Below are positions 1 through 64,000 of a stretch of 64,000 nucleotides of DNA, one piece after another. The stretch is taken from positions 1-64,000 of the forward strand of contig PS015550.1 of the NCBI GenBank assembly GCA_048213135.1. The letters are read 5' to 3'. Numbering within the stretch: the stretch's first letter is position 1; every line of letters begins with the position of its first letter. Below the pieces are notes generated by a model, which had not been told where the DNA came from, did no database searches, and was given only the letters and a program-made list of their open reading frames with translations. This DNA is from Reclinomonas americana ATCC 50394. Lineage: Eukaryota. A program made the translations under genes and the position numbers.

Positions 1-75
1 TCTCCCCTCCCTCACCCTCTCCCTCTCCCTCTCCCTTTGCCCCCTTGCCTCCCTCTCCCTCACTTCCCCTGCCAG

Positions 76-1256
76 GCCATCATACCTCGTCATCAATGCC
101 GACGAGAGTGAGCCGGGCACGTGCAAGGATCGCGAGATTATGCGACACGATCCGCACAAGCTGGTCGAGGGCGCGCTGCTGGCCGGTGTGGGCATGCGTG
201 CACGCGCAGGTAAATCACATCCTTCCCTCCCTCCCTCCCTTACTTCTCCCCTCTCTTCTCACACACTATCGCAGCGTACATTTACATTCGCGGCGAGTTC
301 TACAACGAGGCGCTGAACCTGCAGCACGCCATCGACGAGGCCTACAAGGCGGGATTGATTGGTCGCAACGCCTGCGGCAGCGGCTACGACTACGATGTGT
401 ACCTCCACCGTGGTGCTGGTGCGTACATTTGTGGCGAGGAGACTGCGCTGCTGGAGTCACTCGAGGGCAAGCAGGTGCGTGCGAGCGTGCACATGAAAGG
501 AATGCCATAGAGTGCGATTCTCACTATGTTCTGTGGCTGCTGCGCAGGGCAAGCCGCGCCTGAAGCCACCGTTCCCAGCCAATGTCGGTCTGTACGGTTG
601 CCCGAGCACTGTGACCAATGTGGAGACCATTGCCGTGGCCCCGACCATTCTGCGTCGGTTTGTTTCTCGAGTCGAAGTTGTTTCTACTGCTGCTGTGTGT
701 ATCACGCCCCAACACCTTCTCGTGTTGTCTGTCCAACAGTGGTGGTGACTGGTTCGCCGCGTTCGGACGCAAGAACAACAGCGGCACCAAGCTGTTCTGC
801 ATCTCCGGCCACGTCAACAACCCATGCACAGTGGAGGGTACGTCCATCTGTGTTTATGTGCCTTTGTTGCCACCGTAGGTACTCATTCCCTTTATCCCGC
901 AGAGGAAATGTCCATTCCTCTCCGCGAGCTCATCGAGAAACATGCCGGAGGTGTGCGCGGTGGCTGGGACAACCTTCTGGGCATCATCCCCGGTGGCTCT
1001 TCAGTACCTGTCCTGCCCAAGTCCATTTGCGACGATGTGCTGTTGCGTACAATATTCACGCGTTTATGTTGTGTGTCTCCTCTTCCTCCTACTCTCCGCT
1101 CACCACCTGAATCTCACTAGGATGGACTTTGACGCCCTGAAGGCCGTCAACAGTGGCCTCGGCACCGCCGCCGTGATGGTCATGGACAAGTCGACCGACA
1201 TTATCAAGGCCATTGCCCGCCTCTCCAAGTTCTACAAGCACGAGTCGTGCGGCCAA

Positions 1257-1289
<33 letters not shown>

Positions 1290-1558
1290 ATGCAGCTGAT
1301 GGACCGCTTCGTCGAGGGCAACGCCGACGTGCGCGAGATCGACATGCTGGATGTTGCGCAGCGCTTGCACTTCGTCGCTCTTATGTGTGTTGTGCTCATC
1401 TCCGGTTGCTCTGCCAGGAAATCTCTCGTCAGATCGAGGGACACACCATTTGCGCTCTGGGTGATGCTGCCGCATGGCCAGTGCAGGGCCTGATTCGTCA
1501 CTTCCGCCCCGAGATGGAGGCGCGTGTGAAGAAGTTCCAGGCCGCCCACCGCCGTTGA
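76..1558 (+). CDS. NDUFV1: NADH:ubiquinone oxidoreductase 51 kDa flavoprotein subunit (5' part outside window; 7 exons seen)
   Basis: Spliced motifs [71 protein letters not shown]; stop TGA 1556-1558. Confidence 0.97.
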
Positions 1559-2046
1559 GCGTGATCTCGGCGTGTCACATCTTCCGGCCTGTTTCTGTTT
1601 GTCTTGTTTTTCTTGTGGACGTGGTCGGTAGATGTTGGCTGGTTGTTGTTGTTGTTGGTTGGTTGGTTGGTTTTTTGCTGCCGAGTTGGGTGGCGTGATG
1701 CGCACACTCGCACGTCCGCACTCTGGGGTTGCGGGTGGGAATGGGAGTGAGAGAGCAAGTGGTGGATGGGAGTGCGAGATTGGGCGACGGCGGTAATGAT
1801 GGTGAGCCGGAAGAATTGATGATGGGCACGCTCGCCCACTCTGGCCACATTGTTGTCGTCGTCGTCTTCATCCTCTCCTCTCTTTCCCCACCCTTGCGTC
1901 CTTCCTCCTTTCCTCCTCTCGTAATCCTGGTGGTGTGTGTGCGTTTGAGCTCGTGTGTTTCTCGTTGCTTCCGTCTCGGTCGGCATGTGATGCTGTGGTG
2001 TATTGCGAAAATATGCGAAATCCGTATGTTACATTAATACTATTGA

Positions 2047-4303
2047 CTAGCGTTGCCGCAGTGACGGCAGTGGGTCACTGTCGTGTGTTGTCGTGGTCGT
2101 TGTCGTGGATGTCGTTGTCATTGTCATCACTGCGGGTTCGTGGACAGTGGGCGACACGGCGCCTTCGTGATGCGCACGTTTTCGTGGCACCCACTCGTTG
2201 AGTTCTTGCTGTGCGAGTCGCTTCCGTGTCGTCGCCTGTGCAGCAAATAAACATGGTGTCAAAGACTGTGTGTGCTCGACGAACAGTGCGAAGAAGCATA
2301 CCTCTTCCGAGGCAGTGGCAGGTAATGTGCGTGCGACAACTGTCGACTGCACGAGCGCGCTAAACTTGCCGCCCGTCGGTGGCGTGTCTGGCGCATCGTC
2401 CACGCGATACATGCGCACGTGTGGCGATCCGGTGGCGAAACGGATGCAACCACGCGTTCGCGGGCTGTGTTTCACCTGCTGCCGCCGCCTCTCGTCCTCG
2501 GTGACGCTCAGCACCACACCGCGGTTCATCTCCGTGTTGAATTCGACCAGCGGCTCGTTTTCTGATGGAGAGGGGGCGACACAGAAGTGAGCAGGGGCCA
2601 GGAGATGCTTGGAAAATAAAGCACACACCTCGTTCCATGCTGTCGAGAGCGTTGGGATCGACCGTGACAACTGGAGGAAGGCGACGAGTGAGACATGCGA
2701 CAAAAAAACAGAGCGTGGCAACAAATATTAACTGGTGCGGGGAGAGGTTGGCGACGGCAGTGGTGAGGTATGCGGCGACGCGGTNNNNNNNNNNNNNNNN
2801 NNNNNNNNNNNNNNNNNNNNNNNNNNNNNNNNNNNNNNNNNNNNNNNNNNNNNNNNNNNNNNNNNNNNNNNNNNNNNNNNNNNNNNNNNNNNNNNNNNNN
2901 NNNNNNNNNNNNNNNNNNNNNNNNNNNNNNNNNNNNNNNNNNNNNNNNNNNNNNNNNNNNNNNNNNNNNNNNNNNNNNNNNNNNNNNNNNNNNNNNNNNN
3001 NNNNNNNNNNNNNNNNNNNNNNNNNNNNNNNNNNNNNNNNNNNNNNNNNNNNNNNNNNNNNNNNNNNNNNNNNNNNNNNNNNNNNNNNNNNNNNNNNNNN
3101 NNNNNNNNNNNNNNNNNNNNNNNNNNNNNNNNNNNNNNNNNNNNNNNNNNNNNNNNNNNNNNNNNNNNNNNNNNNNNNNNNNNNNNNNNNNNNNNNNNNN
3201 NNNNNNNNNNNNNNNNNNNNNNNNNNNNNNNNNNNNNNNNNNNNNNNNNNNNNNNNNNNNNNNNNNNNNNNNNNNNNNNNNNNNNNNNNNNNNNNNNNNN
3301 NNNNNNNNNNNNNNNNNNNNNNNNNNNNNNNNNNNNNNNNNNNNNNNNNNNNNNNNNNNNNNNNNNNNNNNNNNNNNNNNNNNNNNNNNNNNNNNNNNNN
3401 NNNNNNNNNNNNNNNNNNNNNNNNNNNNNNNNNNNNNNNNNNNNNNNNNNNNNNNNNNNNNNNNNNNNNNNNNNNNNNNNNNNNNNNNNNNNNNNNNNNN
3501 NNNNNNNNNNNNNNNNNNNNNNNNNNNNNNNNNNNNNNNNNNNNNNNNNNNNNNNNNNNNCCGTTTGCTGCTGCTACCGAGCCCGCCCCGCGCCTGTTGA
3601 GCCCCAACGGGCAGTGGCGGCTGCCGCTTGGAATCGGCAACATACTGAAAAACGCGTGGCGAGGCGCCAAATCGAACGGTCGTCTTGTCTCGAAGAGGCA
3701 TTGGAACGTGTGCAGGCAGTGGCGAGCCCTCCACCAGCGTGCCGTGTGCTGCACACACACACCCACAGAGACGAGTGTCAGCGCAAAGGGGCGGAGGCAC
3801 TCAGTGGAGAGGAAGGGAGAGCCCACGCGCACCCGAGCCCAAATCCATGATATATGAGCCGTGCTGGGAGTGCATTATCACTGCGTGCAGGCGGGATACC
3901 GACATGTGGGCCTCGACGATCTGATGGAGAGGCGGAGGAGCAAGTGAGCACTCGCGTGTACATGCATGTGGCGTCCGCCGCGGCGCGCAACTTGCACAGC
4001 CTCCGTCAGACGACCAATCAGATACAACGGCCTTGCACTGATCTCATATACTATTGCCTCTGCGGCCTCCTCTGGCGCAGCAGAGGCAGGAGCTCCCGTG
4101 TGTGTGGCATGCAGCACAGGGCGACTGCGCGATGCAGCACTGGGCACTGTGGCAGGAAGAGAGACATGTATGTGATTCACTGTATCGTATTATGCAGTGC
4201 GCGTCAGCTCGGAAACGCAACGACAACACCATGCGGGTGGCACAAACGATGGCAAGCCCGTCACACTGTCGGTGACCACCTTGCCCGCCTGCTGCCTCGA
4301 CAT
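2047..4303 (-). CDS. FHA-domain protein, NIPP1/PPP1R8-like (interrupted by gap 2785-3560)
   Basis: Spliced N-terminus MSRQ..FVPPAW, FHA core YLIGR..HMSVSRLHAVI..MDLGSAHGTLV..VRFGASPRVF. After the gap LVEFNTEMNR resembles NIPP1 LTEFNTAHNK. Linkage across the gap is inferred. Confidence 0.72.
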
Positions 4304-4386
4304 TGAAAACACAATCGGGACTCGACCAATAAACCGTTGGGAAATTTCGCAAGCTAAAGGCGCGCCAAAGAGGGAGAGAGAGAGAG
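4304..4386. promoter_or_regulatory. Putative bidirectional promoter with CCAAT box and E2F-like site
   Basis: 83 bp between divergent ATGs; CCAAT at 4326-4330; CGCGCCAAA at 4361-4369 (TTTGGCGCG on minus strand). Confidence 0.4.
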
Positions 4387-7380
4387 ATGGGTCTTCCGGA
4401 GGAGATTACGAAGGTACTCAACGACCCCACCGGCGAGGCACTGAACGAGCGCGTCGAGTCGGTGTTTCGCGATGCCGACGTCGACCAGAGCGGCACGATT
4501 GATTACTCGGAGTTCAAGAAGGTGAGGAGGGGGACGATGAGCAGATGCATGTGCCTCTCCCTTTCGCCAATGTGCATGCATGTGCGTGTGTGCGTGTGTG
4601 TTCGTGTCTTTGCGCCATGTGCACATTCACATCACCAACCTGCACACGCACTCACACACTCACACTTTCACGCGTGCAGCTGTATCGCGGCCTGCACTCC
4701 ACACTGGAGCTTCCACGGCACTCGGTGTTGAGTGAGAAGCAGCTCAAGTCCAGTTGCGTGTGCTCTCTGTCACTCTCACTCGTCTCTCTCTGTGAGATTG
4801 ACGATTATTGCGCGCAGAGTTTGAGCAGCTGGATGCCGACAAGAGCGGGAGCATTGATGTGAATGAGTTCAGGTGAGAGAGAAGAGAGCGAGAGGAGGAG
4901 CAGAGATGATTCCGTGACTGACTGGTTGTTGTTGTCGCTTGTTTGCTGCTCTCCAGGCCATTGGTGAAGGAGGTGCGTGCACTGGACTTGTGCTGCCTGC
5001 TTCCCGGCCAGTCACACTGACTCTTGTTGCAGTTCCTGGTGGACATGCGTGACAAGTTCCAGCAGGTGGAGCACGAGATGAGTGACATGCAGGAGTGGTT
5101 TGCCGACAAGACAACGACTGTTGCGTGTCCGTCTTGTTGCATCGCGCACTCTCTCCCTCTGTCTCCGGAGGCCTCACGACGATTGGTGCGCAGCAGCAGA
5201 GGAGGCAGACGAGGTCGGCGGCCAAGTCGACCGACGAGCCGTCGTTGCCTCCGTCGCGGTTACCGGTGCGTCGCACTCGTCAGCAGGCCGAGGCGGTGTC
5301 AGCGTCGCAAACGTCGGAGGCCAGCGAGGATGCGTCCACCCCGCCGACTCGACAGACTCGGCGCAAATCAGCGGCGGCGGCGGCGGTGGAGGAGCCGGCA
5401 GCGCCGGCGCGCAGCACGCGACGCAAGTCAGCAGCAGCTTCCTTGTCGACTGCCAGTCAGGAGGCGGAGGAGGAGGAGGAGGAGGACGAGAAGCCGCAGT
5501 CGACCAGAAGCACTCGGCGCAAGTCAGTGGTCATTGTGTCGTCGTCGCAGGAGTCGGCGGCAGAAGATGCACCGACGAGCAGCAAGCGCGCTCGCGCTCG
5601 CCGTGCCTCGCAGGTGGCAGAGAACGCCGATGACGACGAGGGATCGGCGGCCGGCCCGCCATCGCAGGAGCCTGAGCCGGTGCCCGAGTCCACCAGCAAG
5701 CGCAGTCGCGGACGCCGCGTGTCTGTGGTCCCCGATGACGAATCCGTGGCGGCCTCGTCGTCGCAGGAACAGGAGGCTTCCGGCAAGCGGGGCAGTCGGG
5801 CGCGACGATCATCGGTGGCGGCAGCGGCCGTGTCGGAGGAAGCAACGCCAGCTGCGTCGTCACAGGAGGCGGAACCAAGCAGTGGCAAGAAGGCACGCGG
5901 CCGACGTGCTTCGGTGATTGCGGAGACGAATGACGCGGACATGGCGCCTTCGTCATCACAAGAGCAGGAGGAGGAGAAGGAGAAGAGCAGTCAACCTGCT
6001 CGTGGTCGTCGTGCGTCAGTCTCGGAGGCGGGAGAGAAGCAGACGCCTGCGAAACACAGCCCGTCAATCACACCAGCATTGCCGCCACCCGCTAGGATGG
6101 AGGTGGACGACGATCACGAGGAAGAGGAGGAGGAGGAGGAGGAGGAGGTAGTCGTGAGTCAAAAGAGTAGCAAGGCCCTGCGACGGGTGTCGGCACCACC
6201 ACTCAGGTCGAATGCTCCATCAACACCGGCGGCGGCGGCGGCAGCGGAGAAGGAGAGCAATGCACGTTCGCGACGCAAGTCGATGGCGGCACCGACCGTG
6301 GTGGCAGCGGAGCAGGCTGTGACATCGGCTCGTAAGAGCCGTGTGGCTGTCGATGACGATGTGGTGGTGTTCAGGAAGGCGCGATCGTCGGTGGCGGCGT
6401 CAGTACGAGAAGAGATCGAGGAGGACGATGAAGACGCGGAGACGGCGACTGATGTGGCGGAGACTGATGACAGCGACTCGGATGATGACGATGACGACGA
6501 TGATGATGATGAGGAGGAGGAGGGCGAGCAGTCGAATGACGTGCAGATTATTCGTGTTGCGCCTCGTGACCCGTCTGCCACTCGACCTCTGGTGCTGCCG
6601 ACCGACGGCGTGCTGCCACCTGCTCTGTTTGCACGACTGTCGCTGCGGAGGCAGACTCTGGCTCGTGAGACGGCGCTGATTCCCCCGACAACTGCCGACG
6701 GTGCCAGTGCGACGTTCACCAGCACCGTGACGCACTCGGCCACGCTGACAGGCAGCATCGATACCGACGCGGTGATGAAGAAGAGCGTGTTTGAGCCGGA
6801 CGCGTTGCGGAAGCAGCAGCAACGCGCTGCTCGTGCCGAGAAGGAGAAGAGCCAGAAGACCAAGCACTTTCCCGGTCGACTGGTGCCCAAGGCCAACGAG
6901 CAGCCCAAGGCGGTACGTTCACACTACAACATCATCGGCACAGCTCTTTCCATTCACTGCAGACTGCTGAACTCATTTCCATGCACACACACACAGGAGC
7001 GCAAAGCGCGCTGGGAGGACTTCGAGCCGCACCCGATGACACCCGAGCTGCAGCGTGATCTGCGGCTCATCGCCATGCGCCAGTTCCTCTCCCCGAATCG
7101 CTTCTACAAGAAGACCGAGTGGAAGGTCCGTAAGTTGCCGAAGCGGGTGCAGCTGGGCGAGATTGTGGCCACGCCGCGGAATGTGCTGGGCGAAGGCGGC
7201 GGCGAGCGACGGCGCGGACGCAAGCGTACCATTCTGGAGGAGCTCGTCGGCGACGACTCCACCCGCCGCTACACCAAGCGTCGCTACGTGGAGATCCAGC
7301 GCGAGCGCAGTGCCATTGGCACCAAGCGCGCCTCCCGTCGACCAGCCTCGCGGAAACTGAGCAAGGGGGGCAAGAAATGA
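4387..7380 (+). CDS. EF-hand pair + long basic/acidic low-complexity linker + Fcf2 (DNTTIP2-like) pre-rRNA processing domain
   Basis: EF loops DVDQSGTIDYSE and DADKSGSIDVNE. Intron 5120-5193 joins in phase 0 to the 761-aa ORF. C-terminal MTPELQRDLRLIAMRQFLSPNRFYKK..LPKRVQLGEIV..RTILEELV..YTKRRYVEIQ matches the Fcf2 pattern. Confidence 0.75.
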
Positions 7381-8209
7381 AATGCATCACAATCCTCCGC
7401 CTTGACTGCCACCGACTTGAAACGAACACTCCACTGTTCCTGCGACTGCGCTGCTGCTGCTGCTGCTGTGGGTGACCATCGTCACGTTATGACGTGTCCT
7501 CCCGCCCGCCAGTCCTCAAATCGTCCACGCTCAATTGCGGCGGAGGCAGTGGTGACAATGGAGTGGACGAGTGGGCAGAGGAGGCGGAGAGCAGGCGCTG
7601 ACGTCGACGCAGGCGAATGCGCTCGGCTTCTTGTAGCAGAGGGTCTACCGTGACTGGCGTACGCGACGAGCGAGAAGACGCCACATGTGCGTCGAGACTG
7701 CTGTGCTCTCCTCCGTTCATGAGGAAGGGGGGAGACGGACTGACGTCGTGCGTCTCGTTGTCGGCATTGCTTCCCGCGCTACTCTCTGCATGCGAGTGCA
7801 GCAGTGTTCAGCGCGCGTGTGTGTGCGCAGTCTGAGGCGACTTTTTTGCTGAGAAGAATAGCCACTGTGTACTTGCGTGATGCAACGCTCGCCTGCTCCA
7901 CTCTTGTAGGGATTGACGTGTTGCGACATGCTGTGACTTCACATCCATGTCGCCTGACAGTTGACTTTTGTTGATATCGGTCTGCAAGTGCGAAGTGTGC
8001 TGCTCCAGTCGCTGCAGTCACTGCTGGTGGTGAGTGATGGTGCCTATTTCAAGTGCAGGCGCTGGTGGGTAGAAGGTCGACATCGATCAGACACCATTTC
8101 CGACAAATGACAGGACTGTTTATTCCGTCGATTATACCACTTTTTCGAACTCGACATACGAGCAGAGACAACCCCCGCCCCACTTTTGGTTTTACACTAC
8201 ACTACTTCC

Positions 8210-11200
8210 ATGACAGACTTTCGCGAGAAGCTTTTTGAGGAGTTCCTCAACCGGCACATGGCGCCGGAGCTGCGGTGAGGTCCCAATTGAAGTCAACAGT
8301 GTGTCGACAAAAGTGACTCATTTGGTTTGATCTTCGGACAGCGACGTGATTCACGGCGGCGCACTGGACCATCTCATGCACGAGGTGTTTGAGGACCTGC
8401 AGCACCGCACTATCTGGGTCGAGCACGATGAGAGCATGCTTGTGCGACATTTCATGACACCCAAGGTTTGTACATGTCGAAAAAAACAGATAATGCATGG
8501 ACACTTTGGGCGAATGCAAACCCCTTCCTTTTTCTTCGTTGTTCACACAGATTGACAACGCTCGTGAGACAGCACTCTTCCGCTCCTCGGGACTGGCCGA
8601 GTATCTGCAAGCGGAACCTGGTCACACGCGCAAGGCGCCTGAGCGATCATTCCTCACTTTGATTAAGGACTTTAACAAGCATCGAGTGGAGCGCATCCTC
8701 ACAGCCATGCTGGACAACGAGGAGTTGCATGCCACATGCTGCACCTTTCTCTGTGTCTCCTCACGCACTCACGAGTTCTCCTTGCCGCGCGCGCATGCAG
8801 GATTGTCAACTGGGACTACTCGTTCGGCCCGTATGCCGGTTTGTTCGTCGCCTATTTTTTTTTTTGCTGTCGTTCTCCAACTCACGACTGCCTTGCTCCT
8901 CTGCAGGTGCATTTACCGATGAGATGAACAGTCGCCTGCGAGACCTTCGTGACGCGGAGGAGATGCAGGCGTACATTGGGCAGAACCCGACCACCGCCAT
9001 TGACATGTTCCGTGACGCGTGGGATCGCCTGCGCTTGCAGGAGACGGACGAGTTGCGTAATGCAACGACACGATTAGCAGCAGCTACAGTGCTCACCCTT
9101 CTCGCCCCACAGCATGCGTTTCGACGAGGCGCACGCTCGCGCGTCGTGGACGCGCAAGTACCGGACCACGTGCTGCGTGGAGCGACTGCCCTCCGAGTAC
9201 TCTTCCATGGTGCGCTTCTTCTCGTTCTCTTGGTTTCCACCCCTCTGATCATGAACTTACTCGGGGAGATGACGACACAGCGCCTGGTCGGAGCTCTGCG
9301 TGCTGCCGTCGCGCCGCGTTTGGTGCCAGTCGAGCGAGTGGTGGTGACGACGGGTGCACGTACGCAGCAGACCAACGTGCAGCCGCGCGTTTTCATGACT
9401 ATCCGTCCCGTTGACGACGACGAGGACAGCGTGGATCGCGCCGAGGAGGAGCTGTGCGAGCTTGCGCACGAGATCTCCACCTCGTGGACGATTTTCGAGG
9501 GCCAGCAGCGGTACGCCTTCCTCTCAATCCTGCTTTCACACTGTACCCTCCTTCTTCTCATCGTTCTCCACGCGCAGGCTGCTGAAGGTCACCATGAACC
9601 TGCCCGACATGTTCACGTGGGTGGGCGAGTACATGCAAGAGGTCCGTCGTGCACTGGCCGCACAGCAGCCACGTGCGCGTGCGCGAACGGCGGCTCGAAC
9701 GGTGGTCGCCGGCAGCAGTGGCCAGAGTGGTGCATCCGCCTCGGCTCCTGCAGCCACCATGCCGGCCAGTGCCGCGCCTTCCGATCGCACCGCTCGCGTT
9801 CCAGCCGTCGCAGCTGCGGTGCTGCCGGTGTCGCTGGACGACCACAGCCCGATGGTGTTCACCTTTGGACCGGCCCAGGAGCACGAGTCGAGTGGCTCGC
9901 TGTCGCTTTCGGACGCGGTCTCGGACGATGCGCAGCCTTCGGCCGCTGATCACGATCGTGCTCTCACAGACACGCTGTCGCCGATCGTGAAGCAGCTGCT
10001 CGACGCCAACATGGCGAAGCTGCAGAGGGCGCCGAAGACCGTATTGTGTGGTGGGCGTCTGGAGGTGTGCGGCACTGGCCACAAGAAGAAGGACCGTGAG
10101 TTTGTCCTTGGCCAGGGCAGCTACGGCTCGGTGTACTTGGGCTACTGGCAGCCGGGTCTGCGCGTGGAGACCAAGGTGCCGGTGGCCGTGAAGCTCATCC
10201 CGAAGGACTGCGGCATGTCCCTTAAGCACGTCGATGAGGAGATCCGGCAGAGCCAGGCGGTGCCGCGTGGCCGCTCGGTGGAGATCTACGCCTCATTCGG
10301 CGCCGACGACGAGCAGCTGGTGGAGCTGTGGGACGACTGCCACGTGATTGTGCAGAAGCTGTGCGCCATCAACTTGGACACGCTGATCACCGAGCACACG
10401 GCGAAGATTGGTCTCACGGCGCGCCGAGCTCTCATGGCTGAGGTCTTGGACGCCGTCACCGCCCTCCATTCCCTGGAGCCGGCGGTTGCCCACCGTGACA
10501 TCAAGCCCAACGTTGCGTAACAGCACGATGTGACTCGCTCATTTCTCTGTTCACGAACATGATAGCTAACGATGGTGTACCTCGTTGCGATGTGCAGAAC
10601 ATCCTGGTCGACCTGCAGCTGAACATGTACGTGCACGACAATGAGCTGCTGAGCACGTCGCTTCACTTATACTCATCCTCTTGTTTTTCACGCTGCAGCA
10701 AGCTGTGTGATTTTGGCATGGCACGAACGGTGGCCGGGCACGATCGCTCCACGATGCACACCATGTGGCAAGCTGGCCAGTCGGTGTTCCAGGCGCCCGA
10801 GGACATCGAGGGCGATCATCGTCGAGCCACGTGGTCGGTGCAGAAGGAGTCGGACGTGTTCAGCCTCGGTGCCGTCCTCTTCTTCATCTGGACCGGCGGT
10901 CTGCATCCGCTGGCGTGGACAGAGGAGCGCGATGGCACACTGCAGTGCGTACCAATTTTTCCGTACGCAGACGCAGAACCTCTCCCCGTTCCTCACTTCA
11001 CTCTCTCTCTCTCTCTCTCGCACACACAGGGGTCAGCCACCGAGCTTCCTCGCCGATCGAGCGCAGTTTACGCGCCGCATGTACGCCTTCCAGAACGATT
11101 CAGACACATTGCGCGTCGCTCACCGGTATTGGGAGAATGCGCTGAACAACGTGCCACTGTTCATGCTGCTGCGAGAGATGCTGCGACCCAAGCCGGTCGA

Positions 11201-12947
11201 TCGGTGACTACTACCTCACGCCCGCCTCCTCTCGCGCCACTTCTCGCTGACTTTTTGCCACGCAGCCTCACCACGACGCAGATCAAGCAGCATCCGTTCT
11301 TCTTGGACGCCTCCGGCCGGCGCATGATGATTCAGCGCCTCGAGGAGAGCGGCAAGACGTTTGACAGCAAGGGTTTGTCGTGGCTTTCGACTCCATCGTG
11401 AGCCCTCTTCTTCTTCTTCTCATTTTCCCACTCACCCGTGATGTATGCAGCACGACGCATGCTGGAGGGGCTGCAGCCGAGCATTTCGGTGGGACGCATC
11501 GATCCGCAGCACTGGCGAGACACCCTGTGCAGCGCACTGCGAGTGCACGATTCCGATCGTTCCCGAGTGCTGACATCGTTGCGGTGCGACACCATGACGG
11601 CGAACGCGTGGGGCATGGTAAGTGGGGCGAGCGTGCACAGCGATCCCGCGCACAGCGGCACTCACCGATTCGAGTTGTGCAGGTCAAGTTCATGCGCAAC
11701 GTCATGACACACGCCAGTGATCCCGACTTTTCGCACGACTTGCTGGATCGCTTCTGCCACTTTGTCATGCCGAGTGGCGACGTGCGGCACGTGGCCGATG
11801 TGGAGCAGTTCTTCCACGAGCACCCGCTGTTTTCGTGGATCCTGCCGGAGGTGTGGAGCACCACGCAGGTGGATCACATTCGAAGTGTGCGCAACATGCT
11901 GGAGAACATTCCCAACTTTGACGCCATCTTCCGCGGCGACGCCGAGTCGGTGATGCGAGCCGTGGAGCAATTCCTGGCCAAGTCCATGAAGCGCACTGTG
12001 GACGGTCGCAGCACGCCAGAGTTGGAGGTGCCCGAGGTAAGGAACTCACACGTCTCGCGTTGTACGGGATCCCGAAGCTCACCTTGTGCGAAATGCAGTC
12101 TCGGCCTCGCGATCGCACACCGCCGGCGTCCCCACCGCTGCCTCCTTCGCGACCGCCGGCTTCAGCGCCAGCCGCAGTGCCGCTGCCTGCGGTGCAACTG
12201 CTGACCCCAGCCGCTGTCACTGCTGCTGCCAGCGCTTCGACTGCCTCACCGACAAGCGGTTCCTCGCGACGCCGCAATCGCCAGAATCGGCAGGCTGCCG
12301 CTGCGGCTGCCGCCGCCGCTTCAGCTGCTGACTCCACCGCTGACGCTGGCTCCGCTTCCTCTTCCGGCTCACGATCGCCCACACGCACTCCTCAAGCAGG
12401 TGGTCGAGCTCCGCCCGAGTACCGAGCTGTGGCTGCGGTGAGTTGCATTGTGCGCGGCAGTGGTGCGTAGTGTTTCTGACCACAACTCACACCTGTCGGT
12501 GCAGGCGAGTGCCGAGTGGAAGGCCGCACCCGCTCCGTCGCGCTCCTCGTCCGTCAAGCTGCCGCCGGACTTTGCTGGTGCGTATGTAGCGCGATGAATG
12601 TCGGTCTTGAGACACGCGCCTTCTCACTTCTTGATCGGCGCGCAGAGATCCCTGCACGCAACGAGCTCCACGCTTCGTTCACCAAGGACAACGGCGGCCC
12701 GTATCCTGGCCGTGTTCTCAACTGCAACGCCAAGCTGGGCACCGCCCACATTGAGTGGGAGGGTCAGGGCAGCAGCAAGCCGCTGGTGTACATGTACAAG
12801 ACTTCGTTGCAGGAGCCGGCGCGCTTTGCCGACATGATCAAGCCCGGTGCGCGTGTGACCATGTGGATCAAGAACAACCCGAAGATGATGCCGGGCAAGC
12901 CGATCCAGCCGTACGCCTACGCTGTCATTCTGCGCACGCAGCAGTAG
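8210..12947 (+). CDS. Ire1/RNase L-type Ser/Thr kinase-KEN endoribonuclease with putative RRM (N-terminal) and cold-shock/OB domain (C-terminal)
   Basis: GQGSYG, VAVK, HRDIKPNN, DFG, APE, DVFSLGAVLFFIWTGGLHP, IKQHPFF; KEN motif VKFMRNVMTH; all exons phase-compatible from ATG 8210 to TAG 12947. Confidence 0.82.
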
Positions 12948-13015
12948 AACCCAGTACGTAGAGAGCACAGGATGCTCGGTTTCCAATGTAGACTCATTGT
13001 AGACCAATCTCATAC

Positions 13016-14886
13016 ATGCGAAGGCCGCGCTCGTCGCCTGTTGCGACTGTGCTCCTCCTCTTCCTCCTCTGCTTCTGTTTCCTCCTTTCACCCTCGCCCT
13101 CCAGCGCCGACGCACTTGGTGACACTCGCGACTGCGATGCATCGTTTCCGTGGTCGCTCTTCACGCGCGCCAGCTGGCACCTGCTGCGTGGCGAGTCTCT
13201 GTCGTCGTCCGCCTCTCACCGCCCACCACACCATGGTGCAATGGCGCGCATCTCTGCTCCCTTTCGATTCCGTCGTCAGTGCCTCGCTGCATTCGAGTCG
13301 TGGTTGTCGCTCTCCGAGGTGTACATGACGCTGCAGTCGCCACGCAGCGGGCCCACACAGGTGCTGCATGCCGATGCCCCACTGGCGGCCGCACCACCTG
13401 GCGTCATTCGACGACACCCTGCATTCGATCGGGTGAGGAGGCGTGTGATCTTCAGAGACAAGTGATCGACTCACTCACTTGCACACCGCTGCGCACACAG
13501 GTGTCGGTGCTGTACGACGCTCCAGTGCGATTACCGACGAGTGCACGCGGCAGCAATGTCGGTCCACCAATGCTCATGCGATCGCCGACGCTCATGGAGC
13601 ACCAGCTCACCGACCCGTACCCGTCGTACTCGATCGTGGTGGAGAATGCGGTGTGTGTTCTCGCCCTCTTCCTCTGCACGAGCTGCGCGTGACCGTGACG
13701 TGCCATGTGCAGCTCGTCACTCCAGACGATGCGGTGTTCACCAAGGAGCACGTGTTGCTGGCACGTTCGTGTCTGCCGCGCGTGCTCGAGGCGCCCCGCA
13801 CGTGGGAGGCCACTGATGAGGTGCTGTTGGCCGACGCCGTGCTGCCGCTGCTGCAGATTTTCTCCGACGCACTGTTCCACATCATCATCGAGTCCCTCAC
13901 GCGCCTCATGCAAGTGTGGGACGAGGTGTACCCGGATCGCAGCATTGTGGTGCTCACACGACGGAGCACGTACGGGTCGCAGCTGACTCTGGATCTGTTT
14001 GAGGCTGTCGGCATTTCCGGCGATCGAGTTGCGCATGTGTGGTGCGGAATTTTTTGCACTCGGGATCCTCCATTCCTGACTGCCCACAGATCGTCCTCGA
14101 TCCGCCGCCGGTCATGGCACGCAAAGTGTACTTTGTGGCGGGTACCTACTGCACGCAGTCGCAGCCGTCGCTGTTGCACGAGATTGCTCGTGTCTTCAAC
14201 GTGCTGCACGGCGACATGGTGCGCGAGGTCATGCGAGAATACTGGAACTGTTGCGTCCAACGTTGCTGGTGCTGGTCAGCATGTGTATTCGCTGCTGAAT
14301 CGCACACGTGCAGCACGGCGCACTGTGCAACTGCGGACGCCGACGCCGAGCGGGCGTCCTCTGCGGCGTGTGGTGGTGATTGAGCGCAAGGGCGAGCGTG
14401 AGTTGGTGCAACACGACGAGGTGAGTGCTGTGCTTCTTTTCTTCATGCCTCCATCCTCCGTTGTGGCAAAGCTCACGTGGTGGCACACACTCATAGATCA
14501 TCGCCATGATGCAACGCGATTTCCCGCACTTTGAGATGGTGTTGTTGTCGCGCAACGCCACCGCCATGCAGGGAATCGTCGAGGTGGCCATGGCCGACAT
14601 TCTGTTTGGCGCGCACGGTGCGGGGTTCTCCTATCGCGCCTTTATCCGAGGTCGTCCGTGCGCCCACGTCGAAGTCATGTACCACGCCGGCTTCGCGTGG
14701 GGCATGACGTGGAATCCCGGTCTGGTGTTGATGGCCGCCGCGCAGGGCTGCAAGACGTTTGTGCACTTTGACGAAAAGGGCACGCAGATCAGCGCGTTGG
14801 ATGCACCAGTCGCCGATATCCGCTGGCTTCTGCAGCAGGCCGACGACTGGTTGGCCACGCAGGATGTGCGCAGGCCTTTCTCGTAG
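13016..14886 (+). CDS. Glycosyltransferase family 61-like, copy 1 (N-terminal signal/anchor)
   Basis: Hydrophobic N-terminus; LFHIIIESLTRL; IERKGERELV; ADILFGAHGAGF motif. Confidence 0.78.
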
Positions 14887-15072
14887 ACTAAAAGGAGACT
14901 GAGAGCGACGATTGCTGTCGATTTCCTCCTTCTCAGCCTGCTGCTGTTTGCGGCTACATGCGCAGAGATGGCCAGTGTCATGTCCCGGGCAGGCGACTGT
15001 GTTTTTGAGTCGCCAAGTGAAGAACAAAGGCCAGCGCGTGACTGACGCACAATTTCGTTTCTTTTTCCGACG

Positions 15073-17436
15073 ATGCACACGAGGAGAGCGCTTCTTGTCG
15101 CCCTTCTCGCCGCGGTGGTGTGTGTGACCTCATTTGTTTCTCGGTCTCCCCATCTCTCACTCTGCTGTGCTGCGTCAGGTGGTGTGCACATGTATGCTGG
15201 CATCTTCCGCCTCGATCGTCGGTGAGTATGCGTGTGTGCATTCTGCGTGCGCACACACGCACACGCTCATCATCGTCTGTCCGCAGATCAGAGCAGTGGA
15301 GACGCAGCTCTCGGCGTCTCTGCATCGCATCTCGACATCACTGCGGTGCGTTGTCTCTCGTCGGAGAGGAACTGCATGCATGTGAGACTCACGCAAACTC
15401 TGTTGCAGGTCCACGCATCGACGTCGCCTGAGGTGTTGCTGCCACACACCATCTGCCTCGTGTTGGATACAGTTTATCTCTCACACACCTCTCTTGCGCA
15501 GCACGAGGCCTGCCGACGCAACTTCCCGTGGTCACTCTTCTCGCCCGCCAGCTGGATCATGATGCGAGGCAGCAAGGCAGTCGACGACTCCTCGGGCCAG
15601 CCGCGACCACTGCACGTCGGTGCGTCGGCGCTGGTGATTCCGCCGTTCCAGATCCGCGCGGAATGTGCGGCCGCCTTCGAGTCGTGGCTGGCGCTGTCGC
15701 CCACGCTGCTGACGCTTGCTCGGGAGCCGCCACTGAAGCTGCGAGCCGAGGAACCCTTCGCTGTCATGTCGACGGCCAACAATCCGCGCTACGTGGTGCG
15801 TCGACACCCGCAGTTCGACATGGTAAGCACCCGATCTCTTCGCGTCTTTTCCTCTTTTGCGTCGCCTGAGTGTCTGTGCATGCATGATCAGCATCCTGTG
15901 CAACACGAACTGCCGGTGCGCCTGCCACACTTGCAGCAGCAGGATATTGGTCCGCCCATGATCATGCGCCCGGGCAACCTGATGGAGCACCGGCGGTCGC
16001 TGTACGTGCCGTGGGGCTCGATGGTGGTGGAGAATGCTGTTGCGTGTGTTGAAGATCTTCGGGTTATCGCCTTCGACTGCTCACTTGTGTACCTCGAGCG
16101 CAGCTCATCTCCCCACACGATGTTGTCTTCACCGACGATGCTGCCATGGAGGCGCGCTCATGTCGTACCGCGGACGCCAACCCGCAGCCAATGCCGATCG
16201 AGTGGTCGGTGAACCAGGCCGCGCTGCTGTTGGACGCGGCGCTGCCACTCATGCAGCTCTTCTCCCATCGCCTCTATCACATCATTGTCGAGTCGCTGCC
16301 GAGACTCATTGCGGTGCGTGGCGCGAAAAGTACAAGTTGGAAGCGACGTGAGAGACTGCTCACCTCGCACGCACACCTGCAGGTGTGGGACGAGGTGTAT
16401 GCCGATCGCAGCATCTTCATCTTGGCCAGTGCCGTCGAGCACGGCGACCAGGTGGTGGTCGACACGTTTGCCGCGGTCGGCATTCCACGCGAGCGAGTTG
16501 CGTGCCGTGTGGTTTACATAGCTGCACGCGCTGCTGTCACTTCGGTCGCTGGTCTCACGACGGCGCAGTTGATACTGAGTCCACCACCGGTCATGGCGCG
16601 CAAGGTGTACCTGGTGTCTGGTGTGTTTTGCACGCACCCGCATGCGACCGTGATACAAGGCATTCGTCGCGTGTTTGAGACTCTGCATGGTGACATGGTG
16701 CGAGCGGCTCTGCGGCAGTTGTGGGAGCGTTGCGTGGGCAGCCGCGCCTTGTGCTCTTGCAGTCTGTCACCCTCACACCTGCGCAGCGAATCGCCGACTG
16801 TGGGTTCGTGACGGGCCGCTGACGCGTCGTCGTGCCGTGCGCCGCATGGCCGTGTTCCAGCGCACGAAAACTCGTGCCCTGGTCGAGCACAACGAGGTGC
16901 GCACGACCGCATGTAGTCGATCGCTGTGTTTCGTTGCTGACGACGGCAGACACGCAGATTATGCACATGCTGCGGACCGAATTCCCCCACTTCGAGGTGC
17001 AAGTGATCCCCGACAACGCCACCGTCGCGCAGGGCATTCTGGCGGTGGCCAACGCTCATGTTTTGTTCGGGCCGCACGGTGCCGGCTTTGCGTTTGCGGC
17101 GTTTGGCATTGGCCGGCCGTGCGCTCACGTGGAGGTCACGTACGGTGGCAACGACAGAGGCATGTCGTGGAATCCGTGCCAGTTGGACGTCACGGCAGCA
17201 CATGTTGCGTGAAGAGGAGAAAGAAGGAGTGGGAAAGCGAGTGTCACCGCTCACCGCCACAGCAGGGATGCAAACAATTCTTCCTTTTTGACGAGTTCTC
17301 CAGCCAAATGCACCCGACAATCTCGGCACCGGTGAACGACGTGCGGTGGATCATGCAGCAGGTGGACGAGTGGCTCGAGTCGCAAATGCCTCTAACAGTA
17401 CCCGACGACGACGACGGAGACGGAGTATTTGGTTGA
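15073..17436 (+). CDS. Glycosyltransferase family 61-like, copy 2
   Basis: Paralog of copy 1 (FPWSLF, LYHIIVESLPRL, VLFGPHGAGF); start exons approximate. Confidence 0.76.
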
Positions 17437-17474
17437 GTGAAATCGTCCTGCTCCGCTACTACAACGCGACACGA

Positions 17475-19404
17475 ATGCCGAGCGCGCCTCGCCTCCTTTT
17501 CCGCCTCGCATTCCTCTGCTGCCTCCTCCTCCTCTCCCACACTCCACTCTCCTCCTCCGCCACACACGACAACGACGCCTGCGAAGACAACTTTCCGTGG
17601 TCACTCTTCGCCCCACGCTCATGGAGAATGGTGGTCGGCAGCGACGAGCTGCTCGACGACAGCATGCGTCCTTTACACAAGGGCGCCATGGCACACATCA
17701 GCGCACCCTTCCACCCACGTCTGTCGCGTTGCCGATCGCCCTGGTTGACAATCACTCGTGAGGCAATGAGTCTGCGAGAACCGCGTGTCGGGCCCGCCCA
17801 GGTGCTGCAAGAGTATGAGCCGTATGATATGATGGTGTCGACGGGGAATCCGCGGTGTACTCTGCGTCGACATCCGCGTTTTGATCGAGTTGAGTGAGGG
17901 CATGGAGATGATGATGATTGTCATTAGGCAGCTCAATTCCGTTCTCTTTCTGCAGCAACGTGTGCAGTACGCGATGCCTGTGCGACCGCCGCATGTGCGA
18001 CCGGAGGGAGTTGGCTCGCCGTTTGATCCGCGTCCGGGTGACATGATGGAGCACCGCCTGTCGAACCACATGCCATCGCACTCGATTGTTGTCGAGAATG
18101 CTGTTGCGTGCGTGCATGTCTTTGTGTGCAATGCATCTGATGCTCACTGGGAAAGAGAGAGCAGGTGGTGGCGCACAGTGGATTGGTGTTCACGCCCGAG
18201 TACATGCTGGCGCCGATCTCCTGCGAGTCCTTCAACCCCGATTTCCCGATGCAGTGGGAGACCACCACGAGTGCCGTGCTGGTGGATGCCGTGTTGCCGT
18301 TGCTGCAGGCGTTCTCCGGTGGCCTGTATCACACGGTGGGGGAGTCTCTGCCGCGGCTCATGCAGGTGTGGGACGAGGTGTATCCCGATCGGAGCATCGT
18401 GATTGCCACCACCAGCAGCGACTATGGAGCGCAAATGATGTATGATTTGTACGCGGCCGTGGGCATTCCGGCGGAGAGGGTGAGTGCGCGCCCTGTATGA
18501 GTGCAGAGAGAGTGTGTATATGTGGGCAAGCGAATAACCGTGTATGTGTGTGCATGTGCAGATCATCCTCGATCCGCCGGCGATCCTGGCCAAGAAAGTC
18601 TATTACGTTGGTGGTGTGTACTGCACCGATGCACAACGGTCGCTGGTGCACGAGATGAATCGTGTCTTTGACTTGCTGCACGGCGACATGGTGCGATCGG
18701 CTCTGCGCGAGCTGTGGCAACGTTGCGCGTGCATGCGCATTCATCTTTTATTGTCTTGTGTATCAACCACCACTTCGCTCGCTACAGCCAAGCGCTCTGT
18801 GCGGTTGCGCACCGATACCCCGTCTGGACGTGCTCTCCGACGCGTGGTGGTCATCAGCCGGGAAGGCCGGCGAGTCTTGGCTCGTGAGAGCGAGGTGAGT
18901 CTCTGTTGTCCTTTTTCTGAAATCATCTGTTCAGGTCCGTTGACGATTGCGGCGTGCAGGTCGTGGAGGCCATGCGACGCGAGTTTCCACATTTCGACGT
19001 GCATGTGCTACCGGCCAGCACATCAGTCGCCGCTGGCATCCTTGCAGTGCGTCACGCGCACATTCTGTTCGGCGCACACGGAGCTGGCTTTGCGTACGCT
19101 GCTTTCGGTGCCACTCGCCCGTGTGCCCACGTGGAGATCACGTACGGCCGTCGCCTCCCCTACTTTATGAAGTGGAACCCGTGCCAGATGATCCTGTCGG
19201 CGCCACACGTTCGTCGCCATCGCTTTTGCGGAGAAAATCCGACGCAGTCGCCACTGACTTATTGGTCTGCAGGGTTGCAAGCCGTTCTTTTTGTTCGACG
19301 ACGACGCGGAACAGCATGCACCAGCACTCAAGGCCCCATGGGACGACATTCGATGGCTCTTGCAACAGGCAGACGAGTGGCTGGACTCGCAGCGATTGCC
19401 GTGA
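17475..19404 (+). CDS. Glycosyltransferase family 61-like, copy 3
   Basis: Signal peptide, FPWSLF, LYHTVGESLPRL, ILFGAHGAGF; shared intron positions with copies 1 and 2. Confidence 0.78.
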
Positions 19405-19590
19405 AAGTAAGTCACGTGTACGTGATCGATCGGCCTGTCGAAGTCCGCAGCGACGAAAGCGCGAAAAAGCCGCCTGTCGCTGGCCAGCGGAGCTCACCTC
19501 CATGCGCCATCACGTCGAGCCACACGTCCGCTCGAGAGAATGAAGACGTTCATCGCGACTTGTCCTTTGTCATCTTCGTCAAATTCAATC

Positions 19591-22356
19591 ATGAGTGCCG
19601 AGGGGGAGGCCAGTGGCTCATCGCCCACCATGTCAGACATCACATCGCTCATGTCGCAACGCCAGTGGAAGCGCGCCGACGAGCAACTCACGGCCATGCT
19701 CACCGATTCCTCTGCTCCTGCAGTTGCTTCCACACAGATGTTTTTTCGCGCGCAAAATCACACGCACTCTCTCAACTGAGGATTGCTACAGACTCAACGC
19801 GCGGCCGCATTGCTTGCACGGAGTGTGACGCGAGTGCGACAGACAGAGGCAGTCGACTTGGAGTTCTCACAGAGCGCAGAGGTGATTGAGCGGCGAACGG
19901 AGTTGTTGAATCAAGTGAGTGTGCGTGTTCTCTCCGGGAGCCCTGATTCACGCACTCATTCGGGCGGTCGTCTTGCAAGGCTCTGGCGGATGTGGAAGCT
20001 GCGCGAGAGGCCGACAGCGGCATGTCGCCAGTGGTCTATCTGATGCACAAGGGCGACGCGCTGGTGCATCGCAAGTCGGTGCCTGGATCAATCCGCGAAG
20101 GTCACTCGCCCCGAGCAAGCAAGAAGCTGTGCTGTATGTGCTCACGGCCTCTCTCCGTGCAGGACTCACGTGCCTGCTGCAGGCCGCTGAGCAGGAGCCA
20201 GAGAACGCCGAGTGCCTGATTCGTTTGGGTCACGCACACTTGAGCTGTGCGGACTTGGCCAGCGCCGAGGCAGCGTGGCGCAAGGCCGTGGGCCTGGCGC
20301 CCGACTCGGTGGAGGCCGTGCACTGGCTGGCGGTGGCGTTGGACTTGCTGGGCCGAGGCCACGAGTCGGTGTCGATGTTCATTGTTGAGTTGTCGCGCGG
20401 GAAGGCAATGAGATCCCACAGACTCATCGTCACTCGTGCACACAGCGTGCAGTCAAGTTGGAGGCCAACGACGCCGAGATCTACATTCACCGCGGCATGG
20501 CGATGGAGCGGCTGAAGAGAGTTTCGTCCTTGCGTGCATCTCGTACGATGATGACCTGGGAGGCTGACTGGGGCCGGCACACAGTTCCACGAAGCGTTCA
20601 CCGATTACGAGCAAGCCGTGGCACTCGAGCCCAACAACCCACGCGCTCTGCGGCTGCGTGGTCAGCTCCACCTGTCCATGGGCAAGCCGGTGCTGGCCGA
20701 GCGTGATCTGACCGCGTCGGTGAGATCACCTTTCTTTGCACACTCAGTGTGTCTGCCACTTGTCTCACTTGTGGAGTGCGCAGATCACGTTGTGCCCGGA
20801 GCAAGACTTTTTGGTGTACGCGTTGCGTGCGCGCTCCTTTGATGCCATTTGCTCCGTGACGCAGTCGGGTCGGGAAACCGAGGCACCCGTGGACCCGGCC
20901 GCCCTCGGCACGATGGCGCAGCGTTCCGTTGCCGATCTCACGCACGTGTTGAGCAAGGTACGCATCGTGAGGTCGAACCGAGAGACTATGTCGTTGATGC
21001 TGACCTGCCGTACTCAGGATCCGAAAAACCTCGATGCGCTGCGTGGCCGTGCAGCCATTCGGGCCAACTATTTGCAGGAGATCGACGCGGCGCTGCAGGT
21101 GTGTGTGACTCGTATCTCGCGCGTGCGCACACACTGTCGTTGGTCTTGACTCTTGAATGCACCAGGACTACGAGCGTGTGATCGAGCTGGACCCCGATCC
21201 AATGCCAACGGTTTTGCTCTCCTACGCCAGGCTAATGTGCCTCCACTGCCCCGACAACAAGTACGCAGCACTCGATGCGTTCTCGCGCAGCATCCATGCG
21301 ATGGAGCGTGAGGTGATTCTTTGTCATGTGCTACTGCGACTGCATGTCTCGTTGCTCACATTGGCGCCATATCAAGTCCGACCGCGGTTACTGGTCGGCC
21401 GAGTTGTGTGACGCGCTGTACGATCAAGCGTGGATCGAGCGTGAGTTGGGCCTGTACGAGGAGGCCGTGCGCGACTACTCGCGGATTGGGCACATTGAGA
21501 AGATCCAGCCCGACGTGTTCCCCCGCTGGCTGATGGAGCGCGCGGCCGATCGCATTGTGCTCAACGATCAGTTGCGTGTTGGTGGCATGCACAGTTTTGT
21601 GATTCGTCATCCTCACTCTCGTCTTTCTCTGGCATGCAGTGCGCTGGCGATGCGCGATCTGCTGGCCGTCCTGCACCACTCACCCGACAGCACCGACGCA
21701 CAAGAGACCATGCAGGAACTGGTGTCGCGCGGGTGCACTGCGGCCGATGCCGCCACCGAGGATCTGGATCCGGTGTCGCCTCCGGGCCTGCTGTTCTCCA
21801 TTCGCCGTCTGAAGGCGCGAGGCAGCGAGATGCTGCGCGAGGAGGGCGTGCCACTGGAGCACTGTGTGGCGCAGTACGAGCGCACAGTGGGTTTCTTCGA
21901 GGAGCTGGAGACGCACAAGCGCAAGATGACCGAGGAGGAGAGGGAAGAGGAACGCAGATTGCGCATCTCCATCCACAACAACATTGCGCTGTGCCAGTTG
22001 CGCGGCGGCCGTCCGGACGCGGCTCGTGCCCTGTGCGCGCAGGTGTTGGAGTTGGATCCCAGCAACATCAAGGCCCGCATGCATCTCTTCATGGTGGCCA
22101 CGGCGCAGCACAACGACGTGGAGGCGCTGAAGGCGCTGGAGAGCGTCGAGGATCAGCTGCCCGAAGAATTCCGCAGGTGCGTTCTTGTGCACGCTGTTTC
22201 TCAACACCTACTGCCTACTCATGTTGTATACTGCCAAACAGCCGTCTGGACGAGCTCCGACGACGAGTGGGTGACGTGCCAGCTGAAGTCGCCGCCGCCG
22301 CCGCCGTTGTGGAGGCACCGCCACCGGCCGAGGTGTCAGCCGAACCGGCACCATAG
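19591..22356 (+). CDS. Tetratricopeptide-repeat protein
   Basis: Many TPR-type helices (AECLIRLGHAHL..AEAAWRKAVGLAP; DYEQAVALEPNNPRALRLRG; NNIALCQLR..QVLELDPSNIKA). Confidence 0.8.
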
Positions 22357-22490
22357 ATGTAGACGGAGGGGTACTGGCCTGAGGAGTGGATGTGAGTGAA
22401 CAAGAGATTGACGAACCTCAAAGGGTGAACGAACTTCGAGCTGGGAGTTGTCCCTGCGTCCGTGTAATTCCGTCGTTTGGTGTCGGTGCC

Positions 22491-25400
22491 ATGGGTCAGA
22501 AGCAGTCTCGCAGTGGTGGTGCTGGCGGCCTGTACGCCGGCGATGGCTCCGCGCGAGTGGTCGACCTGCCGTGCACCGCCTTTGGCAGCTCACAACCTGT
22601 GCTGCTCGTCGGTCCCAACATGAATGACAATGCGATCATTGTGGTGCAGACGTTGCAGATTCGTTGCGTAGGGCGTTGCAAGAGAAGAGTGGGAGCAGTG
22701 CAGAGGGTGCGGGTGCATGCATGTGTCGCGGAATAACTGTTGTCTCTTATGTGAGAGAGAGAGGCGCACTTGCCTTGCATGGTGTTCTTGCGAGTGTGTA
22801 CAAGAGCGTGTGTCTGTCTCTCCCCCGCCGTCCGCCTGTGTGTGCGTGTGTGTGAGAGAGGGGAAGAGCGAGGACATGGCAATGACCGACCCCCCTTTCC
22901 ACTCTCACAGAGAAGCGCAAGACCGACGCGCAGCTCAAGTGGAAGACCACACTGACGCGCGAGGCGCTGTGTGCGACCATCTGCGAGGACAAGTACGTGG
23001 CGGTGGGATTTGGCGACGGAAGTGTCACAGTCTTTGAGGTTTGCATGCCTTCCGCATGCTGCTGTTGATGTGGAAGTGACACTGAGGTGCGCGCTCTGTG
23101 TGACAGCTGGAGGGTGGCAAGGAGATTGCCGTGCTGGCGGCTGCAGTGGCGTCTGGAGCACGTGCCCCGGCCATCACTGCCGTGTGTGCCGTGGACAAGT
23201 CGCGCATTCTCACTGGTGAGCGCGTCTCTCAAACGAAGCTCGTTTTTTGTGATTGATGTTTGATGCTGTGTGTCAGGTGGCACTGACGGACTTGTGCGTC
23301 TGTGGTCGGTGGATGAGAGCGCTCTGCTGCGACAATTCGCAGATACGGCGGCGATCTTGGCGGATACGGATCCCGCGGCGCCGGTCCCATCGCCCTCGTC
23401 GTCGTCTTCGTTGCCGCCGAGTGTGTCGGCTCTGAGCGTCTCTCGGGCGTACTTTACGGGTCCGCCGCAGATCTTTGTGTCGGCCGGCTACGACAATGGC
23501 AATGTGACGCAGTTTGATTTGGAGACGGGCGCGCAGGCAAGTCGCTGCCGCTCTGCCGACGAGGCGTGCACTCTCTTACTTATTGCCATGCAGACCGTGT
23601 CTCTGGGTGCTGGAGCCTCATCCGGACCGCGAGTCATCAGCTTGGCCACATACACCAGTGCCCGCTTGCTGTTGTTTTGCACCTCGGACGGCCTGCTGCA
23701 TGGGTGGAACCTCGAGGGCTCCCAGATCACGCAGAACATTGCGTATGCGGCGCTCAGTCTCGTGTACGTCACTACGGTCGACGGCGTGCTGGCGGCCGAC
23801 CGCGACGGCAATGTGTCGCTGATTCGGCGATCGGGTGATGGCCAGTCGCTGCATCTGGAGCGCGTGTGGAAGGTGGCCAGCAACATTGCCCTCACGCGAC
23901 TGGTGTACTCGGAGGCGTACGACGCGTGCTTCATTGCCGGTGGTGACATGTCGGTGCGCTTCGCCGTCAAGATGTTTGAGCTGGCCGGGCTCAACATTGA
24001 CGCGCTGCGGGGTGAGTTTTGCACAACTCGTCATTCCACCAACTAAATTCCAAGCTCTCACTGTGCATCCTCCCACGTGCAGTGTCTGCGGCCAAGGCCA
24101 GCACGTTGAGCGCTGATGAAGGTCGGTGATGGCGCACGCGAGAGAGATGCACTGTTGTTTGCACAAGAGACTGACGAGCAATGAGTTGCAGTTCACGATC
24201 TGGTGCATCAGCTGATCGCGCTCGGTTTGGAGCACGAGGTGGACGAGGAGGATGCCCTTACCGGTAGCATTCTGGGTGTGTGTGCATACTCCGTGCGCAC
24301 ATGTTGGTGTTTCCTCTGCCTCCTGACGTGTGAGTGCAGGCGCCATGTCGGAGGTGGAAGCCAAGGAGCTGTCCATGGGCAAAGTGTGCGACATTTTGGA
24401 CGAGCGCGCCAGCATGATTCCATCGCAGGCACCGCTTGCCGCCATCAGCGACTCGATTCGCGACGGTGTGCAACAGCTGAATGCAGAGCTCGGTCACTCG
24501 CTGCAACAGCACGTGGACGAGGCGGTGGCGGCGCGCTCCCGCATTGCCAAGCGCTACCATGCTCACCTCATTCCGACCTACGGCAAGGCGCAGCTGGAGT
24601 CGGCGCACAACTATCTCATGCAGGAGATGCTTGAGCGCCATCAACGCGAACTCGAGGAGTTGTCGGTAAGTGCTTCATTTTCTTATTTGCGGATGCTGTC
24701 GGAAGCTCACCCATGCATCTCGACAGGCTCACTGCAAGGAGGAGCTGCGACGCTTCGAAAGCGAGATTCCTGTGGCGCACGAGCAGGCGGCTGGCGAAAT
24801 GGATGCAGTGGTGCAGAATGCGGAGAAGCGGCGCCACCAGCTCGAGTCGCAGACTTGCACTCGACTCTTGTCGCTCCTCGACGAACGGCTATCGTACCCC
24901 AAGTTCAGCGCCCGCTACTTGATCGGTTGGTGTTCTGGCTGCGTGGAGGGTTGCTGTGTTTTTTTTTGTGTTGACGCCTTGTGTGTGCAGTGTGTCCCAT
25001 TGATTTCAAGCGACCGGAACTCGACGTGTACTGTGGCCTCGACACCGAGCAGTCGGAGCAGGTAACTGTCAGAATATACCCGGGCGAGCACTACCCACTC
25101 GAGCCCGTATTGCGCAACCACAGCGGCGTGCTGCAAGTGCGCGATGTGGTGTACCATTCGGGCAAGACGTACGTCATCCTCGAGCACGTGCGGGTGCGTC
25201 ACATCCCTTTTATTCATTGTCACTCGTGCGTAATGTGTGTTGCTGATGAGTGGTGACGTGCAGGAAACACTGGCGCAGTTCGTGGAGCGCATGACCGGTC
25301 CCTCCAGCAGCGACCGCCTCGACGAGGAGGTGGTGGCACGCATCACATTCTCAGTGTTGCGTCATTAATATTGCTCGTACTCTCGACTCGGACACGTCAC

Positions 25401-26558
25401 TTACACGCACGCATGCAGTTTGGACACGCTGGCCGCCTTGCACACAAACAAGGTGACCCACCGCGACATTCGGCCGTCGCACATTTTCCTGGCGGGCTCC
25501 GAGCGTGAGCCGGAAGTCAAGCTGCTGCACGTGGGTCTTCGCGCCGCACTCACCGGTCTGGAGGCCACCGAGTTCAACACGGTAGGCGACCGTGATGCCC
25601 GCCGTCACCGTGTTCCCAATGCGCACCTCATTCGCGTGTATGCCGGCGCAGATTTTTGGCGCTCCAGAGCTGCTGCTCTGCCGCATGATGTACGACAGCG
25701 ATATTTGGGCGGCCGGCATGGTCATTCTGTCGATGTTGCAGAGTCGGGGTCAGCGTCAGGAGCCGCTGTTGTTGGGCGACCGCACCAGCATCTTCCGTGC
25801 CATGTTCCAGGTGCGTGGGACACTTTTCGGCCGCTTCGTGTGTCGGTGCGGTTTCTGATTTTCTGTCTGTGGTGCAGCTGCTGTCTGTGTCCGGCGATGA
25901 AGCGTATCACTTTTCAAAGAACTGCGGACTCACCGACGAGGATGCCGACAAGTATGCGCAAGTTGCCGACGCGGAATCGGCCAAGTCCGCTCACCGCCTG
26001 CGTGACGTGCGTGTGTCGGAACAGTGTCGGACGCGACCCTTCACGCGTTGTTCATCTATCTATCGGTACAGGTCATTGAGGGCGCATCGGCACGCGGTAT
26101 CGACGTGGTGCTCATGATGCTGGCGTTCTTGCCGGAGAAGCGGTGAGCTCGCGCGGCATTTGACGTCGCACCGTGGTGAATGGTCTCTAATATTGTTGAT
26201 GCTCTCGTCAGTGCGACGCTGCACGAAGCCATGCAGCACTCGTTCTTCTCGCAGTTCAATCTGGTACCCAAGACGCCGGCACTCCCGCCACGCGCGGCTG
26301 TGGCGACCACATTTAGTTGCGTGCAAGTGTCTCTTTCGCTTTGCAGTCGTCACGCTGAAAGAAGGATTTGCAGCTCGCGCTGTGCCTGCCGTGGCCGTCG
26401 CTGCCCCGCCACCGCCCGCTGCTGCTGCTGCGCCTGCGGTTGCCGTGGCCGCCCCACCAGCTGCTGCTGCTGCTGCTGCTGCTCCTGCTGCTGCTTATCC
26501 GTCTCCTCCACCCGCCCCGCCCGCTGTGGCTGTTGCTGTGGCGTCACCGCCAGTGGCC
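22491..26558 (+). CDS. N-myristoylated WD40-repeat + coiled-coil + pseudokinase protein with Pro/Ala tail (3' end in gap)
   Basis: MGQKQS start; WD-like GGTDGLVRLW, AGYDNGNVTQFD, TSDGLLHGWN; kinase fold HRDIRPSHIF, KLLHVG, APELL, DIWAAG. Confidence 0.65.
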
Positions 26559-27269
26559 NNNNNNNNNNNNNNNNNNNNNNNNNNNNNNNNNNNNNNNNNN
26601 NNNNNNNNNNNNNNNNNNNNNNNNNNNNNNNNNNNNNNNNNNNNNNNNNNNNNNNNNNNNNNNNNNNNNNNNNNNNNNNNNNNNNNNNNNNNNNNNNNNN
26701 NNNNNNNNNNNNNNNNNNNNNNNNNNNNNNNNNNNNNNNNNNNNNNNNNNNNNNNNNNNNNNNNNNNNNNNNNNNNNNNNNNNNNNNNNNNNNNNNNNNN
26801 NNNNNNNNNNNNNNNNNNNNNNNNNNNNNNNNNNNNNNNNNNNNNNNNNNNNNNNNNNNNNNNNNNNNNNNNNNNNNNNNNNNNNNNNNNNNNNNNNNNN
26901 NNNNNNNNNNNNNNNNNNNNNNNNNNNNNNNNNNNNNNNNNNNNNNNNNNNNNNNNNNNNNNNNNNNNNNNNNNNNNNNNNNNNNNNNNNNNNNNNNNNN
27001 NNNNNNNNNNNNNNNNNNNNNNNNNNNNNNNNNNNNNNNNNNNNNNNNNNNNNNNNNNNNNNNNNNNNNNNNNNNNNNNNNNNNNNNNNNNNNNNNNNNN
27101 NNNNNNNNNNNNNNNNNNNNNNNNNNNNNNNNNNNNNNNNNNNNNNNNNNNNNNNNNNNNNNNNNNNNNNNNNNNNNNNNNNNNNNNNNNNNNNNNNNNN
27201 NNNNNNNNNNNNNNNNNNNNNNNNNNNNNNNNNNNNNNNNNNNNNNNNNNNNNNNNNNNNNNNNNNNNA

Positions 27270-30200
27270 GTGAAGCGGCAGTGGAATGTGAAGAGGAGGA
27301 GCCACGCAACATCGAATACCGACTGTCCCGCTGATCTCTTGACGACGGTGACGCCGTCGAAACTCTCCTCCACGAACCTACACGGAAAGGAGTGAGAAAT
27401 GGATCACACAGAAACAAGCGCGGTATTTGCTGGACGCACGCTTCCAGCGCGCCCTGGAACTCCACATCGCACGAAGTGGTCATCTTGAAGCCACCGCCCA
27501 GACGCTCCTTGAGCTGATGAGGTGACATGCGATGAGCTAAACCCGAGGCAAGCAGAGGAGTGAGCGAGAAACAGAGACACACCTGCGGCCCGTTGCCGAG
27601 ACATCGCAAACGACCCTGCGCCATGATGCCGACACGAGCTGCGAGAGAGAGAGAGAGGACGGTTAGTGGGATGAGGGGGGAAAGCGTCGCTAGCTGGGGA
27701 CGCAACTGCACAAGTGCTCGGCCTCCTCCATCGAGTGCGTGGTGCTGCGGAATGCGAGTGAGCGATCAGTGCACCACAGGAGGGGGACTTGTGTGAAGCA
27801 GGCAGACGCACAGCATAATGGCCTGCCCAGCTCGCTGGCATGCACGGATGGCGGACCACACTTGCTGCCGAGACGATGGATCCAAGCCCTGCAAGCAGGA
27901 TTGTCAGTCACTGAAAAGCTGCATGGACATCCACAGCGCGGTACGCACAGTTGTTGGCTCGTCGCACAGCATAATCTGTTGCACGCAAGGGTCAGATCGA
28001 TTACGACACAAGAAAACATCATCATCAGTCGCGCGCAACTTTCGGATTGCCAGTCATGCCGATGGCGACGCAGAGTCGTCGCTTCATACCGCCACTATAG
28101 TTCCGCGATAGCTTATTGCGAACTTCCCACAGATCCACACTTCGGAGTCGGTTAACAATTTCCACACCAAGTGCCGGCCCTGTGTTGTCGAGCACCAAAC
28201 ACATGAGGCTCGCACGACTGCGTGTCCCTGAAAGCACGACTGCAGACTCACCGTGATAGCCCTTTAGCCTCGCGAAAAAGGCAATATGCTCCTCTGCGGT
28301 CAGCGTCGGCCACAAGATATTGTGCTGCGCAGTGCGTGTGTGTGAGAAAAGGAGATATTTGCTGTCGCCCCTGGGGAGAGAAAAAACACAAGGCAAACCT
28401 GTGTGCACACGCCCAGCAGCTGGTAAATCTTGTCGGTTCCGCGCTTAATGTCGTGGCCGTTCATGAAAATGGCACCCGAGTCGGCAGGGAAGAGGCCGGC
28501 GATCATGTTGAGGAGAGTGGTCTTGCCGGCGCCGTTGTGGCCCAACAAACCAAAGCACTCGCCAGGCTTCACCTGCAGTGAAAAGTCGGTCACCGCCTGC
28601 CGATGTGCTCCCTGCGCGTGAGTCGATGACAGAGTGAGTGGAGAGATTAAAGGCAGCGTGCGCGCGAACCACAACCCCCGACGCAACCGAGTACTGCTTG
28701 CACACATCTCGCACTGTGATGCCGCGCCGAGATCGACGACTGTACGCCCGTTTTCTCTCATCGGCCACATCGATGGGCATCAGCGGCTCCTCGTCAATGG
28801 CCTGCTCCTCGACGTCGCTCTCAAAGGAACGCTGATACGGGAGAAAGGTGTAAATGCCACGCCTTGATTCGACGACCACTGGCAAGCGAGCACGCAACTG
28901 GCGAGAGCTGCGAAGGGGAGCTCGCTCGACTGGGAATGTCGTCGAGCTCCATGTCATCACCACTGTCTGAGTCCGCATCGTCGCCGTCGCAGCAGGAGCA
29001 GCAAAAGTCGCGAGAGCACAGGAAGCATGGATGTTTGGGGAGACCGACAGCGCCAAAAATCACCTGTGGAAATATTGTCATACGCCGGGGGGAAACTCAC
29101 AGCGATCCACGCGTCACGAACCTGCTCCGTGTACCAAGCGAGAATCAAGTACACCAGCGCCCACGCCCCCAGGTAGACGTACGTCGATCCGAGTCCAGAC
29201 GACCAAATGTCGCCCACTTGAATGCCGGTGGAGTAGTTTGCCGTGGCGCGGCTTAACCGGAGGAGTCCCCTGGTAACACAACGAGTAAGTGAGTAGCAAA
29301 TCCTCGCGTGGGCAGAGACAATCGACAAGAACTAAACGCACCGCACAAAAGCAAACGTCGGAATCATGCTGGTGACGAATTCAGCCGAGAATGGCGACGA
29401 TTCTTGTCGGGCGAGCCATGTCGAGTTGACCACCGTGGCCACCATCACGAGCGGCAGTAGAATCATGAAGCCCACCACTACAAAGAGAACACCGCTAATG
29501 TCAGTACCGCGCTCATTCGCTCTTTGTGATCACGTGTGCACTACGCACCAAAAGCGCTGTTCTGCGTCTGGAATAGTGTGGAGATGAAAAAACTAAAGGC
29601 GACCAGCGCCAGTCCCCACGCCAGAAACAGGATGACGTAGGCGGGGATGGAGTTCTGCGTGAAGAATCGGAACCGTAATACGCCGCCCATTGCCAGCAGA
29701 ATGACCAGCTGCAGCAGATAGAAGGTGTAGTCCCACAAGAAGCTGACGCTCCAATAGAGACTCGGTCTGAGTCCCATGAGGCGCATCAAGTAGCGAAGCT
29801 TGTGCTCCTTTTCTTGTGCCAATGTCTGTGGGCAGACGGGCAAGTGGTGAGAATCAACGCAAGCAATACAAGTAGCAGAGCGCACAACGCACCCCCATGA
29901 ACACCGGGAACAGCATGTGCAGAATCAAGGCCTGCGCGGTGAAGAAGAAAGGAGGTAAGAAGGGAGGAGCGTGGGGGTGATCGCGGGAGAAGGTGGCGCG
30001 CAACGTAGTAAAACACTTCGACGAATGCCACAATGTCGAACCGCGCGTCGTCGTCGGCATTCGTGGGGAACCGCTTCAGAGCTGTTGATGTGTGTGCGTC
30101 ACGAGTCAGCAAGCCTCAGATGCACACGTAAACACACGAGAAAGAGCTCCACGGAACTGGTCTTGAGCGAGCCTGACGAGTCCTTGGCCAGCTTGAACAT

Positions 30201-31435
30201 GGCATCGTCGAGCAGGTGTATCGTCGGCAGCACGTTGCTCACGTTGGCGTTGGCGAGAAACTGTGAGCTGACGTGCGAGTATGCGACACTGGAGTTGTAA
30301 AAGACGGTGTAGTCGAGCGCCGCAGTGATGCTGTTGACATCGTTGAACTGGAGGCCGAGAAGCGTCGACTGCGACGTCCCAAAGTTGGAGAAAAGCTGCG
30401 AGTCGACCGTGGCCTTGTCGGTGTAACTCGTCGACCGTGCCGTGACAGAGGTGCTGGCGGGCGCAAAACTGCGATACGCTTGAATCTGTCGAACGGGCAA
30501 GGATGAGCTCGAGCGCACAGATCACCATTGTCCACCACGAATGCGTGCACGCAACAGCCAGCTTCGTGAAATCCATGGCGCCCAGCAAGCCGAGCGACAC
30601 AGAGGGCGACGACGTGTAATCGAACGAGCCTACCGCCGTGGAGATCGATAATGGTGTCACCACCGGCACTTCGGGGGAGTACACAGGCGCCGTCGTTCGT
30701 GTATCGGTACGTGGTAAACTGCGCAGCAATCACCGTGAGCACGCGCGACTCTTTTCCCCCGCCCCCCTAGCTGCTACCACAACGGCGATCCGCAACTAGA
30801 GCGTCGACTTCTCCACCACTGGCGACGCGTTGCCATTGAAATCGGTCACCGACCGATTCATCAACAGTTGCGCACCAAACAACAGCAGCATCTGCACCGG
30901 CGGGGAGTGAGCACTTTCCTTGACACCCACGTCCATACACAACATACGCATTGTACGCACCAACAACACCGGCGTCAACAGGACGCACCAATTCGCACAT
31001 GTGGCCTGGTGCACGTTTGTCAGCACACAACGAATGACATACAGAGAGAAACACGACAACCCGCACACTCAACTCTCTTCTGTACATGCCAGCTCTTGGC
31101 CAACAAGGCAGCCACCTGCATCCGCGCACTGCCCGGCTTGACGTACTTTCTTCGGAGCAACTCATCGTTCTCCTGCTTCCCATCTTTGGCGTAGGCAATC
31201 GACGGCGCCACCGTCGACCGACCAAGCCCATCCGGCGTCGTCAACTGCACCGTCTCCTTGTACGCCGGTCGTAGTCTCCAATCGCCCTCGCGTCCGTGAC
31301 GCAAACGCTGCCGTTCATCCGCCGAGCTGCTCACCTCATCGTCGTCACTGCGCGAGGCCGTATTCGACGAGGGCGGATCGCGGAAATCAATCTCTGTCAA
31401 CGCCACTGCGCGTGGCGGTTGTACTGCTGACGCCC

Positions 31436-31466
<31 letters not shown>

Positions 31467-31721
31467 AGGTTGTGTGCTGAGTGGCGACAGTGCCAGCACT
31501 CCGCGACGACCGCGTGGTCGCAAGAATGCACTGTCTCCGCCTGCTGCTCCTGTTCCCTCAGCATTCATCGGTTCTTGATGGTAGGTGACGATTGGTGGAG
31601 GCGAGGTGGACGAGGAGGAGGAGTTGCTGTCGCCACGTCGACGGCTGAATCGGCGAGAAAAGTGTGCAACGAGAGGACTGGGCGGAGGCGATGAAGGTGG
31701 AGGTGGAGGTGGCGAAGACAT
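27270..31721 (-). CDS. Half-size ABC transporter, subfamily A, copy 1 (3' end in gap)
   Basis: [53 protein letters not shown]. Confidence 0.9.
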
Positions 31722-32100
31722 GTAAGGATCCTCCCTGCGCTTCCTTGCTCACTTGCTCACACGCACGCACACCCTGCAGATGTGTGTGTGTCTGTGTGTG
31801 GTGTGGGTGTGGGTGTGCGTCGCGGATGCGTCTCAGGTGTGATGTTGTTTTGGTCGGTTGGAGGTTCGGACATTTTCCTTTGGCAGAAACCGGACAGAGG
31901 TTCGATATGTGGCGAAGGGAAAGGTTTGGGAGAGCGGGCAAGTGTGTGTTCATATTGCAGAGGAGGAGAGAGTGTGTGTGCGCGCACGCATCCCCAGCTG
32001 TGATCTGACGAGAAATGTGTCGTGTCCGGATGTTGCATGATTTTCCCACACTTTCCTTTGCAACACACACACAAGGGATTCATTGTGACTCTTGCAAGCT

Positions 32101-35100
32101 CTAAAATGTGCGGCCCGTCACCATGCCGACATTCAAAAATACGTCTTCGAGAGCTGCAATGCGGGGAGGGAAAAAAAAGTCAGTCAGCGTGCGTGTGCTC
32201 GGCGGACGGTGGTGCGCGCCACACGCAACTTGTCTCGGTGAGGCCCCAGTCGCGAATGTTCAAGTCTGCGCGTCTCGACTCCATGGTCTCGAATACGTGC
32301 GCCAGCTGCGAACGATGTACGGGGAACTGTGCACGGCGTGTGAGCGAGGCATGACGAAGAGCGGCGGCGGCGGAGGAGATGGCGCAACGGAGAAGATGCT
32401 TTGACCGGCCGAGCGCTTCATGAGCTGCGAGCCGGGGAACGTGGTCTGCACAAACCTGCGCGTGCGACACAGTATGTGGGCAGTGAGAATTGTACGCACA
32501 TGCACGCTTGTGATGTGAGCGACGCAACTCCTCCAGCGCCGACTGCTGGTTAATGTCGCCACACGAGGTGGTCATCTTGTAGCCGTTGCCGTAGCGCTCC
32601 TTGAGCTGTGTGCACGCGAATGGAGAACAAAGTGAGCGCGAAGTGAGGAGAGGGAGATAGAAAGGGGAGGCGTGTTACCTGCGCCGAGTGGCCGACACAG
32701 CGGAGGCGACTCTCGGCCATGATGCCAATGCGATCTGCACGAGGAGTGTTGAGTCAGGCGCGGCACGTTTATGAAGAGGGGCAAGTGTAATTAACAACGC
32801 ACTGCACAGGGTCTCTGCTTCCTCCATGGAGTGCGTGGTGCTGCAGTGGAGTATCACGCAAGTCAGTCTCCACCACAATAATGCGTGGTTGTCATGCAGA
32901 CGCACAGAATAATTGCGCGACCGGCTTGCTGCGACTCTTTGAGGGCTTTCCATACTTGTTGTCTGCTGTATGGATCCAGGCCCTGCGCGCAGAGTGTGGA
33001 GGAGTGAGCGACGGAAGGATTCGAGACGCACAGGAATGAGGAGACGCACCGTCGTCGGCTCGTCGCACAATTGAACCTGAATTTTGACAGGAGACATGGT
33101 GAGAGACTGAGAGGACACGAGCAGCTGCGACACTTGTACCCTCTTACCTTCGGGTTGCCCGACATGCTGATCGCCACCGACAGGCGGCGCCGCATACCCC
33201 CACTGTATTGGCGTGAGAGTTTGTTGCGGGCGTCCCACAGGTCGACACTGCGCAGGCGATCGGCCACCTCGTTGTCCACGTCGGAACCTGTGGAGCAAGT
33301 TAGTGACGTGGCGGCTCGATGGGGCAGTCGCCGCACGCACCTTGAAGGCCCTTGAGGCGCGCAAAAAAGGCAATATGCTCGGCGCCGGTGAGCGTCGGCC
33401 ACAAGATGTCGTACTGAGTGAGAGAGAGAGAGGTGTGAGATGCGCCACTGGTGTGCAATGTGGATAAAGGAACATACCTGAGTGCACACACCGAGCACTT
33501 GATACACATGATCCATGTGCACGCCTACTCTGTGACCGTCGAGCAATGCCGAGCCCGAATCGCCGGCGAATTCGCCAGCAACGATGCTGATAAGCGTCGT
33601 CTTGCCAGCGCCATTGTGACCCAGCAGACTGCGGGAGAGTGACTGGTGAGTATGTAGATAGGCACGTGTGCATTTTTCGTGACCGCGCACCCAAAGCACT
33701 CTCCCTGCGCACAAATAACACGAGTCAAAATACAAGATACACAATTATTTCATCAACTGGCAGCGACGCACCGGCTCCACATGCAGGGCGACGTTGGTGA
33801 CTGCCGGATGGGATGCGCCCGGGTACGTCTTACAGACGTCGCGCACGCTGATGCCACGATGTGAGCACATGCGGTCGAATGCGCGTCGGCGTTCCTCGAT
33901 CACGTCGGCACCCTCTCTCGGCTGACCGCGGTGTTCCAGGTCGTCACTCGGTGGCTGGCGAGGACATTTAGGAGATACAGCATAAGTGAGTAGATGTGGG
34001 AATGAACACAACTGCATTCAGCGGCATCATGCGGTGCTGCGACGCGGCCAGATCGCGCATCTCCATGGCCTCGTCGTCGGAATCGTCGACGCGAACACCC
34101 TTGTCACAGCAACAGCACCAGCAGGAGCGGCAAAAGTCCTTCTTGCACATGAAGCAGGCCGATCTTGGCAGGCCGGCGCCCGTCGGGAACACCTGTGGGC
34201 GCGCAGGACGATGAGCAATCCGAAGATGGACGGGATTTCAGTGACACACGCACACACGCGCGCGCATACCTGCTCCATGTACCACGTGAGGACGAGGTAA
34301 ATAATGGACCACACCAGGAGGTAGCCGTAGACTGCGGCCAGACCCGACGACCCAATCTGACCGCGCTTGATTCCCGGACCAAAGTTCTCGGTCTCGCCGT
34401 TCAGGCGCTGCAGACCACTGTGTGGACGAACGGAGGGACGCGGTGAGGGCGCAAGTTAATGCGGTCAAACACGAGGTAAACTCGCCGCACCGAATGAATG
34501 CAAACGTGGGAATGATGCTGGTGAAGAACTCGGCGTAGAATGGCGACGTGGAGGGGTTGTTGAGGAAGGTGTCGTTGACAATCGTGGCCACCAGCACCAG
34601 GGGCAGCAGGATAATGTAGCCCACCACTGCGCACACACACACACGCACAAGTGGGATGAGCGCGAGCTGCAGAGAAACACCGGCTCTGCGCCACACTTAC
34701 CGAGTGCGGTGTACTGCTTTCTGAAAAACGTGGACACGAAGAAACTGAAGGAGACCAGCGCCAAGCCCCAGAATATAAAGAGTAATATATAGCTGATGGC
34801 GATGTTCTGCGTGAAGAAGCGGAAGCGCAGGATGCCGCCGACCAGCATGAGCAGGAACGCTTGCAGGAGGTAAAACACGAAATCCCAGCCAAAGCTGACA
34901 GCCCAGTAGATGAACGGCCGCAGGCCCATCAGGCGCATAATGTACCGCAGTCGATGTTCGCGCTCTTGAGCGAGCGTCTGCACAGCACGTGTGAGAGCTA
35001 AGACAGGAGAGGGTGTGGGATGTGGAAGAGGAGGGACGCACCGCCATGAACACGGGAAACAGGAGGTGCATGATCAGGGCCTGGTATGTAAGACGGGTGG

Positions 35101-37258
35101 GGTGAGAGAAGCAAGATTGTGGCTGGGTCGTTGCGAAAGGAAGCGCAACGTAGTAAAAGACTTCGACAAAGCTGACAATGTCGAACTTGAAGGTGTCGGT
35201 GGAGTCGGTGGGAAACCGACGGAGCTCTGCTTCCGGCAACAACGAGGCACGAGTTAGAAAGACCTGAGAGGCGGGGAGAGAGAAAGACAAGAGAAGACAG
35301 GAGAACAAGAGAAGAGAGATGATAGGAGAGAGAAGAGACGAGAGAAAACGCTGCTCTCTCCCCTCCCTGTCTCTTATATCTCACGAAAAGAAGAGAGAGA
35401 GAGAAGAAGCGATACCTTTCCCGCTTCCTCGCTTTCCTCCCTCTTCTCTTCCCCCTTCCCTGTCTATCTCTCTGTATATCTTCCAAGAAGCATGCGAAGA
35501 GATGAGAGAGAGAGAAAGAGAGTGGCCTTCTTACTTTCGGTCATTCTTCTGCTCTCTTCCCCCCCCCCCCCCCCAGTCTCTTATATCTCGCACGAAGCCA
35601 CGAAGAGATGAGGGTGAGCGTGCGAGCGATGCCTTTTCCGCTTCCTCAGCTCTTCCCTCCTGTTTGCTCTTTCTTCCCTCCTGTTTGCTCTTTCTTCTGC
35701 TCTCTTCTGCCCCTGCCTCTTGCACAAAGCACGCGAAGAGGTGAGAGAGAACGCACCATTCCCTCTTCTTTGCCCCCTTCCCTCATTCGCTCTTCCTTCT
35801 GCTCTCTTCTACCCCTGCCTCTCGCACAAAGCACGAGCAGAGGTGAAAGAGAACGCACTATTCCCTCTTCCTCACCCTCTTCCCTCTTCTTCCTCGTGAC
35901 TTCATGCGAGACACAGAGTTATAAGGAGAGAAGAGAGCAGAAGAAAGACCGAAAGTGAGAGAGAGAGAGAGAAAGAGTTGTTTTCCTCGTCTTCGTCTTC
36001 CCTTGCTCTCTTCCATCTTCCCTCTCTGTCTCTCTGCATGTCACGGACGACGCAATGCGAAGAGAGAGAAAACCTTGCCTTTCCTCTTCCCCCTTCCCCC
36101 TTCCCCTTTCCCCTTCCCCCTTCTCCCCCTTTCCCCTTTCCCTTCCCCCTTCCCCTTTCCCTTCCCCCTTTCCCCTTCCCCCTCTCCACGCAACTCGTGG
36201 TGAGCGACGCTCCATAGACATTGCTGGAGGTCTTGGCGGCCGTGAACACGGCATTATCCATGAGCTGCGATACCGCAATCACATTGCTGACGTTGAGGTT
36301 GGCGATGAACTGCGTATTCCGCGACACGTAGCCGACACTGGAGTTGTAGTAGGCCGTGTAGTCGAGGTAGCCGTTGGTGGCATCGAGGTCGTTGATCGCG
36401 ATTCCATACAGCACCGACTGCGTCGTGCCAAAACGACTAAACAAGACCTGATCCATCGCGCTCTTGTCGGTCACCGGCGTCATGCGGAACGACGGCGGAC
36501 TCGGCAGCCGATTGTTGGTGCGCTGCGTCCAGAACTGTCGCGACACACACACATATCAACACACACAGAGCACGCAGCGAGGATTCCTCTCTCTCGCGCA
36601 GCGCAGCGCAACTGCGACTTTGGTAAAGTCAAACGACCCGAGCAACCCGCTGACCATGGGTGTCGATGTGGTGTAATCCAGTGTGCCCAACACCGGTGCC
36701 AGTGACGATGGTGCAGTGTAGGGCGCCGTTGGTCCATAAGAGCCCGAGCGAGGCAGACTGTTTGCCCAATGGAGCACCCTGTCAGTCTCAATAACGTGCG
36801 CGTTGTTCGCCGCCAATCCCCAACACACACGCAACTATACAGTGGGTTTCTCGAGAGGCTGATTGGTCTCGGGGGTTCCCGAGCTGAGGAAGGAGTTGAC
36901 GAGGAGCTGCGCGCCAAACAGCAGCAGCAGGAGCACAACGGGCGTCACAAAGACGCAGCAGGTGGTGCATGGTGACTGCGGCAATCAATCAATGCGTGAG
37001 TGATGTGTGTGAGAGAGAGAGTGTGTGTGTGTGTGCATGCGTAACTCTCTTTTGCACGTGCCAGCTCTTGATGATCATGGCGCGGATCTGTGCACCATTG
37101 TTGGGTCGCGCAGTCACGCCTGGGCGCAGTTGTGGTGGTGGTGTGTATGGTGGTGGTGGTGCGCCCTTGTCACCACTGTTGGTGTGTGGCAGAGAGGAGA
37201 AGGAAGGAGGAGCGGCGGCAGAGGCCGAGGCCGCTGGAGGCGGCGGTGGCGCCTGCAT
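32101..37258 (-). CDS. Half-size ABC transporter, subfamily A, copy 2
   Basis: Tandem paralog of copy 1: EREHRLRYIMRLMGL, GHNGAGKTT, YSGGMRRRLSVA, TTLEDVFL; stop at 32101-32103. Confidence 0.9.
35265..36193. repeat. Expanded intron made of AG/CT microsatellite, ~100-bp-period direct repeats and a (CCCCTT)n tract
   Basis: Near-identical ~75-nt units at ~35693-35768 and ~35796-35870; CCCCTT tract ~36085-36183. Confidence 0.75.
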
Positions 37259-37686
37259 GAATGGTGGATCGGTCGCCCGTCGGTCGGCGAAAGGCTCGCG
37301 CTCTGTCCGCTCGTGACCCGCGTTGCGTCGCGGCGCGGTCTCTCATTGGTATCTGCTGAGGCGCAATTCGCCTGCCAGCTGCCTTGTGCTTGGTGTGTGA
37401 TGCAGGTCGGCGTGGGTGTGTGGCTGTGGCGAGGCGCGGCTGTGTGAGCTCTTGATGCCGCGTTTTTTTCCGCGCGCATATCGAAGCTGATATTGTCCAC
37501 TTTAGTGCCCCGCTGCGCTGCTGCAGCTGTTGCAGCAGGCCACATCAGCAGCGGCGCCGTATGAAAATCTCAATAGGATAGCGGCAGCGCATTGGGCAAA
37601 CAACTGTGAGCCAGTCAAACACGCGAACGCTGCGGGGTGTCCTCTCGTCCCCCAGTTGCTGCGACACATCGTTCGTTTACACATGC

Positions 37687-38619
37687 ATGCGCATGGCTGC
37701 CGCCTCATTTCGCAAGAGGGCACCGTCGGCGAGTGCAGTCGACGCCTCCCCTCACCGAGTTGCCATTGAGATGCCTGAGGAACTCCGTGGAGAAGCTCCT
37801 CCGATTGAGCGAGAGAGATGGCTTTGGCATGAGGGTCGTCCGTGGCCGCAGTCAACGCCCGCTGGCGAGTTTCGCCCTGTGTGTGTCAATGCTGTCACAG
37901 GTACGTCTCCTTGTCTCATCCGGTCGTGTGCGAATCAGCTGCTGAGAGCACACGCTCCCACAGACTCTCTCGAAGAAGACTTGGAGTGCGCTGTGTTGAT
38001 TCGCATTGCGTCCTCGCGTGGTGGCGGCAGCGACGAGCAGCAGATGTGGGTTTATGATCGAAACATCGCCTGCGAGGTTTTCGTGGCGATGGCGTTGTAT
38101 GTGCTGGAAAGCAAGTCACCACCACTGCGGCTGGAAGCTTGCAATCTGCGCCATCCGACTGATCGTTCTCTGGTATGTGCGCGGTTGCTCTACCCCCGCA
38201 CAGTGTCCGAAGACGACATGCGAGACGCTGTCTCGGAGGTTCTGCGGAGACATGATGCCTGTCGCGAAAACGGCAACTGTTCGTTGCTGTTCCTCTCTGC
38301 TGAGGAGTCTTTCAACGGCGTCTCCGTTGCACGGTACTCGATGGATTGGTGGAGAGTCGTACGAACGTCGTCTGCTCGGACTGCAGTGCACGACGTCGGC
38401 AAGTCGGCTGCGGAAGAAGACGATCCTTCTTGGTCCACCTGCATTCCTGGCGACCTTGACGTTGACGATGCCAGCCGTAATGCCGATCCACGTATGTTCA
38501 GCCACTGCGACCTTGCCATGCTCGGCCTTCGTCCCGCGCACCCTGCGTGGTGCGTTGATCATAAGGATCAGCGGTACACGTTGGCCACCCTGCAGTCACC
38601 GGTGCCAGTCGACCTGTAA
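37687..38619 (+). CDS. Hypothetical protein (orphan; probable in-frame 63-nt intron 37901-37963)
   Basis: ~310-codon open frame of ordinary composition; no family recognised; start uncertain. Confidence 0.45.
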   Translation: MRMAAASFRKRAPSASAVDASPHRVAIEMPEELRGEAPPIERERWLWHEGRPWPQSTPAGEFRPVCVNAVTGTSPCLIRSCANQLLRAHAPTDSLEEDLECAVLIRIASSRGGGSDEQQMWVYDRNIACEVFVAMALYVLESKSPPLRLEACNLRHPTDRSLVCARLLYPRTVSEDDMRDAVSEVLRRHDACRENGNCSLLFLSAEESFNGVSVARYSMDWWRVVRTSSARTAVHDVGKSAAEEDDPSWSTCIPGDLDVDDASRNADPRMFSHCDLAMLGLRPAHPAWCVDHKDQRYTLATLQSPVPVDL

Positions 38620-38647
38620 TCCGGAGGAAGCTTGGCGATATCAGGAA

Positions 38648-38728
38648 ACAACAATAACAACAACAATAACAACAACAACAACAACAGCAGCAGCAACACC
38701 ATCACCACCACCAACAACAACAGCAAAC
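38648..38728. repeat. (AAC/AAT/CAG/CAC)n trinucleotide microsatellite
   Basis: Visible imperfect AAC run. Confidence 0.85.
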
Positions 38729-39366
38729 ACTCGTAAGTGAGTCATACAAGAATGTGTATCGATACAATGATAAGTCATGTGCTCATCAACTCCCACTGCA
38801 TCGACTTTCTGCACGCAGAGTCGTTGCGATGCAATCGTGATACAGAGAGAGACGCAGCGGTTCTCTGCTTTGGCTCTCACAAGCAGGCACGCGCTCCGCC
38901 CACTGCAGTGAGTTCCACAATTGATTACAAATTAGTTTGTACTTTTGTAGCGCAGCGTGTTCAGAAACTCCAACACACTCTCCCTTCCTCACTTCCTCCC
39001 CCCCTCACTCCCCTCCCCCAAGTGGCGCATGATGTCGACCAACAGCACTCGTCGCTGACGCATTCAATGCAATGCATGCAAGAGCGAGTCGTTAAACTTC
39101 ATTTCAAATGCACTAAACTCCTCTCCCTTTCTCCCTCACACTCCCTCCTTCCTCCCTCTCTCACACACACACACGCTGCGCTCAGCGGCAGCAGCACGAC
39201 TGGCAGTCGGGATGCCCAGTGCAGCACGCAACGCACCAGCACAGCAGCCACACCGGCACAAAGAATNNNNNNNNNNNNNNNNNNNNAAGGGGGAAAGGCG
39301 GAAGCGCTCGCGGGAGTTGTTGTTTTTCCGTTGATGTATGTATTACTCATCATTGTATTGTCGTCG

Positions 39367-41953
39367 TCATGATGGCGTCCACCACAGCGCCTTAGTGAGC
39401 TCGCCGATCTTGTTTTGCGTGGCGCCACAGGCGTGTACCTAAGGAAGAGAGAGAGAGAGAAGATGCATGTCAGCCAAAGGCAAGACTCGATATCAGCGAA
39501 AATATTCGTCGTCGTACCAATACCAAGTTTGTCTTCTCCGGTTGATCAGCCATCTGTCTCCGTGGCACCAGCAAGCTTAGGCCTGCCACCGTGTTGACCT
39601 GCAGCACGTCAAACCAATCCATGCGCAGGCGACCGAGTCGTGCGTGCACGTCCACCAGCGCGTTGACAAACTGCTGATCTTGCAGCTGCGTCCAGCGCCG
39701 ATTCTGCTGCCCCAGCGCGGCTGCAAACAAACGCAGCGCGTACACGGTTGGACGCGCCGTCCACACTCCCGTGTTGATGCTCAGTGTGTGTTGGTGGGAG
39801 GCGCACACGTGGCCCGGCGGACCGTTCTGCATCGTGTGTGATTGAGGAGACGGAAATTGTGCGGTCGTCTTTCGTCGTCTCTCACCTTGCCGAAATCGAG
39901 CACACTGTTGGGAATAGCGTACGACCATGGATCGCGAGCTCGGTCCCGGGGAGCCGCTTCCAGCATTAGCGTAGCGTCGTGCTCGCCGCTGTAAAAGTCG
40001 GCCTGGAAGATGACATCGGGCGGTATGTCGTACAGCTCCGACACCGACGCCACCTGCGGCAAATCCCACACCGGCCGCACGAACATGGCATCCACGTCGG
40101 TGTAGAACACCTGGACGCCGCATCGCAGCAGTAGGTAGCCATACATGTAGCGCAGGTTGATGACGGGCGGGTAGCCGACATAGTCGGGCTGCCGATCGAC
40201 GAGCCTACACGAACACGCCGCTGTCAGACAGACTCTCAACATTCTATCCACAAACTCCCTCTCCCTTCTCTCACCAGCCTGACTCGTCGAGCACCACTCC
40301 CACATCCTTGCCTGGCTCAAACAGTGCCTTGACAGCTGTCACAGTTGTCTCATCCCCGCACACAATCAGGGGAAGCAGCCGGTCACCGTGTGCAGCAAAG
40401 AAGCGCGACAGCCACATTCTGACGAGCTCCAAGTACGCCTCTGCGTTGTGCGACGCCAGCTGCACGGCTGTGAATACCGCCAGTCGATGTGGCGAGTCGC
40501 CGGGCTGCGTGGTCATGCGCGGTTGCGCCAACACAGCCGTCAACTTTTCCAACATCTCCCGGCTCTCGTGCATCGCAGGTACCTGCTGCGGAAACAACGA
40601 CTGCGGCGTGGGAGCGCGGTGGTTGCCAGCTGCTGCCGCCGCCTGCACGAGTGCCGTCTTGTCCGTGAGCACGCGCCACATCTCGCTCTCCATCTCGCGA
40701 CAAAAGTCGGCAGGGTAGAACTCAATGCGCGGAAACTCGGCCGTCCGCTTGTTTGCACGCAGCGCAGCGGAGAAGGTGTGCACTGGTGGCTCGGAGCGAT
40801 CCGGCACAGGCGATGGCACCATGGTGAAGGTGCGTTGCACAAACTGTGGACCGAGATATTCGCACTCTTGCTCGTCCACCACCACCACCACCTTGTCAGC
40901 TGCGCCTGGATGTGCGCGACGAGTCGGTGATCCGAGTGCACGAACATCAATCTTGTTGCACCCCCACAAACCGTGCAAGGAGAGGCAGACGAGATCCGTG
41001 GAGGTCACCTGCGACACTGTCGCAGCCAGTAGCGATGTTGCGTGTCTCCACTCGGCGAGAAACGGACGGCTGCGAGCAGCCGCCAGTTTATCCGCGGCAG
41101 ACGTCAGCGCCAGCGGTTTTTGCCACTGCAAGCGCTCATCCAGTGAGATGTGGCGGGAGGGGACGTCGTCACCAGCACGATTCACGCAACACTCCAGTCA
41201 ATCACAAAGTCGCAGTGCTTGCGCCNNNNNNNNNNNNNNNNNNNNNNNNNNNNNNNNNNNNNNNNNNNNNNNNNNNNNNNNNNNNNNNNNNNNNNNNNNN
41301 NNNNNNNNNNNNNNNNNNNNNNNNNNNNNNNNNNNNNNNNNNNNNNNNNNNNNNNNNNNNNNNNNNNNNNNNNNNNNNNNNNNNNNNNNNNNNNNNNNNN
41401 NNNNNNNNNNNNNNNNNNNNNNNNNNNNNNNNNNNNNNNNNNNNNNNNNNNNNNNNNNNNNNNNNNNNNNNNNNNNNNNNNNNNNNNNNNNNNNNNNNNN
41501 NNNNNNNNNNNNNNNNNNNNNNNNNNNNNNNNNNNNNNNNNNNNNNNNNNNNNNNNNNNNNNNNNNNNNNNNNNNNNNNNNNNNNNNNNNNNNNNNNNNN
41601 NNNNNNNNNNNNNNNNNNNNNNNNNNNNNNNNNNNNNNNNNNNNNNNNNNNNNNNNNNNNNNNNNNNNNNNNNNNNNNNNNNNNNNNNNNNNNNNNNNNN
41701 NNNNNNNNNNNNNNNNNNNNNNNNNNNNNNNNNNNNNNNNNNNNNNNNNNNNNNNNNNNNNNNNNNNNNNNNNNNNNNNNNNNNNNNNNNNNNNNNNNNN
41801 NNNNNNNNNNNNNNNNNNNNNNNNNNNNNNNNNNNNNNNNNNNNNNNNNNNNNNNNNNNNNNNNNNNNNNNNNNNNNNNNNNNNNNNNNNNNNNNNNNNN
41901 NNNNNNNNNNNNNNNNNNNNNNNNNNNNNNNNNNNNNNNNNNNNNNNNNNNNN

Positions 41954-41990
<37 letters not shown>

Positions 41991-42723
41991 CGCCACGCAC
42001 CAGCACCCCACAACGTGGACGCAGAGTGCGTATCCACATGCACCACCACCGTCTGCGGTGACACGCCAGGCAAACTCGCCGACACACTCCAACTCTGCTG
42101 CGGATACAACACAAAGCGCGGTGCATCCATGGCATATATGCGGTTCTGCGTCTCGTCGGCACTCAGCGGTGCAAGAAAGCCACAACCGACACGCCTGACC
42201 TCGGCCGACTGCGCGGGAAAGAGGCGAGAGCGTGTGAGCGAGAGAACAGAGAGAGAGAGAGAGAGTGAGGAAAACACGTGGGCGAACCAACAATGCCACC
42301 AACGCGCTGTGTGCGACTTGCTCCACGAGAACTTCAGTGACCGTCAGAGAGGCAGTACTCTTCGCCAGTGCCTCTCTTACTGCGCGGTGGAAGGAGAGAG
42401 AGAAACGGATTTGAATCATTGCACACGCACACGTACTCTCTGTGTGTGCACACACACACACCAGCATCGCCCACAGTGACGTGTGTATCATTGACAGAGA
42501 CTACCACTTCTCCGCCAGTGTCGAGCGGCACGACCACGTGTTGCGCAGGCAGTGCAGGATCGCGCGCACGCAGTGGAGAGGCAAGTCGCGGGTCGTCTCT
42601 GGCTGGCTCACCGCGACACACAACGAGGAGAGAGAGAAGGAGGAGAAGAAGGAGGACAGAGAGCGAGTGCGAGGAAGGCGGTGGCCATCGACGCGGTGGT
42701 AGCAGAGGTCTGTGTCGTCTCAT
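39367..42723 (-). CDS. Nucleotide-diphospho-sugar transferase (GT77-like), copy A, with long uncharacterised N-terminal region (spans gap)
   Basis: Signal peptide; VFYTDVDAMF (DxD), DVIFQAD, SINTGVW..RPT, QDQQFVN, VHACG. Confidence 0.78.
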
Positions 42724-42780
42724 GATGCAAGGATTGATAATTAATTGATTGATTCGTCCCCCCCCCCTCCCCGCCTCTCT

Positions 42781-45669
42781 CTAGTTCGGCAACTTCCACA
42801 GCCTGTTGATCATGCGGAGCTTGTGTGGGATAGTGTAGTCACCACAGGCGTGCACCTGCATGTGTGTGCGTGTTGTTTCGTAAGTACAAGAAGAGAGAAA
42901 CTGGCGGCTGTGTTCGCGAACTCACGATGATAAAGTCCATCTCCTCCGGTTTGTCCTTCATCTGCTGTCGCGACACAAGCAGCGTTATTCCAGGCAGTGA
43001 GTTGACCTGCTGCAGATTGAACCAGTCCATGCGTAGGCGGCCGAGTCGCACGTGCGTGTCCACCAGCGCGTTCATGAACTGCTGATCCTGCAGCTGCGAC
43101 CAGCGCAGGTTCATCTGCCCCAGCGCGGCCGCGAACAAGCGCAGCGCGTACACGGTTGGGCGAGCCGTCCACACTCCCGTGTTGATACTCAGTGTGTACT
43201 GATGGGAGGCACATACGTGGCCCGGTGCACTATTCTGTGCGCAGGAACGATGCAGTGTCGAGTGAGTGCGAGTCGAACAAGAAGAGACCTGCGTGGTCAT
43301 GCTTGCTCACCGGGCCAAAGTCCGACACACTGTTAGGAATGGTGTGGGACCAAGGATTGCGTGTTCGCTCCCTGGGTGTAGCCGCCAGCATCAGCGACGC
43401 ATCATGCTCGAATGCACTAAAGAGGTCAGCCTGGAAGATGACGTCGGGCGGGATGTCGTACAGCTCCGACACCGACGCCACTTGTGGCAGATCCCACACT
43501 GGCCGCACGAACATGGCATCCATGTCGACGTAGAACGGCTGCACACCGCATCGCAGTAGCAGGTAGCCGTACATGTAGCGCAGGTTGACGACCGGCGGGT
43601 ACTTGATGATGTCGGGCTCGCGGTCCACCAGCCTGTGCAGTTGGTAATAATCAGCTTACAGTCACCTCCACACGCAATTTTCTCTCCCACTCCCTGCCTC
43701 ACCAGCCCGACTCGTCCAGCACCACTGCAGCATCGGCTTCCCCCGCCTCCAACAGCCCCCTGACAGCCGTCACAGTCGTCTCGTCAGCGCACACAATGAG
43801 GGGGCGCAGTTGGTCACCGTGCACAACATAGAAGCGAGACAGCCACATTCGGATCAACTCCAGGTACTGCTCCGAGTTCTTCGGCGCCAGCTGCACGGCT
43901 GTGAACACCACCAGCTGGTGTGGCGAGTCGCCGGACCGCACAGTCATGCGCGGTTGCGCCAACACGGTCGCCAGCTTCTCCAACATCTCCCGGCTCTCGT
44001 GCATTGGTGGTCCCTCCTGGGGAAACAGCGACTGCGGAGTGGGGGCGCGGCTGTCTCCAAGTGCCGCCGTCGCCTCCTCGAGTGTTGTCTTGTCTGCGAG
44101 TACGCGCCACATCTCGCTCTCCAACTCGCGACAGAGGTCGGCGGGATAGAACTCGATGCGTGGACTCTCGGCCGTACGCTTGTGGGCGCGCAGCGCGGCG
44201 GAGAAGGTGTGCACGGGTGGGTGAGAGCGATCGGGCAGCGGCGCAGGCACCATGGTGAGGCTGCGTTGTGCGAACTGCGGACCGAGGTACTCGCACTCTT
44301 GCTTGTCCACCACCACCTTTTCTGCTGCGCCTGGATGCATGTGCATGCGACGAGTTGGTGAGCGAGAGCGAGAGTGTTGGAGAGCACGAAGATCATTTTT
44401 TGTGCTCCGCCACCAACCATGCAAGGAGAGGCAGAGGAGATCAGTGGGTGTCACTCGGGCTGTCGACAGCGCCAGGAACTGTGTGGCGTATCTCCACTCG
44501 GCGAGCATCGGTCGCTTCCGAGCTGCGGCGAGCTTGTTCACCACTGGTGTCTGAGTCAGCGGTGTCTGCCACTGCACGGTGGATGTGCCGCATGCGCAGC
44601 GGTCAGTGAGCGAAACAGGTCGCCGGCGGTGAGTGGTGTGAGTCTACGCAACACTCCAGTCATTCACAAACTCGCAAAACACCTTGCGTCGATCCGTGAT
44701 CCACTTGTCTTTCTGTGTGACATGAAGAAAGCTGTGGTGAGATACGGGCAAAGAGAGAGAATGAACAAAATGCTTTGACAACCCGCCGCCCACCCTCGCA
44801 CCTCCACCAACATGGTCCAGCTCCGCTCCAACACCTCGCGCGCCAGCGCTTCGTCTCCACCAGCGGCAACCAAGGCTGCATCATGATCGATATCGCGATC
44901 GGCGCAGAGCACTCTTTCCTTTTCAGAAAACGCCCGCTGCGCTCACTCACCCGCGCCCCACAGCGTTGGTGCCGAATACGTGTCCACTTGCACATACTTC
45001 TTCTGCTGCTGTGCACCTTTCAGCGCCACCGACACTGTCCACGTACGTGCAGGGTGCATGACAAAGCGCGGCATATCCATGTGATAGACGCGATTCATGT
45101 CCCTGTCGGCAGTCGGCGATGCGAGAGCGCCGCAGCCGACGCGCCTGAGGTGGTCCGGCTGCAAAGAGAGAAGCGCTGTGAGCAAGGCGGTAGCCATGGC
45201 GAGGAGGGAGCTCGAGGGCGGGGGAACAAATAAATATACTTTAATATGTTGGGTACGCGTACGAACCAGCAGTGATTCAAACACATTGGTGGCGACTCGG
45301 TGGACGAGGTCCTCCGTGAATGGGAGGGAGAGCGCCTTCTTTGACAAGGCCTCTCTCACTGCATCATGTTCGGGCCGCTCAATAATGTGAACACACACTG
45401 CTGCACTCGAACAACACACTGCACTCACCTGCATGGCCGATCGTGGTGTGTGTGTGACTGACAGTCACCGCCACCACCTGTCCACCGGCGGCGTCGAGTG
45501 GCACAATCACTTCTTGCGCAGACAGCGCAGGATCAAGCACACGCTGCGGGCTTGCAAGTCGCGGGTTGTCTCCAGCTGGTTCTCCGCGGCACACAACAGC
45601 GAGGTGGAGGAGGGAGAGAGAGAGGAAAAGGAGCGAGAGAGAGACACGACACGACGGCGGCCACCGCAT
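42781..45669 (-). CDS. Nucleotide-diphospho-sugar transferase (GT77-like), copy B
   Basis: Close tandem paralog of copy A: PFYVDMDAMF, SINTGVW, QDQQFMN, VHACG; stop 42781-42783. Confidence 0.8.
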
Positions 45670-46149
45670 GGTGCCGGCTCGGCTGCCGATTGTGGAAAAA
45701 CGACCGTTATATGGACTGAAAATTGTTCAACGTTCGAATTCGTTCGATTCCTCGCCCGCGGTCACCCACACAGCCACAAGGCGTGTGTGCCGACATGAAA
45801 GTTGGCCAAGTCTTCGTGGATGCGGCGTGTTAGATTTCGTGCTTGGATTCGAACAATTGCAAGTGCACAGTATCGATATCGGATCACTCATGATCAAGCG
45901 CGTGCAAGTGCTGCAATGGTCTCCTGCCAGGTGCCCATGTGCAGGGAGTACCTTGCATACTTCGGGATCCGGACCCNNNNNNNNNNNNNNNNNNNNNNNN
46001 NNNNNNNNNNNNNNNNNNNNNNNNNNNNNNNNNNNNNNNNNNNNNNNNNNNNNNNNNNNNNNNNNNNNNNNNNNNNNNNNNNNNNNNNNNNNNNNNNNNN
46101 NNNNNNNNNNNNTTCTCCTTCTTCCTCTCTCTCTCTCTCTGTGCAACAG

Positions 46150-49100
46150 CTTCGTCAATGGCGAACGACGATTGTGCTGGTCATTGCGCCGCTGATCTTC
46201 ACGATCATTCTCATCATCTTGCAAGCGGGTCTGTCGAATCAAGCCGGCACCAATGGCGAAGTCGGTGAGCCTCACCACTCTCTCTCTCGCCACACATCAT
46301 CACTCTGTGCTCACTCTCGCTCCGCCAGTTCGCTCATTCCCCGTCACGACCGTGCCCAAAATCCCCAACTGCTATCCCAATCCAACGACCGGTCGCTGCA
46401 CGACAATCGCCTACGCGCCCAACAACGATGCCGAGCTGACGCAGGCCATTCTGAACATTGTGGCGGAGCACGGCATTCGTGACACGCCTGTGGCCTTCGA
46501 GTCTGGCGATGTCATCAACACGTACCTCATCAACAACCGCAACACGACGCAGGCGGCGTACATTTTCAATTCCGCCTTCACCTCCAACGCCGTCGACTAC
46601 ACCATCCAGTACAACACGACGCAGTACTGCCGCGACATTTTGTGTAATAACCCGCAGCAGGACATTGTGGTGCGTGGTGGTGTGGTGTGGTGGTTGCTCT
46701 TGTCCAACACACTCATCATGCCATGCAGTTGCCGATGCAAGTCGCCATGAACAATCAGGTACGCTCGTGTATTTTTTCTTTTTCTGGTGGTTGTCGCACA
46801 CTCGCTCACTCTGCGAAAACGTAAACTCACAGCTCTGGTTGCGCCACTTTGGTCGCTCCAAGGCACGGCACTTCATTTTTGGTCTCTTTCCCCCCGTTTC
46901 ATGCGCGTCTCATCATGATCTCCACTGCGCAGACGACTTCCATGGCTCAGTACCCGCGTGCGGAACTGTACCGCGTAGATGGTACGCGGCAGGTTGCCTG
47001 TTTTTCTCGCGCTGCGGAATCGCTCACACGCGTGCGCACAGTGATTGCCAACTTTGGCATCTTCTTCTACTTCCTGGCCTACATGTTCATCTTTATCGTC
47101 ACTCTCGGACAAATCGTGCTGGAGAAAGAGAACAAGCTGCGCGAGGCACTCAAGCTGGCGGGCCTCGGAGTTGCGTGTGTGTGTAGACCCCATGCTGTGT
47201 TATTGAATGAGCTCACCGCGTGCTGTGCAGAATGGCTCCTTCTGGACGTCGTGGCTTTTGCAGCAAATGATTCTGGTGACGCTGACCACGTTTATCATTA
47301 TCGCCGCCGGTGCTGCCTTCCAGTTCCAATTCTTCCTGAAGAACAACTTTGGCACGTACTTTTTCCTGTTCGAGCTCTTCGGCCTCAGCATCGTCATGCT
47401 CAGCTTCACGCTGTCGACCATCATCAACCAGTCGCGCATTGCCAGTTGCGGACCGCCGACAGCCACCAGTCATGAGACTCGCCCTCACTCAGTTCTGTTT
47501 CGCAGCTCCAATCGGCTTTGTGCTCTTCATCGTGTTCTACTTTTTCGCATCGGTCGCCGGCAACATCTACCCGATTGTGTCAGAAGGTGACGCGGAGGAC
47601 GTGGGGAGAACAGTCACAATGCTCGAACTGTAATTGCTTATCTATGTTTGCACCATGCATCAGGCTGGCGTCAACTGTTTGCTTTTTGCCCTCCAATCTT
47701 GTTTGCCAAGGTCTGTTTCCGCAGAGGCGCGTGACCAATCAACTGCTCGTCTCACTCGCTGCTGTGCTGTAGGGTCTGAGCGACCTCGGCACGGCCGCCA
47801 CCAGCGGACTGAGCAGTGGCATCTCGTTCAGCCGCGTCGCGTCATACACTGAGTGAGTAGCATGCTAGGCCACTCCATCTCGGCAGCGACTTACGTAGAG
47901 TATCACCACGCAGCATCTGGCCCCTGAGCAAGATTTACGGCTGGCTGATTATTGACACGATCATCATGGGCATCATTTGCTGGTTTGTGTGCAAGTCACC
48001 ACTCCTTGTGTGAGTTCTCTGCTCACCACGTCTCTTTTCTCCTCACTTGCAGGTACCTGGACCACGTCGTGGCATGTGCGTTGTGTGGCACATCGTTTGT
48101 CGGTGTCTGGTGTGTGGTACTGACACACTTTTGTCGTGTGTGGCGCAGCACCCTCTGGCGCCAGTGACCGCTGGTACTTTTTGTTCACCAAGTCGTACTG
48201 GACCGGCCGCGCGTCCTCGCACAAGCGCGAAGTGGAACGCGAGCGCCCGGGCCTGCCAGTCTCCGATGCGGTTTGTCTCCTTTTCTAAATTTTGCAGCAT
48301 GCCTTGTCACCACCACCTGGACTCATCGTGCTCGTGTGTCGCAGATGCGTGAAGACGAAGATGTGCGCGAGCTGCGACAGCGCTTGATGCGCGAGCCGCG
48401 CGCTAATGAGGCCAACGCGCCGCCACTGTATGCTGTGCGCGTGGAGAACCTCATCAAGCAGTTCGGCAGCGGCCGCACTGGCTACGCTGTTAAGCGCCTG
48501 TACATGGCAGTGCAGCCGAATTCCCTATTCTGCTTGCTGGGTCCAAATGGCGCCGGCAAGGTATGTCTCTTATGTGTCTCTGTGTTCACGTGTTCGTGAG
48601 CTGACTTTCCCTTCAGACCACCACCATCTCCATGATTACGGGCCAGATGCCACCGACAGCTGGCTCGATCGAGGTCGACGGATACGATATCTACATGCAG
48701 TTGCCGGAGATTCGTCGCACCATTGGCGTGTGCCCGCAATGTTGCGTCTCTGCTCCCGTGTTTTTCACGCATGAACATGACGCTGACTGGCGTGGTCTGG
48801 CCCGCTGCAGTTGACATTTTGTGGGAGGAAATGTCGGCACGTGAGCATCTCGAGCTGTTTGCGGGACTGCGTGGAATGTCAAAGAAGCGCATCCCCGATG
48901 AGGTGCGCGAGCGACTGGAGCAAGTCGGTCTGTTCGATGTGCAAAACGATCGTGCCAGCTCGTTTAGTGGTGGCATGAAGCGTCGATTGTCGGTGGCCAT
49001 TTGTTGCGTTGCTGTACTTGCTCACCTCCCCTTTCCTCGGCGATTGCTAACTTTGATGTGCTCCCTCGCAGCGCTCATCGGCAATCCGACTGTCGTGGTG

Positions 49101-50123
49101 CTGGTGCGTCCCCCTTTCGTCTTTATTTTGCTTTTTGTGCTCTCTGCTTTGCCTCACACCTCACTTTGTAGGATGAGCCGACGACTGGCATGGACCCTGT
49201 CATGCGCCGCAAGGTGTGGGACATGATCGAGGAAGCCAAGCAGGATCGCACAATTATCTTGTTGCGTTAGTACGCCGTGGCATTCCTTTTATTGCACGCA
49301 TGGCGTGCGCTAACAGCCTCTTCTTCTTCATCCCTCCGCAGGACCACCCACAGCATGGAGGAGGCCGACATTCTCGGCGACTCCATCGGCATCATGGCTC
49401 AAGGCCGTCTGCGATGTGTTGGTCCATCGCTGCGCTTGAAGAACAAGTTCGGCGCCGGCTACCAGATCACGCTGCACTGCGAACTCACTCGCATCCACGA
49501 TGTGCGCGGACTCATGCATCACATCTTGCCGGAGGCGCGGCTGGTGCAGGAGCTGAGTGGCTTCTTGACGTACAACGTTCCACGTGCATGCACGTCTCGT
49601 CTGCCTCAGGTGTTCCGCACTCTCGACGAGTACACGGCGCAGTACGGACTGCGTGACATCTCAGTGCGCCTGACCACACTCGAGGAGGTGTTCTTGGCCA
49701 TTGTGGCGCGCGCCAATGCCGACGAGGCGGTGGTCGGCCCAAGCGCAGCTCCGCAAGCCGTGATTATGGGACCCGATGGACAGGCCATTCGCACCACCAT
49801 CCAGTTCGACGTGGACGGCAACCCACAATTGGTGCCGGAGAACGGCGGGCCCGCCATCACTGGACATCTCGCCGCACAAGGTACCGTCACACTTGCGCGA
49901 ATGCGTCTTTTGGTGGCATGATCCTCTTTGCTGACTCAGCTGTGCCCCGCTAGCCGCCGCCGCTATTGGATTGAGTCCACCACAGCCGGCTGTTGCACCA
50001 GGACCACAGCAGGTAGCACCATATCCAGGGCCTCAGCCGAATTCTCGTCCTCAATTTGCACCCTCGCCCTCGCCCTCGTCTGCGTCCGCTGCCGCACCAC
50101 CATCACCAGCCGCACGGCCATAA
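46150..50123 (+). CDS. Half-size ABC transporter, subfamily A, copy 3 (5' end in gap)
   Basis: [80 protein letters not shown]. Confidence 0.92.
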
Positions 50124-50476
50124 AAATAGATATGCAGCAGTGTACACATAGACGAATGAGATNNNNNNNNNNNNNNNNNNNNNNNNNNNNNNNNNNNNNN
50201 NNNNNNNNNNNNNNNNNNNNNNNNNNNNNNNNNNNNNNNNNNNNNNNNNNNNNNNNNNNNNNNNNNNNNNNNNNNNNNNNNNNNNNNNNNNNNNNNNNNN
50301 NNNNNNNNNNNNNNNNNNNNNNNNNNNNNNNNNNNNNNNNNNNNNNNNNNNNNNNNNNNNNNNNNNNNNNNNNNNNNNNNNNNNNNNNNNNNNNNNNNNN
50401 NNNNNNNNNNNAGGCGCCTGCCTTTTCTTGTCTCGTCAGTGACCAACGCACACGTGTGGTGTGTCTGTGTGTGCAG

Positions 50477-51120
50477 TTCTGGAAGCGCTTTGTGGTCACT
50501 GCCGGCCGCGGTGCCACTCACTACACCCAGGAGACCCTGCTGCGCCTGCTCGCTCGTCTGGGTGTGGCCGATGCGGCCGACAACGCCGAGGCTGTTGCGT
50601 GATTTTTCTGCCATTCCACCGCGTCTGCCACTGTGTTGCCTCACAATCAATCAATCATGCGCAGTGGTTCCGCGCCATGGACAGGGACCGTGCTGGCTTT
50701 GTGGATCTGCGCCAAGCCGTGTTGGGCTTTGCTGCGGCCGATCCAGGCACGGCCCACAACATTGGTGGTGTGCCGTTCCAGGTCCGTCTCGGCTACATTT
50801 TCGCCTTTTACAACAAGAAGAGTACGTGATTTCGACACTCTCTCTTGTACACAAGACGAGCTGACATGTCCATGTTGCGCAAATCGGCAGGCGACGGTAC
50901 TCTCGATCGCCAGGACATCAAGGCGATTGTGGCCGCCGGCAAGAGGCTGAAGGGTGAGGACGTGACGCCCGAGTCCCTCGATCGTGGCACTCGCGACCTC
51001 GTCGAGCGCATGGGCGGCAAGGATCGGCTGTCCCTGGAGCAGCTGCACCAGTTTGTCTCGAACGGCACGATTCGCGGCACGTCGCAGTTGTTCCGTGTGC
51101 GCGCATATCCGTTCAAATAA
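50477..51120 (+). CDS. EF-hand protein (calcineurin B/NCS-like layout; 5' end in gap)
   Basis: WFRAMDRDRAGFVD; VRLGYIFAFYNKK..GDGTLDRQD; stop TAA 51118-51120. Confidence 0.65.
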
Positions 51121-51687
51121 GCGTCGGGAGCAGGAGGACAGAGTGCACGTGATTTTGCGTTCCTTTTTTTGGTTGTTGNNNNNNNNNNNNNNNNNNNNNN
51201 NNNNNNNNNNNNNNNNNNNNNNNNNNNNNNNNNNNNNNNNNNNNNNNNNNNNNNNNNNNNNNNNNNNNNNNNNNNNNNNNNNNNNNNNNNNNNNNNNNNN
51301 NNNNNNNNNNNNNNNNNNNNNNNNNNNNNNNNNNNNNNNNNNNNNNNNNNNNNNNNNNNNNNNNNNNNNNNNNNNNNNNNNNNNNNNNNNNNNNNNNNNN
51401 NNNNNNNNNNNNNNNNNNNNNNNNNNNNNNNNNNNNNNNNNNNNNNNNNNNNNNNNNNNNNNNNNNNNNNNNNNNNNNNNNNNNNNNNNNNNNNNNNNNN
51501 NNNNNNNNNNNNNNNNNNNNNNNNNNNNNNNNNNNNNNNNNNNNNNNNNNNNNNNNNNNNNNNNNNNNNNNNNNNNNNNNNNNNNNNNNNNNNNNNNNNN
51601 NNNNNNNNNNNNNNNNNNNNGGGGCGTGTTGAGAAGCACGGAGGGCGAGATTGAGAGATACAGTCTCTCTCTCTCTCACACACACAC

Positions 51688-52542
51688 CATCCTTGTCGTA
51701 GAACGCAAACATGTACTTCAGGCGCACGTTGCAGGCCATCTCGCCCAGGTTGTGCGGCGTAGACGGGTCCATGGCCACCATGCCCATCACCGCCGAGCGG
51801 AAATCAATCGGACGACCGCGAGAGAGCGCTTGGTAGAACTGCGCACAGGCGTGAGCGACGTGAGCATCTACGCGCTGCGTCACAGCTGTGTCGCACGGAC
51901 TGCACCTGGCGCTTGAACGAGCTCGCCGGCACGCCCATGGCGTCAATCAGACGACCGACACCGTCCTCGTCGAGCAGGTGCTTGCCGTCCTTGGGCAGGC
52001 CAGCGCAGTGGACGAACAGCTCGGCGGCCTGCACGGATAGAGACGATAAGTTAGGGAGGAGGAGGGGAATGAGAGGGGAAGGAGAGGGGAAGGAGAGGGA
52101 GAGAGAGAGATAGAGAGCGAGGGAGGGAGGGGGAAGGAGAGAGGGGAGAGGGAGGGGAGAGAGAGAATGACAAGAGAGACAGAGAAGAGTGGAGGTCGAC
52201 AGAGGTGCATATGCAGCGGAAGATATGCGTGCCTCGACAGGCGAAAGATGGTGAGCATGACGAAAGCACGACGATCTGCATGCTCAGATTGCATGCAATG
52301 CGAAAGAGGAAGAATCGCATGATGATCGCTCTCTCTTCCTTCTCCTCTCATTCTCTCTCTCTCTCACTCACTCACTCACACACACACACACACACACACA
52401 CACTCTCACTCTGCTCTCCCTCCTTCCTCACCTTATCCATCTTCTTGCTGTCAAACTTGACCGTCTCAAACAGCGACAGCTCATCCTCCGTGAACTGCGG
52501 CTGCTCCGTCGACAAGAGCTGCGAAAACGTCGGCGATGCCAT
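51688..52542 (-). CDS. EF-hand protein, convergent paralog of the previous gene (3' end in gap)
   Basis: IDFRSAVMGMVAMDPSTPHNLG..VRLKYMFAFYDKDG aligns with VDLRQAVLGFAAADPGTAHNIG..VRLGYIFAFYNKK. Confidence 0.65.
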
Positions 52543-52776
52543 TCCTACAAAGAGAGTGACACGCGTGAGTGTGCGTGCAAGGACATTTTCGTTCTCAAAC
52601 ACACGCGCACACACACAAGCGCTCTGCTCTCTCACACTGCAAGACATGCACGTGCTCTGCGTGGCGACTGACGTGAGTGTGAGTCTGTGTGTGCTCACCT
52701 GCACGTGTGTGTGTGTGTGTGTGAACGAATCTGCTGCAATCAATCGACTGCGTACGTAATCACTCCTCACTCAACG

Positions 52777-54597
52777 ATGGCAAACGAGCCTGCGGTGTAT
52801 GGCCTCAAGTACCAGGTGCGCCCCTGTCTGTCTCTCTGTCTCTCACACACAGTGAAACAATGGCTCACAACTGGTTGCAGGCGCGCGCACTGTGCAATGT
52901 GCCCGCGGACTCGGATGCACACACGTTCTTTGTGGCGACGCAGGTACACACACTTGCACACACACAGAGGCACAAACAGCTGTGCTCACTCCTTCCCACT
53001 CTCTTATCTCTCACATCACACAGGCTCTGCTGTACGACAACGAGTTCTACGTGTTGGTGTACAACGAAGACGACAGGCGCATGTTTGTGCAGGTTGGTGG
53101 TGTGCATTCTCTGCGTTCATGACTTGTCATCGATCTGACTCTTGCCCGCAGAGCATTTACACCCACAAACCCGAAGTCTGGGCACTGGCCTCGGCTCCCT
53201 GGCGCAAGTCCGTCTTCTGCTCGGCCTACAACCTCGGCTCCAGCGGCTTCCACGCCTCTCTCTGGCGTCTCCCTTGCGTTTCGTGGCTTTCCCGCGTGTG
53301 CTTCTGTTCGTCGCTGTGGCGCGCTCACCGTCGCCACAGATGGAGGACGATGCGTCGGCCGGTAGCACCATGAAGGAACTGACGCGTCTTGGTGGCGATC
53401 CGGGTGAGACGGCATCGATTCACGAGGGCTCCATCAAGTCGCTGCTGTTTGGCCCGGTGGGTTATCGGGACTCGCTGGTGACGGTGGACGACACCACAGT
53501 GCATCTGTGGACGGTGGAGGACGCTGGCGCGCATGCCATTGAGAAGCAGCATTTCCAGCTTGGCATGCAGCGGTTAGTGATGGCCGCGTGGGATACGCAG
53601 CACACGGATCGCATTGTGGTCGGCAGCGAGAAGGCTGTGGATCTGCTGGACATTCGCACCGGCAAGTTGCGTTTGTTTGCGCGTGTGTATGCTGCCTCAT
53701 CTGCCTCATGTTTGTGCACGAGCTGACGCACACAACACGCTCAGGTCGATGTTGAGCTTCCAACCGCACACGTTGCCACTGAGGTGTCTCGACTGCAACC
53801 CGAATGTGCCCGAGCAGATTTGCACGGCGGGCGAGGATCAGGTTTTGTTGTGCCCGGGGTGTGTGTGAGCGGCCTTGCGTGTGGAAAATTGACTCGTTGG
53901 TGCCGTCGCAGCGCATCAGCATATGGGATGTGAGGAATACGGATAAGCCGATTGTTTCCAAGATCAGTCACAGCCACTGGTGCGCGTTGTGGCTGAGGAG
54001 GGGGCGTTCTTGCCTCGCCACTGACAACGATTTGTGTTGCGCAGGATCACAAGTGTCACCTACAACCCCTTTTACGGTGTGTGCGCTGTCGGTCATTGCG
54101 CTGCGATCGCGTTGAACTTATTGTCGTACTCGTGGCCTGCAGATCAATTGTTGCTCACCGCGTCCACCGACACGCTGGTGCAACTGTGGGGAGTTGAGTG
54201 GCGGCGTCATGCATCACCCTGTCTACATCATGATTGACTGTATATACGACCTGCAGATCGAAACAATCAGCTCTGCCGCTCGCCCTGAATCGTTACATGC
54301 ACAACGCGAGTGCATGTCAGCAGAGCACCATATCTCACGCGTTCTGTTTCTCATGCAGAACACCACAACCACCGACGCTGGTGGCACGAGTGGACAAGCA
54401 CGAGGATAGTGTCACTGCTGCGTGCTGGTCAGCCGCGGGCCCGTGGGTGTTTGCAAGCTTGTCGTATGATGGTGCGCATGTGGACTTTGTTTTCCCATCT
54501 CCCGTCGATCTCGATACTCATCTCTCTCGCCGCAGGTCGCGTGCTGCTTCACAACGTCCCACAAGGCGAAAAGTACAAGATCCTGCTGGTTGAGTGA
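52777..54597 (+). CDS. EIPR1: EARP/GARP-interacting WD40 protein (TSSC1)
   Basis: VYGLKYQARAL N-terminus, LDCNPN, HSHW, YNPFYDQLLLTASTD, HEDSV..WS..PWVFASLSYDGRV..VP..EKYKILL. Confidence 0.9.
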
Positions 54598-54709
54598 TCA
54601 GCATTTGACCCTTGACTCCACTCACAGTGAATCCACGCTGCTACTTTCGTGTACTTGCTGTTGATTTCTTTTTCACTCGGAGCGGTTGGCGTTCGAGAGG
54701 GACGAATAC

Positions 54710-57700
54710 TTAAATCTCACGACCCTCGTCGTCCAAGTTGCGCGTTGCGAATCTAAAGAGGGAGCCCGCATTGGTGGTTGTCGAGCTGGGTGGACTCTGC
54801 GTCGTCCGCGGACTCTGCGTCGTGCGCGGACTCTGCGTCGCGGGTGGACTCTGCGTCGGCGGTGCCGCGGCAGTGGCAGGGGCCGAGCCGAAGCGTTCCA
54901 CTGGCGGTGTTGGTGAAGGTGTTGGTGACGGCGATGACGCCTCACTGGCGGCGAGAATGCTGGACGCCTTGCGCAGATCCACCGATTGCACCGCGCGTCG
55001 CGACGACGGCGCGGCAGTGAGGTCGCCGAACGGATTGGAGCTGCGGGCACTGCTGTGGCTGCTCGGTGGCGTCACCTGCATGCTGGCGTGGTGCGCGCGC
55101 ATACCGAGTCGCTGAGACGACGTTTCTGACGGCACCAAGAGTGGCGGAGGGGCGCGCGTGGTTGGGGGTGACCGTGGCATGCTGCCCGTGGCAGAGAGGC
55201 GTGAGCTGTGTCGCGTGTGCACCAGTGGTGGCGGGGTCGCCGGTGGCATCTGGCCGGGACTGTCGGATCGTGCCTACCAGACAGAACGTGAGTGTGGAGG
55301 GAGATCAGCTCGAGCAGCAGAGAGCACCCACGCACCCATCCACCACCAAGCAGTGCGCCCTCTTCGTCGTCTTGCGAGTTGGTCGACATGCGTCGGTCGC
55401 CGAGACCAGTCGTCGTCGAAGACGGTGGCGGGCACACGACTGGGTCGGTGGAGGCCGAGATGCTGGAGGCGCCGTGGGCAGCCATCTGCGAGCACGTGTC
55501 AGTCACCGTACGTGCGTGTGTTCGTGATCGATGACAACGAGTGAACGAACAGCTTCCGCCACGTAGGATGCTGGCAGCTGCACTTGCACGACGAGGTTCG
55601 TCGGGGTCTTTGCCGCCGTGCCAACGTCCGCAGTGCCGGCACCCGCGACCACGCCAGTGGCCCCCGGTGCGGCGCTGGAGAGGTCGTCGAGGGTGATGGA
55701 CTGCATCAGCATCGCAGAGTGAGGGGACGTAACCGTCAAAGATGCCATGTGCAGAACGCAACCGATGGGAGACCACCGTGGTGGTCGTCGATGCTGCTGA
55801 TGCGCGTGGCCTTGCCCTCGCTGTCCACCACTGACCAGGTGAGCTTGGCGCGGCGCTTCTGACGCTTCTGGACCTGTGGCGATGAACGGAAGAGAGGATG
55901 AGCTCGTAAAAGAGAGTGACAGAAAGGTGCAAGTGCACACACCAGGCGGATGAGGAACTGTACAGCGACTAGACCGCCGATACACAAGAGCAGTAGTGGA
56001 GCGACAACGGTCTGTGAAGGAAACAAAAGTCAGAAAAAAACTGGCGACAGCGGAGGATCGAATACGAGAGTCGCACAAGTGGGATCCTGAGTCTGCGATG
56101 AGAGGAGACCGGAGTGAGAGCAGCGGAGCGAGATCAGCAACAAGACTTGACGCAAAGAAACGAAACAGTCTGTGCACAGAACGAGGGCACGTGAGTAGCC
56201 GGGGATGAGAGCCAAGAGAGAGAGAGACAAAGAGTAGGATTCACCCGTATGGAATCGGTGCAATGAACCACACCATCCATTCGGCACGGCGCTGCAGCTT
56301 GTCGACCAGCTCCGATTGTTGTTTCTGCGAAGAGGCGGAGAGAAGTGAGTCATGTCGCCCTGAAAAGAAATCAAAAGAACGTGGCGAACCATCATCAGTG
56401 TGGAAACCAAAATGTACCACACCAGCCTGCGCCAGAACAATCAGTACCACTTTCCAAGCTTGATTCTCTCCACTGCCAACACACGCAACGTGGTCAACGT
56501 GATAAAGTACGAGATGAGCATGAAGCGATCGGCAAATGTCTGCGCAAACGCAGCTCGCAGGTGAGCAAAGTGCATGCGACATGAACTCATGCGAGGCGCT
56601 CACCATGGTGCCCGATGGCACGCCCAAGTTGTCTGCCGGTAGAGGGGATGGGGTGAGAGAGTGTAGATAAAAACTCGTTGACGAACATTCACGAAACAAT
56701 GATACATGACGAGGGCCTGCGAAGAGGCGGAGAAGTGAGCATGAAGTGCATGTGACACGCGATGGCGTTAACGACAGCACGCAACGACAAAGGAGTTGGT
56801 GACGAGACCAAACGACGTGGACAGGTAGTCCTTGTACGAAAGCGAGAACGACGACAACACAATCAACTGTCGTGCGCACATGCAGTGAGCAGCATAGCAG
56901 CGACACTGGGAAGGATGAAGGGAGAAACGCACAACAATGAATATCGGCGGCAGCAGAGTCTGTGGAAGCGAGAGTTAGTTGTGGAGGAGAGGATTTGTAC
57001 ACGCACGCCATCCACTTGCCTTGGAGAAGCACTTGAAGTCTGCGACAGCGAGTGAGTGAGTGAGTGGCTATCTTCGAAAAGAGCAACATGAGAATGGCGA
57101 CGACTCACATGGTCTGTTGATGGGCATAATGTACTCGAGCATGGGCGTGGTGGCCAGACCGCGCTTGTACATGGTCATGCCTTTGAACTGGACCAGCGGG
57201 TCGTCAAACTCCCAACCAGGAATGACTGAAAAGATCCGTGAGCACTCTGACGAAAGCGATCTCTCTCTCTCTCATCGCCTCACGCAACTGATATCATCAG
57301 CGTATCCACTGGCCTCGGGTATGAACTCCATATGCGTGACGCCATTCACCCAAAAGCGAATGTTGAGTCGCTCCACCTGCGTCACACGCAAGCAAAATCA
57401 GGCACTGGCATCAGTCACAGTCACCGCAGTGCCGCAGCGCCGCAACATCAAACGGAAAGTCTTGCGCTTCCAGCGGCCAGTTCAGCGTCGTGCGACAGAT
57501 GGTGTAGCAGTCGGAGGGAAAGTACGTGCCTTTATGGACGATCATGAGCCGCTGCAAAGACAACTGCAAGTGCTGCTGCAGTGGAGACGCAACATCGCAC
57601 CCACAAGCCCGCATTGTCGACCCACGGGTCCTGTGATCCATCCGCGGCCGGCATCCAGCAGGCGTTCTCCGGTTGCGGAGTGCGAAAGGTGAAGACGAGA

Positions 57701-57925
57701 GTGGCGTCAAAGGCGCCCGTGTCGACCACCACATTCGCAATCTTCAAGAGAACGAGAGAGTGAGACAACAAGAGAGAGCAGCAAGTGTCGTGTGTGTGTG
57801 TGTGTGCTCGTAACTTTGGAGACAAAGAGGCCCACGCGGAGAGACGAGGGAGGTGATGCGGCGTGAGTGGCGCAGGCAGTGAGCAGCAGAAGGAGGAGGA
57901 GGAGAAGGGGACGAGAAGCGTGCAT
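54710..57925 (-). CDS. Cys-less pentameric ligand-gated ion channel-like subunit 1 with extra TM and long disordered tail
   Basis: Signal peptide; TGAFDATLVF; Pro-loop LEAQDFPFDVERLNI; PGWEF; M1 LLPPIFIVLIVLSSF; M3 start ADRFMLI; M4 WMVWFIAPIP. Confidence 0.7.
54792..54863. repeat. 4 x 18-bp coding tandem repeat (TQSP-x-x units)
   Basis: GGACTCTGCGTCG repeated every 18 bp within the channel's last exon. Confidence 0.8.
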
Positions 57926-58242
57926 GTTGTGTGTGTGTGTGTGTGTGTGCAAAGAGTGTGTGGAGTGCAGCCACCCGCTCACTCCAAGGTGGAGGAGAAG
58001 ATCGATGGCCAACTGACTGACTGAGTGTTTTTTCGCAACAAGGGCGCAGCGAATGCTTTTCGGAGTTGCATCTGAGGCATGACAGCAGCTGCATTCGTGC
58101 TTGCATCGGCCACGACACGTACAGCAGAATCGCAGCACGTCGCGCCTGCTGAATCTTTCTGCTGCTCAACCCCGACACCACCTCTGTCACGCGCGTGTGT
58201 GTACGTGTGCACGCTTTCCTCACCTCAAGAACACCTCCTGAC

Positions 58243-59254
58243 ATGCATTCCAGCTTTGCTCGACTGGCGGTAGGCCTGTCATTGTTCTTGCTTCCCTCAG
58301 TCAGTCATTCACTCAGTTGTCGACAGATCCCGTGTCGATCGCTGGTGACGGCCGCCGTTGGTCGCATTCTACGCGTTGTCGGTCACACCCCGACTGCGCC
58401 GAGCATTCTTCCGCAGTCAACGTTCGCCACGCGGTTGCGTTTCCTGCTTGCTGGCTGCGGCACTCTTTTTGTTATTTTCCTTTCCTTTCCGTCCCTCCTC
58501 CTGACCTGTCGCGAAGAGAATTCTCGGTTTCGAGGAATCGATTCGCGTGGTGGTGCTCACACGCGGAAGCAGGTCGTCGTATTCCTTCCCGTTGTTTATT
58601 GCCGCTTCTACGAGAGCATTTGCCACCACCTCGAAGGCTCAACAGTCTGTCACCAGCAGCAGCACCACCGCCACCAACAAGATGTCGATGCAGGCCTCGC
58701 AGCAACCCGACGTGGTCGACTTTATCATCACCGACCACCAGGTGATGAAGGACAAGCTGTCGGAGCTGAAGAATGCGGCCAGGGAGCAGCGCCAGTTGCT
58801 GCTGGAGCAAGCGGGCGCCATGCTGCGCGCGCATCAGCGAGCCGAGGAGCAGCACGTGTACCCGGGCCTGGCCAATCAGGGCTCGGAGGAGAAGGGCCTG
58901 ATCCAGCACGCTTTCGACGAGCACCGCGAGGCCGAGGCACTGCTGATGCAGCTCGAGGCATGTTCGATCGACTCGGCCGAGTTCGACAAGGTGCTGGGCG
59001 AGCTCGAAAAGGGCGTGCTGCACCACATGAACGAGGAGGAGACGAAGGTGCTGCCGACGATGCGACGCGAGCTGGAGCGCCAGCGGCTGCTGGACATGGG
59101 TGTCAAGTTTGAGCGCCAACGCTTGGCCGAGGTGGCCGCGGAGGCGCCGTCGGCCTCCAAGTTGTCGGCCGCCTCCACCGCCACCGCAGCGCTCGGCGGA
59201 ACAGCAACAACGACCACATCATCGACCACGACCTCCTCTCGCGGAACCGCCTAG
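58243..59254 (+). CDS. Hemerythrin HHE cation-binding domain protein with putative mitochondrial presequence
   Basis: DH..HQRAEEQHVYP..EH..HHMNEEETKVLP. Introns 58270-58326 and 58434-58572 join an acid-free R/S/A-rich leader in frame. Confidence 0.85.
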
Positions 59255-59313
59255 TGAGAGAGCACAGCTGTAGGAAAAATAGAAAGACCTTGTTAGAGGG
59301 CAGGGCAGTCGGA

Positions 59314-60588
59314 ATGTATCCGCCGGAAGTTGTCCCACTCGTTCTTCTTCGTGCTCGAGTGGAGACGGGGATGCGTCCGTCCAGCGTGAAGGCCGTGAAT
59401 GCGACACTTGCCGTTGTGCGAGCCAAGCAGGGTGAGCTGCTCTCATCCTTTGTCTGTGGCCGACTCACGCACTGAGGAAGAGACCGCGACACACAGCTGT
59501 GAGTCGGAAGACGCGATGGATGTACATTGTGTTTCACACGATCGTGTTTCTCGCCGCCAGTGCCGTGCTCATCTGCACGGTCTACGATGACGCAGAGAAT
59601 GCAGAGATGCGGTGCGTCTCTCTCTCATGATCACACTCACATCAAATCACTCTTCATTCTTACACTCATCAGGGGACTCATGGAGCGCGCACGACAGTCG
59701 TTCAAGCAGGCCACATCGCTGCTGATGCAGCCGCATGTGGCCTTGTTTGTCATTGCAGCAGTTGCGGGCGGAGCGACAAGAGTTGTCTTTCATCATCATT
59801 GTCGCAGAGTCACTGACTCGATCCGCACCCTGCAGTACGCACTGTGGATTGTCTCTGCCGCCACCAAGCAGTTTGTGCTGTCACAGGTGGGCGCTACTCG
59901 CGTTGTTCTATGTCATGGCGGGCACTTCTCACTGTGTTTATCCTTGTAGCCGTGGAAGAGCGTCCTCGGCAAGTCACCCAAGGTCTGCTCCTCCGACATC
60001 TTCCACTGTCACTTGTTCGCTCACTCCCTCCTTGCCGGAAACCAACAGTCGGAAGTGGAGCGCGTGGCGCACGGCATCTCGCTCTTCGTGTACGCCATCG
60101 GCCTCATCTTTGTGCTCAGCAACTTCGGTCTCGACACCACCGTGTTGACCTCCTCGATGGGCATCACCGCCGTGGCCGCGGGCTTTGCGTTGCGCGAGTT
60201 TGCCATGAATGTGATTTGCGGACTCTTCCTGTTGGCGTACGACCAGTACCTGCCGTTGCGTCCACCACGCTGTTTATTGTGCGTTCTCCATGTGCTCACG
60301 GTGTGCACGTGTGTGGGGCAGAGGCGATCGCATCAAAGTCAAGGATTTCGAGGGCATCGTGTCGAAAGTGGTGCGTGACAGCAGTCCATCGCCCCCTTCA
60401 CAACGCTGACTCCCGTCGTGCAGCATCTGCGCTACACAGTGGTGCAAGGCGTCGACGCCAAGGACGGCCAGCTCTTCTACATCCCCAATCGCGACATGAC
60501 CGAGTCCATCGTGACCCTCATCAGCCGCGCTCCCGACGCCGAGCCAGCGCCCTCTCCCTCCAGTGACGAAGGCAGCCCATCACAGTAA
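59314..60588 (+). CDS. MscS-family mechanosensitive channel (short C-terminus)
   Basis: LTSSMGITAVAAGFALREFAMNVICGLFLL..GDRIKV..EGIVSKVHLRYT..FYIPN; start uncertain. Confidence 0.8.
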
Positions 60589-60600
60589 ACAAAAAAAGAC

Positions 60601-61152
60601 TCACAGCTTGGTACGCGTCAACAGCGGTGGATCCAGTGCCATCAGCAACGCCGACGAGAACACCGCCGACGCCGCTCCCACATCGCCCCACCGCAGAATC
60701 GCCTCACACACCGCCTCCGCCTCCTCCACCACCGTCAAGTCACACACAAAACGTCGCACAATGCTGCAGTCCTCGCCCTCTGACGGCAACGCCAGCAGGT
60801 CGCTGCTCTCATCGCCCGCTCGTCGATGCGTAAACACCACTGCCTGCACGCGCGACGACGAGCGGCACTCGCGCAGCATTGCCTCCACATCTACGCTCTT
60901 GGCGGCAGACACGGGCACCAGAAGCACCAGTGCATCGCAGGCAACCAGATCATCCGCGACACTCTCACGCGTGTGACTGGCAGCAACGCGCAGTGAGTCA
61001 CACAGAGAGAGAGAGAGTGTGTGTGTGTGCAAGTGACAACGCAACAGCACCAGTGGCAATGGGGGTCGGAACCTGCTCACTGCCACACTCGCACATCGCT
61101 CACAGAACGTGCGCTTGCCGCTGCCGGGTGCACCACACACGACAACGCGCAT
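60601..61152 (-). CDS. Degenerate small-GTPase-like P-loop protein
   Basis: MRVVVCGAPGSGKRT; CDALVLLVPVS; VVFTHRR at the G4 position; no DxxG. Confidence 0.45.
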   Translation of the reverse strand: MRVVVCGAPGSGKRTFCERCASVAVSRFRPPLPLVLLRCHLHTHTLSLSLCDSLRVAASHTRESVADDLVACDALVLLVPVSAAKSVDVEAMLRECRSSSRVQAVVFTHRRAGDESSDLLALPSEGEDCSIVRRFVCDLTVVEEAEAVCEAILRWGDVGAASAVFSSALLMALDPPLLTRTKL

Positions 61153-61255
61153 TGTGAGAGCAGGGTTACCTTTGGCGGGGAAAGTGCCGCGCGGTAACCC
61201 CCATTCACTTTCTTTTGCGCCACTTGTTTTGTGTGCTATCCTCGCTTCCGTTATC

Positions 61256-62742
61256 ATGTCGTTCGGCATCAAGGGTTGCGTTGCGGGTAGAGGAGAAGAG
61301 GGGGAGGAGCGATAGAGGAGTGCAATGCAGTTTGTTTGTTTGGTGTGAAATGGCGCTCTCTCTCTCTCACAACTTTGTGCCTGTGTCTGTGTGTGCATTA
61401 GTTCTGGGCACTCGCGGTGCGGTGCAGGCCGAGTCTGCGCAGTTCACAGTCGGCTCTGCGCGTCAGAAGGCCTTCTGGGGTCAAGTGGTGACGCTGTTGC
61501 GTGAGGAGTGCCATGCTCATGACGCACACACCTCTGTCTCCCTCTCTCTCTCTTTCTCGCACCCAACTGACACACACACGCACGCACACACGTTGCATGT
61601 CTTTGCTGCTGTCTCTCTCTCACACACTGTATGTGCAGGCCAATGGGTGACGGTGCACTGCTGGTGCAGTTGTTTGACGATGACGATCAGGAGGCTGGTG
61701 AGTGTGTGTGTGTCTCTCTCTCTCTCTTGTGTACATCAGTGTCAGAGCAAGTGAGGGATAAGAAAGGAGAGAGAGAAGAGAGAGTTATGTTGCATGGTGA
61801 TCGTATTTGAAGTGCATTGCATCGCGTGTTGTATGTGTGTGTCGTGTCTTTGTGTGCGTGCGCGTGTGTGTGTATGTGTGTGCGTGTGCGTGTGTCTGTG
61901 CATCGCATACTCAGCCTTCTTCCTCTTCTTCTTTCTCGTTCTTTTGTCGCAGCTCGCGTGACCATTGACCTGCACACTGTGGCTCCCAACTCGAGCGACT
62001 GGTTCGACCTGAGCAACGGCTCTGGCGCTGTGCAGCTGAACTTTGAGGCCGTCGGCGGTTGCGTCCTCTGTCTCTTCGTGATGATGATGATGATCGCGCA
62101 CCTCTCATGACTCGTCTGGCTAATGTAACAGGTGCCGTGGCCATGGACGACGATCCGTTTGGCGCACCGGCGGCCTCGGGCTCTGGCTTCCAGCAGGTCG
62201 ACTCCGAGGAGGAGGAGGAAGAGGAGGAGAGCGAGGAGGAGGAGGAGGAGCACCACAGCTCGGAGCCAACGCCGCTCATGTTGTGGCAGGAGAAGCACAA
62301 TGCGGAGCTCATTGAGCGCGCCACCGCCGCGCGTGCCAAGCGCGACGAGCGCAAGACCGGCGCCCGCGACTGGTTGAAGAAGTTCTACGAGGATCGCGAC
62401 GGCAAGCTGTCTGCCAAGCAGAAGCTCAACCGGTGCGCTTTACATTTTTGGTAACCATTCATCCCTCCCTTGCCGCCCTTCTCAACCCCGCCCCGCATGT
62501 GCAGCCAACAAAACCAGGCTCTGGTGGAGAAGATCAATGCCAACCTCGGCGTTGGTCAGATCTGGGAGCGTGTCAGCAACCTCATCAACATGGGCGCCAA
62601 CTCGGCCGGTCGCAAGGACGTGGCTCGCATGCGCTCTGTGCTGCTGCAGGTGAAGAACTCGACTCCGGCTCACTTGGCGCGTCACGACGCCGTCGCCGCT
62701 GGCGGCCGTGGCGGTGCTTCGGGCTCGGCCGATCTGTTCTAA
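61256..62742 (+). CDS. Clathrin light chain with N-terminal C2-like domain
   Basis: CLC pattern LWQEK..KKFYE..NR..IWERVSNLI..KDVARMRSVLLQVK. Upstream exons give LLVQLFDDDD..VTIDL..DWFDL..GAVQLNF. Confidence 0.78.
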
Positions 62743-62930
62743 GCTCTTTCTCTCTCCCTCTCTGTGTGTTTTTTTGTGGCAAATATGGTCTTTTTTAAGC
62801 GCTGTCTCGTCGTGTGCGTGTCTTCCTCCTCCTCCTCTTGTTCTTCTTTCATTTTTACGTGAGTACACTTGTGCACAACAGACTGTGGTTACCTCCTCCT
62901 TTCTCCTCCCTCTACTGTGTCAATTTGTCT

Positions 62931-63949
62931 TTACTTTATCTTTGAGTATCGCGCCAGGTCGTCGAGACTTCCGTAGCGCCGCTTGACCAGATTGCGATGC
63001 GCGGACTCCAAGAAGCGCGCCTTGCGGTCAAAGTCGAGCGATGTGCGGCTGCGTGGCAGGCCGTCGTGCATGCCTGGCGAACTGCGGCCACTACTGTTGC
63101 CGCCGGTCTCGGTCTGTGAGCCGGCGCGCGCACTTGTCTCCGACGGCGGATCAGCTGGCTCTGGCGTCTCGGCGCGCTCCTGCTCCGGTGTCGGTCGGGG
63201 CACGAAGAAGAGCTGCAGACGACCGCGGGCACTCTGTCCACGCGGCAGACTCCACAGCAGGTGGCCGAAAACCAGCGACACCAGAATGACGCACACTGAG
63301 ACGACGGCGGCGCGCCACGGCAGCGAGAGGATCGCCACCAGAATCGGCACGCACACCCACACGGCACCGGAGGAGATGCGCTGGAGGCGACGAGCCAGCG
63401 GTGCGCGATTGACCTTGGTCAGTGAGCCCACGTAGCGGTACCACGCAAAGCTGGTGTGACAAAAGAAGTGAGCAGCCGCACCGAGTAGGGGAGAGAAAAA
63501 GGGAAGCAGTGCACGCACCACAGCGCAATGAGCAGGTACACGCCGAGCACGAAGCGATCAATGTAGGAGATGTTGCTCGACGGCACGTCGAGGTTCCAGT
63601 GGAACAAGATGAGACCCCTGCCGCAAGAGAACCAGGCGGTCAGCATGCTGCAAGAAGCCGGCCGACAATCGTCATGTGCGCGCGTGTGTGTGTACGCAAC
63701 AACAGCGAGGCACTGCACACCGAACTGCCGACGCGCACGTAGCTCTCCGGCGGCAACGTGAACGGCGCCGTGACGATAATGACCAGTGCGATCGGTGGCA
63801 GGAAGAACTTGATCATGGCCTTGAACAGCGGTCGGGTCACCGGCACGGCAAAGGTGATGGCCGAGATGGTGTCGGCGCCCCGATACAGGCCACTCGGCCC
63901 GCTGATCGACACCGCGTCTCGATCAATGTCAAAGGTCGGCAGATACACC
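62931..63949 (-). CDS. Pentameric ligand-gated ion channel-like subunit 2 (5' part outside window)
   Basis: VTRPLFKAMIKFFLPPIALVII (M1), ISYIDRFVL (M3), M4 plus extra hydrophobic helix; aligns with subunit 1. Confidence 0.65.
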
Positions 63950-64000
63950 TGTGGCAAGCCAAGAAGATGAGTTCAGACGCCACGGAATGGGTGGAAACGC

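Follow-up and report, generated by a model that had tools for sequence, protein, structure and literature searches.

The window analysed here, a 64-kb stretch of Reclinomonas americana DNA, holds an NDUFV1 gene, a protein kinase gene, two ABCA genes and genes with TPR, hemerythrin-domain, MscS-like and clathrin light chain products. The best named matches of ABCA are all from Amoebozoa, a weak pointer to that group at no more than 40% identity. By its sequence, the stretch is crowded with introns, and the intron start GTTGCG reads as a GTGCG start signal pushed one base inward. We call a donor ordinary if it has G at +5, and shifted if T stands at +3 and G at +6 while +5 is not G; a slash marks the cut, and W is A or U. 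All counts come from this single window and from our own gene finder, which over-predicts (it calls, for example, an intron at 1554, 3' of the NDUFV1 stop codon), and all junctions were derived from reading frames and protein homology. Table 1 lists shifted-class introns together with two ordinary ones for comparison.

Table 1. Selected introns of the window. A number of alignments refers to ungapped homologue alignments spanning the junction; "both runs" means predicted by the gene finder with and without a donor model.
Positions	Strand	Class	Junction	Gene (join)	Basis
475..547	+	ordinary (comparison)	CAG/GTGCGTG	NDUFV1	gapless NDUFV1 alignment
1042..1120	+	shifted	T/GTTGCGTA	NDUFV1 (CDDVL/MDFDAL)	gapless NDUFV1 alignment; also predicted without donor model
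1353..1417	+	shifted	T/GTTGCGCA	NDUFV1 (EIDMLD/EISRQ)	gapless NDUFV1 alignment; P0124 has IDMLDEISRQ
10512..10597	+	shifted	C/GTTGCGTA	protein kinase (AHRDIKPN/NILVD)	join gives kinase catalytic loop
14028..14089	+	shifted, predicted	A/GTTGCGCA		both runs
14250..14313	+	shifted, predicted	T/GTTGCGTC		both runs
16039..16103	+	shifted, predicted	T/GTTGCGTG		both runs
16729..16786	+	shifted, predicted	C/GTTGCGTG		both runs
20384..20445	+	shifted, predicted	T/GTTGAGTT	TPR gene	both runs
20521..20584	+	shifted, predicted	A/GTTTCGTC	TPR gene	both runs
21571..21639	+	shifted, predicted	A/GTTGCGTG	TPR gene	both runs
25356..25418	+	shifted, predicted	T/GTTGCGTC		both runs
27639..27706	-	shifted	A/GTTGCGTC	ABCA NBD2	239 alignments
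27976..28039	-	shifted	A/GTTGCGCG	ABCA NBD2	239 alignments
28612..28687	-	shifted	G/GTTGCGTC	ABCA	14 alignments; among 5 predicted with G at -1
28832..28898	-	shifted, predicted	A/GTTGCGTG	ABCA unconserved region	both runs; no spanning homologue
29932..30004	-	shifted	C/GTTGCGCG	ABCA TMD2	29 alignments
30719..30796	-	shifted, predicted	A/GTTGCGGA	ABCA unconserved region	both runs; no spanning homologue
31006..31073	-	shifted	A/GTTGAGTG	ABCA	8 alignments
32154..32229	-	shifted	A/GTTGCGTG	ABCA	60 alignments
32306..32388	-	shifted	C/GTTGCGCC	ABCA	11 alignments
32456..32528	-	shifted	A/GTTGCGTC	ABCA	167 alignments
33955..34012	-	shifted, predicted	A/GTTGTGTT		both runs; no spanning homologue
35081..35149	-	shifted	C/GTTGCGCT	ABCA TMD1	24 alignments
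36535..36612	-	shifted, predicted	A/GTTGCGCT	low-scoring gene model	both runs
41135..41190	-	shifted, predicted	T/GTTGCGTG		both runs
44572..44652	-	shifted, predicted	T/GTTGCGTA		both runs
47170..47230	+	shifted	A/GTTGCGTG	second ABCA gene	121 alignments
47445..47505	+	shifted	A/GTTGCGGA	second ABCA gene	32 alignments
48741..48810	+	shifted	T/GTTGCGTC	ABCA NBD (CPQ F DILW)	235 alignments; read by eye
49003..49071	+	shifted	T/GTTGCGTT	ABCA NBD (VAI S LIGNP)	240 alignments; read by eye
49104..49171	+	ordinary (comparison)	G/GTGCGTC	ABCA NBD (VVVL/DEP)	239 alignments; read by eye
49261..49341	+	shifted	T/GTTGCGTT	ABCA NBD (IIL/TTHSM)	188 alignments; read by eye
50594..50664	+	shifted, predicted	T/GTTGCGTG		both runs
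55701..55762	-	shifted, predicted	G/GTTGCGTT		both runs
56427..56489	-	shifted, predicted	C/GTTGCGTG		both runs
56633..56697	-	shifted, predicted	T/GTTTCGTG		both runs
56717..56785	-	shifted, predicted	C/GTTGCGTG		both runs
57377..57446	-	shifted, predicted	T/GTTGCGGC		both runs
57982..58039	-	shifted, predicted	T/GTTGCGAA		both runs
58434..58516	+	shifted, predicted	G/GTTGCGTT	hemerythrin-domain gene	both runs
60255..60321	+	shifted, predicted	C/GTTGCGTC	MscS-like gene	both runs
62058..62131	+	shifted, predicted	G/GTTGCGTC	clathrin light chain gene	both runs; next exon matches Clathrin_lg_ch
63648..63700	-	shifted, predicted	T/GTTGCGTA		both runs

The heptamer GTTGCGT occurs 51 times on the two strands of the window, 3.6 times the expectation from 100 dinucleotide-preserving shuffles (14.32 +/- 3.89; maximum 23, with none of the 100 attaining 51). 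In our gene models, 36 of these occurrences are donors and 4 are antisense; sense exons hold 3 and a sense intron 1, and the other 7 fall in intergenic or low-scoring DNA. A gene finder that knew donors only as GT nevertheless returned GTTGCG as its top donor hexamer (35 of 206 introns, versus 17 for GTGCGT). The final gene finder called 263 introns, of which 127 are ordinary, 61 shifted (53 with GTTGCG) and 75 in neither class, so that the shifted share ranges from 23% of predicted introns (61/263) to 33% of homology-validated junctions (16/48). The initial annotation had proposed an abundant second donor class of about 60 members, about 5 of them after an exonic G, as a mainstream mode of splicing. 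These proposals are borne out by the heptamer excess, by the 61 predictions, 5 with G at -1, and by the fact that each of the 18 gene models with a score of at least 60 carries one or more shifted donors. If anything, "second" undersells a class whose GTTGCG is the commonest single donor hexamer and no minor form. The list of variants, however, needs trimming: GTTTCG and GTTGAG are predicted but rare (3 donors each), and GTTACG, with 4 occurrences in the window, is absent among predicted hexamers seen at least 3 times. Motif and phrase searches of the accessible literature found no description of a GTTGCG donor class.

Reading frames and homology place the cut exactly 5' of the G in GUUGCG. 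Among 96 GTTGCG occurrences, 33 were evaluable in a frame test, and a cut at 0, +1 or +2 fitted 27, 3 and 3 of them, respectively. The corresponding figures were 17, 1 and 3 for GTGCGT, the controls were flat (27/47/40 for GTCG and 12/11/10 for GTCC), and the test gave no signal for GTGGCG, GTCGCG or GTAGCG. NDUFV1, hand-spliced through the introns at 1042 and 1353, aligns with four homologues over 346-350 residues at 84-86% identity with 0 gaps. Within ABCA, homologue alignments cross 14 shifted-class junctions without a gap, 8-240 of them at each and 188-240 at 28039, 48741, 49003 and 49261; at 48741 an F codon is split T/TT, and a cut one base later would alter the residue. At 10512, splicing at the GT rebuilds the kinase loop HRDIKPN/NIL; the Pkinase profile match stops at the exon end. 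Cleavage at the GT, not one base later, was thus correctly anticipated.

The two classes differ in the base that precedes the cut. Of the ordinary donors, 82 of 127 (65%) have G at -1, but only 5 of the 61 shifted donors do (Fisher p = 2.6e-14, all predictions); at validated junctions the figures are 22 of 29 (76%) versus 1 of 16 (p = 6.6e-6, n = 45). The proposed tie between -1 base and donor class therefore holds for the window, although G in the ordinary class falls short of the "nearly always" first ascribed to it. Compared with the 31% of G in exons, the 5 of 61 represent an active depletion (p = 4e-5); G is not merely unneeded before a shifted donor. The shifted class has T 25, A 19, C 12 and G 5 at -1 among all predictions and A 7, T 5, C 3 and G 1 in the validated subset, such that A is the commonest base, as had been claimed, in the latter but not in the former. 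Of 30 phase-0 shifted introns, 21 follow a wobble base that is A or T, where 24.5% would be expected (p = 2e-7). GTGCG donors without G at -1 (n = 20) have T 13, C 5 and A 2, and T/GTTGCG outnumbers T/GTGCG by 21 to 13 predicted donors.

Downstream of the cut, the position of the G depends strongly on the base at +3: among predicted donors with T at +3 it lies at +5 in 21 and at +6 in 61, and among the others in 106 and 12, respectively (p = 5e-21). The inserted base is specifically T, with 53 predicted GTTGCG donors versus 4 of GTGGCG. Shifted donors have G at +4 in 57 of 61 cases and C at +5 in 56 of 61; of the 127 ordinary donors, 86 carry G at +3 and 56 carry C at +4. GTGCG donors favour T at +6 followed by G at +7, and GTTGCG donors favour the same two bases one position on, at +7 and +8. 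When aligned on GCGT, both classes have the same preferences downstream, in keeping with the earlier description of one class as the other displaced by a base.

In length, branch motif and acceptor the introns of both classes agree, which points to a single spliceosome. Median lengths are 67 versus 68 nt, with the middle half of intron lengths within 61-73 nt; CTCAC is the top branch-like motif of both classes, its A a median 19 versus 18 nt from the 3' end; and C occupies acceptor position -3 in 103 of 127 ordinary and 52 of 61 shifted introns. U12-type introns, which have an RTATCCTT-type donor, also represent a second, sequence-distinct 5' splice-site class within the same genes. The shifted class, however, lacks such a donor, and it follows the ordinary class in length, acceptor, branch motif and the distance of the branch. 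We judge it slightly better than an even chance that the major spliceosome removes these as ordinary GT-AG introns, and that their 5' splice sites include a second form, W/GUUGCG(U), which is very common. We lean, to the same small degree, toward regarding that site as the ordinary G/GUGCG(U) with its recognised GCGU block one base deeper in the intron.

On a modest balance of probability, the shifted class is best read as recognised by U1 in a displaced register. The U1 snRNP would dock on GUUGCGU one position out of its usual register, and intron G+1 would take the place that exon G-1 has in the ordinary class. U+2 would then form a mismatch, which can equally be drawn as a bulge of either U, and U+3, G+4, G+6 and U+7 would pair. 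U5 and U6 would set the cut later, at the only GU, U6 accommodating one extra U before pairing with G+6 and U+7. The near-absolute G+4 and C+5 suggest a pairing partner that reads GCG. The U1 5' end is probably lineage-specific here, and would carry a G opposite C+5, as described in Mastigamoeba balamuthi, in place of canonical ACUUAC.

Computed duplexes (RNAduplex) support this reading only in part. With the canonical U1 end, CCA/GUUGCGUG folds in exactly the shifted register, but U/GUUGCGU reaches only -0.6 kcal/mol, versus -2.2 for U/GUGCGU. With an ACGUAC-type end, the values are -12.0 for G/GUGCGU, -8.1 for U/GUGCGU, -8.4 for A/GUUGCGU, -5.3 for U/GUUGCGU and -2.9 kcal/mol for U/GUUGAGU. 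Pairing energy alone, with either end, leaves the abundance of U/GUUGCGU over U/GUGCGU unexplained. Further, a shifted register should come with A at -1, facing U10, and with G tolerated there, but T is at least as frequent as A and G is depleted. The original suggestion that the +1 G replaces a missing -1 G fits the statistics, whereas canonical U1 pairing fails to explain them.

Roca and Krainer reportedly described, in 2009, human 5' splice sites of atypical sequence at which U1 pairs in a register shifted by +1, and a register with a bulge at +2/+3 is said to have been described by Roca and colleagues in 2012. As far as the accessible accounts go, the human shifted register resembles the class here in having GU, then U, and a conserved G one base later, in dispensing with the -1 G and in being cut at the GU even though U1 would sit one position off. 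It differs in its core, which is AAG in human and GCG here, and the class here actively avoids G at -1 and has T as frequently as A. The bulge register, on the same accounts, similarly restores downstream U1 pairing when one of two U is drawn as a bulge. Yet it would favour exon G-1, which would pair there with U1 C9 and is depleted here (5/61), and, unlike in that register, the "bulged" base here is almost always T. According to the accessible part of Tan et al. 2016 (PMC4856993), validated non-canonical registers, shifted and bulged taken together, make up about 1.5% of the 5' splice sites in human (3119/201,541). Here the class amounts to 23-33% of introns, and its hexamer is the most frequent of all. 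A donor form that in humans is confined to rare introns begins a quarter to a third of the introns in this 64-kb stretch.

U1 5' ends have co-evolved with donors in Entamoeba (AACAAAC with GUUUGUU) and Mastigamoeba (ACGUAC with GUGCGC), according to the accessible part of Roy and Bowser 2022 (bioRxiv 10.1101/2022.06.08.495308). The Mastigamoeba consensus resembles our ordinary class, GUGCGU, and by analogy a U1 of that type, with G opposite C, would explain the strict GCG. In that account, however, each of these Archamoebae has a single transformed consensus, read in the normal register; the genes here combine two registers. A preference for C is not in itself a sign that U1 has changed, since Thecamonas and the Mamiellales are described there as having standard U1 despite preferring C at +4. 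The strict GYGCGY donors of the Mamiellales, as described there, match the GUGCG-type ordinary donors here, as do the GC-rich genome and short introns. The text available on them reports no shifted GUUGCG class, though, and introns here are far denser and signals less rigid.

Other readings must be weighed against the displaced register. First, two U1 snRNAs could divide the work, one reading (G)GUGCGU and a variant contiguously complementary to (W)GUUGCGU, with no need for shifted or bulged pairing. The far greater uniformity of the shifted class at its G and C positions would suit a dedicated reader, as would the near-confinement of GTTGCGT to donors. The preference for T or A at -1 could reflect an extra base pair, and Physarum is credited with both standard and modified U1 variants in the available text of Roy and Bowser 2022. 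Moreover, canonical and Mastigamoeba-type U1 both fail to account for U/GUUGCGU exceeding U/GUGCGU. But a single complementary base would not favour both A and T, the coincidence of downstream preferences after a one-base shift is most simply explained by one reader, and no snRNA gene was seen in the 64-kb window, which has no Rfam match. We consider this account rather unlikely.

Second, and a little less probable still, recognition could occur mainly after or without U1, with U6, U5, Prp8 or U1C/LUC7 reading -1 W and GCG and tolerating the extra U. The negligible canonical U1 duplex of the commonest form would then be no obstacle, and the T-rich -1 base of GTGCG donors lacking G suggests an exon-end reader independent of register. 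The accessible part of a STAT3 study (PMC11162779) likewise reports site choice independent of the exact U1 position and flexible U6:5' splice site pairing. However, the canonical U6 ACAGAGA box in its normal register cannot pair with G+4, C+5 or G+6, so that a bulge would be needed here too, and the requirement for T as the inserted base is left unexplained.

Third, it is very improbable that +3 T is simply an allowed base of one degenerate consensus, with GTTGCG frequent by composition. T at +3 does co-occur with G at +5 (12 GTTTG and 6 GTTCG predicted donors), but a position-independent model, named at the outset as a potential refutation, is excluded by the dependence of the G on +3, and the class difference at -1 and the heptamer excess over shuffles also speak against this account. 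Finally, we give hardly any credence to an artefact or mobile element. An extra T systematically misassembled into GTGCG donors would leave reading frames intact and escape frame and homology tests, yet such an error would have to arise selectively, according to which base ends the exon, and the 13 T/GTGCG donors stand unchanged. Introner copies ending in GTTGCGT would suit the uniform intron lengths, but we reject them: all-against-all blastn of the predicted introns gave no family linking the shifted class, its matches being confined to tandem-repeat neighbours at 35.6-35.8 kb and to CT-rich sequence of low complexity, and ordinary-class introns share the same length distribution.

The donors of the shifted class in the window (T at +3 and G at +6 with no G at +5; mostly GTTGCG, 53/61) are, as judged from reading frame and protein conservation, 5′ splice sites of GT-AG introns that are cut at the GT itself. 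First, a frame test was applied in which, for each occurrence of a motif, the choice of acceptor rested solely on acceptor score and distance, the best frames in the 90 nt upstream and, independently, the 90 nt downstream were taken from codon scores only, and the cut position (0/+1/+2) that reconciles the two was read out. GTTGCG (96 occurrences, 33 evaluable) gave 27/3/3, and GTGCGT (107 and 21), from the ordinary class with G at +5, as in G/GTGCGT (the slash marks the cut), gave 17/1/3; the controls GTCG (983 and 114), GTCC (343 and 33) and GTGG (908 and 110) gave 27/47/40, 12/11/10 and 46/33/31. Second, NDUFV1 was spliced manually at six junctions, which include the T/GTTGCG sites 1042 and 1353, and the product gave gapless alignments with four homologues: P0139 (85.7% identity over 349 residues), P0124 (86.4% over 346), P0155 (84.5% over 349) and P0127 (83.7% over 350). 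A further sequence, P0123, whose 232-bit score is odd, was left out of this comparison as a duplicated bacterial NuoF. Third, when 70-residue peptides around all 71 predicted junctions in the ABCA test were compared with 120 homologues, 14 shifted-class junctions had 8 to 240 spanning alignments, ungapped near the junction; five others of the class, at 30796, 30555, 28898, 46838 and 50594, lie in unconserved parts and had no spanning homologue support. The split codons at 48741 and 49003 yield the F and S of conserved motifs only if the introns are read as GT...AG, since moving the cut one base downstream alters the residue at either site, and the exons at 10512 join as HRDIKPN/NIL. The initial annotation, a reading of the sequence alone, had placed cleavage at the GT and not one base later, and the frame test (27/33), the gapless NDUFV1 and the 14 ungapped ABCA junctions bear it out. 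The ABCA junctions with at least 4 spanning alignments and the six of NDUFV1 form a validated set of 48, comprising 16 shifted junctions, 29 with G at +5 and 3 others.

Two of the donors validated by homology lack G at both +5 and +6, G/GTAAATC at 210 (+) in NDUFV1 and G/GTAACAC at 32678 (-) in ABCA; both have G at -1. In the ABCA gene, moreover, an unbroken frame of 293 codons (32866-33744, -) that seems to be a single exon of NBD1 is really a run of short exons (32676-33771). The introns between them, at six donors, are open in frame, and 226-239 homologue alignments span their junctions. Long ORFs are thus unsafe as exon calls in this genome.

The shifted class is also abundant. Counting both strands, there are 51 copies of GTTGCGT versus 14.32 +/- 3.89 in dinucleotide-preserving shuffles, of which 0/100 reached 51. 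Introns were predicted with a purpose-written gene finder, a small generalised HMM that scores codons, tracks the frame and allows GT...AG introns of 40-300 nt; it was trained iteratively with acceptor, composition and length models and with GT only as its donor model. In this form it predicted 206 introns, with GTTGCG the top donor hexamer (35 versus 17 for GTGCGT); with a first-order donor model added, in which no dependence between -1 and +3 can be represented, the invariant GT lying between them, it predicted 263 (GTTGCG 53, GTGCGT 31). These 263, which like all our donor-class counts come from one 64-kb window, comprise 127 with G at +5, 61 of the shifted class (18 of which arise only with the donor model) and 75 of neither, many of them probably false. 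The shifted class is found on both strands and in 20/26 gene models, including all 18 that score at least 60, in good agreement with the initial annotation's hand count of about 60, spread over nearly every gene. Its listing of GTTACG in the donor consensus fares less well, as the hexamer occurs only 4 times in the window (GTTTCG, 17). The gene finder over-predicts: it places two introns beyond the stop codon of NDUFV1, for instance, and a spurious multi-exon gene in the repeats at 35.5-36.2 kb, and its models are wrong for those repeats and for the EIPR1 region. A signal-free pass and an EM run whose intron penalty was too mild (up to 418 introns, merged genes) were discarded as noisy. Some of the GTTGCGT sites on the forward strand that the models leave unused may be further shifted-class donors; the one at 53666 falls in the EIPR1-like gene, where the gene finder chose a weak antisense model.

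The two classes differ in the base that precedes the cut. G stands at -1 in 82/127 ordinary and 5/61 shifted predictions (Fisher p = 2.6e-14), and in 22/29 and 1/16 of the validated junctions (p = 6.6e-6). The initial annotation had proposed an association between the -1 base and donor class, which holds in this window, although its statement that ordinary donors nearly always have G at -1 is too strong. It was right that only about five shifted donors follow an exonic G and, over all predictions, wrong that A is the commonest base there (T 25, A 19, C 12, G 5). Relative to exon composition (G 31%, T 20%, A 19%), G is depleted (p = 4e-5) and both T (p = 1.6e-4) and A (p = 0.02) are enriched. 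Of the 30 phase-0 shifted introns, 21 follow a wobble base that is A or T, versus 24.5% expected (p = 2e-7). Because the -1 base of phase-0 introns is a wobble position, the preference acts on synonymous sites. Downstream of the cut, the shifted class has G+4 in 57/61, C+5 in 56/61 and T+7 in 42/61, and the ordinary class G+3 in 86/127, C+4 in 56/127 and T+6 in 78/127. The inserted base is required to be T: GTGGCG accounts for only 4 predicted donors, and GTGGCG, GTCGCG and GTAGCG gave no signal in the frame test. T at +3 and the position of the G are interdependent (21 and 61; 106 and 12; p = 5e-21), which contradicts a position-independent donor model, the rival explanation that the initial annotation had named.

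How such donors might be read can be considered by aligning the classes on GCGU. Ordinary GGU-GCGU and shifted GUU-GCGU would then correspond, with the first G of the intron taking the place of the last G of the exon. We infer that this is the pattern of the shifted (+1) register, in which U1 pairs one position off; it could equally be drawn with one U looped out of the pairing. In the bulge +2/+3 register, -1, +1 and +2 are paired canonically and one base is bulged, and the sequences here can be drawn so. That register would, however, pair G-1, which is depleted here (5/61 versus 31% in exons, p = 4e-5), and for this reason we favor the shifted drawing.

Duplex energies were computed with RNAduplex for canonical and ACGUAC-type model U1 ends, which may differ from the U1 of this organism. 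With the canonical end, G/GUGCGU gives -6.1, U/GUGCGU -2.2, A/GUUGCGU -2.5 (folding in the shifted register) and U/GUUGCGU -0.6 kcal/mol, the last being no stable duplex; in this model, canonical U1 pairing explains little of the shifted class. The strict GCG suggests pairing with a partner able to read the C. If the end is instead of the ACGUAC type, the same four give -12.0, -8.1, -8.4 and -5.3 kcal/mol, and U/GUUGAGU goes down to -2.9 kcal/mol, so that such an end would account for the GCG requirement. It leaves unexplained why T/GTTGCG (21) outnumbers T/GTGCG (13), and thus there is room for two other possibilities. Recognition may lie mainly with U6, U5 or proteins, in keeping both with this excess, which U1 pairing leaves unexplained, and with the U6 pairing flexibility proposed for a human tandem donor in the accessible part of PMC11162779. 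Alternatively, the organism may have a second, dedicated U1 variant, for which the same excess of 21 over 13, beyond the reach of an ACGUAC-type end, would argue.

Whatever reads the donor, the introns behind it resemble the ordinary ones. Median length is 67 versus 68 nt between the two classes, CTCAC is the leading branch-like motif in both (its A 19 versus 18 nt from the 3′ end), and CAG acceptors are common to both. Among the shifted introns, 52/61 have a CTNAY motif, with its A at a median of 18 nt from the 3′ end, and 52/61 have C at -3 of the acceptor. They have the features of U2-type introns (GT/AG ends, restored frame and conserved protein, and a branch-like motif near YAG), and all 61 donors, 5 of them with G at -1, carry the sequence pattern of the shifted register. 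U12-type introns have a distinct donor and branch consensus and are read by U11/U12; such an identity is rejected here because branch motif, distance, acceptor and length are those of ordinary introns. An origin from introners or mobile elements is likewise rejected, as an all-versus-all blastn-short comparison of the predicted introns returned only tandem-repeat neighbors and low-complexity matches and no family. Across the window, introns are very uniform and dense (median 66 nt, middle half 61-73 nt, about one predicted per 165 nt of coding sequence), and the branch-like motif, located about 18-19 nt upstream of a (G/A)CAG acceptor, is CTCAC, followed in rank by CTGAC or CTCAT.

A 5′ splice site read outside the canonical U1 register is of an already known kind. 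The accessible part of Tan et al. 2016 (PMC4856993) summarizes both shifted and bulged registers in humans and gives 1.5% of 201,541 sites as the share of the validated non-canonical registers taken together; that of PMC13326754 mentions the shifted register in passing only. According to the portion of Roy & Bowser 2022 available to us, the U1 5′ end is matched to donors in Entamoeba (ACAAAC with GUUUGU) and Mastigamoeba (ACGUAC with GUGCGC), and Thecamonas and Mamiellales have a standard U1 despite a preference for C at +4. In the co-evolved systems of Entamoeba and Mastigamoeba, the U1 end has changed so that it is complementary to the prevailing donor. What is new, as far as the literature was searched, is that such a site is the commonest donor hexamer of a region, in 23-33% of introns, with a GCG core and avoidance of G at -1. 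Searches for GUUGCGU, GTTGCG or GUUGCG with splicing returned primers, miRNAs and aptamers only, most subscription papers being outside their reach; nothing relevant to GUGCGU with snRNA, and, by title and abstract, no organism-wide shifted-register class, was among the matches listed. The GTTGCG class may be described in the organism's own genome paper.

To our knowledge, a few human introns and reporter constructs are the only source of insight into how the exact cut site is fixed by a spliceosome whose U1 is bound out of register. If a quarter to a third of introns genome-wide use the displaced donor, there would be hundreds to thousands of natural test cases. In the window, the choice of donor class depends on the final base of the exon and shows as selection at synonymous positions. 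A genome of this kind would make testable the hand-over from U1 to U6, the tolerance of the catalytic core for an extra nucleotide and the co-evolution of snRNAs with splice signals. In a more far-reaching reading, which we consider rather unlikely, one major spliceosome would use two 5′ splice-site codes, either through a second U1 contiguously complementary to W/GUUGCGU or through one altered U1 working obligatorily in two registers, the last exon base deciding between them; either way, U6 would routinely carry a bulged U beside the catalytic center. Were this so, no earlier genome would have shown a displaced-register donor as a primary, selected mode of splicing and not as a rare, tolerated exception. 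In practical terms, a gene finder trained on one position-weight model of the donor would get many of the exons here wrong.

Genes, donor sites and other features located in the window
Feature	Position	Strand	Basis or remark
NDUFV1	1-1560	+	Pfam
Fcf2-domain gene	about 4.4-7.4 kb	+	Pfam
Protein kinase	about 8-12.9 kb	+	Pfam
Gene with two GT61 glycosyltransferase-like parts	13-19.4 kb	+	Pfam
TPR gene	19.6-22.4 kb	+	Pfam
Second kinase	22.5-27 kb	+	Pfam
ABCA transporter, full-length	27.4-35.5 kb	-	Pfam
Second ABCA gene	45.4-50 kb	+	Pfam
EIPR1-like propeller	about 52-54 kb	+	Pfam
Hemerythrin-domain gene	58.1-59.3 kb	+	Pfam
MscS-like gene	59.4-61 kb	+	Pfam
Clathrin light chain	61.9-63.1 kb	+	Pfam
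ABCA donors of introns open in frame	33690, 33477, 33340, 33147, 33049, 32905	-	
Shifted prediction, donor model only	1554		Certainly false
Shifted predictions, donor model only	3991, 4221, 4753, 5120, 7920, 9052, 13040, 16497, 17204, 18103, 18722, 30555, 38823, 46838, 56166, 57288, 57593		
Shifted prediction T/GTTCAGAA	38959		Low-scoring gene model; with and without donor model; judged dubious
GTTGCGT unused as donor in models	53666, 20822, 22663, 26316, 37322, 41037, 61275, 61496	+	
N runs	2785-3560, 26559-27268, 39267-39286, 41226-41953, 45977-46112, 50163-50411, 51179-51620		
Low-complexity and tandem repeats	35276-36183		Between ABCA gene and neighbor
102-nt unit, two copies	35687-35886		
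CCTTCCC array	36078-36183		

The window is GC-rich nuclear DNA (47-61% G+C in 4-kb bins) of an intron-dense eukaryote, with gene identities taken from Pfam on open frames and exons. The model at 12972-19404 (+), a single predicted gene of 29 exons with weak Glycosyltransferase 61 matches at 16958-17203 and 18936-19208, may be a tandem gene pair merged by the gene finder. The seven N runs total 3061 bases, and several gene models are broken by them. Rfam gave 0 matches at gathering score on the 64 kb. No close protein relative was found in the searched collections, where the Fcf2-containing ORF had only 2 weak matches, and metagenome scans yielded no relative for testing donor conservation: with the Fcf2 ORF, 598 pattern stretches matched and 0 were confirmed, and a pattern of CDDVL then GTTGCG matched 3 loci that are without NDUFV1 homology and were set aside as chance matches. 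NDUFV1 is uninformative on taxon, as many eukaryotes match it at about 84-86% identity; the ABCA homologues point tentatively to an amoebozoan that has no close relative among sequenced species. The first ABCA query read through several in-frame introns, and its 29% identity understates the similarity. The best named ABCA homologues, at up to 40% identity over about 800 residues, are all from Amoebozoa (Protostelium, Cavostelium, Nolandella, Cochliopodium, Thecamoeba, Phalansterium and Planoprotostelium).

Follow-up and report, generated by a model that had tools for sequence, protein, structure and literature searches.

We have identified in Reclinomonas americana ATCC 50394 a gene that is predicted to encode a soluble protein of 1212 amino acids, in which a kinase is followed by a putative helical tail carrying the R-N-x3-H spacing of IRE1. 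We consider the chances to be about even that this protein is a soluble RNase with a divergent kinase-KEN/HEPN core, akin to IRE1 and RNase L. The gene lies on contig PS015550.1 (assembly GCA_048213135.1) within the window, by which we mean the whole 64,000-nucleotide stretch of DNA that was analysed. The parts of the gene and its upstream neighbour are listed here.

5086..7380, + strand: upstream neighbour, an open frame whose 3' part encodes an Fcf2 pre-rRNA processing domain (stop 7378-7380; Pfam PF08698, E 4.1e-21, 75.5 bits)
8210..12947, + strand: whole gene, 17 exons, 1212 codons plus stop, one open frame after splicing
8210..9049, + strand: N-terminal region, aa 1-181, with a hydrophilic N-terminus (hydropathy)
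9150..9596, + strand: region proposed to be RRM-like, aa 195-301, from exon 6 to the start of exon 8
9657..9953, + strand: linker 1, low-complexity and Ala/Ser/Pro-rich, aa 322-420 (composition in 30-residue blocks)
10092..11302, + strand: protein kinase domain, aa 467-778, exons 8-12 (Pfam Pkinase and motifs)
11291..11886, + strand: candidate KEN/HEPN-like helical region, aa 775-925, exons 12-14 (motif and spacing)
11887..12036, + strand: additional predicted helices, aa 926-975, to the end of exon 14 (AlphaFold2 single-sequence model)
12099..12576, + strand: linker 2, low-complexity and Ala/Ser/Pro/Arg-rich, aa 976-1112, exons 15-16 (open frame)
12693..12947, + strand: C-terminal domain of ~85 residues, aa 1129-1212 plus stop, a cold-shock/OB candidate

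According to the reading that we prefer, a helical extension of ~200 residues directly after the kinase, ~150 of which form the KEN-like part, would be an endoribonuclease domain of the KEN type (HEPN superfamily) that has diverged strongly. By analogy with IRE1 and RNase L, the kinase would tend to form dimers or higher oligomers once it binds nucleotide and phosphorylates itself, and these oligomers would juxtapose two KEN-like domains. R862 and N863 would then grip the scissile phosphate, and H867 would take part in proton transfer, so that RNA would be cleaved without a metal. The N-terminal ~320 residues and the C-terminal domain, tethered by the low-complexity linkers, may take the place that the luminal sensor has in IRE1 and the ankyrin/2-5A sensor has in RNase L, and may give the activating input or the targeting to the substrate. 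What the sequence itself shows is the gene structure, the kinase, the lack of a membrane or secretory signal, and the R-N-x3-H motif with its position; the KEN fold, the RNase activity, the activation by dimerisation and any RNA binding by the flanking regions are what we infer.

Kinase domain

The sequence-only reading had described the kinase as intact, and the complete set of catalytic motifs was found together with a Pfam Pkinase (PF00069) match above the cut-off on exon 8 (E 2.5e-9, 37.4 bits against a cut-off of 31.7). Exon 10 by itself also matched Pkinase (E 5.4e-7, 29.7 bits). The motifs are placed as follows.

10110-10127, + strand: GQGSYG, aa 473-478
10182-10193, + strand: VAVK, aa 497-500
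10491-10600, + strand: HRDIKPNN, aa 600-607, split by an intron
within 10706-10720, + strand: DFG, aa 630-632
within 10790-10804, + strand: APE, aa 658-660
10853-10909, + strand: subdomain IX, DVFSLGAVLFFIWTGGLHP
11291-11302, + strand: HPFF, aa 775-778, the end of the kinase

Both marks of a eukaryotic protein kinase are present, namely a PF00069 match above the curated cut-off and the series of G-loop, VAIK Lys, HRD, DFG and APE. The kinase is of the Ser/Thr type, intact yet very divergent.

When exon 10 was compared with the PDB sequences, 132 distinct matches were obtained at E<=1. The first nine were bacterial PknB (5.7e-5 to 7.9e-5), followed by three of yeast IRE1 (0.0019-0.0022), which ranked above every other eukaryotic kinase. 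A 38-residue piece around subdomain IX matched 13 PDB sequences at E<=10, and the top three were again yeast IRE1, with E values of just 0.47-0.5 and an alignment that extends across the G-x-HP turn. Yeast IRE1 scored no better when exons 10 and 12 were read in one frame (18.8 bits) than with exon 10 by itself (21.6 bits), and exon 11 had no match in the PDB by phmmer. Kinase endings of the HPFF type are widespread.

The tail after the kinase

The tail starts right after HPFF, with no linker between it and the kinase. The motif VKFMRNVMTH lies at 11683-11712, and its R862-N863-x3-H867 (11695-11712) is the only RN...H of the protein, 84 residues downstream of HPFF. In its surroundings, the hydrophobic-basic stretch immediately before R-N and a W-R pair ~45-50 residues past HPFF presumably resemble those of IRE1 and RNase L. 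The spacing is the same as that of the catalytic residues R1056, N1057 and H1061 of yeast Ire1, as given in the available text of PMC3149027, so the claim that the tail keeps the IRE1 spacing held up. The motif also follows the HEPN rule of Rx4-6H with a polar residue after R, in the form stated in the available portions of PMC3710099. The position of the general-base Tyr of Ire1 (Y1043 in yeast, 13 residues before R1056) is occupied by Thr at R862-13, by equal spacing and with no alignment, and no Tyr is present within aa 811-861 of the tail.

Sequence searches of the tail were run exon by exon, and the putative domain is spread over three exons and two frames. The KEN searches were weakened by this, because each one covered a single exon and hence about a third of the putative domain. 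Pfam PF06479 (KEN, Ribonuc_2-5A) gave no match on 13 exon translations scanned singly at E<=10, nor on eight longer single-frame translations at E<=1. In phmmer searches of the PDB, exon 12 gave five matches with neither IRE1 nor RNase L among them, exon 13 gave none, and the sole match of exon 14 at E<=10 was a picornavirus polyprotein; RNase L was absent from all PDB searches of the kinase and tail exons. An exhaustive phmmer search with exon 14 against 1.84 billion representative proteins returned 0 at E<=0.001, word-seeded searches found none, and the best cluster of a language-model search with exon 14 (0.75) was unrelated. The AlphaFold2 single-sequence model of exon 14 (118 residues) is all-helical, with seven helices that extend as far as residue 106, at a low-confidence pLDDT of 46.7. 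In this low-confidence model, R-N-x3-H sits where a predicted helix begins. Of the 25 rows that Foldseek gave for the same model (pLDDT 46.7), none reached E<=0.001, and neither IRE1 nor RNase L appeared; a model of this quality weighs neither for nor against a KEN fold. Accordingly, the KEN-like region of the sequence-only reading stands on its motif, spacing and post-kinase position, whereas a KEN match in the exon-by-exon searches was not obtained.

How much the motif can carry depends on chance. When the 197-residue tail was shuffled, R-N-x3-H arose in 4518 of 200,000 shuffles (2.3%), and in 1200 of 200,000 (0.6%) when it had to fall 60-110 residues after HPFF; these rates make it uncommon, and not decisive when many windows are surveyed, as here, where the window was chosen out of a very large survey.

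The explanation that competes best is an ordinary lineage-specific orphan Ser/Thr kinase, whose tail would be an unrelated regulatory or scaffolding extension, with R-N-x3-H by chance and with no RNase activity. We regard this as a serious possibility, if a tentative one. It is favoured by the failure of the Pfam, PDB, 1.84-billion-protein, language-model and Foldseek tests to return KEN, by PknB rather than IRE1 being the top PDB relative of the kinase, by the missing Ire1-type Tyr, and by a chance rate of 0.6-2.3% per such tail, which is not small against the kinases of a genome-wide survey. However, the KEN tests saw the putative domain only in thirds, yeast IRE1 ranks first among eukaryotic kinases for the C-lobe and first of all for subdomain IX, and the motif, which opens a predicted helix, is as far from the end of the kinase as expected.

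Gene structure

The peptides quoted in the sequence-only reading lie in differing frames. Every one of them was found in the DNA where it had been placed, and a single model of 17 exons unites them all.

8210-8274, 8342-8465, 8551-8723, 8801-8838, 8907-9051, 9113-9209, 9269-9510, 9578-10511, 10598-10656, + strand: exons 1-9
10699-10944, 11030-11203, 11266-11372, 11451-11617, 11683-12036, 12099-12437, 12505-12577, 12646-12947, + strand: exons 10-17

The splice model comprises 3639 nt and 1212 codons with no internal stop, and its 16 introns, all GT-AG, measure 42-86 nt. The locus is thus predicted to be one coherent gene on the + strand. Base composition agrees with the model: GC3 in its frame is 0.78, and the GC content is 0.53 in introns against 0.63 in exons. 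Codon-usage log-odds favour it as well. In the model frame they are positive for exons 4-7 and 16, and they are negative for the five scored introns that break the frame. The weakest intron of the model is 9210-9268, for which inspection of the sequence gives an alternative CAG acceptor at 9280 that would shorten the protein by four residues. Linker 1 lies within exon 8, and as a result the N-terminal module and the kinase share one uninterrupted exon.

Linker 2 is the least certain part as coding sequence. Three complete intron signals, with a branch-like CTCAC motif, border it, and the codon log-odds are -41.1 over 113 codons for exon 15 and +10.4 for exon 16. This is where the locus might divide into more than one gene, with a kinase gene ending soon after exon 14 and the C-terminal domain being a separate small protein that is not fused to the kinase. 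In such a version, intron 14 would be retained, a stop would follow 55 codons on, and the second protein could start, for example, from an ATG near 12594 and have ~117 residues. We think that two genes are unlikely. On the one hand, exon 15 is the sole link, it is of low complexity with its negative log-odds, and inspection of the sequence places an ATG in frame upstream of exon 17. On the other hand, within 11900-12700 the full signal of GT donor, CTCAC-type branch and CAG occurs solely at the three modelled introns, through which the frame stays open to the stop at 12945. Also, CTCAC is infrequent in the window (0.0024 per nt), frame 0 is open across exon 15 for 182 codons, and a division into two genes would leave no intergenic space.

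Solubility and upstream limit

The protein is predicted to be soluble, with no membrane or secretory signal. The best 19-residue Kyte-Doolittle window of the modelled protein scores 1.57 and lies within the kinase C-lobe, and a hydrophobic N-terminus is absent, which upholds the earlier statement that neither a signal peptide nor a TM helix is visible. In the Pfam scan of the exon translations at E<=10, no Ank family appeared, in agreement with the reported lack of ankyrin repeats, nor did any family besides Pkinase. The luminal domain of IRE1 comprises several hundred residues. It cannot fit upstream because the Fcf2 gene ends at 7380, and the reported lack of a luminal domain is borne out by this boundary. 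Between the Fcf2 gene and the kinase gene lie 830 nt, in which there is no hydrophobic frame that could serve as coding sequence.

It is highly improbable, and close to refuted, that the gene model overlooked the signal peptide, luminal domain and TM helix of a canonical membrane-bound IRE1: leaving introns 5 and 6 unspliced does give a continuous frame at 8907-9510 with a TM-like hydrophobic stretch, and a hydrophobic frame exists at 7433-7489, but for 9113-9209 the spliced frame has the better codon log-odds (+17.1 against -3.9), every frame of intron 5 scores below zero, the stretch at 7433-7489, directly past the Fcf2 stop, consists of a (GCT)n repeat and lacks an ATG in frame, and both the Fcf2 boundary and the hydrophilic N-terminus are opposed to such an IRE1.

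Flanking regions

The sequence-only reading had placed putative nucleic-acid-binding modules on both sides of the kinase. For the RRM-like module, the peptides are present (TCCVERLPSEYS at 9168-9203, VERVVV at 9329-9346, RVFMTI at 9386-9403 and LLKVTM at 9579-9596). The region spans three exons, and RRM (PF00076) gave no Pfam match on exons 6, 7 and 8 searched separately at E<=10; the PDB search with exon 7 found no RRM either. By eye, we saw no RNP1-type aromatic motif in the region, judged against what we take to be its consensus. Accordingly, the RRM reading of aa 195-301 is unsupported by these searches. The N-terminal exons (aa 1-181) matched no Pfam or NCBIfam family above chance-level rows.

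At the C-terminus, the peptides were located at 12708-12752 (GRVLNCNAKLGTAHI), 12786-12809 (VYMYKTSL) and 12837-12869 (IKPGARVTMWI). The ten best named clusters of the language-model search with the C-terminus were all PF00313 CSD (10 of 10), and the top one reached 0.89 with 165 shared features, which falls below the threshold of 0.9. Exon 17, which contains the entire candidate domain, had no Pfam CSD match at E<=10, and phmmer with the C-terminus found no CSD in the PDB. Against a purpose-built HMM of 70 bacterial cold-shock proteins, the C-terminus reached -1.4 bits, a score that 530 of 2000 shuffles equalled or exceeded; the AlphaFold2 model of the C-terminus has a pLDDT of 36.8, too low to be informative. 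The proposed cold-shock C-terminus therefore keeps a sub-threshold language-model lead and finds no backing in Pfam, the PDB or our own HMM, so that this reading is a weak one.

It has also been proposed that RNA activates the protein directly. This would be a third activation route, in which a cytosolic, active kinase-KEN core carries a ferredoxin-like N-terminal and a cold-shock-like C-terminal module, and RNA, in place of ER stress or 2-5A, drives dimerisation and cleavage. We consider this route to be quite improbable, and the step from the flanking modules to RNA-driven dimerisation is purely inferred.

Comparison with known systems

To our knowledge, kinase-coupled KEN RNases have only two well-characterised activation routes. 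IRE1 responds to unfolded proteins or lipid stress via its luminal and TM parts, and RNase L responds to 2-5A via its ankyrin repeats. If the tail is a working KEN, the same catalytic core would here be joined to an active-looking kinase with no membrane anchor and with wholly different sensor regions. The known range of inputs of kinase-coupled KEN RNases would be widened, and a data point would be added on how often the kinase-KEN core has been re-wired in eukaryotes. If it is not a KEN, the protein would be another orphan kinase, of little interest beyond its own poorly sampled lineage.

Like IRE1 (Ire1p/ERN1), the protein has an active-looking kinase and then a predicted helical tail with R-N-x3-H in the spacing of yeast R1056/N1057/H1061, and yeast IRE1 is the top-ranked eukaryotic PDB kinase for its C-lobe. 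Unlike IRE1, it lacks a signal peptide, a luminal domain and a TM helix, its tail has neither a Pfam KEN match on exon pieces nor a counterpart of the catalytic Tyr, and there are ~470 unrelated residues before the kinase and ~240 extra residues past the tail. The likeness to RNase L lies in the predicted solubility, in the order of kinase fold and then KEN (here a candidate), and in a putative sensor module N-terminal of the kinase. The sequence around R862-H867 is presumably similar to the RNase L motif cited in the sequence-only reading. All catalytic kinase motifs are kept here, whereas RNase L is a pseudokinase, and ankyrin repeats were not detected in the protein.

Fusions of kinase-KEN with ankyrin, CCCH, UBI and BRCT partners are on record in the available portions of PMC3710099. 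With the CCCH, UBI and BRCT forms, the protein shares a putative core that has neither the membrane part of IRE1 nor the ankyrin part of RNase L, plus lineage-specific accessory regions. These regions differ, however, and no sequence relationship was detected (exon 14: 0 matches among 1.84 billion proteins). The Hanks-type bacterial PknB gives the best PDB match of the part from the activation segment to alpha-F (E 5.7e-5), but the gene described here is spliced and eukaryotic, and the similarity is restricted to generic kinase motifs over 66 residues.

Gene Structure

All of the peptides quoted in the sequence-only reading, which had proposed a soluble RRM–kinase–KEN–cold-shock protein, were found in the window DNA at the positions assigned to them. 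These peptides occupy three frames of the + strand, and 16 short introns join them into a modelled 17-exon gene with 3639 coding bases, 1212 codons and no internal stops. The gene and its parts are as follows.

8210-12947, + strand: modelled 17-exon gene, 1212 aa
aa 195-301 (exons 6-8): RRM candidate
aa 467-778: kinase domain, ending at HPFF (aa 775-778)
aa 779-975: tail, with the KEN candidate at aa 775-925 (exons 12-14)
aa 1129-1212 (exon 17): C-terminal domain, cold-shock candidate

All 16 introns are of the GT...AG type and 42-86 nt long, and 15 of them end in CAG. Most introns carry CTCAC or CTNAY 15-30 nt before the acceptor (CTCAC in about nine of the 16 by eye, CTNAY elsewhere), and the donors are varied (GTGAG, GTAAG, GTTTG, GTTGC, GTGCG). 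Short introns together with this element may be a lineage signature that could help to predict genes in this genome.

Overall, the model has a GC3 of 0.78, with values of 0.74-0.95 for 15 of the 17 exons, and the GC content of the introns is 0.53 compared with 0.63 for the exons. We trained a codon log-odds score on 821 codons taken from stretches of confident coding, and in the model frame it was positive for exons 4, 5, 6, 7 and 16. By the same score, intron 5 was negative in all frames and introns 3 and 4 were negative in the entering frame; introns 6 and 7 were weakly positive in the entering frame (+4.7 and +3.2). These three independent checks (GC3, intron and exon GC, and codon log-odds) support the gene model. 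Two of the introns are less certain. The intron at 9210-9268 ends in GAG, and the CAG at 9280 is just as possible an acceptor, one that would give four residues fewer; the intron at 10657-10698 is 42 nt long and keeps the frame whether it is spliced or not.

Kinase Domain

The Pfam Pkinase profile matched exon 8 above its cut-off (37.4 bits, E 2.5e-9) and also matched exon 10 (E 5.4e-7), and the full set of catalytic motifs is present (GQGSYG, VAVK, HRDIKPNN, DFG and APE). The kinase is strongly divergent, as exon 8 matched only the glycine-loop stretch of EGFR among PDB sequences. Exon 10 matched 132 distinct PDB sequences at E<=1, among which nine PknB sequences led (~6e-5) and three yeast IRE1 sequences followed (~0.002), before all other eukaryotic kinases. 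When the 38-residue piece covering subdomain IX was searched against the PDB, 13 sequences were obtained at E<=10, and yeast IRE1 took the top three places (E 0.47-0.5) in an alignment that extends through the G-x-HP turn. We regard this ranking, which is below significance, as a hint that the kinase may lean towards IRE1.

KEN Candidate in the Tail

The tail contains R862-N863-x3-H867, located 84 residues past HPFF, and this is the sole R-N-x3-H in the protein. Among 200000 shuffles of the tail, the pattern occurred by chance in 4518, and in 1200 of 200000 it fell within 60-110 residues of HPFF. A W-R pair some 45-50 residues past HPFF, and the residues immediately preceding R-N, are presumably like those of IRE1 and RNase L. 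KEN, the RNase domain of IRE1 and RNase L (PF06479, Ribonuc_2-5A), is described as a circularly permuted HEPN domain with the signature Rx4-6H and a polar residue after the R (PMC3710099). In yeast Ire1 (PMC3149027), H1061 serves as the key general acid/base with Y1043 as partner, and the scissile phosphate is coordinated by R1056 and N1057. The claim that the tail keeps the catalytic spacing holds, since its R-N-x3-H is spaced identically to R1056/N1057/H1061. On the other hand, the position of the Y1043 partner, 13 residues before R862, is occupied by Thr, and aa 811-861 contain no Tyr.

The KEN candidate spans exons 12, 13 and 14 in two frames, and each of the tests saw a third to half of it. 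Within that scope, PF06479 gave no Pfam match at E<=10 on exon 12, 13 or 14, each taken alone. Against the PDB, exon 14 gave one match and exon 12 five, all unrelated, and exons 11 and 13 gave none. When exons 10 and 12 were joined in a single frame, yeast IRE1 scored 18.8 bits, compared with 21.6 bits for exon 10 alone. An exhaustive phmmer search of exon 14 against 1.84 billion representatives returned no matches, and the best result of a language-model search with this exon (0.75) was an unrelated cluster. AlphaFold2 predicted seven helices for exon 14 alone from the single sequence, in a poor model (pLDDT 46.7), with which Foldseek gave chance rows only. A PF06479 family search of 14 control genomes, of which those named are prokaryotes, found none.

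These search results, together with the predicted helices, would also suit an orphan kinase with a helical tail unrelated to KEN. We give this alternative a real but lesser chance, considering the position and spacing of R-N-x3-H and the rank of yeast IRE1 in the kinase searches. As for the tail being a KEN domain, we consider the chances to be about even.

Flanking Domains

Because the C-terminal domain lies whole within exon 17, the tests on it are fair. The Pfam CSD family (cold-shock domain, PF00313) gave no match on exon 17 at E<=10, PDB phmmer gave a single unrelated match, and no relatives were found among proteins of similar length. The AlphaFold2 model from the single sequence is poor (pLDDT 36.8). 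With our own HMM of 70 distinct bacterial cold-shock proteins, the domain scored -1.4 bits, and 530 of 2000 shuffles scored as high. In the language-model search, however, the ten best named clusters all carry PF00313, and the top one scored 0.89 with 165 shared features and a recognition of 2349. Accordingly, of the proposed cold-shock C-terminus, the language-model match remains as a lead only for a possible cold-shock type, whereas Pfam, PDB phmmer and our own HMM speak against it.

The RRM proposed further upstream found no support. Pfam gave no RRM match on exons 6-8, and exon 7 searched against the PDB returned no RRM; the region is split over these three exons and was tested in pieces. 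The N-terminal 180 residues of the protein matched no Pfam family.

Exon 15 is an Ala/Ser/Pro-rich linker with a codon log-odds of -41.1 over 113 codons. Since this score is negative, the joining of the C-terminal domain to the kinase part depends on the splice signals. A donor followed by a CTCAC-type element and CAG occurs within 11900-12700 solely at the three modelled introns, and the background rate of CTCAC is 0.0024 per nt. An ATG at 12594, within modelled intron 16, is in frame to 12947 on the + strand and opens a possible stand-alone protein of about 117 residues with the C-terminal domain; its product could be an alternative if the upstream introns are unused. That the locus is split and the C-terminal domain belongs to a small gene of its own would fit the score of exon 15, but in view of the splice signals we consider it unlikely, and it is a question separate from that of KEN.

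Solubility and Upstream Region

The claim that the protein lacks a luminal domain, a TM helix and ankyrin repeats stands on hydropathy, Pfam on the exons and the upstream space. The highest 19-residue hydropathy window (1.57) falls within the C-lobe of the kinase, the N-terminus is hydrophilic, and neither ankyrin nor any other Pfam family beyond the kinase was found on any exon. The upstream neighbour is as follows.

5086-7380, + strand: 764-codon open frame ending in an Fcf2 pre-rRNA processing domain (PF08698, E 4.1e-21)

The gap of about 830 nt between this gene and the kinase gene leaves too little room for a luminal domain. Two hydrophobic candidates were rejected. An unspliced reading of 8907-9510 offers a TM-like stretch, but the codon log-odds for 9113-9209 is +17.1 when spliced and -3.9 otherwise. 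The frame at 7433-7489 is also hydrophobic and was weighed as a signal or anchor exon, but it proved to be a (GCT)n repeat that contains stops and lacks an ATG. A canonical IRE1 with an overlooked membrane part is therefore highly improbable.

The (GCT)n repeat itself (7447-7467) directly follows the Fcf2 stop, and one of its frames mimics poly-Leu. The Fcf2 open frame is acidic and Ser/Ala-rich and apparently intronless here, unlike the 17-exon kinase gene.

Working Model

We consider that a soluble kinase–KEN/HEPN RNase is the best reading of the observed architecture and motif, with roughly balanced chances for its putative fold and its predicted activity and activation. By analogy with IRE1 and RNase L, nucleotide-dependent dimerisation of the kinase would place two RNase domains next to each other, and the N- and C-terminal regions, lineage-specific and attached by flexible linkers, may supply input or targeting. 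Kinase–KEN fusions with partners besides the IRE1 luminal part, namely ankyrin, CCCH, UBI and BRCT, are on record in PMC3710099. A full-text literature search found no paper with a KEN domain and a cold shock domain together, and such an architecture was absent, by title and abstract, among the matches listed for Ribonuc_2-5A. If the tail is a KEN domain, the protein would be a variation on the recorded kinase–KEN theme and no new class. The most interesting part of the sequence-only reading is a putative KEN RNase gated by its own putative RNA-binding modules; of the three elements on which this idea depends, one (the RRM) is without support. Overall, its observation was partly confirmed and its interpretation partly supported.

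Relatives and Genomic Context

No relatives of the gene were detected in the collections searched. A tblastn search with the model found no second copy in the window, neither exon 14 nor the kinase part of exon 8 had relatives among longer proteins, and 80 pattern matches of exon 14 in metagenome contigs yielded none confirmed. As a consequence, no alignment was possible, and both AlphaFold2 models are poor models from single sequences. Nothing relevant came from NCBIfam or PADLOC, and the window yielded no Rfam or tRNA matches. Among the other long open frames scanned in the window, most lack a Pfam family as well (11 of 14 in one set and five of six in another). Together with the relative-less gene, these neighbours point to a poorly sampled lineage, which is why alignment-dependent methods failed. 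Downstream of the kinase gene, open frames with the following matches were observed.

13449-24046, + strand: downstream open frames
18921-19889, + strand: Glyco_transf_61, weak (E 6.8e-4, below the cut-off)
21317-22399, + strand: TPR protein
23264-24046, + strand: weak beta-propeller matches

The window is GC-rich eukaryotic DNA with a GC content of about 0.58-0.63. In 500-nt windows, blocks with a GC of 0.00-0.32 are found at about 2500-3500, 26500-27500, 41000-42000, 50000-50500 and 51000-51500, with 0.000 at 3001-3500. All six frames are open in these blocks, which are most likely runs of N, that is, scaffold gaps in a draft assembly.

What the first reader, a model, noticed from the sequence alone, without database searches (positions are those of the whole stretch)
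13433..18486. Paralogous introns flip donor class when the last exon base changes (GT61 triplet)
Seen at three homologous intron positions. (a) CGG|gtgagg (13433) and ATG|gtaagc (15823) versus CGA|gttgag (17889). (b) GCG|gtgtgt (13651) versus GCT|gttgcg (16039, 18103). (c) CGA|gttgcg (14028, 16497) versus AGG|gtgagt (18480). Synonymous Arg and Ala codon changes co-vary with a 1-nt indel in the donor. Inference: compensatory evolution that links codon choice to splice register.
Basis: seen in the sequence. Interest (0 to 1): 0.78.

Follow-up and report, generated by a model that had tools for sequence, protein, structure and literature searches.

The report
Two donor classes tied to exon end
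In this stretch of a eukaryotic genome about a third of the introns start with GTTGCGT instead of the usual GTRNGT, these introns almost never follow a G, and related gene copies have switched between the two forms at the same intron positions.

Summary
Three tandem GT61-like paralogs (13.0-19.4 kb, + strand) share six intron positions, and all nine quoted donors sit at the stated coordinates. Across the 18 introns of these genes, 9 of 9 GTTG-type donors follow A, T or C, and 8 of 9 other donors follow G.

The pattern is not special to these genes. I inferred 113 donors in the window. Of these, 42 are "late-core" donors (T at +3, G at +6), and only 1 follows G. The other 71 are ordinary donors, and 61 follow G (Fisher 4e-20).

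Two late-core donors in the conserved NDUFV1 gene give gapless alignments to solved structures.

At 27 intron positions shared by paralogs I found 7 class switches. Four also change G to non-G at the last exon base; three do not. No late-core copy carries G.

Best reading: there are two 5' splice-site states, and the second is read one base out of register (a +1 shifted U1 register). The two states are shown here; the register is inferred. No RNA data, snRNA gene or whole genome was available.

The parts
13016..14886 (+). GT61-like paralog 1: 6 exons and 5 introns (13433-13500, 13651-13712, 14028-14089, 14250-14313, 14421-14496).
   Evidence: Manual model with an open frame of 512 codons. The equivalent exons of copies 2 and 3 give weak Pfam PF04577 hits.
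15502..17436 (+). GT61-like paralog 2 (its 5' end upstream to about 15073 is not settled): introns 15823-15891, 16039-16103, 16314-16382 (this copy only), 16497-16568, 16729-16786, 16897-16957, 17204-17265.
   Evidence: Pfam PF04577 hit, E 2e-5, 25.3 bits against a cut-off of 27, on exon 16958-17203.
17475..19404 (+). GT61-like paralog 3: introns 17889-17955, 18103-18164, 18480-18561, 18722-18787, 18895-18959, 19209-19272.
   Evidence: Pfam PF04577 hit, E 1.7e-4, on exon 18960-19208.
13433..13500 (+). Position A intron of copy 1, ordinary donor after G. Its homologues are 15823-15891 (ordinary, after G) and 17889-17955 (late-core GTTGAGT, after A).
13651..13712 (+). Position B intron of copy 1, ordinary donor after G. 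Its homologues 16039-16103 and 18103-18164 are late-core GTTGCGT donors after T.
14028..14089 (+). Position C intron of copy 1, late-core donor after A. Homologue 16497-16568 is late-core after A; homologue 18480-18561 is ordinary after G.
14250..14313 (+). Position D intron (phase 1), late-core in all three copies (also 16729-16786 and 18722-18787), after T, C and C. Cutting one base later would create an in-frame TGA in copy 1.
   Evidence: read directly from the sequence.
1042..1120 (+). Late-core intron (T|GTTGCGT) in the NDUFV1 gene.
   Evidence: The flanking exons 905-1039 and 1122-1352 match chain 6g72_F at 291-334 and 337-412. With the last residue of the first exon and the split codon counted, there is no gap.
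1353..1417 (+). Second late-core intron (T|GTTGCGC) in NDUFV1.
   Evidence: Exons 1122-1352 and 1418-1555 match 6g72_F at 337-412 and 414-458, with no gap.
27976..28039 (-). ABCA paralog A1 intron, AAA|GTTGCGC (late-core). Its homologue in A2, 33077-33147, is AAG|GTAAGA (ordinary). This is a fourth switch that comes with a synonymous G/A change.
27639..27706 (-). ABCA A1 intron TGCA|GTTGCGT. Its homologue in A2, 32735-32802, is TGCA|GTGCGT.
27378..27439 (-). ABCA A1 intron C|GTGCGT (ordinary donor after a non-G base). Its homologue in A2, 32456-32528, is A|GTTGCGT. This is a switch in which neither copy has G.
62058..62131 (+). The only late-core donor that follows G (GGCG|GTTGCGT), in the clathrin light-chain gene.
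   Evidence: Predicted by both gene-finder passes, and no better in-frame donor lies nearby. Pfam PF01086 hits on the downstream exons.

Best explanation
The window uses two kinds of GT donor.

Proposed mechanism. In ordinary donors the exon-final G pairs with U1 snRNA (and U5), so it is kept. In late-core donors the intron's own first G takes that slot, and the whole U1 (and probably U6) helix is displaced one base downstream. This is the +1 shifted register known from rare human sites. The cut still falls before the only available GU. The exon-final base then occupies the slot that canonical position -2 normally fills, so G is no longer needed and A is favoured. Synonymous codon choice at the exon end therefore follows the donor class.

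Shown here: the intron positions, the two classes, their link to position -1, and the class switches between paralogs. Inferred: everything about the snRNAs. I put the descriptive part at about 0.9 and the shifted-register mechanism at about 0.4.
For: (1) Of 113 inferred donors, 42 are late-core, with -1 = A 20, T 14, C 7, G 1. The other 71 are ordinary, with -1 = G 61, A 3, C 3, T 4 (Fisher 4e-20). In the hand-curated subset of 70: late-core 29 with G in 0, ordinary 41 with G in 33.

(2) The result holds without using any donor information. A crude gene finder that required only GT gave 21 GTTGNG donors (1 after G) and 59 others (37 after G), p = 2e-6. A scan that scored only intron bases gave 36 late-core candidates on the sense strand (1 after G) against 5 on the antisense strand.

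(3) GTTGCG followed by an intron-like tail is strand-specific: 11 versus 2 in the block of plus-strand genes and 13 versus 2 in the block of minus-strand genes.

(4) Two late-core junctions in NDUFV1 give gapless alignments to solved structures. The ABCA and GT61 junctions are gapless between paralogs.

(5) The late-core positions +4 to +7 (G 34 of 37, C 33, G 37, T 27) mirror the ordinary positions +3 to +6 moved by one base.

(6) A at -1 is enriched: 20 of 42, against 10.6% A at third codon positions (p = 2e-9) and 18% before GTTGCG that is not a donor (p = 1e-5). This fits an A:U pair with the U1 base that normally faces position -2.

(7) With an assumed human-like U1 5' end, ViennaRNA folds A|GUUGCGUG in exactly the shifted register, and G|GUUGCGUG flips to a 3-bp canonical register.

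(8) Late-core and ordinary introns have the same length (median 67 versus 68), the same GC content, the same CAG acceptor and the same branch-like motif position. This points to one spliceosome.
Against: There is no RNA evidence for any junction. No U1, U6 or U5 gene is in the window and no whole genome is held, so the U1 sequence is assumed.

T is also enriched at -1 (14 of 42), which pairing with U1 does not explain. The -1 distribution of the late-core class differs from the -2 distribution of the ordinary class (chi-square p = 0.012).

C at +5 is kept in 33 of 37 late-core donors. The matching ordinary position +4 is C in only 28 of 67, and a canonical U1 would not pair with it.

Nearest-neighbour energies with the assumed U1 give almost no stability to the shifted duplex when -1 is U or C (-0.3 kcal/mol). 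They give more to the unshifted U|GUGCGUG (-1.9). Yet 41 of 51 donors after a non-G base are shifted.

The depletion of G before late-core donors is only marginal when compared with the same hexamer elsewhere (1 of 35 versus 11 of 61, p = 0.05).

Forty-three of the 113 donors come from my own crude gene finder, which recovered only 11 of 18 hand-curated GT61 introns.

The sample is one 64-kb window.
Confidence: 0.5

Rival explanations
1. The late-core motif HGUUGCGU is read by a dedicated factor: either a variant U1 snRNA whose 5' end is complementary to it, or an RNA-binding protein. Under this view it is not the standard U1 slipping by one base.
For: The motif is sharper than a shifted copy of the ordinary consensus. 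C at +5 is present in 33 of 37 late-core donors, against 28 of 67 at the matching ordinary position. The assumed canonical U1 gives little predicted stability when -1 is U or C. The class is very common, 42 of 113 donors.
Against: No snRNA gene could be examined. The 3' signals and lengths of the two intron classes are the same. Paralogs switch class freely, which is easier if one machinery reads both.
Confidence: 0.2
2. [quoted passage not shown] Donors that lack the exon-final G need a strong intron motif. In this genome the strongest intron motif happens to carry an extra T, with no change of snRNA register.
For: Ordinary donors after a non-G base are exactly GTGCGT in 6 of 10 cases, against 14 of 61 after G (p = 0.025). 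The anticorrelation of the two sides is described for animals and plants (PMC11732430, passages read).
Against: Compensation alone predicts that G at -1 is unnecessary, not depleted, in the strong-intron class: the count is 1 of 42, against backgrounds of 18-37%. It also does not explain why the conserved G and T sit at +6 and +7 rather than +5 and +6.
Confidence: 0.15
3. Bulged-U register: U1 pairs with -1, +1 and +2 as usual, one of the two Us bulges out, and pairing resumes at GCGU.
For: Registers with a bulge at +2/+3 are validated for human sites (PMC4856993, passages read).
Against: This register keeps the pair between -1 and U1 C9, so G at -1 should be kept or enriched. It is found in 1 of 42 late-core donors.
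Confidence: 0.07
4. The pattern is an artefact of chance, base composition or my gene models.
For: GGTTG is under-represented in the window generally: G precedes other GTTGNN hexamers in about 16% of cases. Forty-three donors come from a weak gene finder. There is no RNA support.
Against: In the hand-curated subset alone, 0 of 29 late-core donors and 33 of 41 ordinary donors follow G. The exon bases were never used for prediction or classification. The motif is strand-specific. The NDUFV1 alignments are gapless.
Confidence: 0.04
5. Late-core introns are copies of a mobile intron element (an introner) that brings its own GTTGCGT end and inserts after A or T.
For: The 5' end is sharply conserved and the lengths are uniform.
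Against: With the donor octamer removed there are 0 blastn hits among 40 introns (19 late-core). The lengths equal those of ordinary introns. The same intron position is late-core in one old paralog and ordinary in another.
Confidence: 0.03

Closest known systems
+1 shifted-register 5' splice sites of human genes (Roca and Krainer 2009, as summarised in Tan et al. 2016, PMC4856993; passages read. The 2009 paper itself is not held, so its details are recalled.)
   Same: The donor is cut at a GU, while the bases that match U1 lie one position further into the intron. There is a pyrimidine at +3 and an A before the cut in the example oligonucleotide shown. The predicted fold of A|GUUGCGUG with a human-like U1 end is this register.
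   Different: In humans these are rare, atypical sites (a rarity I recall rather than tested). Here the class makes up 42 of 113 donors. It has a fixed GCGU core, tolerates T and C at -1, and is nearly free of G at -1. No U1 sequence or suppressor test is available here.
[quoted passage not shown] Parker et al. 2022, PMC9803359, and the LUC7 paper, PMC11842720, were seen only in the search listing.)
   Same: Exon-side and intron-side matches are anticorrelated. One class relies on the exon-final G and the other on intron bases. Local switches between classes are proposed there as an easy evolutionary route.
   Different: The intron-side class here is not //GURAG. Its core is displaced by one base (//GUUGCGU), and G at -1 is depleted rather than merely dispensable.
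Bulge +2/+3 U1 registers (Tan et al. 2016, PMC4856993)
   Same: There is an extra U right after the GU, and pairing can resume downstream.
   Different: That register keeps the pair at -1, so it predicts G at -1. Here G at -1 occurs in 1 of 42 late-core donors.

Membership tests
+1 shifted-register 5' splice site | Cleavage occurs at a GU although the U1-matching core lies one base further downstream than usual. | tested here: inconclusive
   The cut sites are inferred from reading frames, paralog alignments and gapless NDUFV1 alignments. The core G and T sit at +6 and +7 in 37 and 27 of 37 late-core donors. No RNA data are available.
+1 shifted-register 5' splice site | Predicted pairing to the U1 5' end is more stable in the shifted register than in the canonical one. 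| tested here: inconclusive
The organism's own U1 is unknown.
+1 shifted-register 5' splice site | The exon-final base behaves like canonical position -2, with A favoured. | tested here: inconclusive
   A is found in 20 of 42, which is an enrichment. But T is found in 14 of 42, and the distribution differs from -2 of the ordinary class (p = 0.012).
+1 shifted-register 5' splice site | Splicing is rescued by suppressor U1 only in the shifted register. | not testable with these tools
   This needs minigene experiments.
Bulge +2/+3 U1 register | The -1 G to U1 C9 pair is kept, so G at -1 is retained. | tested here: not met
   G at -1 occurs in 1 of 42 late-core donors.
Two major 5' splice-site classes (U5-type AG//GUNNN, U6-type NN//GURAG) | Exon-side and intron-side consensus matches are anticorrelated. 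| tested here: met
   After a non-G base there are 41 late-core donors and 10 ordinary ones, of which 6 are exactly GTGCGT. After G there are 61 ordinary donors and 1 late-core donor.
Two major 5' splice-site classes (U5-type AG//GUNNN, U6-type NN//GURAG) | The intron-side class reads //GURAG at +1 to +5. | tested here: not met
   The late-core class has T at +3 (by definition), G at +4 in 34 of 37, C at +5 in 33 of 37 and G at +6 in 37 of 37.
U12-type (minor spliceosome) introns | A 5' end of RTATCCTT and a distinctive branch site near the 3' end. This definition is recalled, not taken from a call. | tested here: not met
   The position table shows no such motif. The branch-like motif, acceptor and length are the same in the two classes.
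Introner elements | Copies share sequence along the whole intron. | tested here: not met
   There are 0 non-self blastn hits among 40 introns once the donor octamer is removed.
Glycosyltransferase family 61 (Pfam PF04577), for the three host genes | A Pfam match above the gathering score. | tested here: inconclusive
   Only single exons could be scanned. They scored 25.3 and 22.3 bits against a cut-off of 27 (E 2e-5 and 1.7e-4), covering profile positions 80-129 of 137. A profile search of 1.84 billion proteins gave 12 hits at E 0.001 or better (best 8.8e-9), and none at 1e-10 or better.

The most novel reading that the evidence does not exclude
In this lineage the spliceosome routinely cuts one base upstream of where the snRNA helices are centred. 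A +1 shifted register, or a dedicated second U1, would then serve more than a third of all introns instead of a handful. As a result, the choice of A- or T-ending codons at exon ends, in a genome whose third codon positions are 73% G or C, would directly report the splice register. Introns would move between registers by single T gains and losses.
Probability: 0.35. Interest if true: 0.8.

Novelty: new variant of a known kind. Interest (0 to 1): 0.64.

Why it matters
Non-canonical U1 registers are known mainly as rare exceptions in human genes. A genome in which a shifted-core donor is a major class would be a natural system for two questions. First, how is the cut site fixed when the U1 and U6 pairing is displaced? 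Second, how do splice signals constrain synonymous codon choice at exon ends?

It also matters in practice. Gene finders trained on GTRNGT donors would misplace about a third of the introns in such a genome. My own donor-blind finder did so repeatedly.

If the organism's genome paper already describes this donor class, the finding reduces to a tidy paralog illustration of it.

Tried and rejected
- RNA evidence: no RNA holder was listed for 12500-22400.
- Whole genome: none is held.
- Earlier findings: nothing for this genome or for these words.
- Homologues of the GT61 copies: the word-indexed search of longer proteins found none. A metagenome scan with a three-paralog exon alignment found none. 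A profile search of 1.84 billion proteins gave only 12 weak hits, the best at E 8.8e-9. I did not use those hits.
- Orthologous introns: a metagenome scan with an NDUFV1 exon returned 80 loci. All read through without an intron at this site; 9 were first flagged by my regular expression but are contiguous on inspection. They were of no use.
- snRNA genes: no family reached its gathering score, and no snRNA of the spliceosome appeared at E up to 1.
- My dynamic-programming gene finder was weak because the codon signal is low. It recovered 11 of 18 curated GT61 introns with a donor model and 10 of 18 with a paralog bonus, which also produced shadow genes. I therefore used only the intersection of passes 1 and 2 (59 introns from 80 and 82), and of those only the 43 that lie outside the hand-curated regions.
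- Rows dropped before counting: the A1 site TCG|GTTGCGT at 28687, because the A2 paralog reads through here and three in-frame donors 12-18 nt downstream fit it better; the unsettled 5' introns of GT61 copy 2 (15222, 15346, about 15432); and a pass-2-only donor of the third ABCA gene.
- Alternative cut one base later (intron TT..AGN): rejected, because it puts TGA in frame in GT61 copy 1 intron 4. It cannot be told apart at the two NDUFV1 sites, where the next exon starts with G.
- Literature: searches by motif and by concept found no paper describing a GTTGCGT donor class. The library misses most subscription journals, so this is weak evidence of absence.
Full report
**What is at the locus.** The region 13.0-19.4 kb holds three tandem genes on the plus strand. 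I built their models by hand from open frames and GT..AG pairs.
- Copies 1 and 3 give complete products of 512 and 507 residues. Copy 2 gives 492 residues from 15502 onward; its 5' end is unsettled.
- The three products align without gaps across every junction.
- The genes share six intron positions. One of these occurs only in copies 2 and 3, and copy 2 has one extra intron. That makes 18 introns of 58-82 nt.

**The observation.**
- Over the 18 introns, 9 donors are of the GTTG type and follow A, T or C.
- Of the 9 others, 8 follow G. The exception is 19209, C|GTTCGTC, whose G and T sit at +5 and +6 as in ordinary donors.

**The pattern runs through the whole window.**
- GTTGCG occurs 96 times on both strands, about twice as often as its one-letter variants.
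- With an intron-like tail it is strongly strand-specific: 11 versus 2 in the block of plus-strand genes and 13 versus 2 in the block of minus-strand genes.
- A crude gene finder that knew only 'GT' as a donor already returned 21 GTTGNG donors (1 after G) and 59 others (37 after G), p = 2e-6.
- A scan scored on intron bases only gave 36 late-core candidates on the sense strand (A 17, T 11, C 7, G 1) against 5 on the antisense strand. It gave 52 ordinary candidates (30 after G) against 16 antisense.

**The donor set.** I curated by hand GT61 x3, the 3' part of NDUFV1 (76-1558), two tandem ABCA paralogs on the minus strand (A1 27.3-31.7 kb, A2 32.1-37.3 kb) and two tandem genes of unknown family (B1 and B2, 39.4-45.6 kb). 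That gave 70 donors. I added the 43 donors outside these regions that both gene-finder passes agreed on. I classed a donor as late-core if it has T at +3, G at +6 and a non-G at +5; no exon base was used.

| Set | Late-core donors | Base at -1 | Ordinary donors | Base at -1 |
|---|---|---|---|---|
| All 113 | 42 | A 20, T 14, C 7, G 1 | 71 | G 61, A 3, C 3, T 4 |
| Curated 70 | 29 | G 0 | 41 | G 33 |

Fisher p for all 113 is 4e-20.

**Are these really introns cut where I say?**
- NDUFV1 is the best test. Exons 905-1039, 1122-1352 and 1418-1555 match one solved chain (6g72_F) at 291-334, 337-412 and 414-458. With the last residue of each exon and the split codon counted, there is no gap at the two late-core junctions 1042 and 1353.
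- The ABCA junctions keep the spacing between the two paralogs.
- I considered a cut one base later, giving an exon-final G and an intron TT..AGN. It is excluded by GT61 copy 1 intron 4, where it would create an in-frame TGA. It cannot be told apart at the NDUFV1 sites.
- No RNA run was listed, so every junction remains an inference.

**Paralog switches.** Twenty-seven intron positions are shared by paralogs: GT61 6, ABCA 19, B1/B2 2. Seven differ in class.
- Four switches come with G in the ordinary copy and non-G in the late-core copy, always through a synonymous third-position change: GT61 positions A, B and C, and ABCA 28039 AAA| versus 33147 AAG|.
- Three switches do not. ABCA 27439 has C against A at 32528. 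GT61 17204 has T against C at 19209.
- None of the 9 late-core copies at switched positions follows G.
- None of the 20 unswitched positions differs in G status (Fisher 0.002).
- The forms H|GTGCGT (6 of the 10 ordinary donors after a non-G base) and H|GTTGCGT differ by one T. A one-step route between the classes therefore exists that leaves the codon alone.

**What distinguishes the classes.**
- Late-core positions +4 to +7 (G 34, C 33, G 37, T 27 of 37) look like ordinary positions +3 to +6 moved by one base.
- The introns are otherwise alike. Median length is 67 versus 68, GC is 0.557 versus 0.543, CAG acceptors are 18 of 19 versus 19 of 21, and the branch-like motif lies at similar distances. 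There is no sequence similarity between introns. This argues for one spliceosome and against a mobile intron family.

**Codon effect.** Third codon positions in 2833 curated codons are A 10.6%, C 36.1%, G 37.4% and T 15.9%.
- The 13 phase-0 late-core donors in those models end in A 6, T 5, C 1, G 1. These 13 include the ambiguous site 28687, which supplies the single G.
- A or T in 11 of 13 has p = 2e-5.
- Over all 42 late-core donors, A is enriched (p = 2e-9 against third positions; 1e-5 against GTTGCG that is not a donor). G is depleted (p = 7e-8 against third positions; 0.002 against non-donor GTTGCG).
- The direct comparison for the hexamer itself is only marginal: 1 of 35 against 11 of 61, p = 0.05.

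**Mechanism.** The simplest reading is the +1 shifted U1 register, defined for rare human sites (PMC4856993, passages read; review PMC9311317, passage read; the original 2009 paper is not held).
- The intron's first G takes the place of the exon-final G opposite U1. The T at +2 is mismatched, and T-G-C-G-T pair as +2 to +6 normally do.
- The cut still falls before the only GU.
- The exon-final base then faces the U1 base that normally meets -2, which favours A.
- With an assumed human-like U1 end, ViennaRNA folds A|GUUGCGUG in exactly this register, and G|GUUGCGUG falls back to a 3-bp canonical register. This hints at why G might be disfavoured. It is a hint only, because the organism's U1 is unknown.

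**What this reading does not explain.**
- T is enriched at -1.
- C at +5 is nearly fixed.
- The -1 distribution of the late-core class differs from the -2 distribution of ordinary donors (p = 0.012).
- The shifted duplex has low predicted stability with U or C at -1, although 41 of 51 donors after a non-G base are shifted.
- These gaps keep two rivals open: a variant U1 or a protein that reads HGUUGCGU, and the known exon-side versus intron-side compensation between U5-type and U6-type sites (PMC11732430, passages read).
- The bulged-U register predicts G at -1 and is disfavoured.

**Verdict.** The last exon base and the donor class are coupled, but asymmetrically, and the paralog switches are local examples of a two-state donor grammar that runs through the whole window. 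This is a new variant of a known kind: shifted-core donors as a major class. Three cautions apply. Everything rests on 64 kb of sequence without RNA data. The organism is unidentified and poorly sampled in protein libraries. My literature searches cannot exclude that the donor class is already described for this lineage.

Noticed in passing
window 2785-3560, 26559-27268, 39267-39286, 41226-41953, 45977-46112, 50163-50411, 51179-51620: There are seven runs of N (assembly gaps or masked stretches). The apparent low-GC islands in the composition profile are these runs, not AT-rich DNA.
   Followed up: yes
window 33691-33704 (-): ABCA paralog A2 has a 14-nt micro-exon flanked by two ordinary introns (donors 33771 and 33690) just before the Walker A region. 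Paralog A1 reads through here without an intron.
   Followed up: partly
window 35227-36194 (-): This intron of ABCA A2 is 968 nt long and full of GA-rich and CT-rich tandem repeats. The homologous A1 intron (donor 30157) is 76 nt. Both have late-core-type donors after A.
   Followed up: partly
window 48741 (+) versus 28398 and 33477 (-): In a third ABCA-like gene (48345-49921) the intron at the conserved GVC-x-Q site is phase 1 with a late-core donor (CAA T|GTTGCG). In A1 and A2 it is phase 0 with ordinary donors after CAG. The intron position therefore appears to differ by one base. The model for this gene comes from my gene finder only.
   Followed up: partly
window 28687 (-): TCG|GTTGCGT in ABCA A1 was chosen as a donor by my gene finder. 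A2 reads through this stretch, and in-frame donors 12-18 nt downstream fit the A2 protein better, so this GTTGCGT is probably coding sequence. I excluded it from the counts.
   Followed up: partly
window 39470-42620 and 42781-45600 (-): Two tandem paralogs, about 70-80% identical at the protein level, have no Pfam match on any exon tested. All five of their inferred donors used in the counts are ordinary, and four of them follow G.
   Followed up: no
window 15073-15501 (+): The 5' end of GT61 copy 2 seems to be built from two or three very short exons with ordinary donors after G (15222, 15346, about 15432). I could not make the frames join and left them out.
   Followed up: partly
window 27811, 27948, 32905, 33031 (-): Two homologous ABCA intron positions have T|GTGCGT in both paralogs, so an ordinary donor after a non-G base can be stable over the age of the duplication.
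   Followed up: yes
window 13016-19404 (+): The GT61-like genes have no close relative among 1.84 billion representative proteins. There were 12 hits at E 0.001 or better (best 8.8e-9) and none at 1e-10 or better. The window's own proteins were not found in the word-indexed collection either. The source lineage seems poorly sampled.
   Followed up: partly
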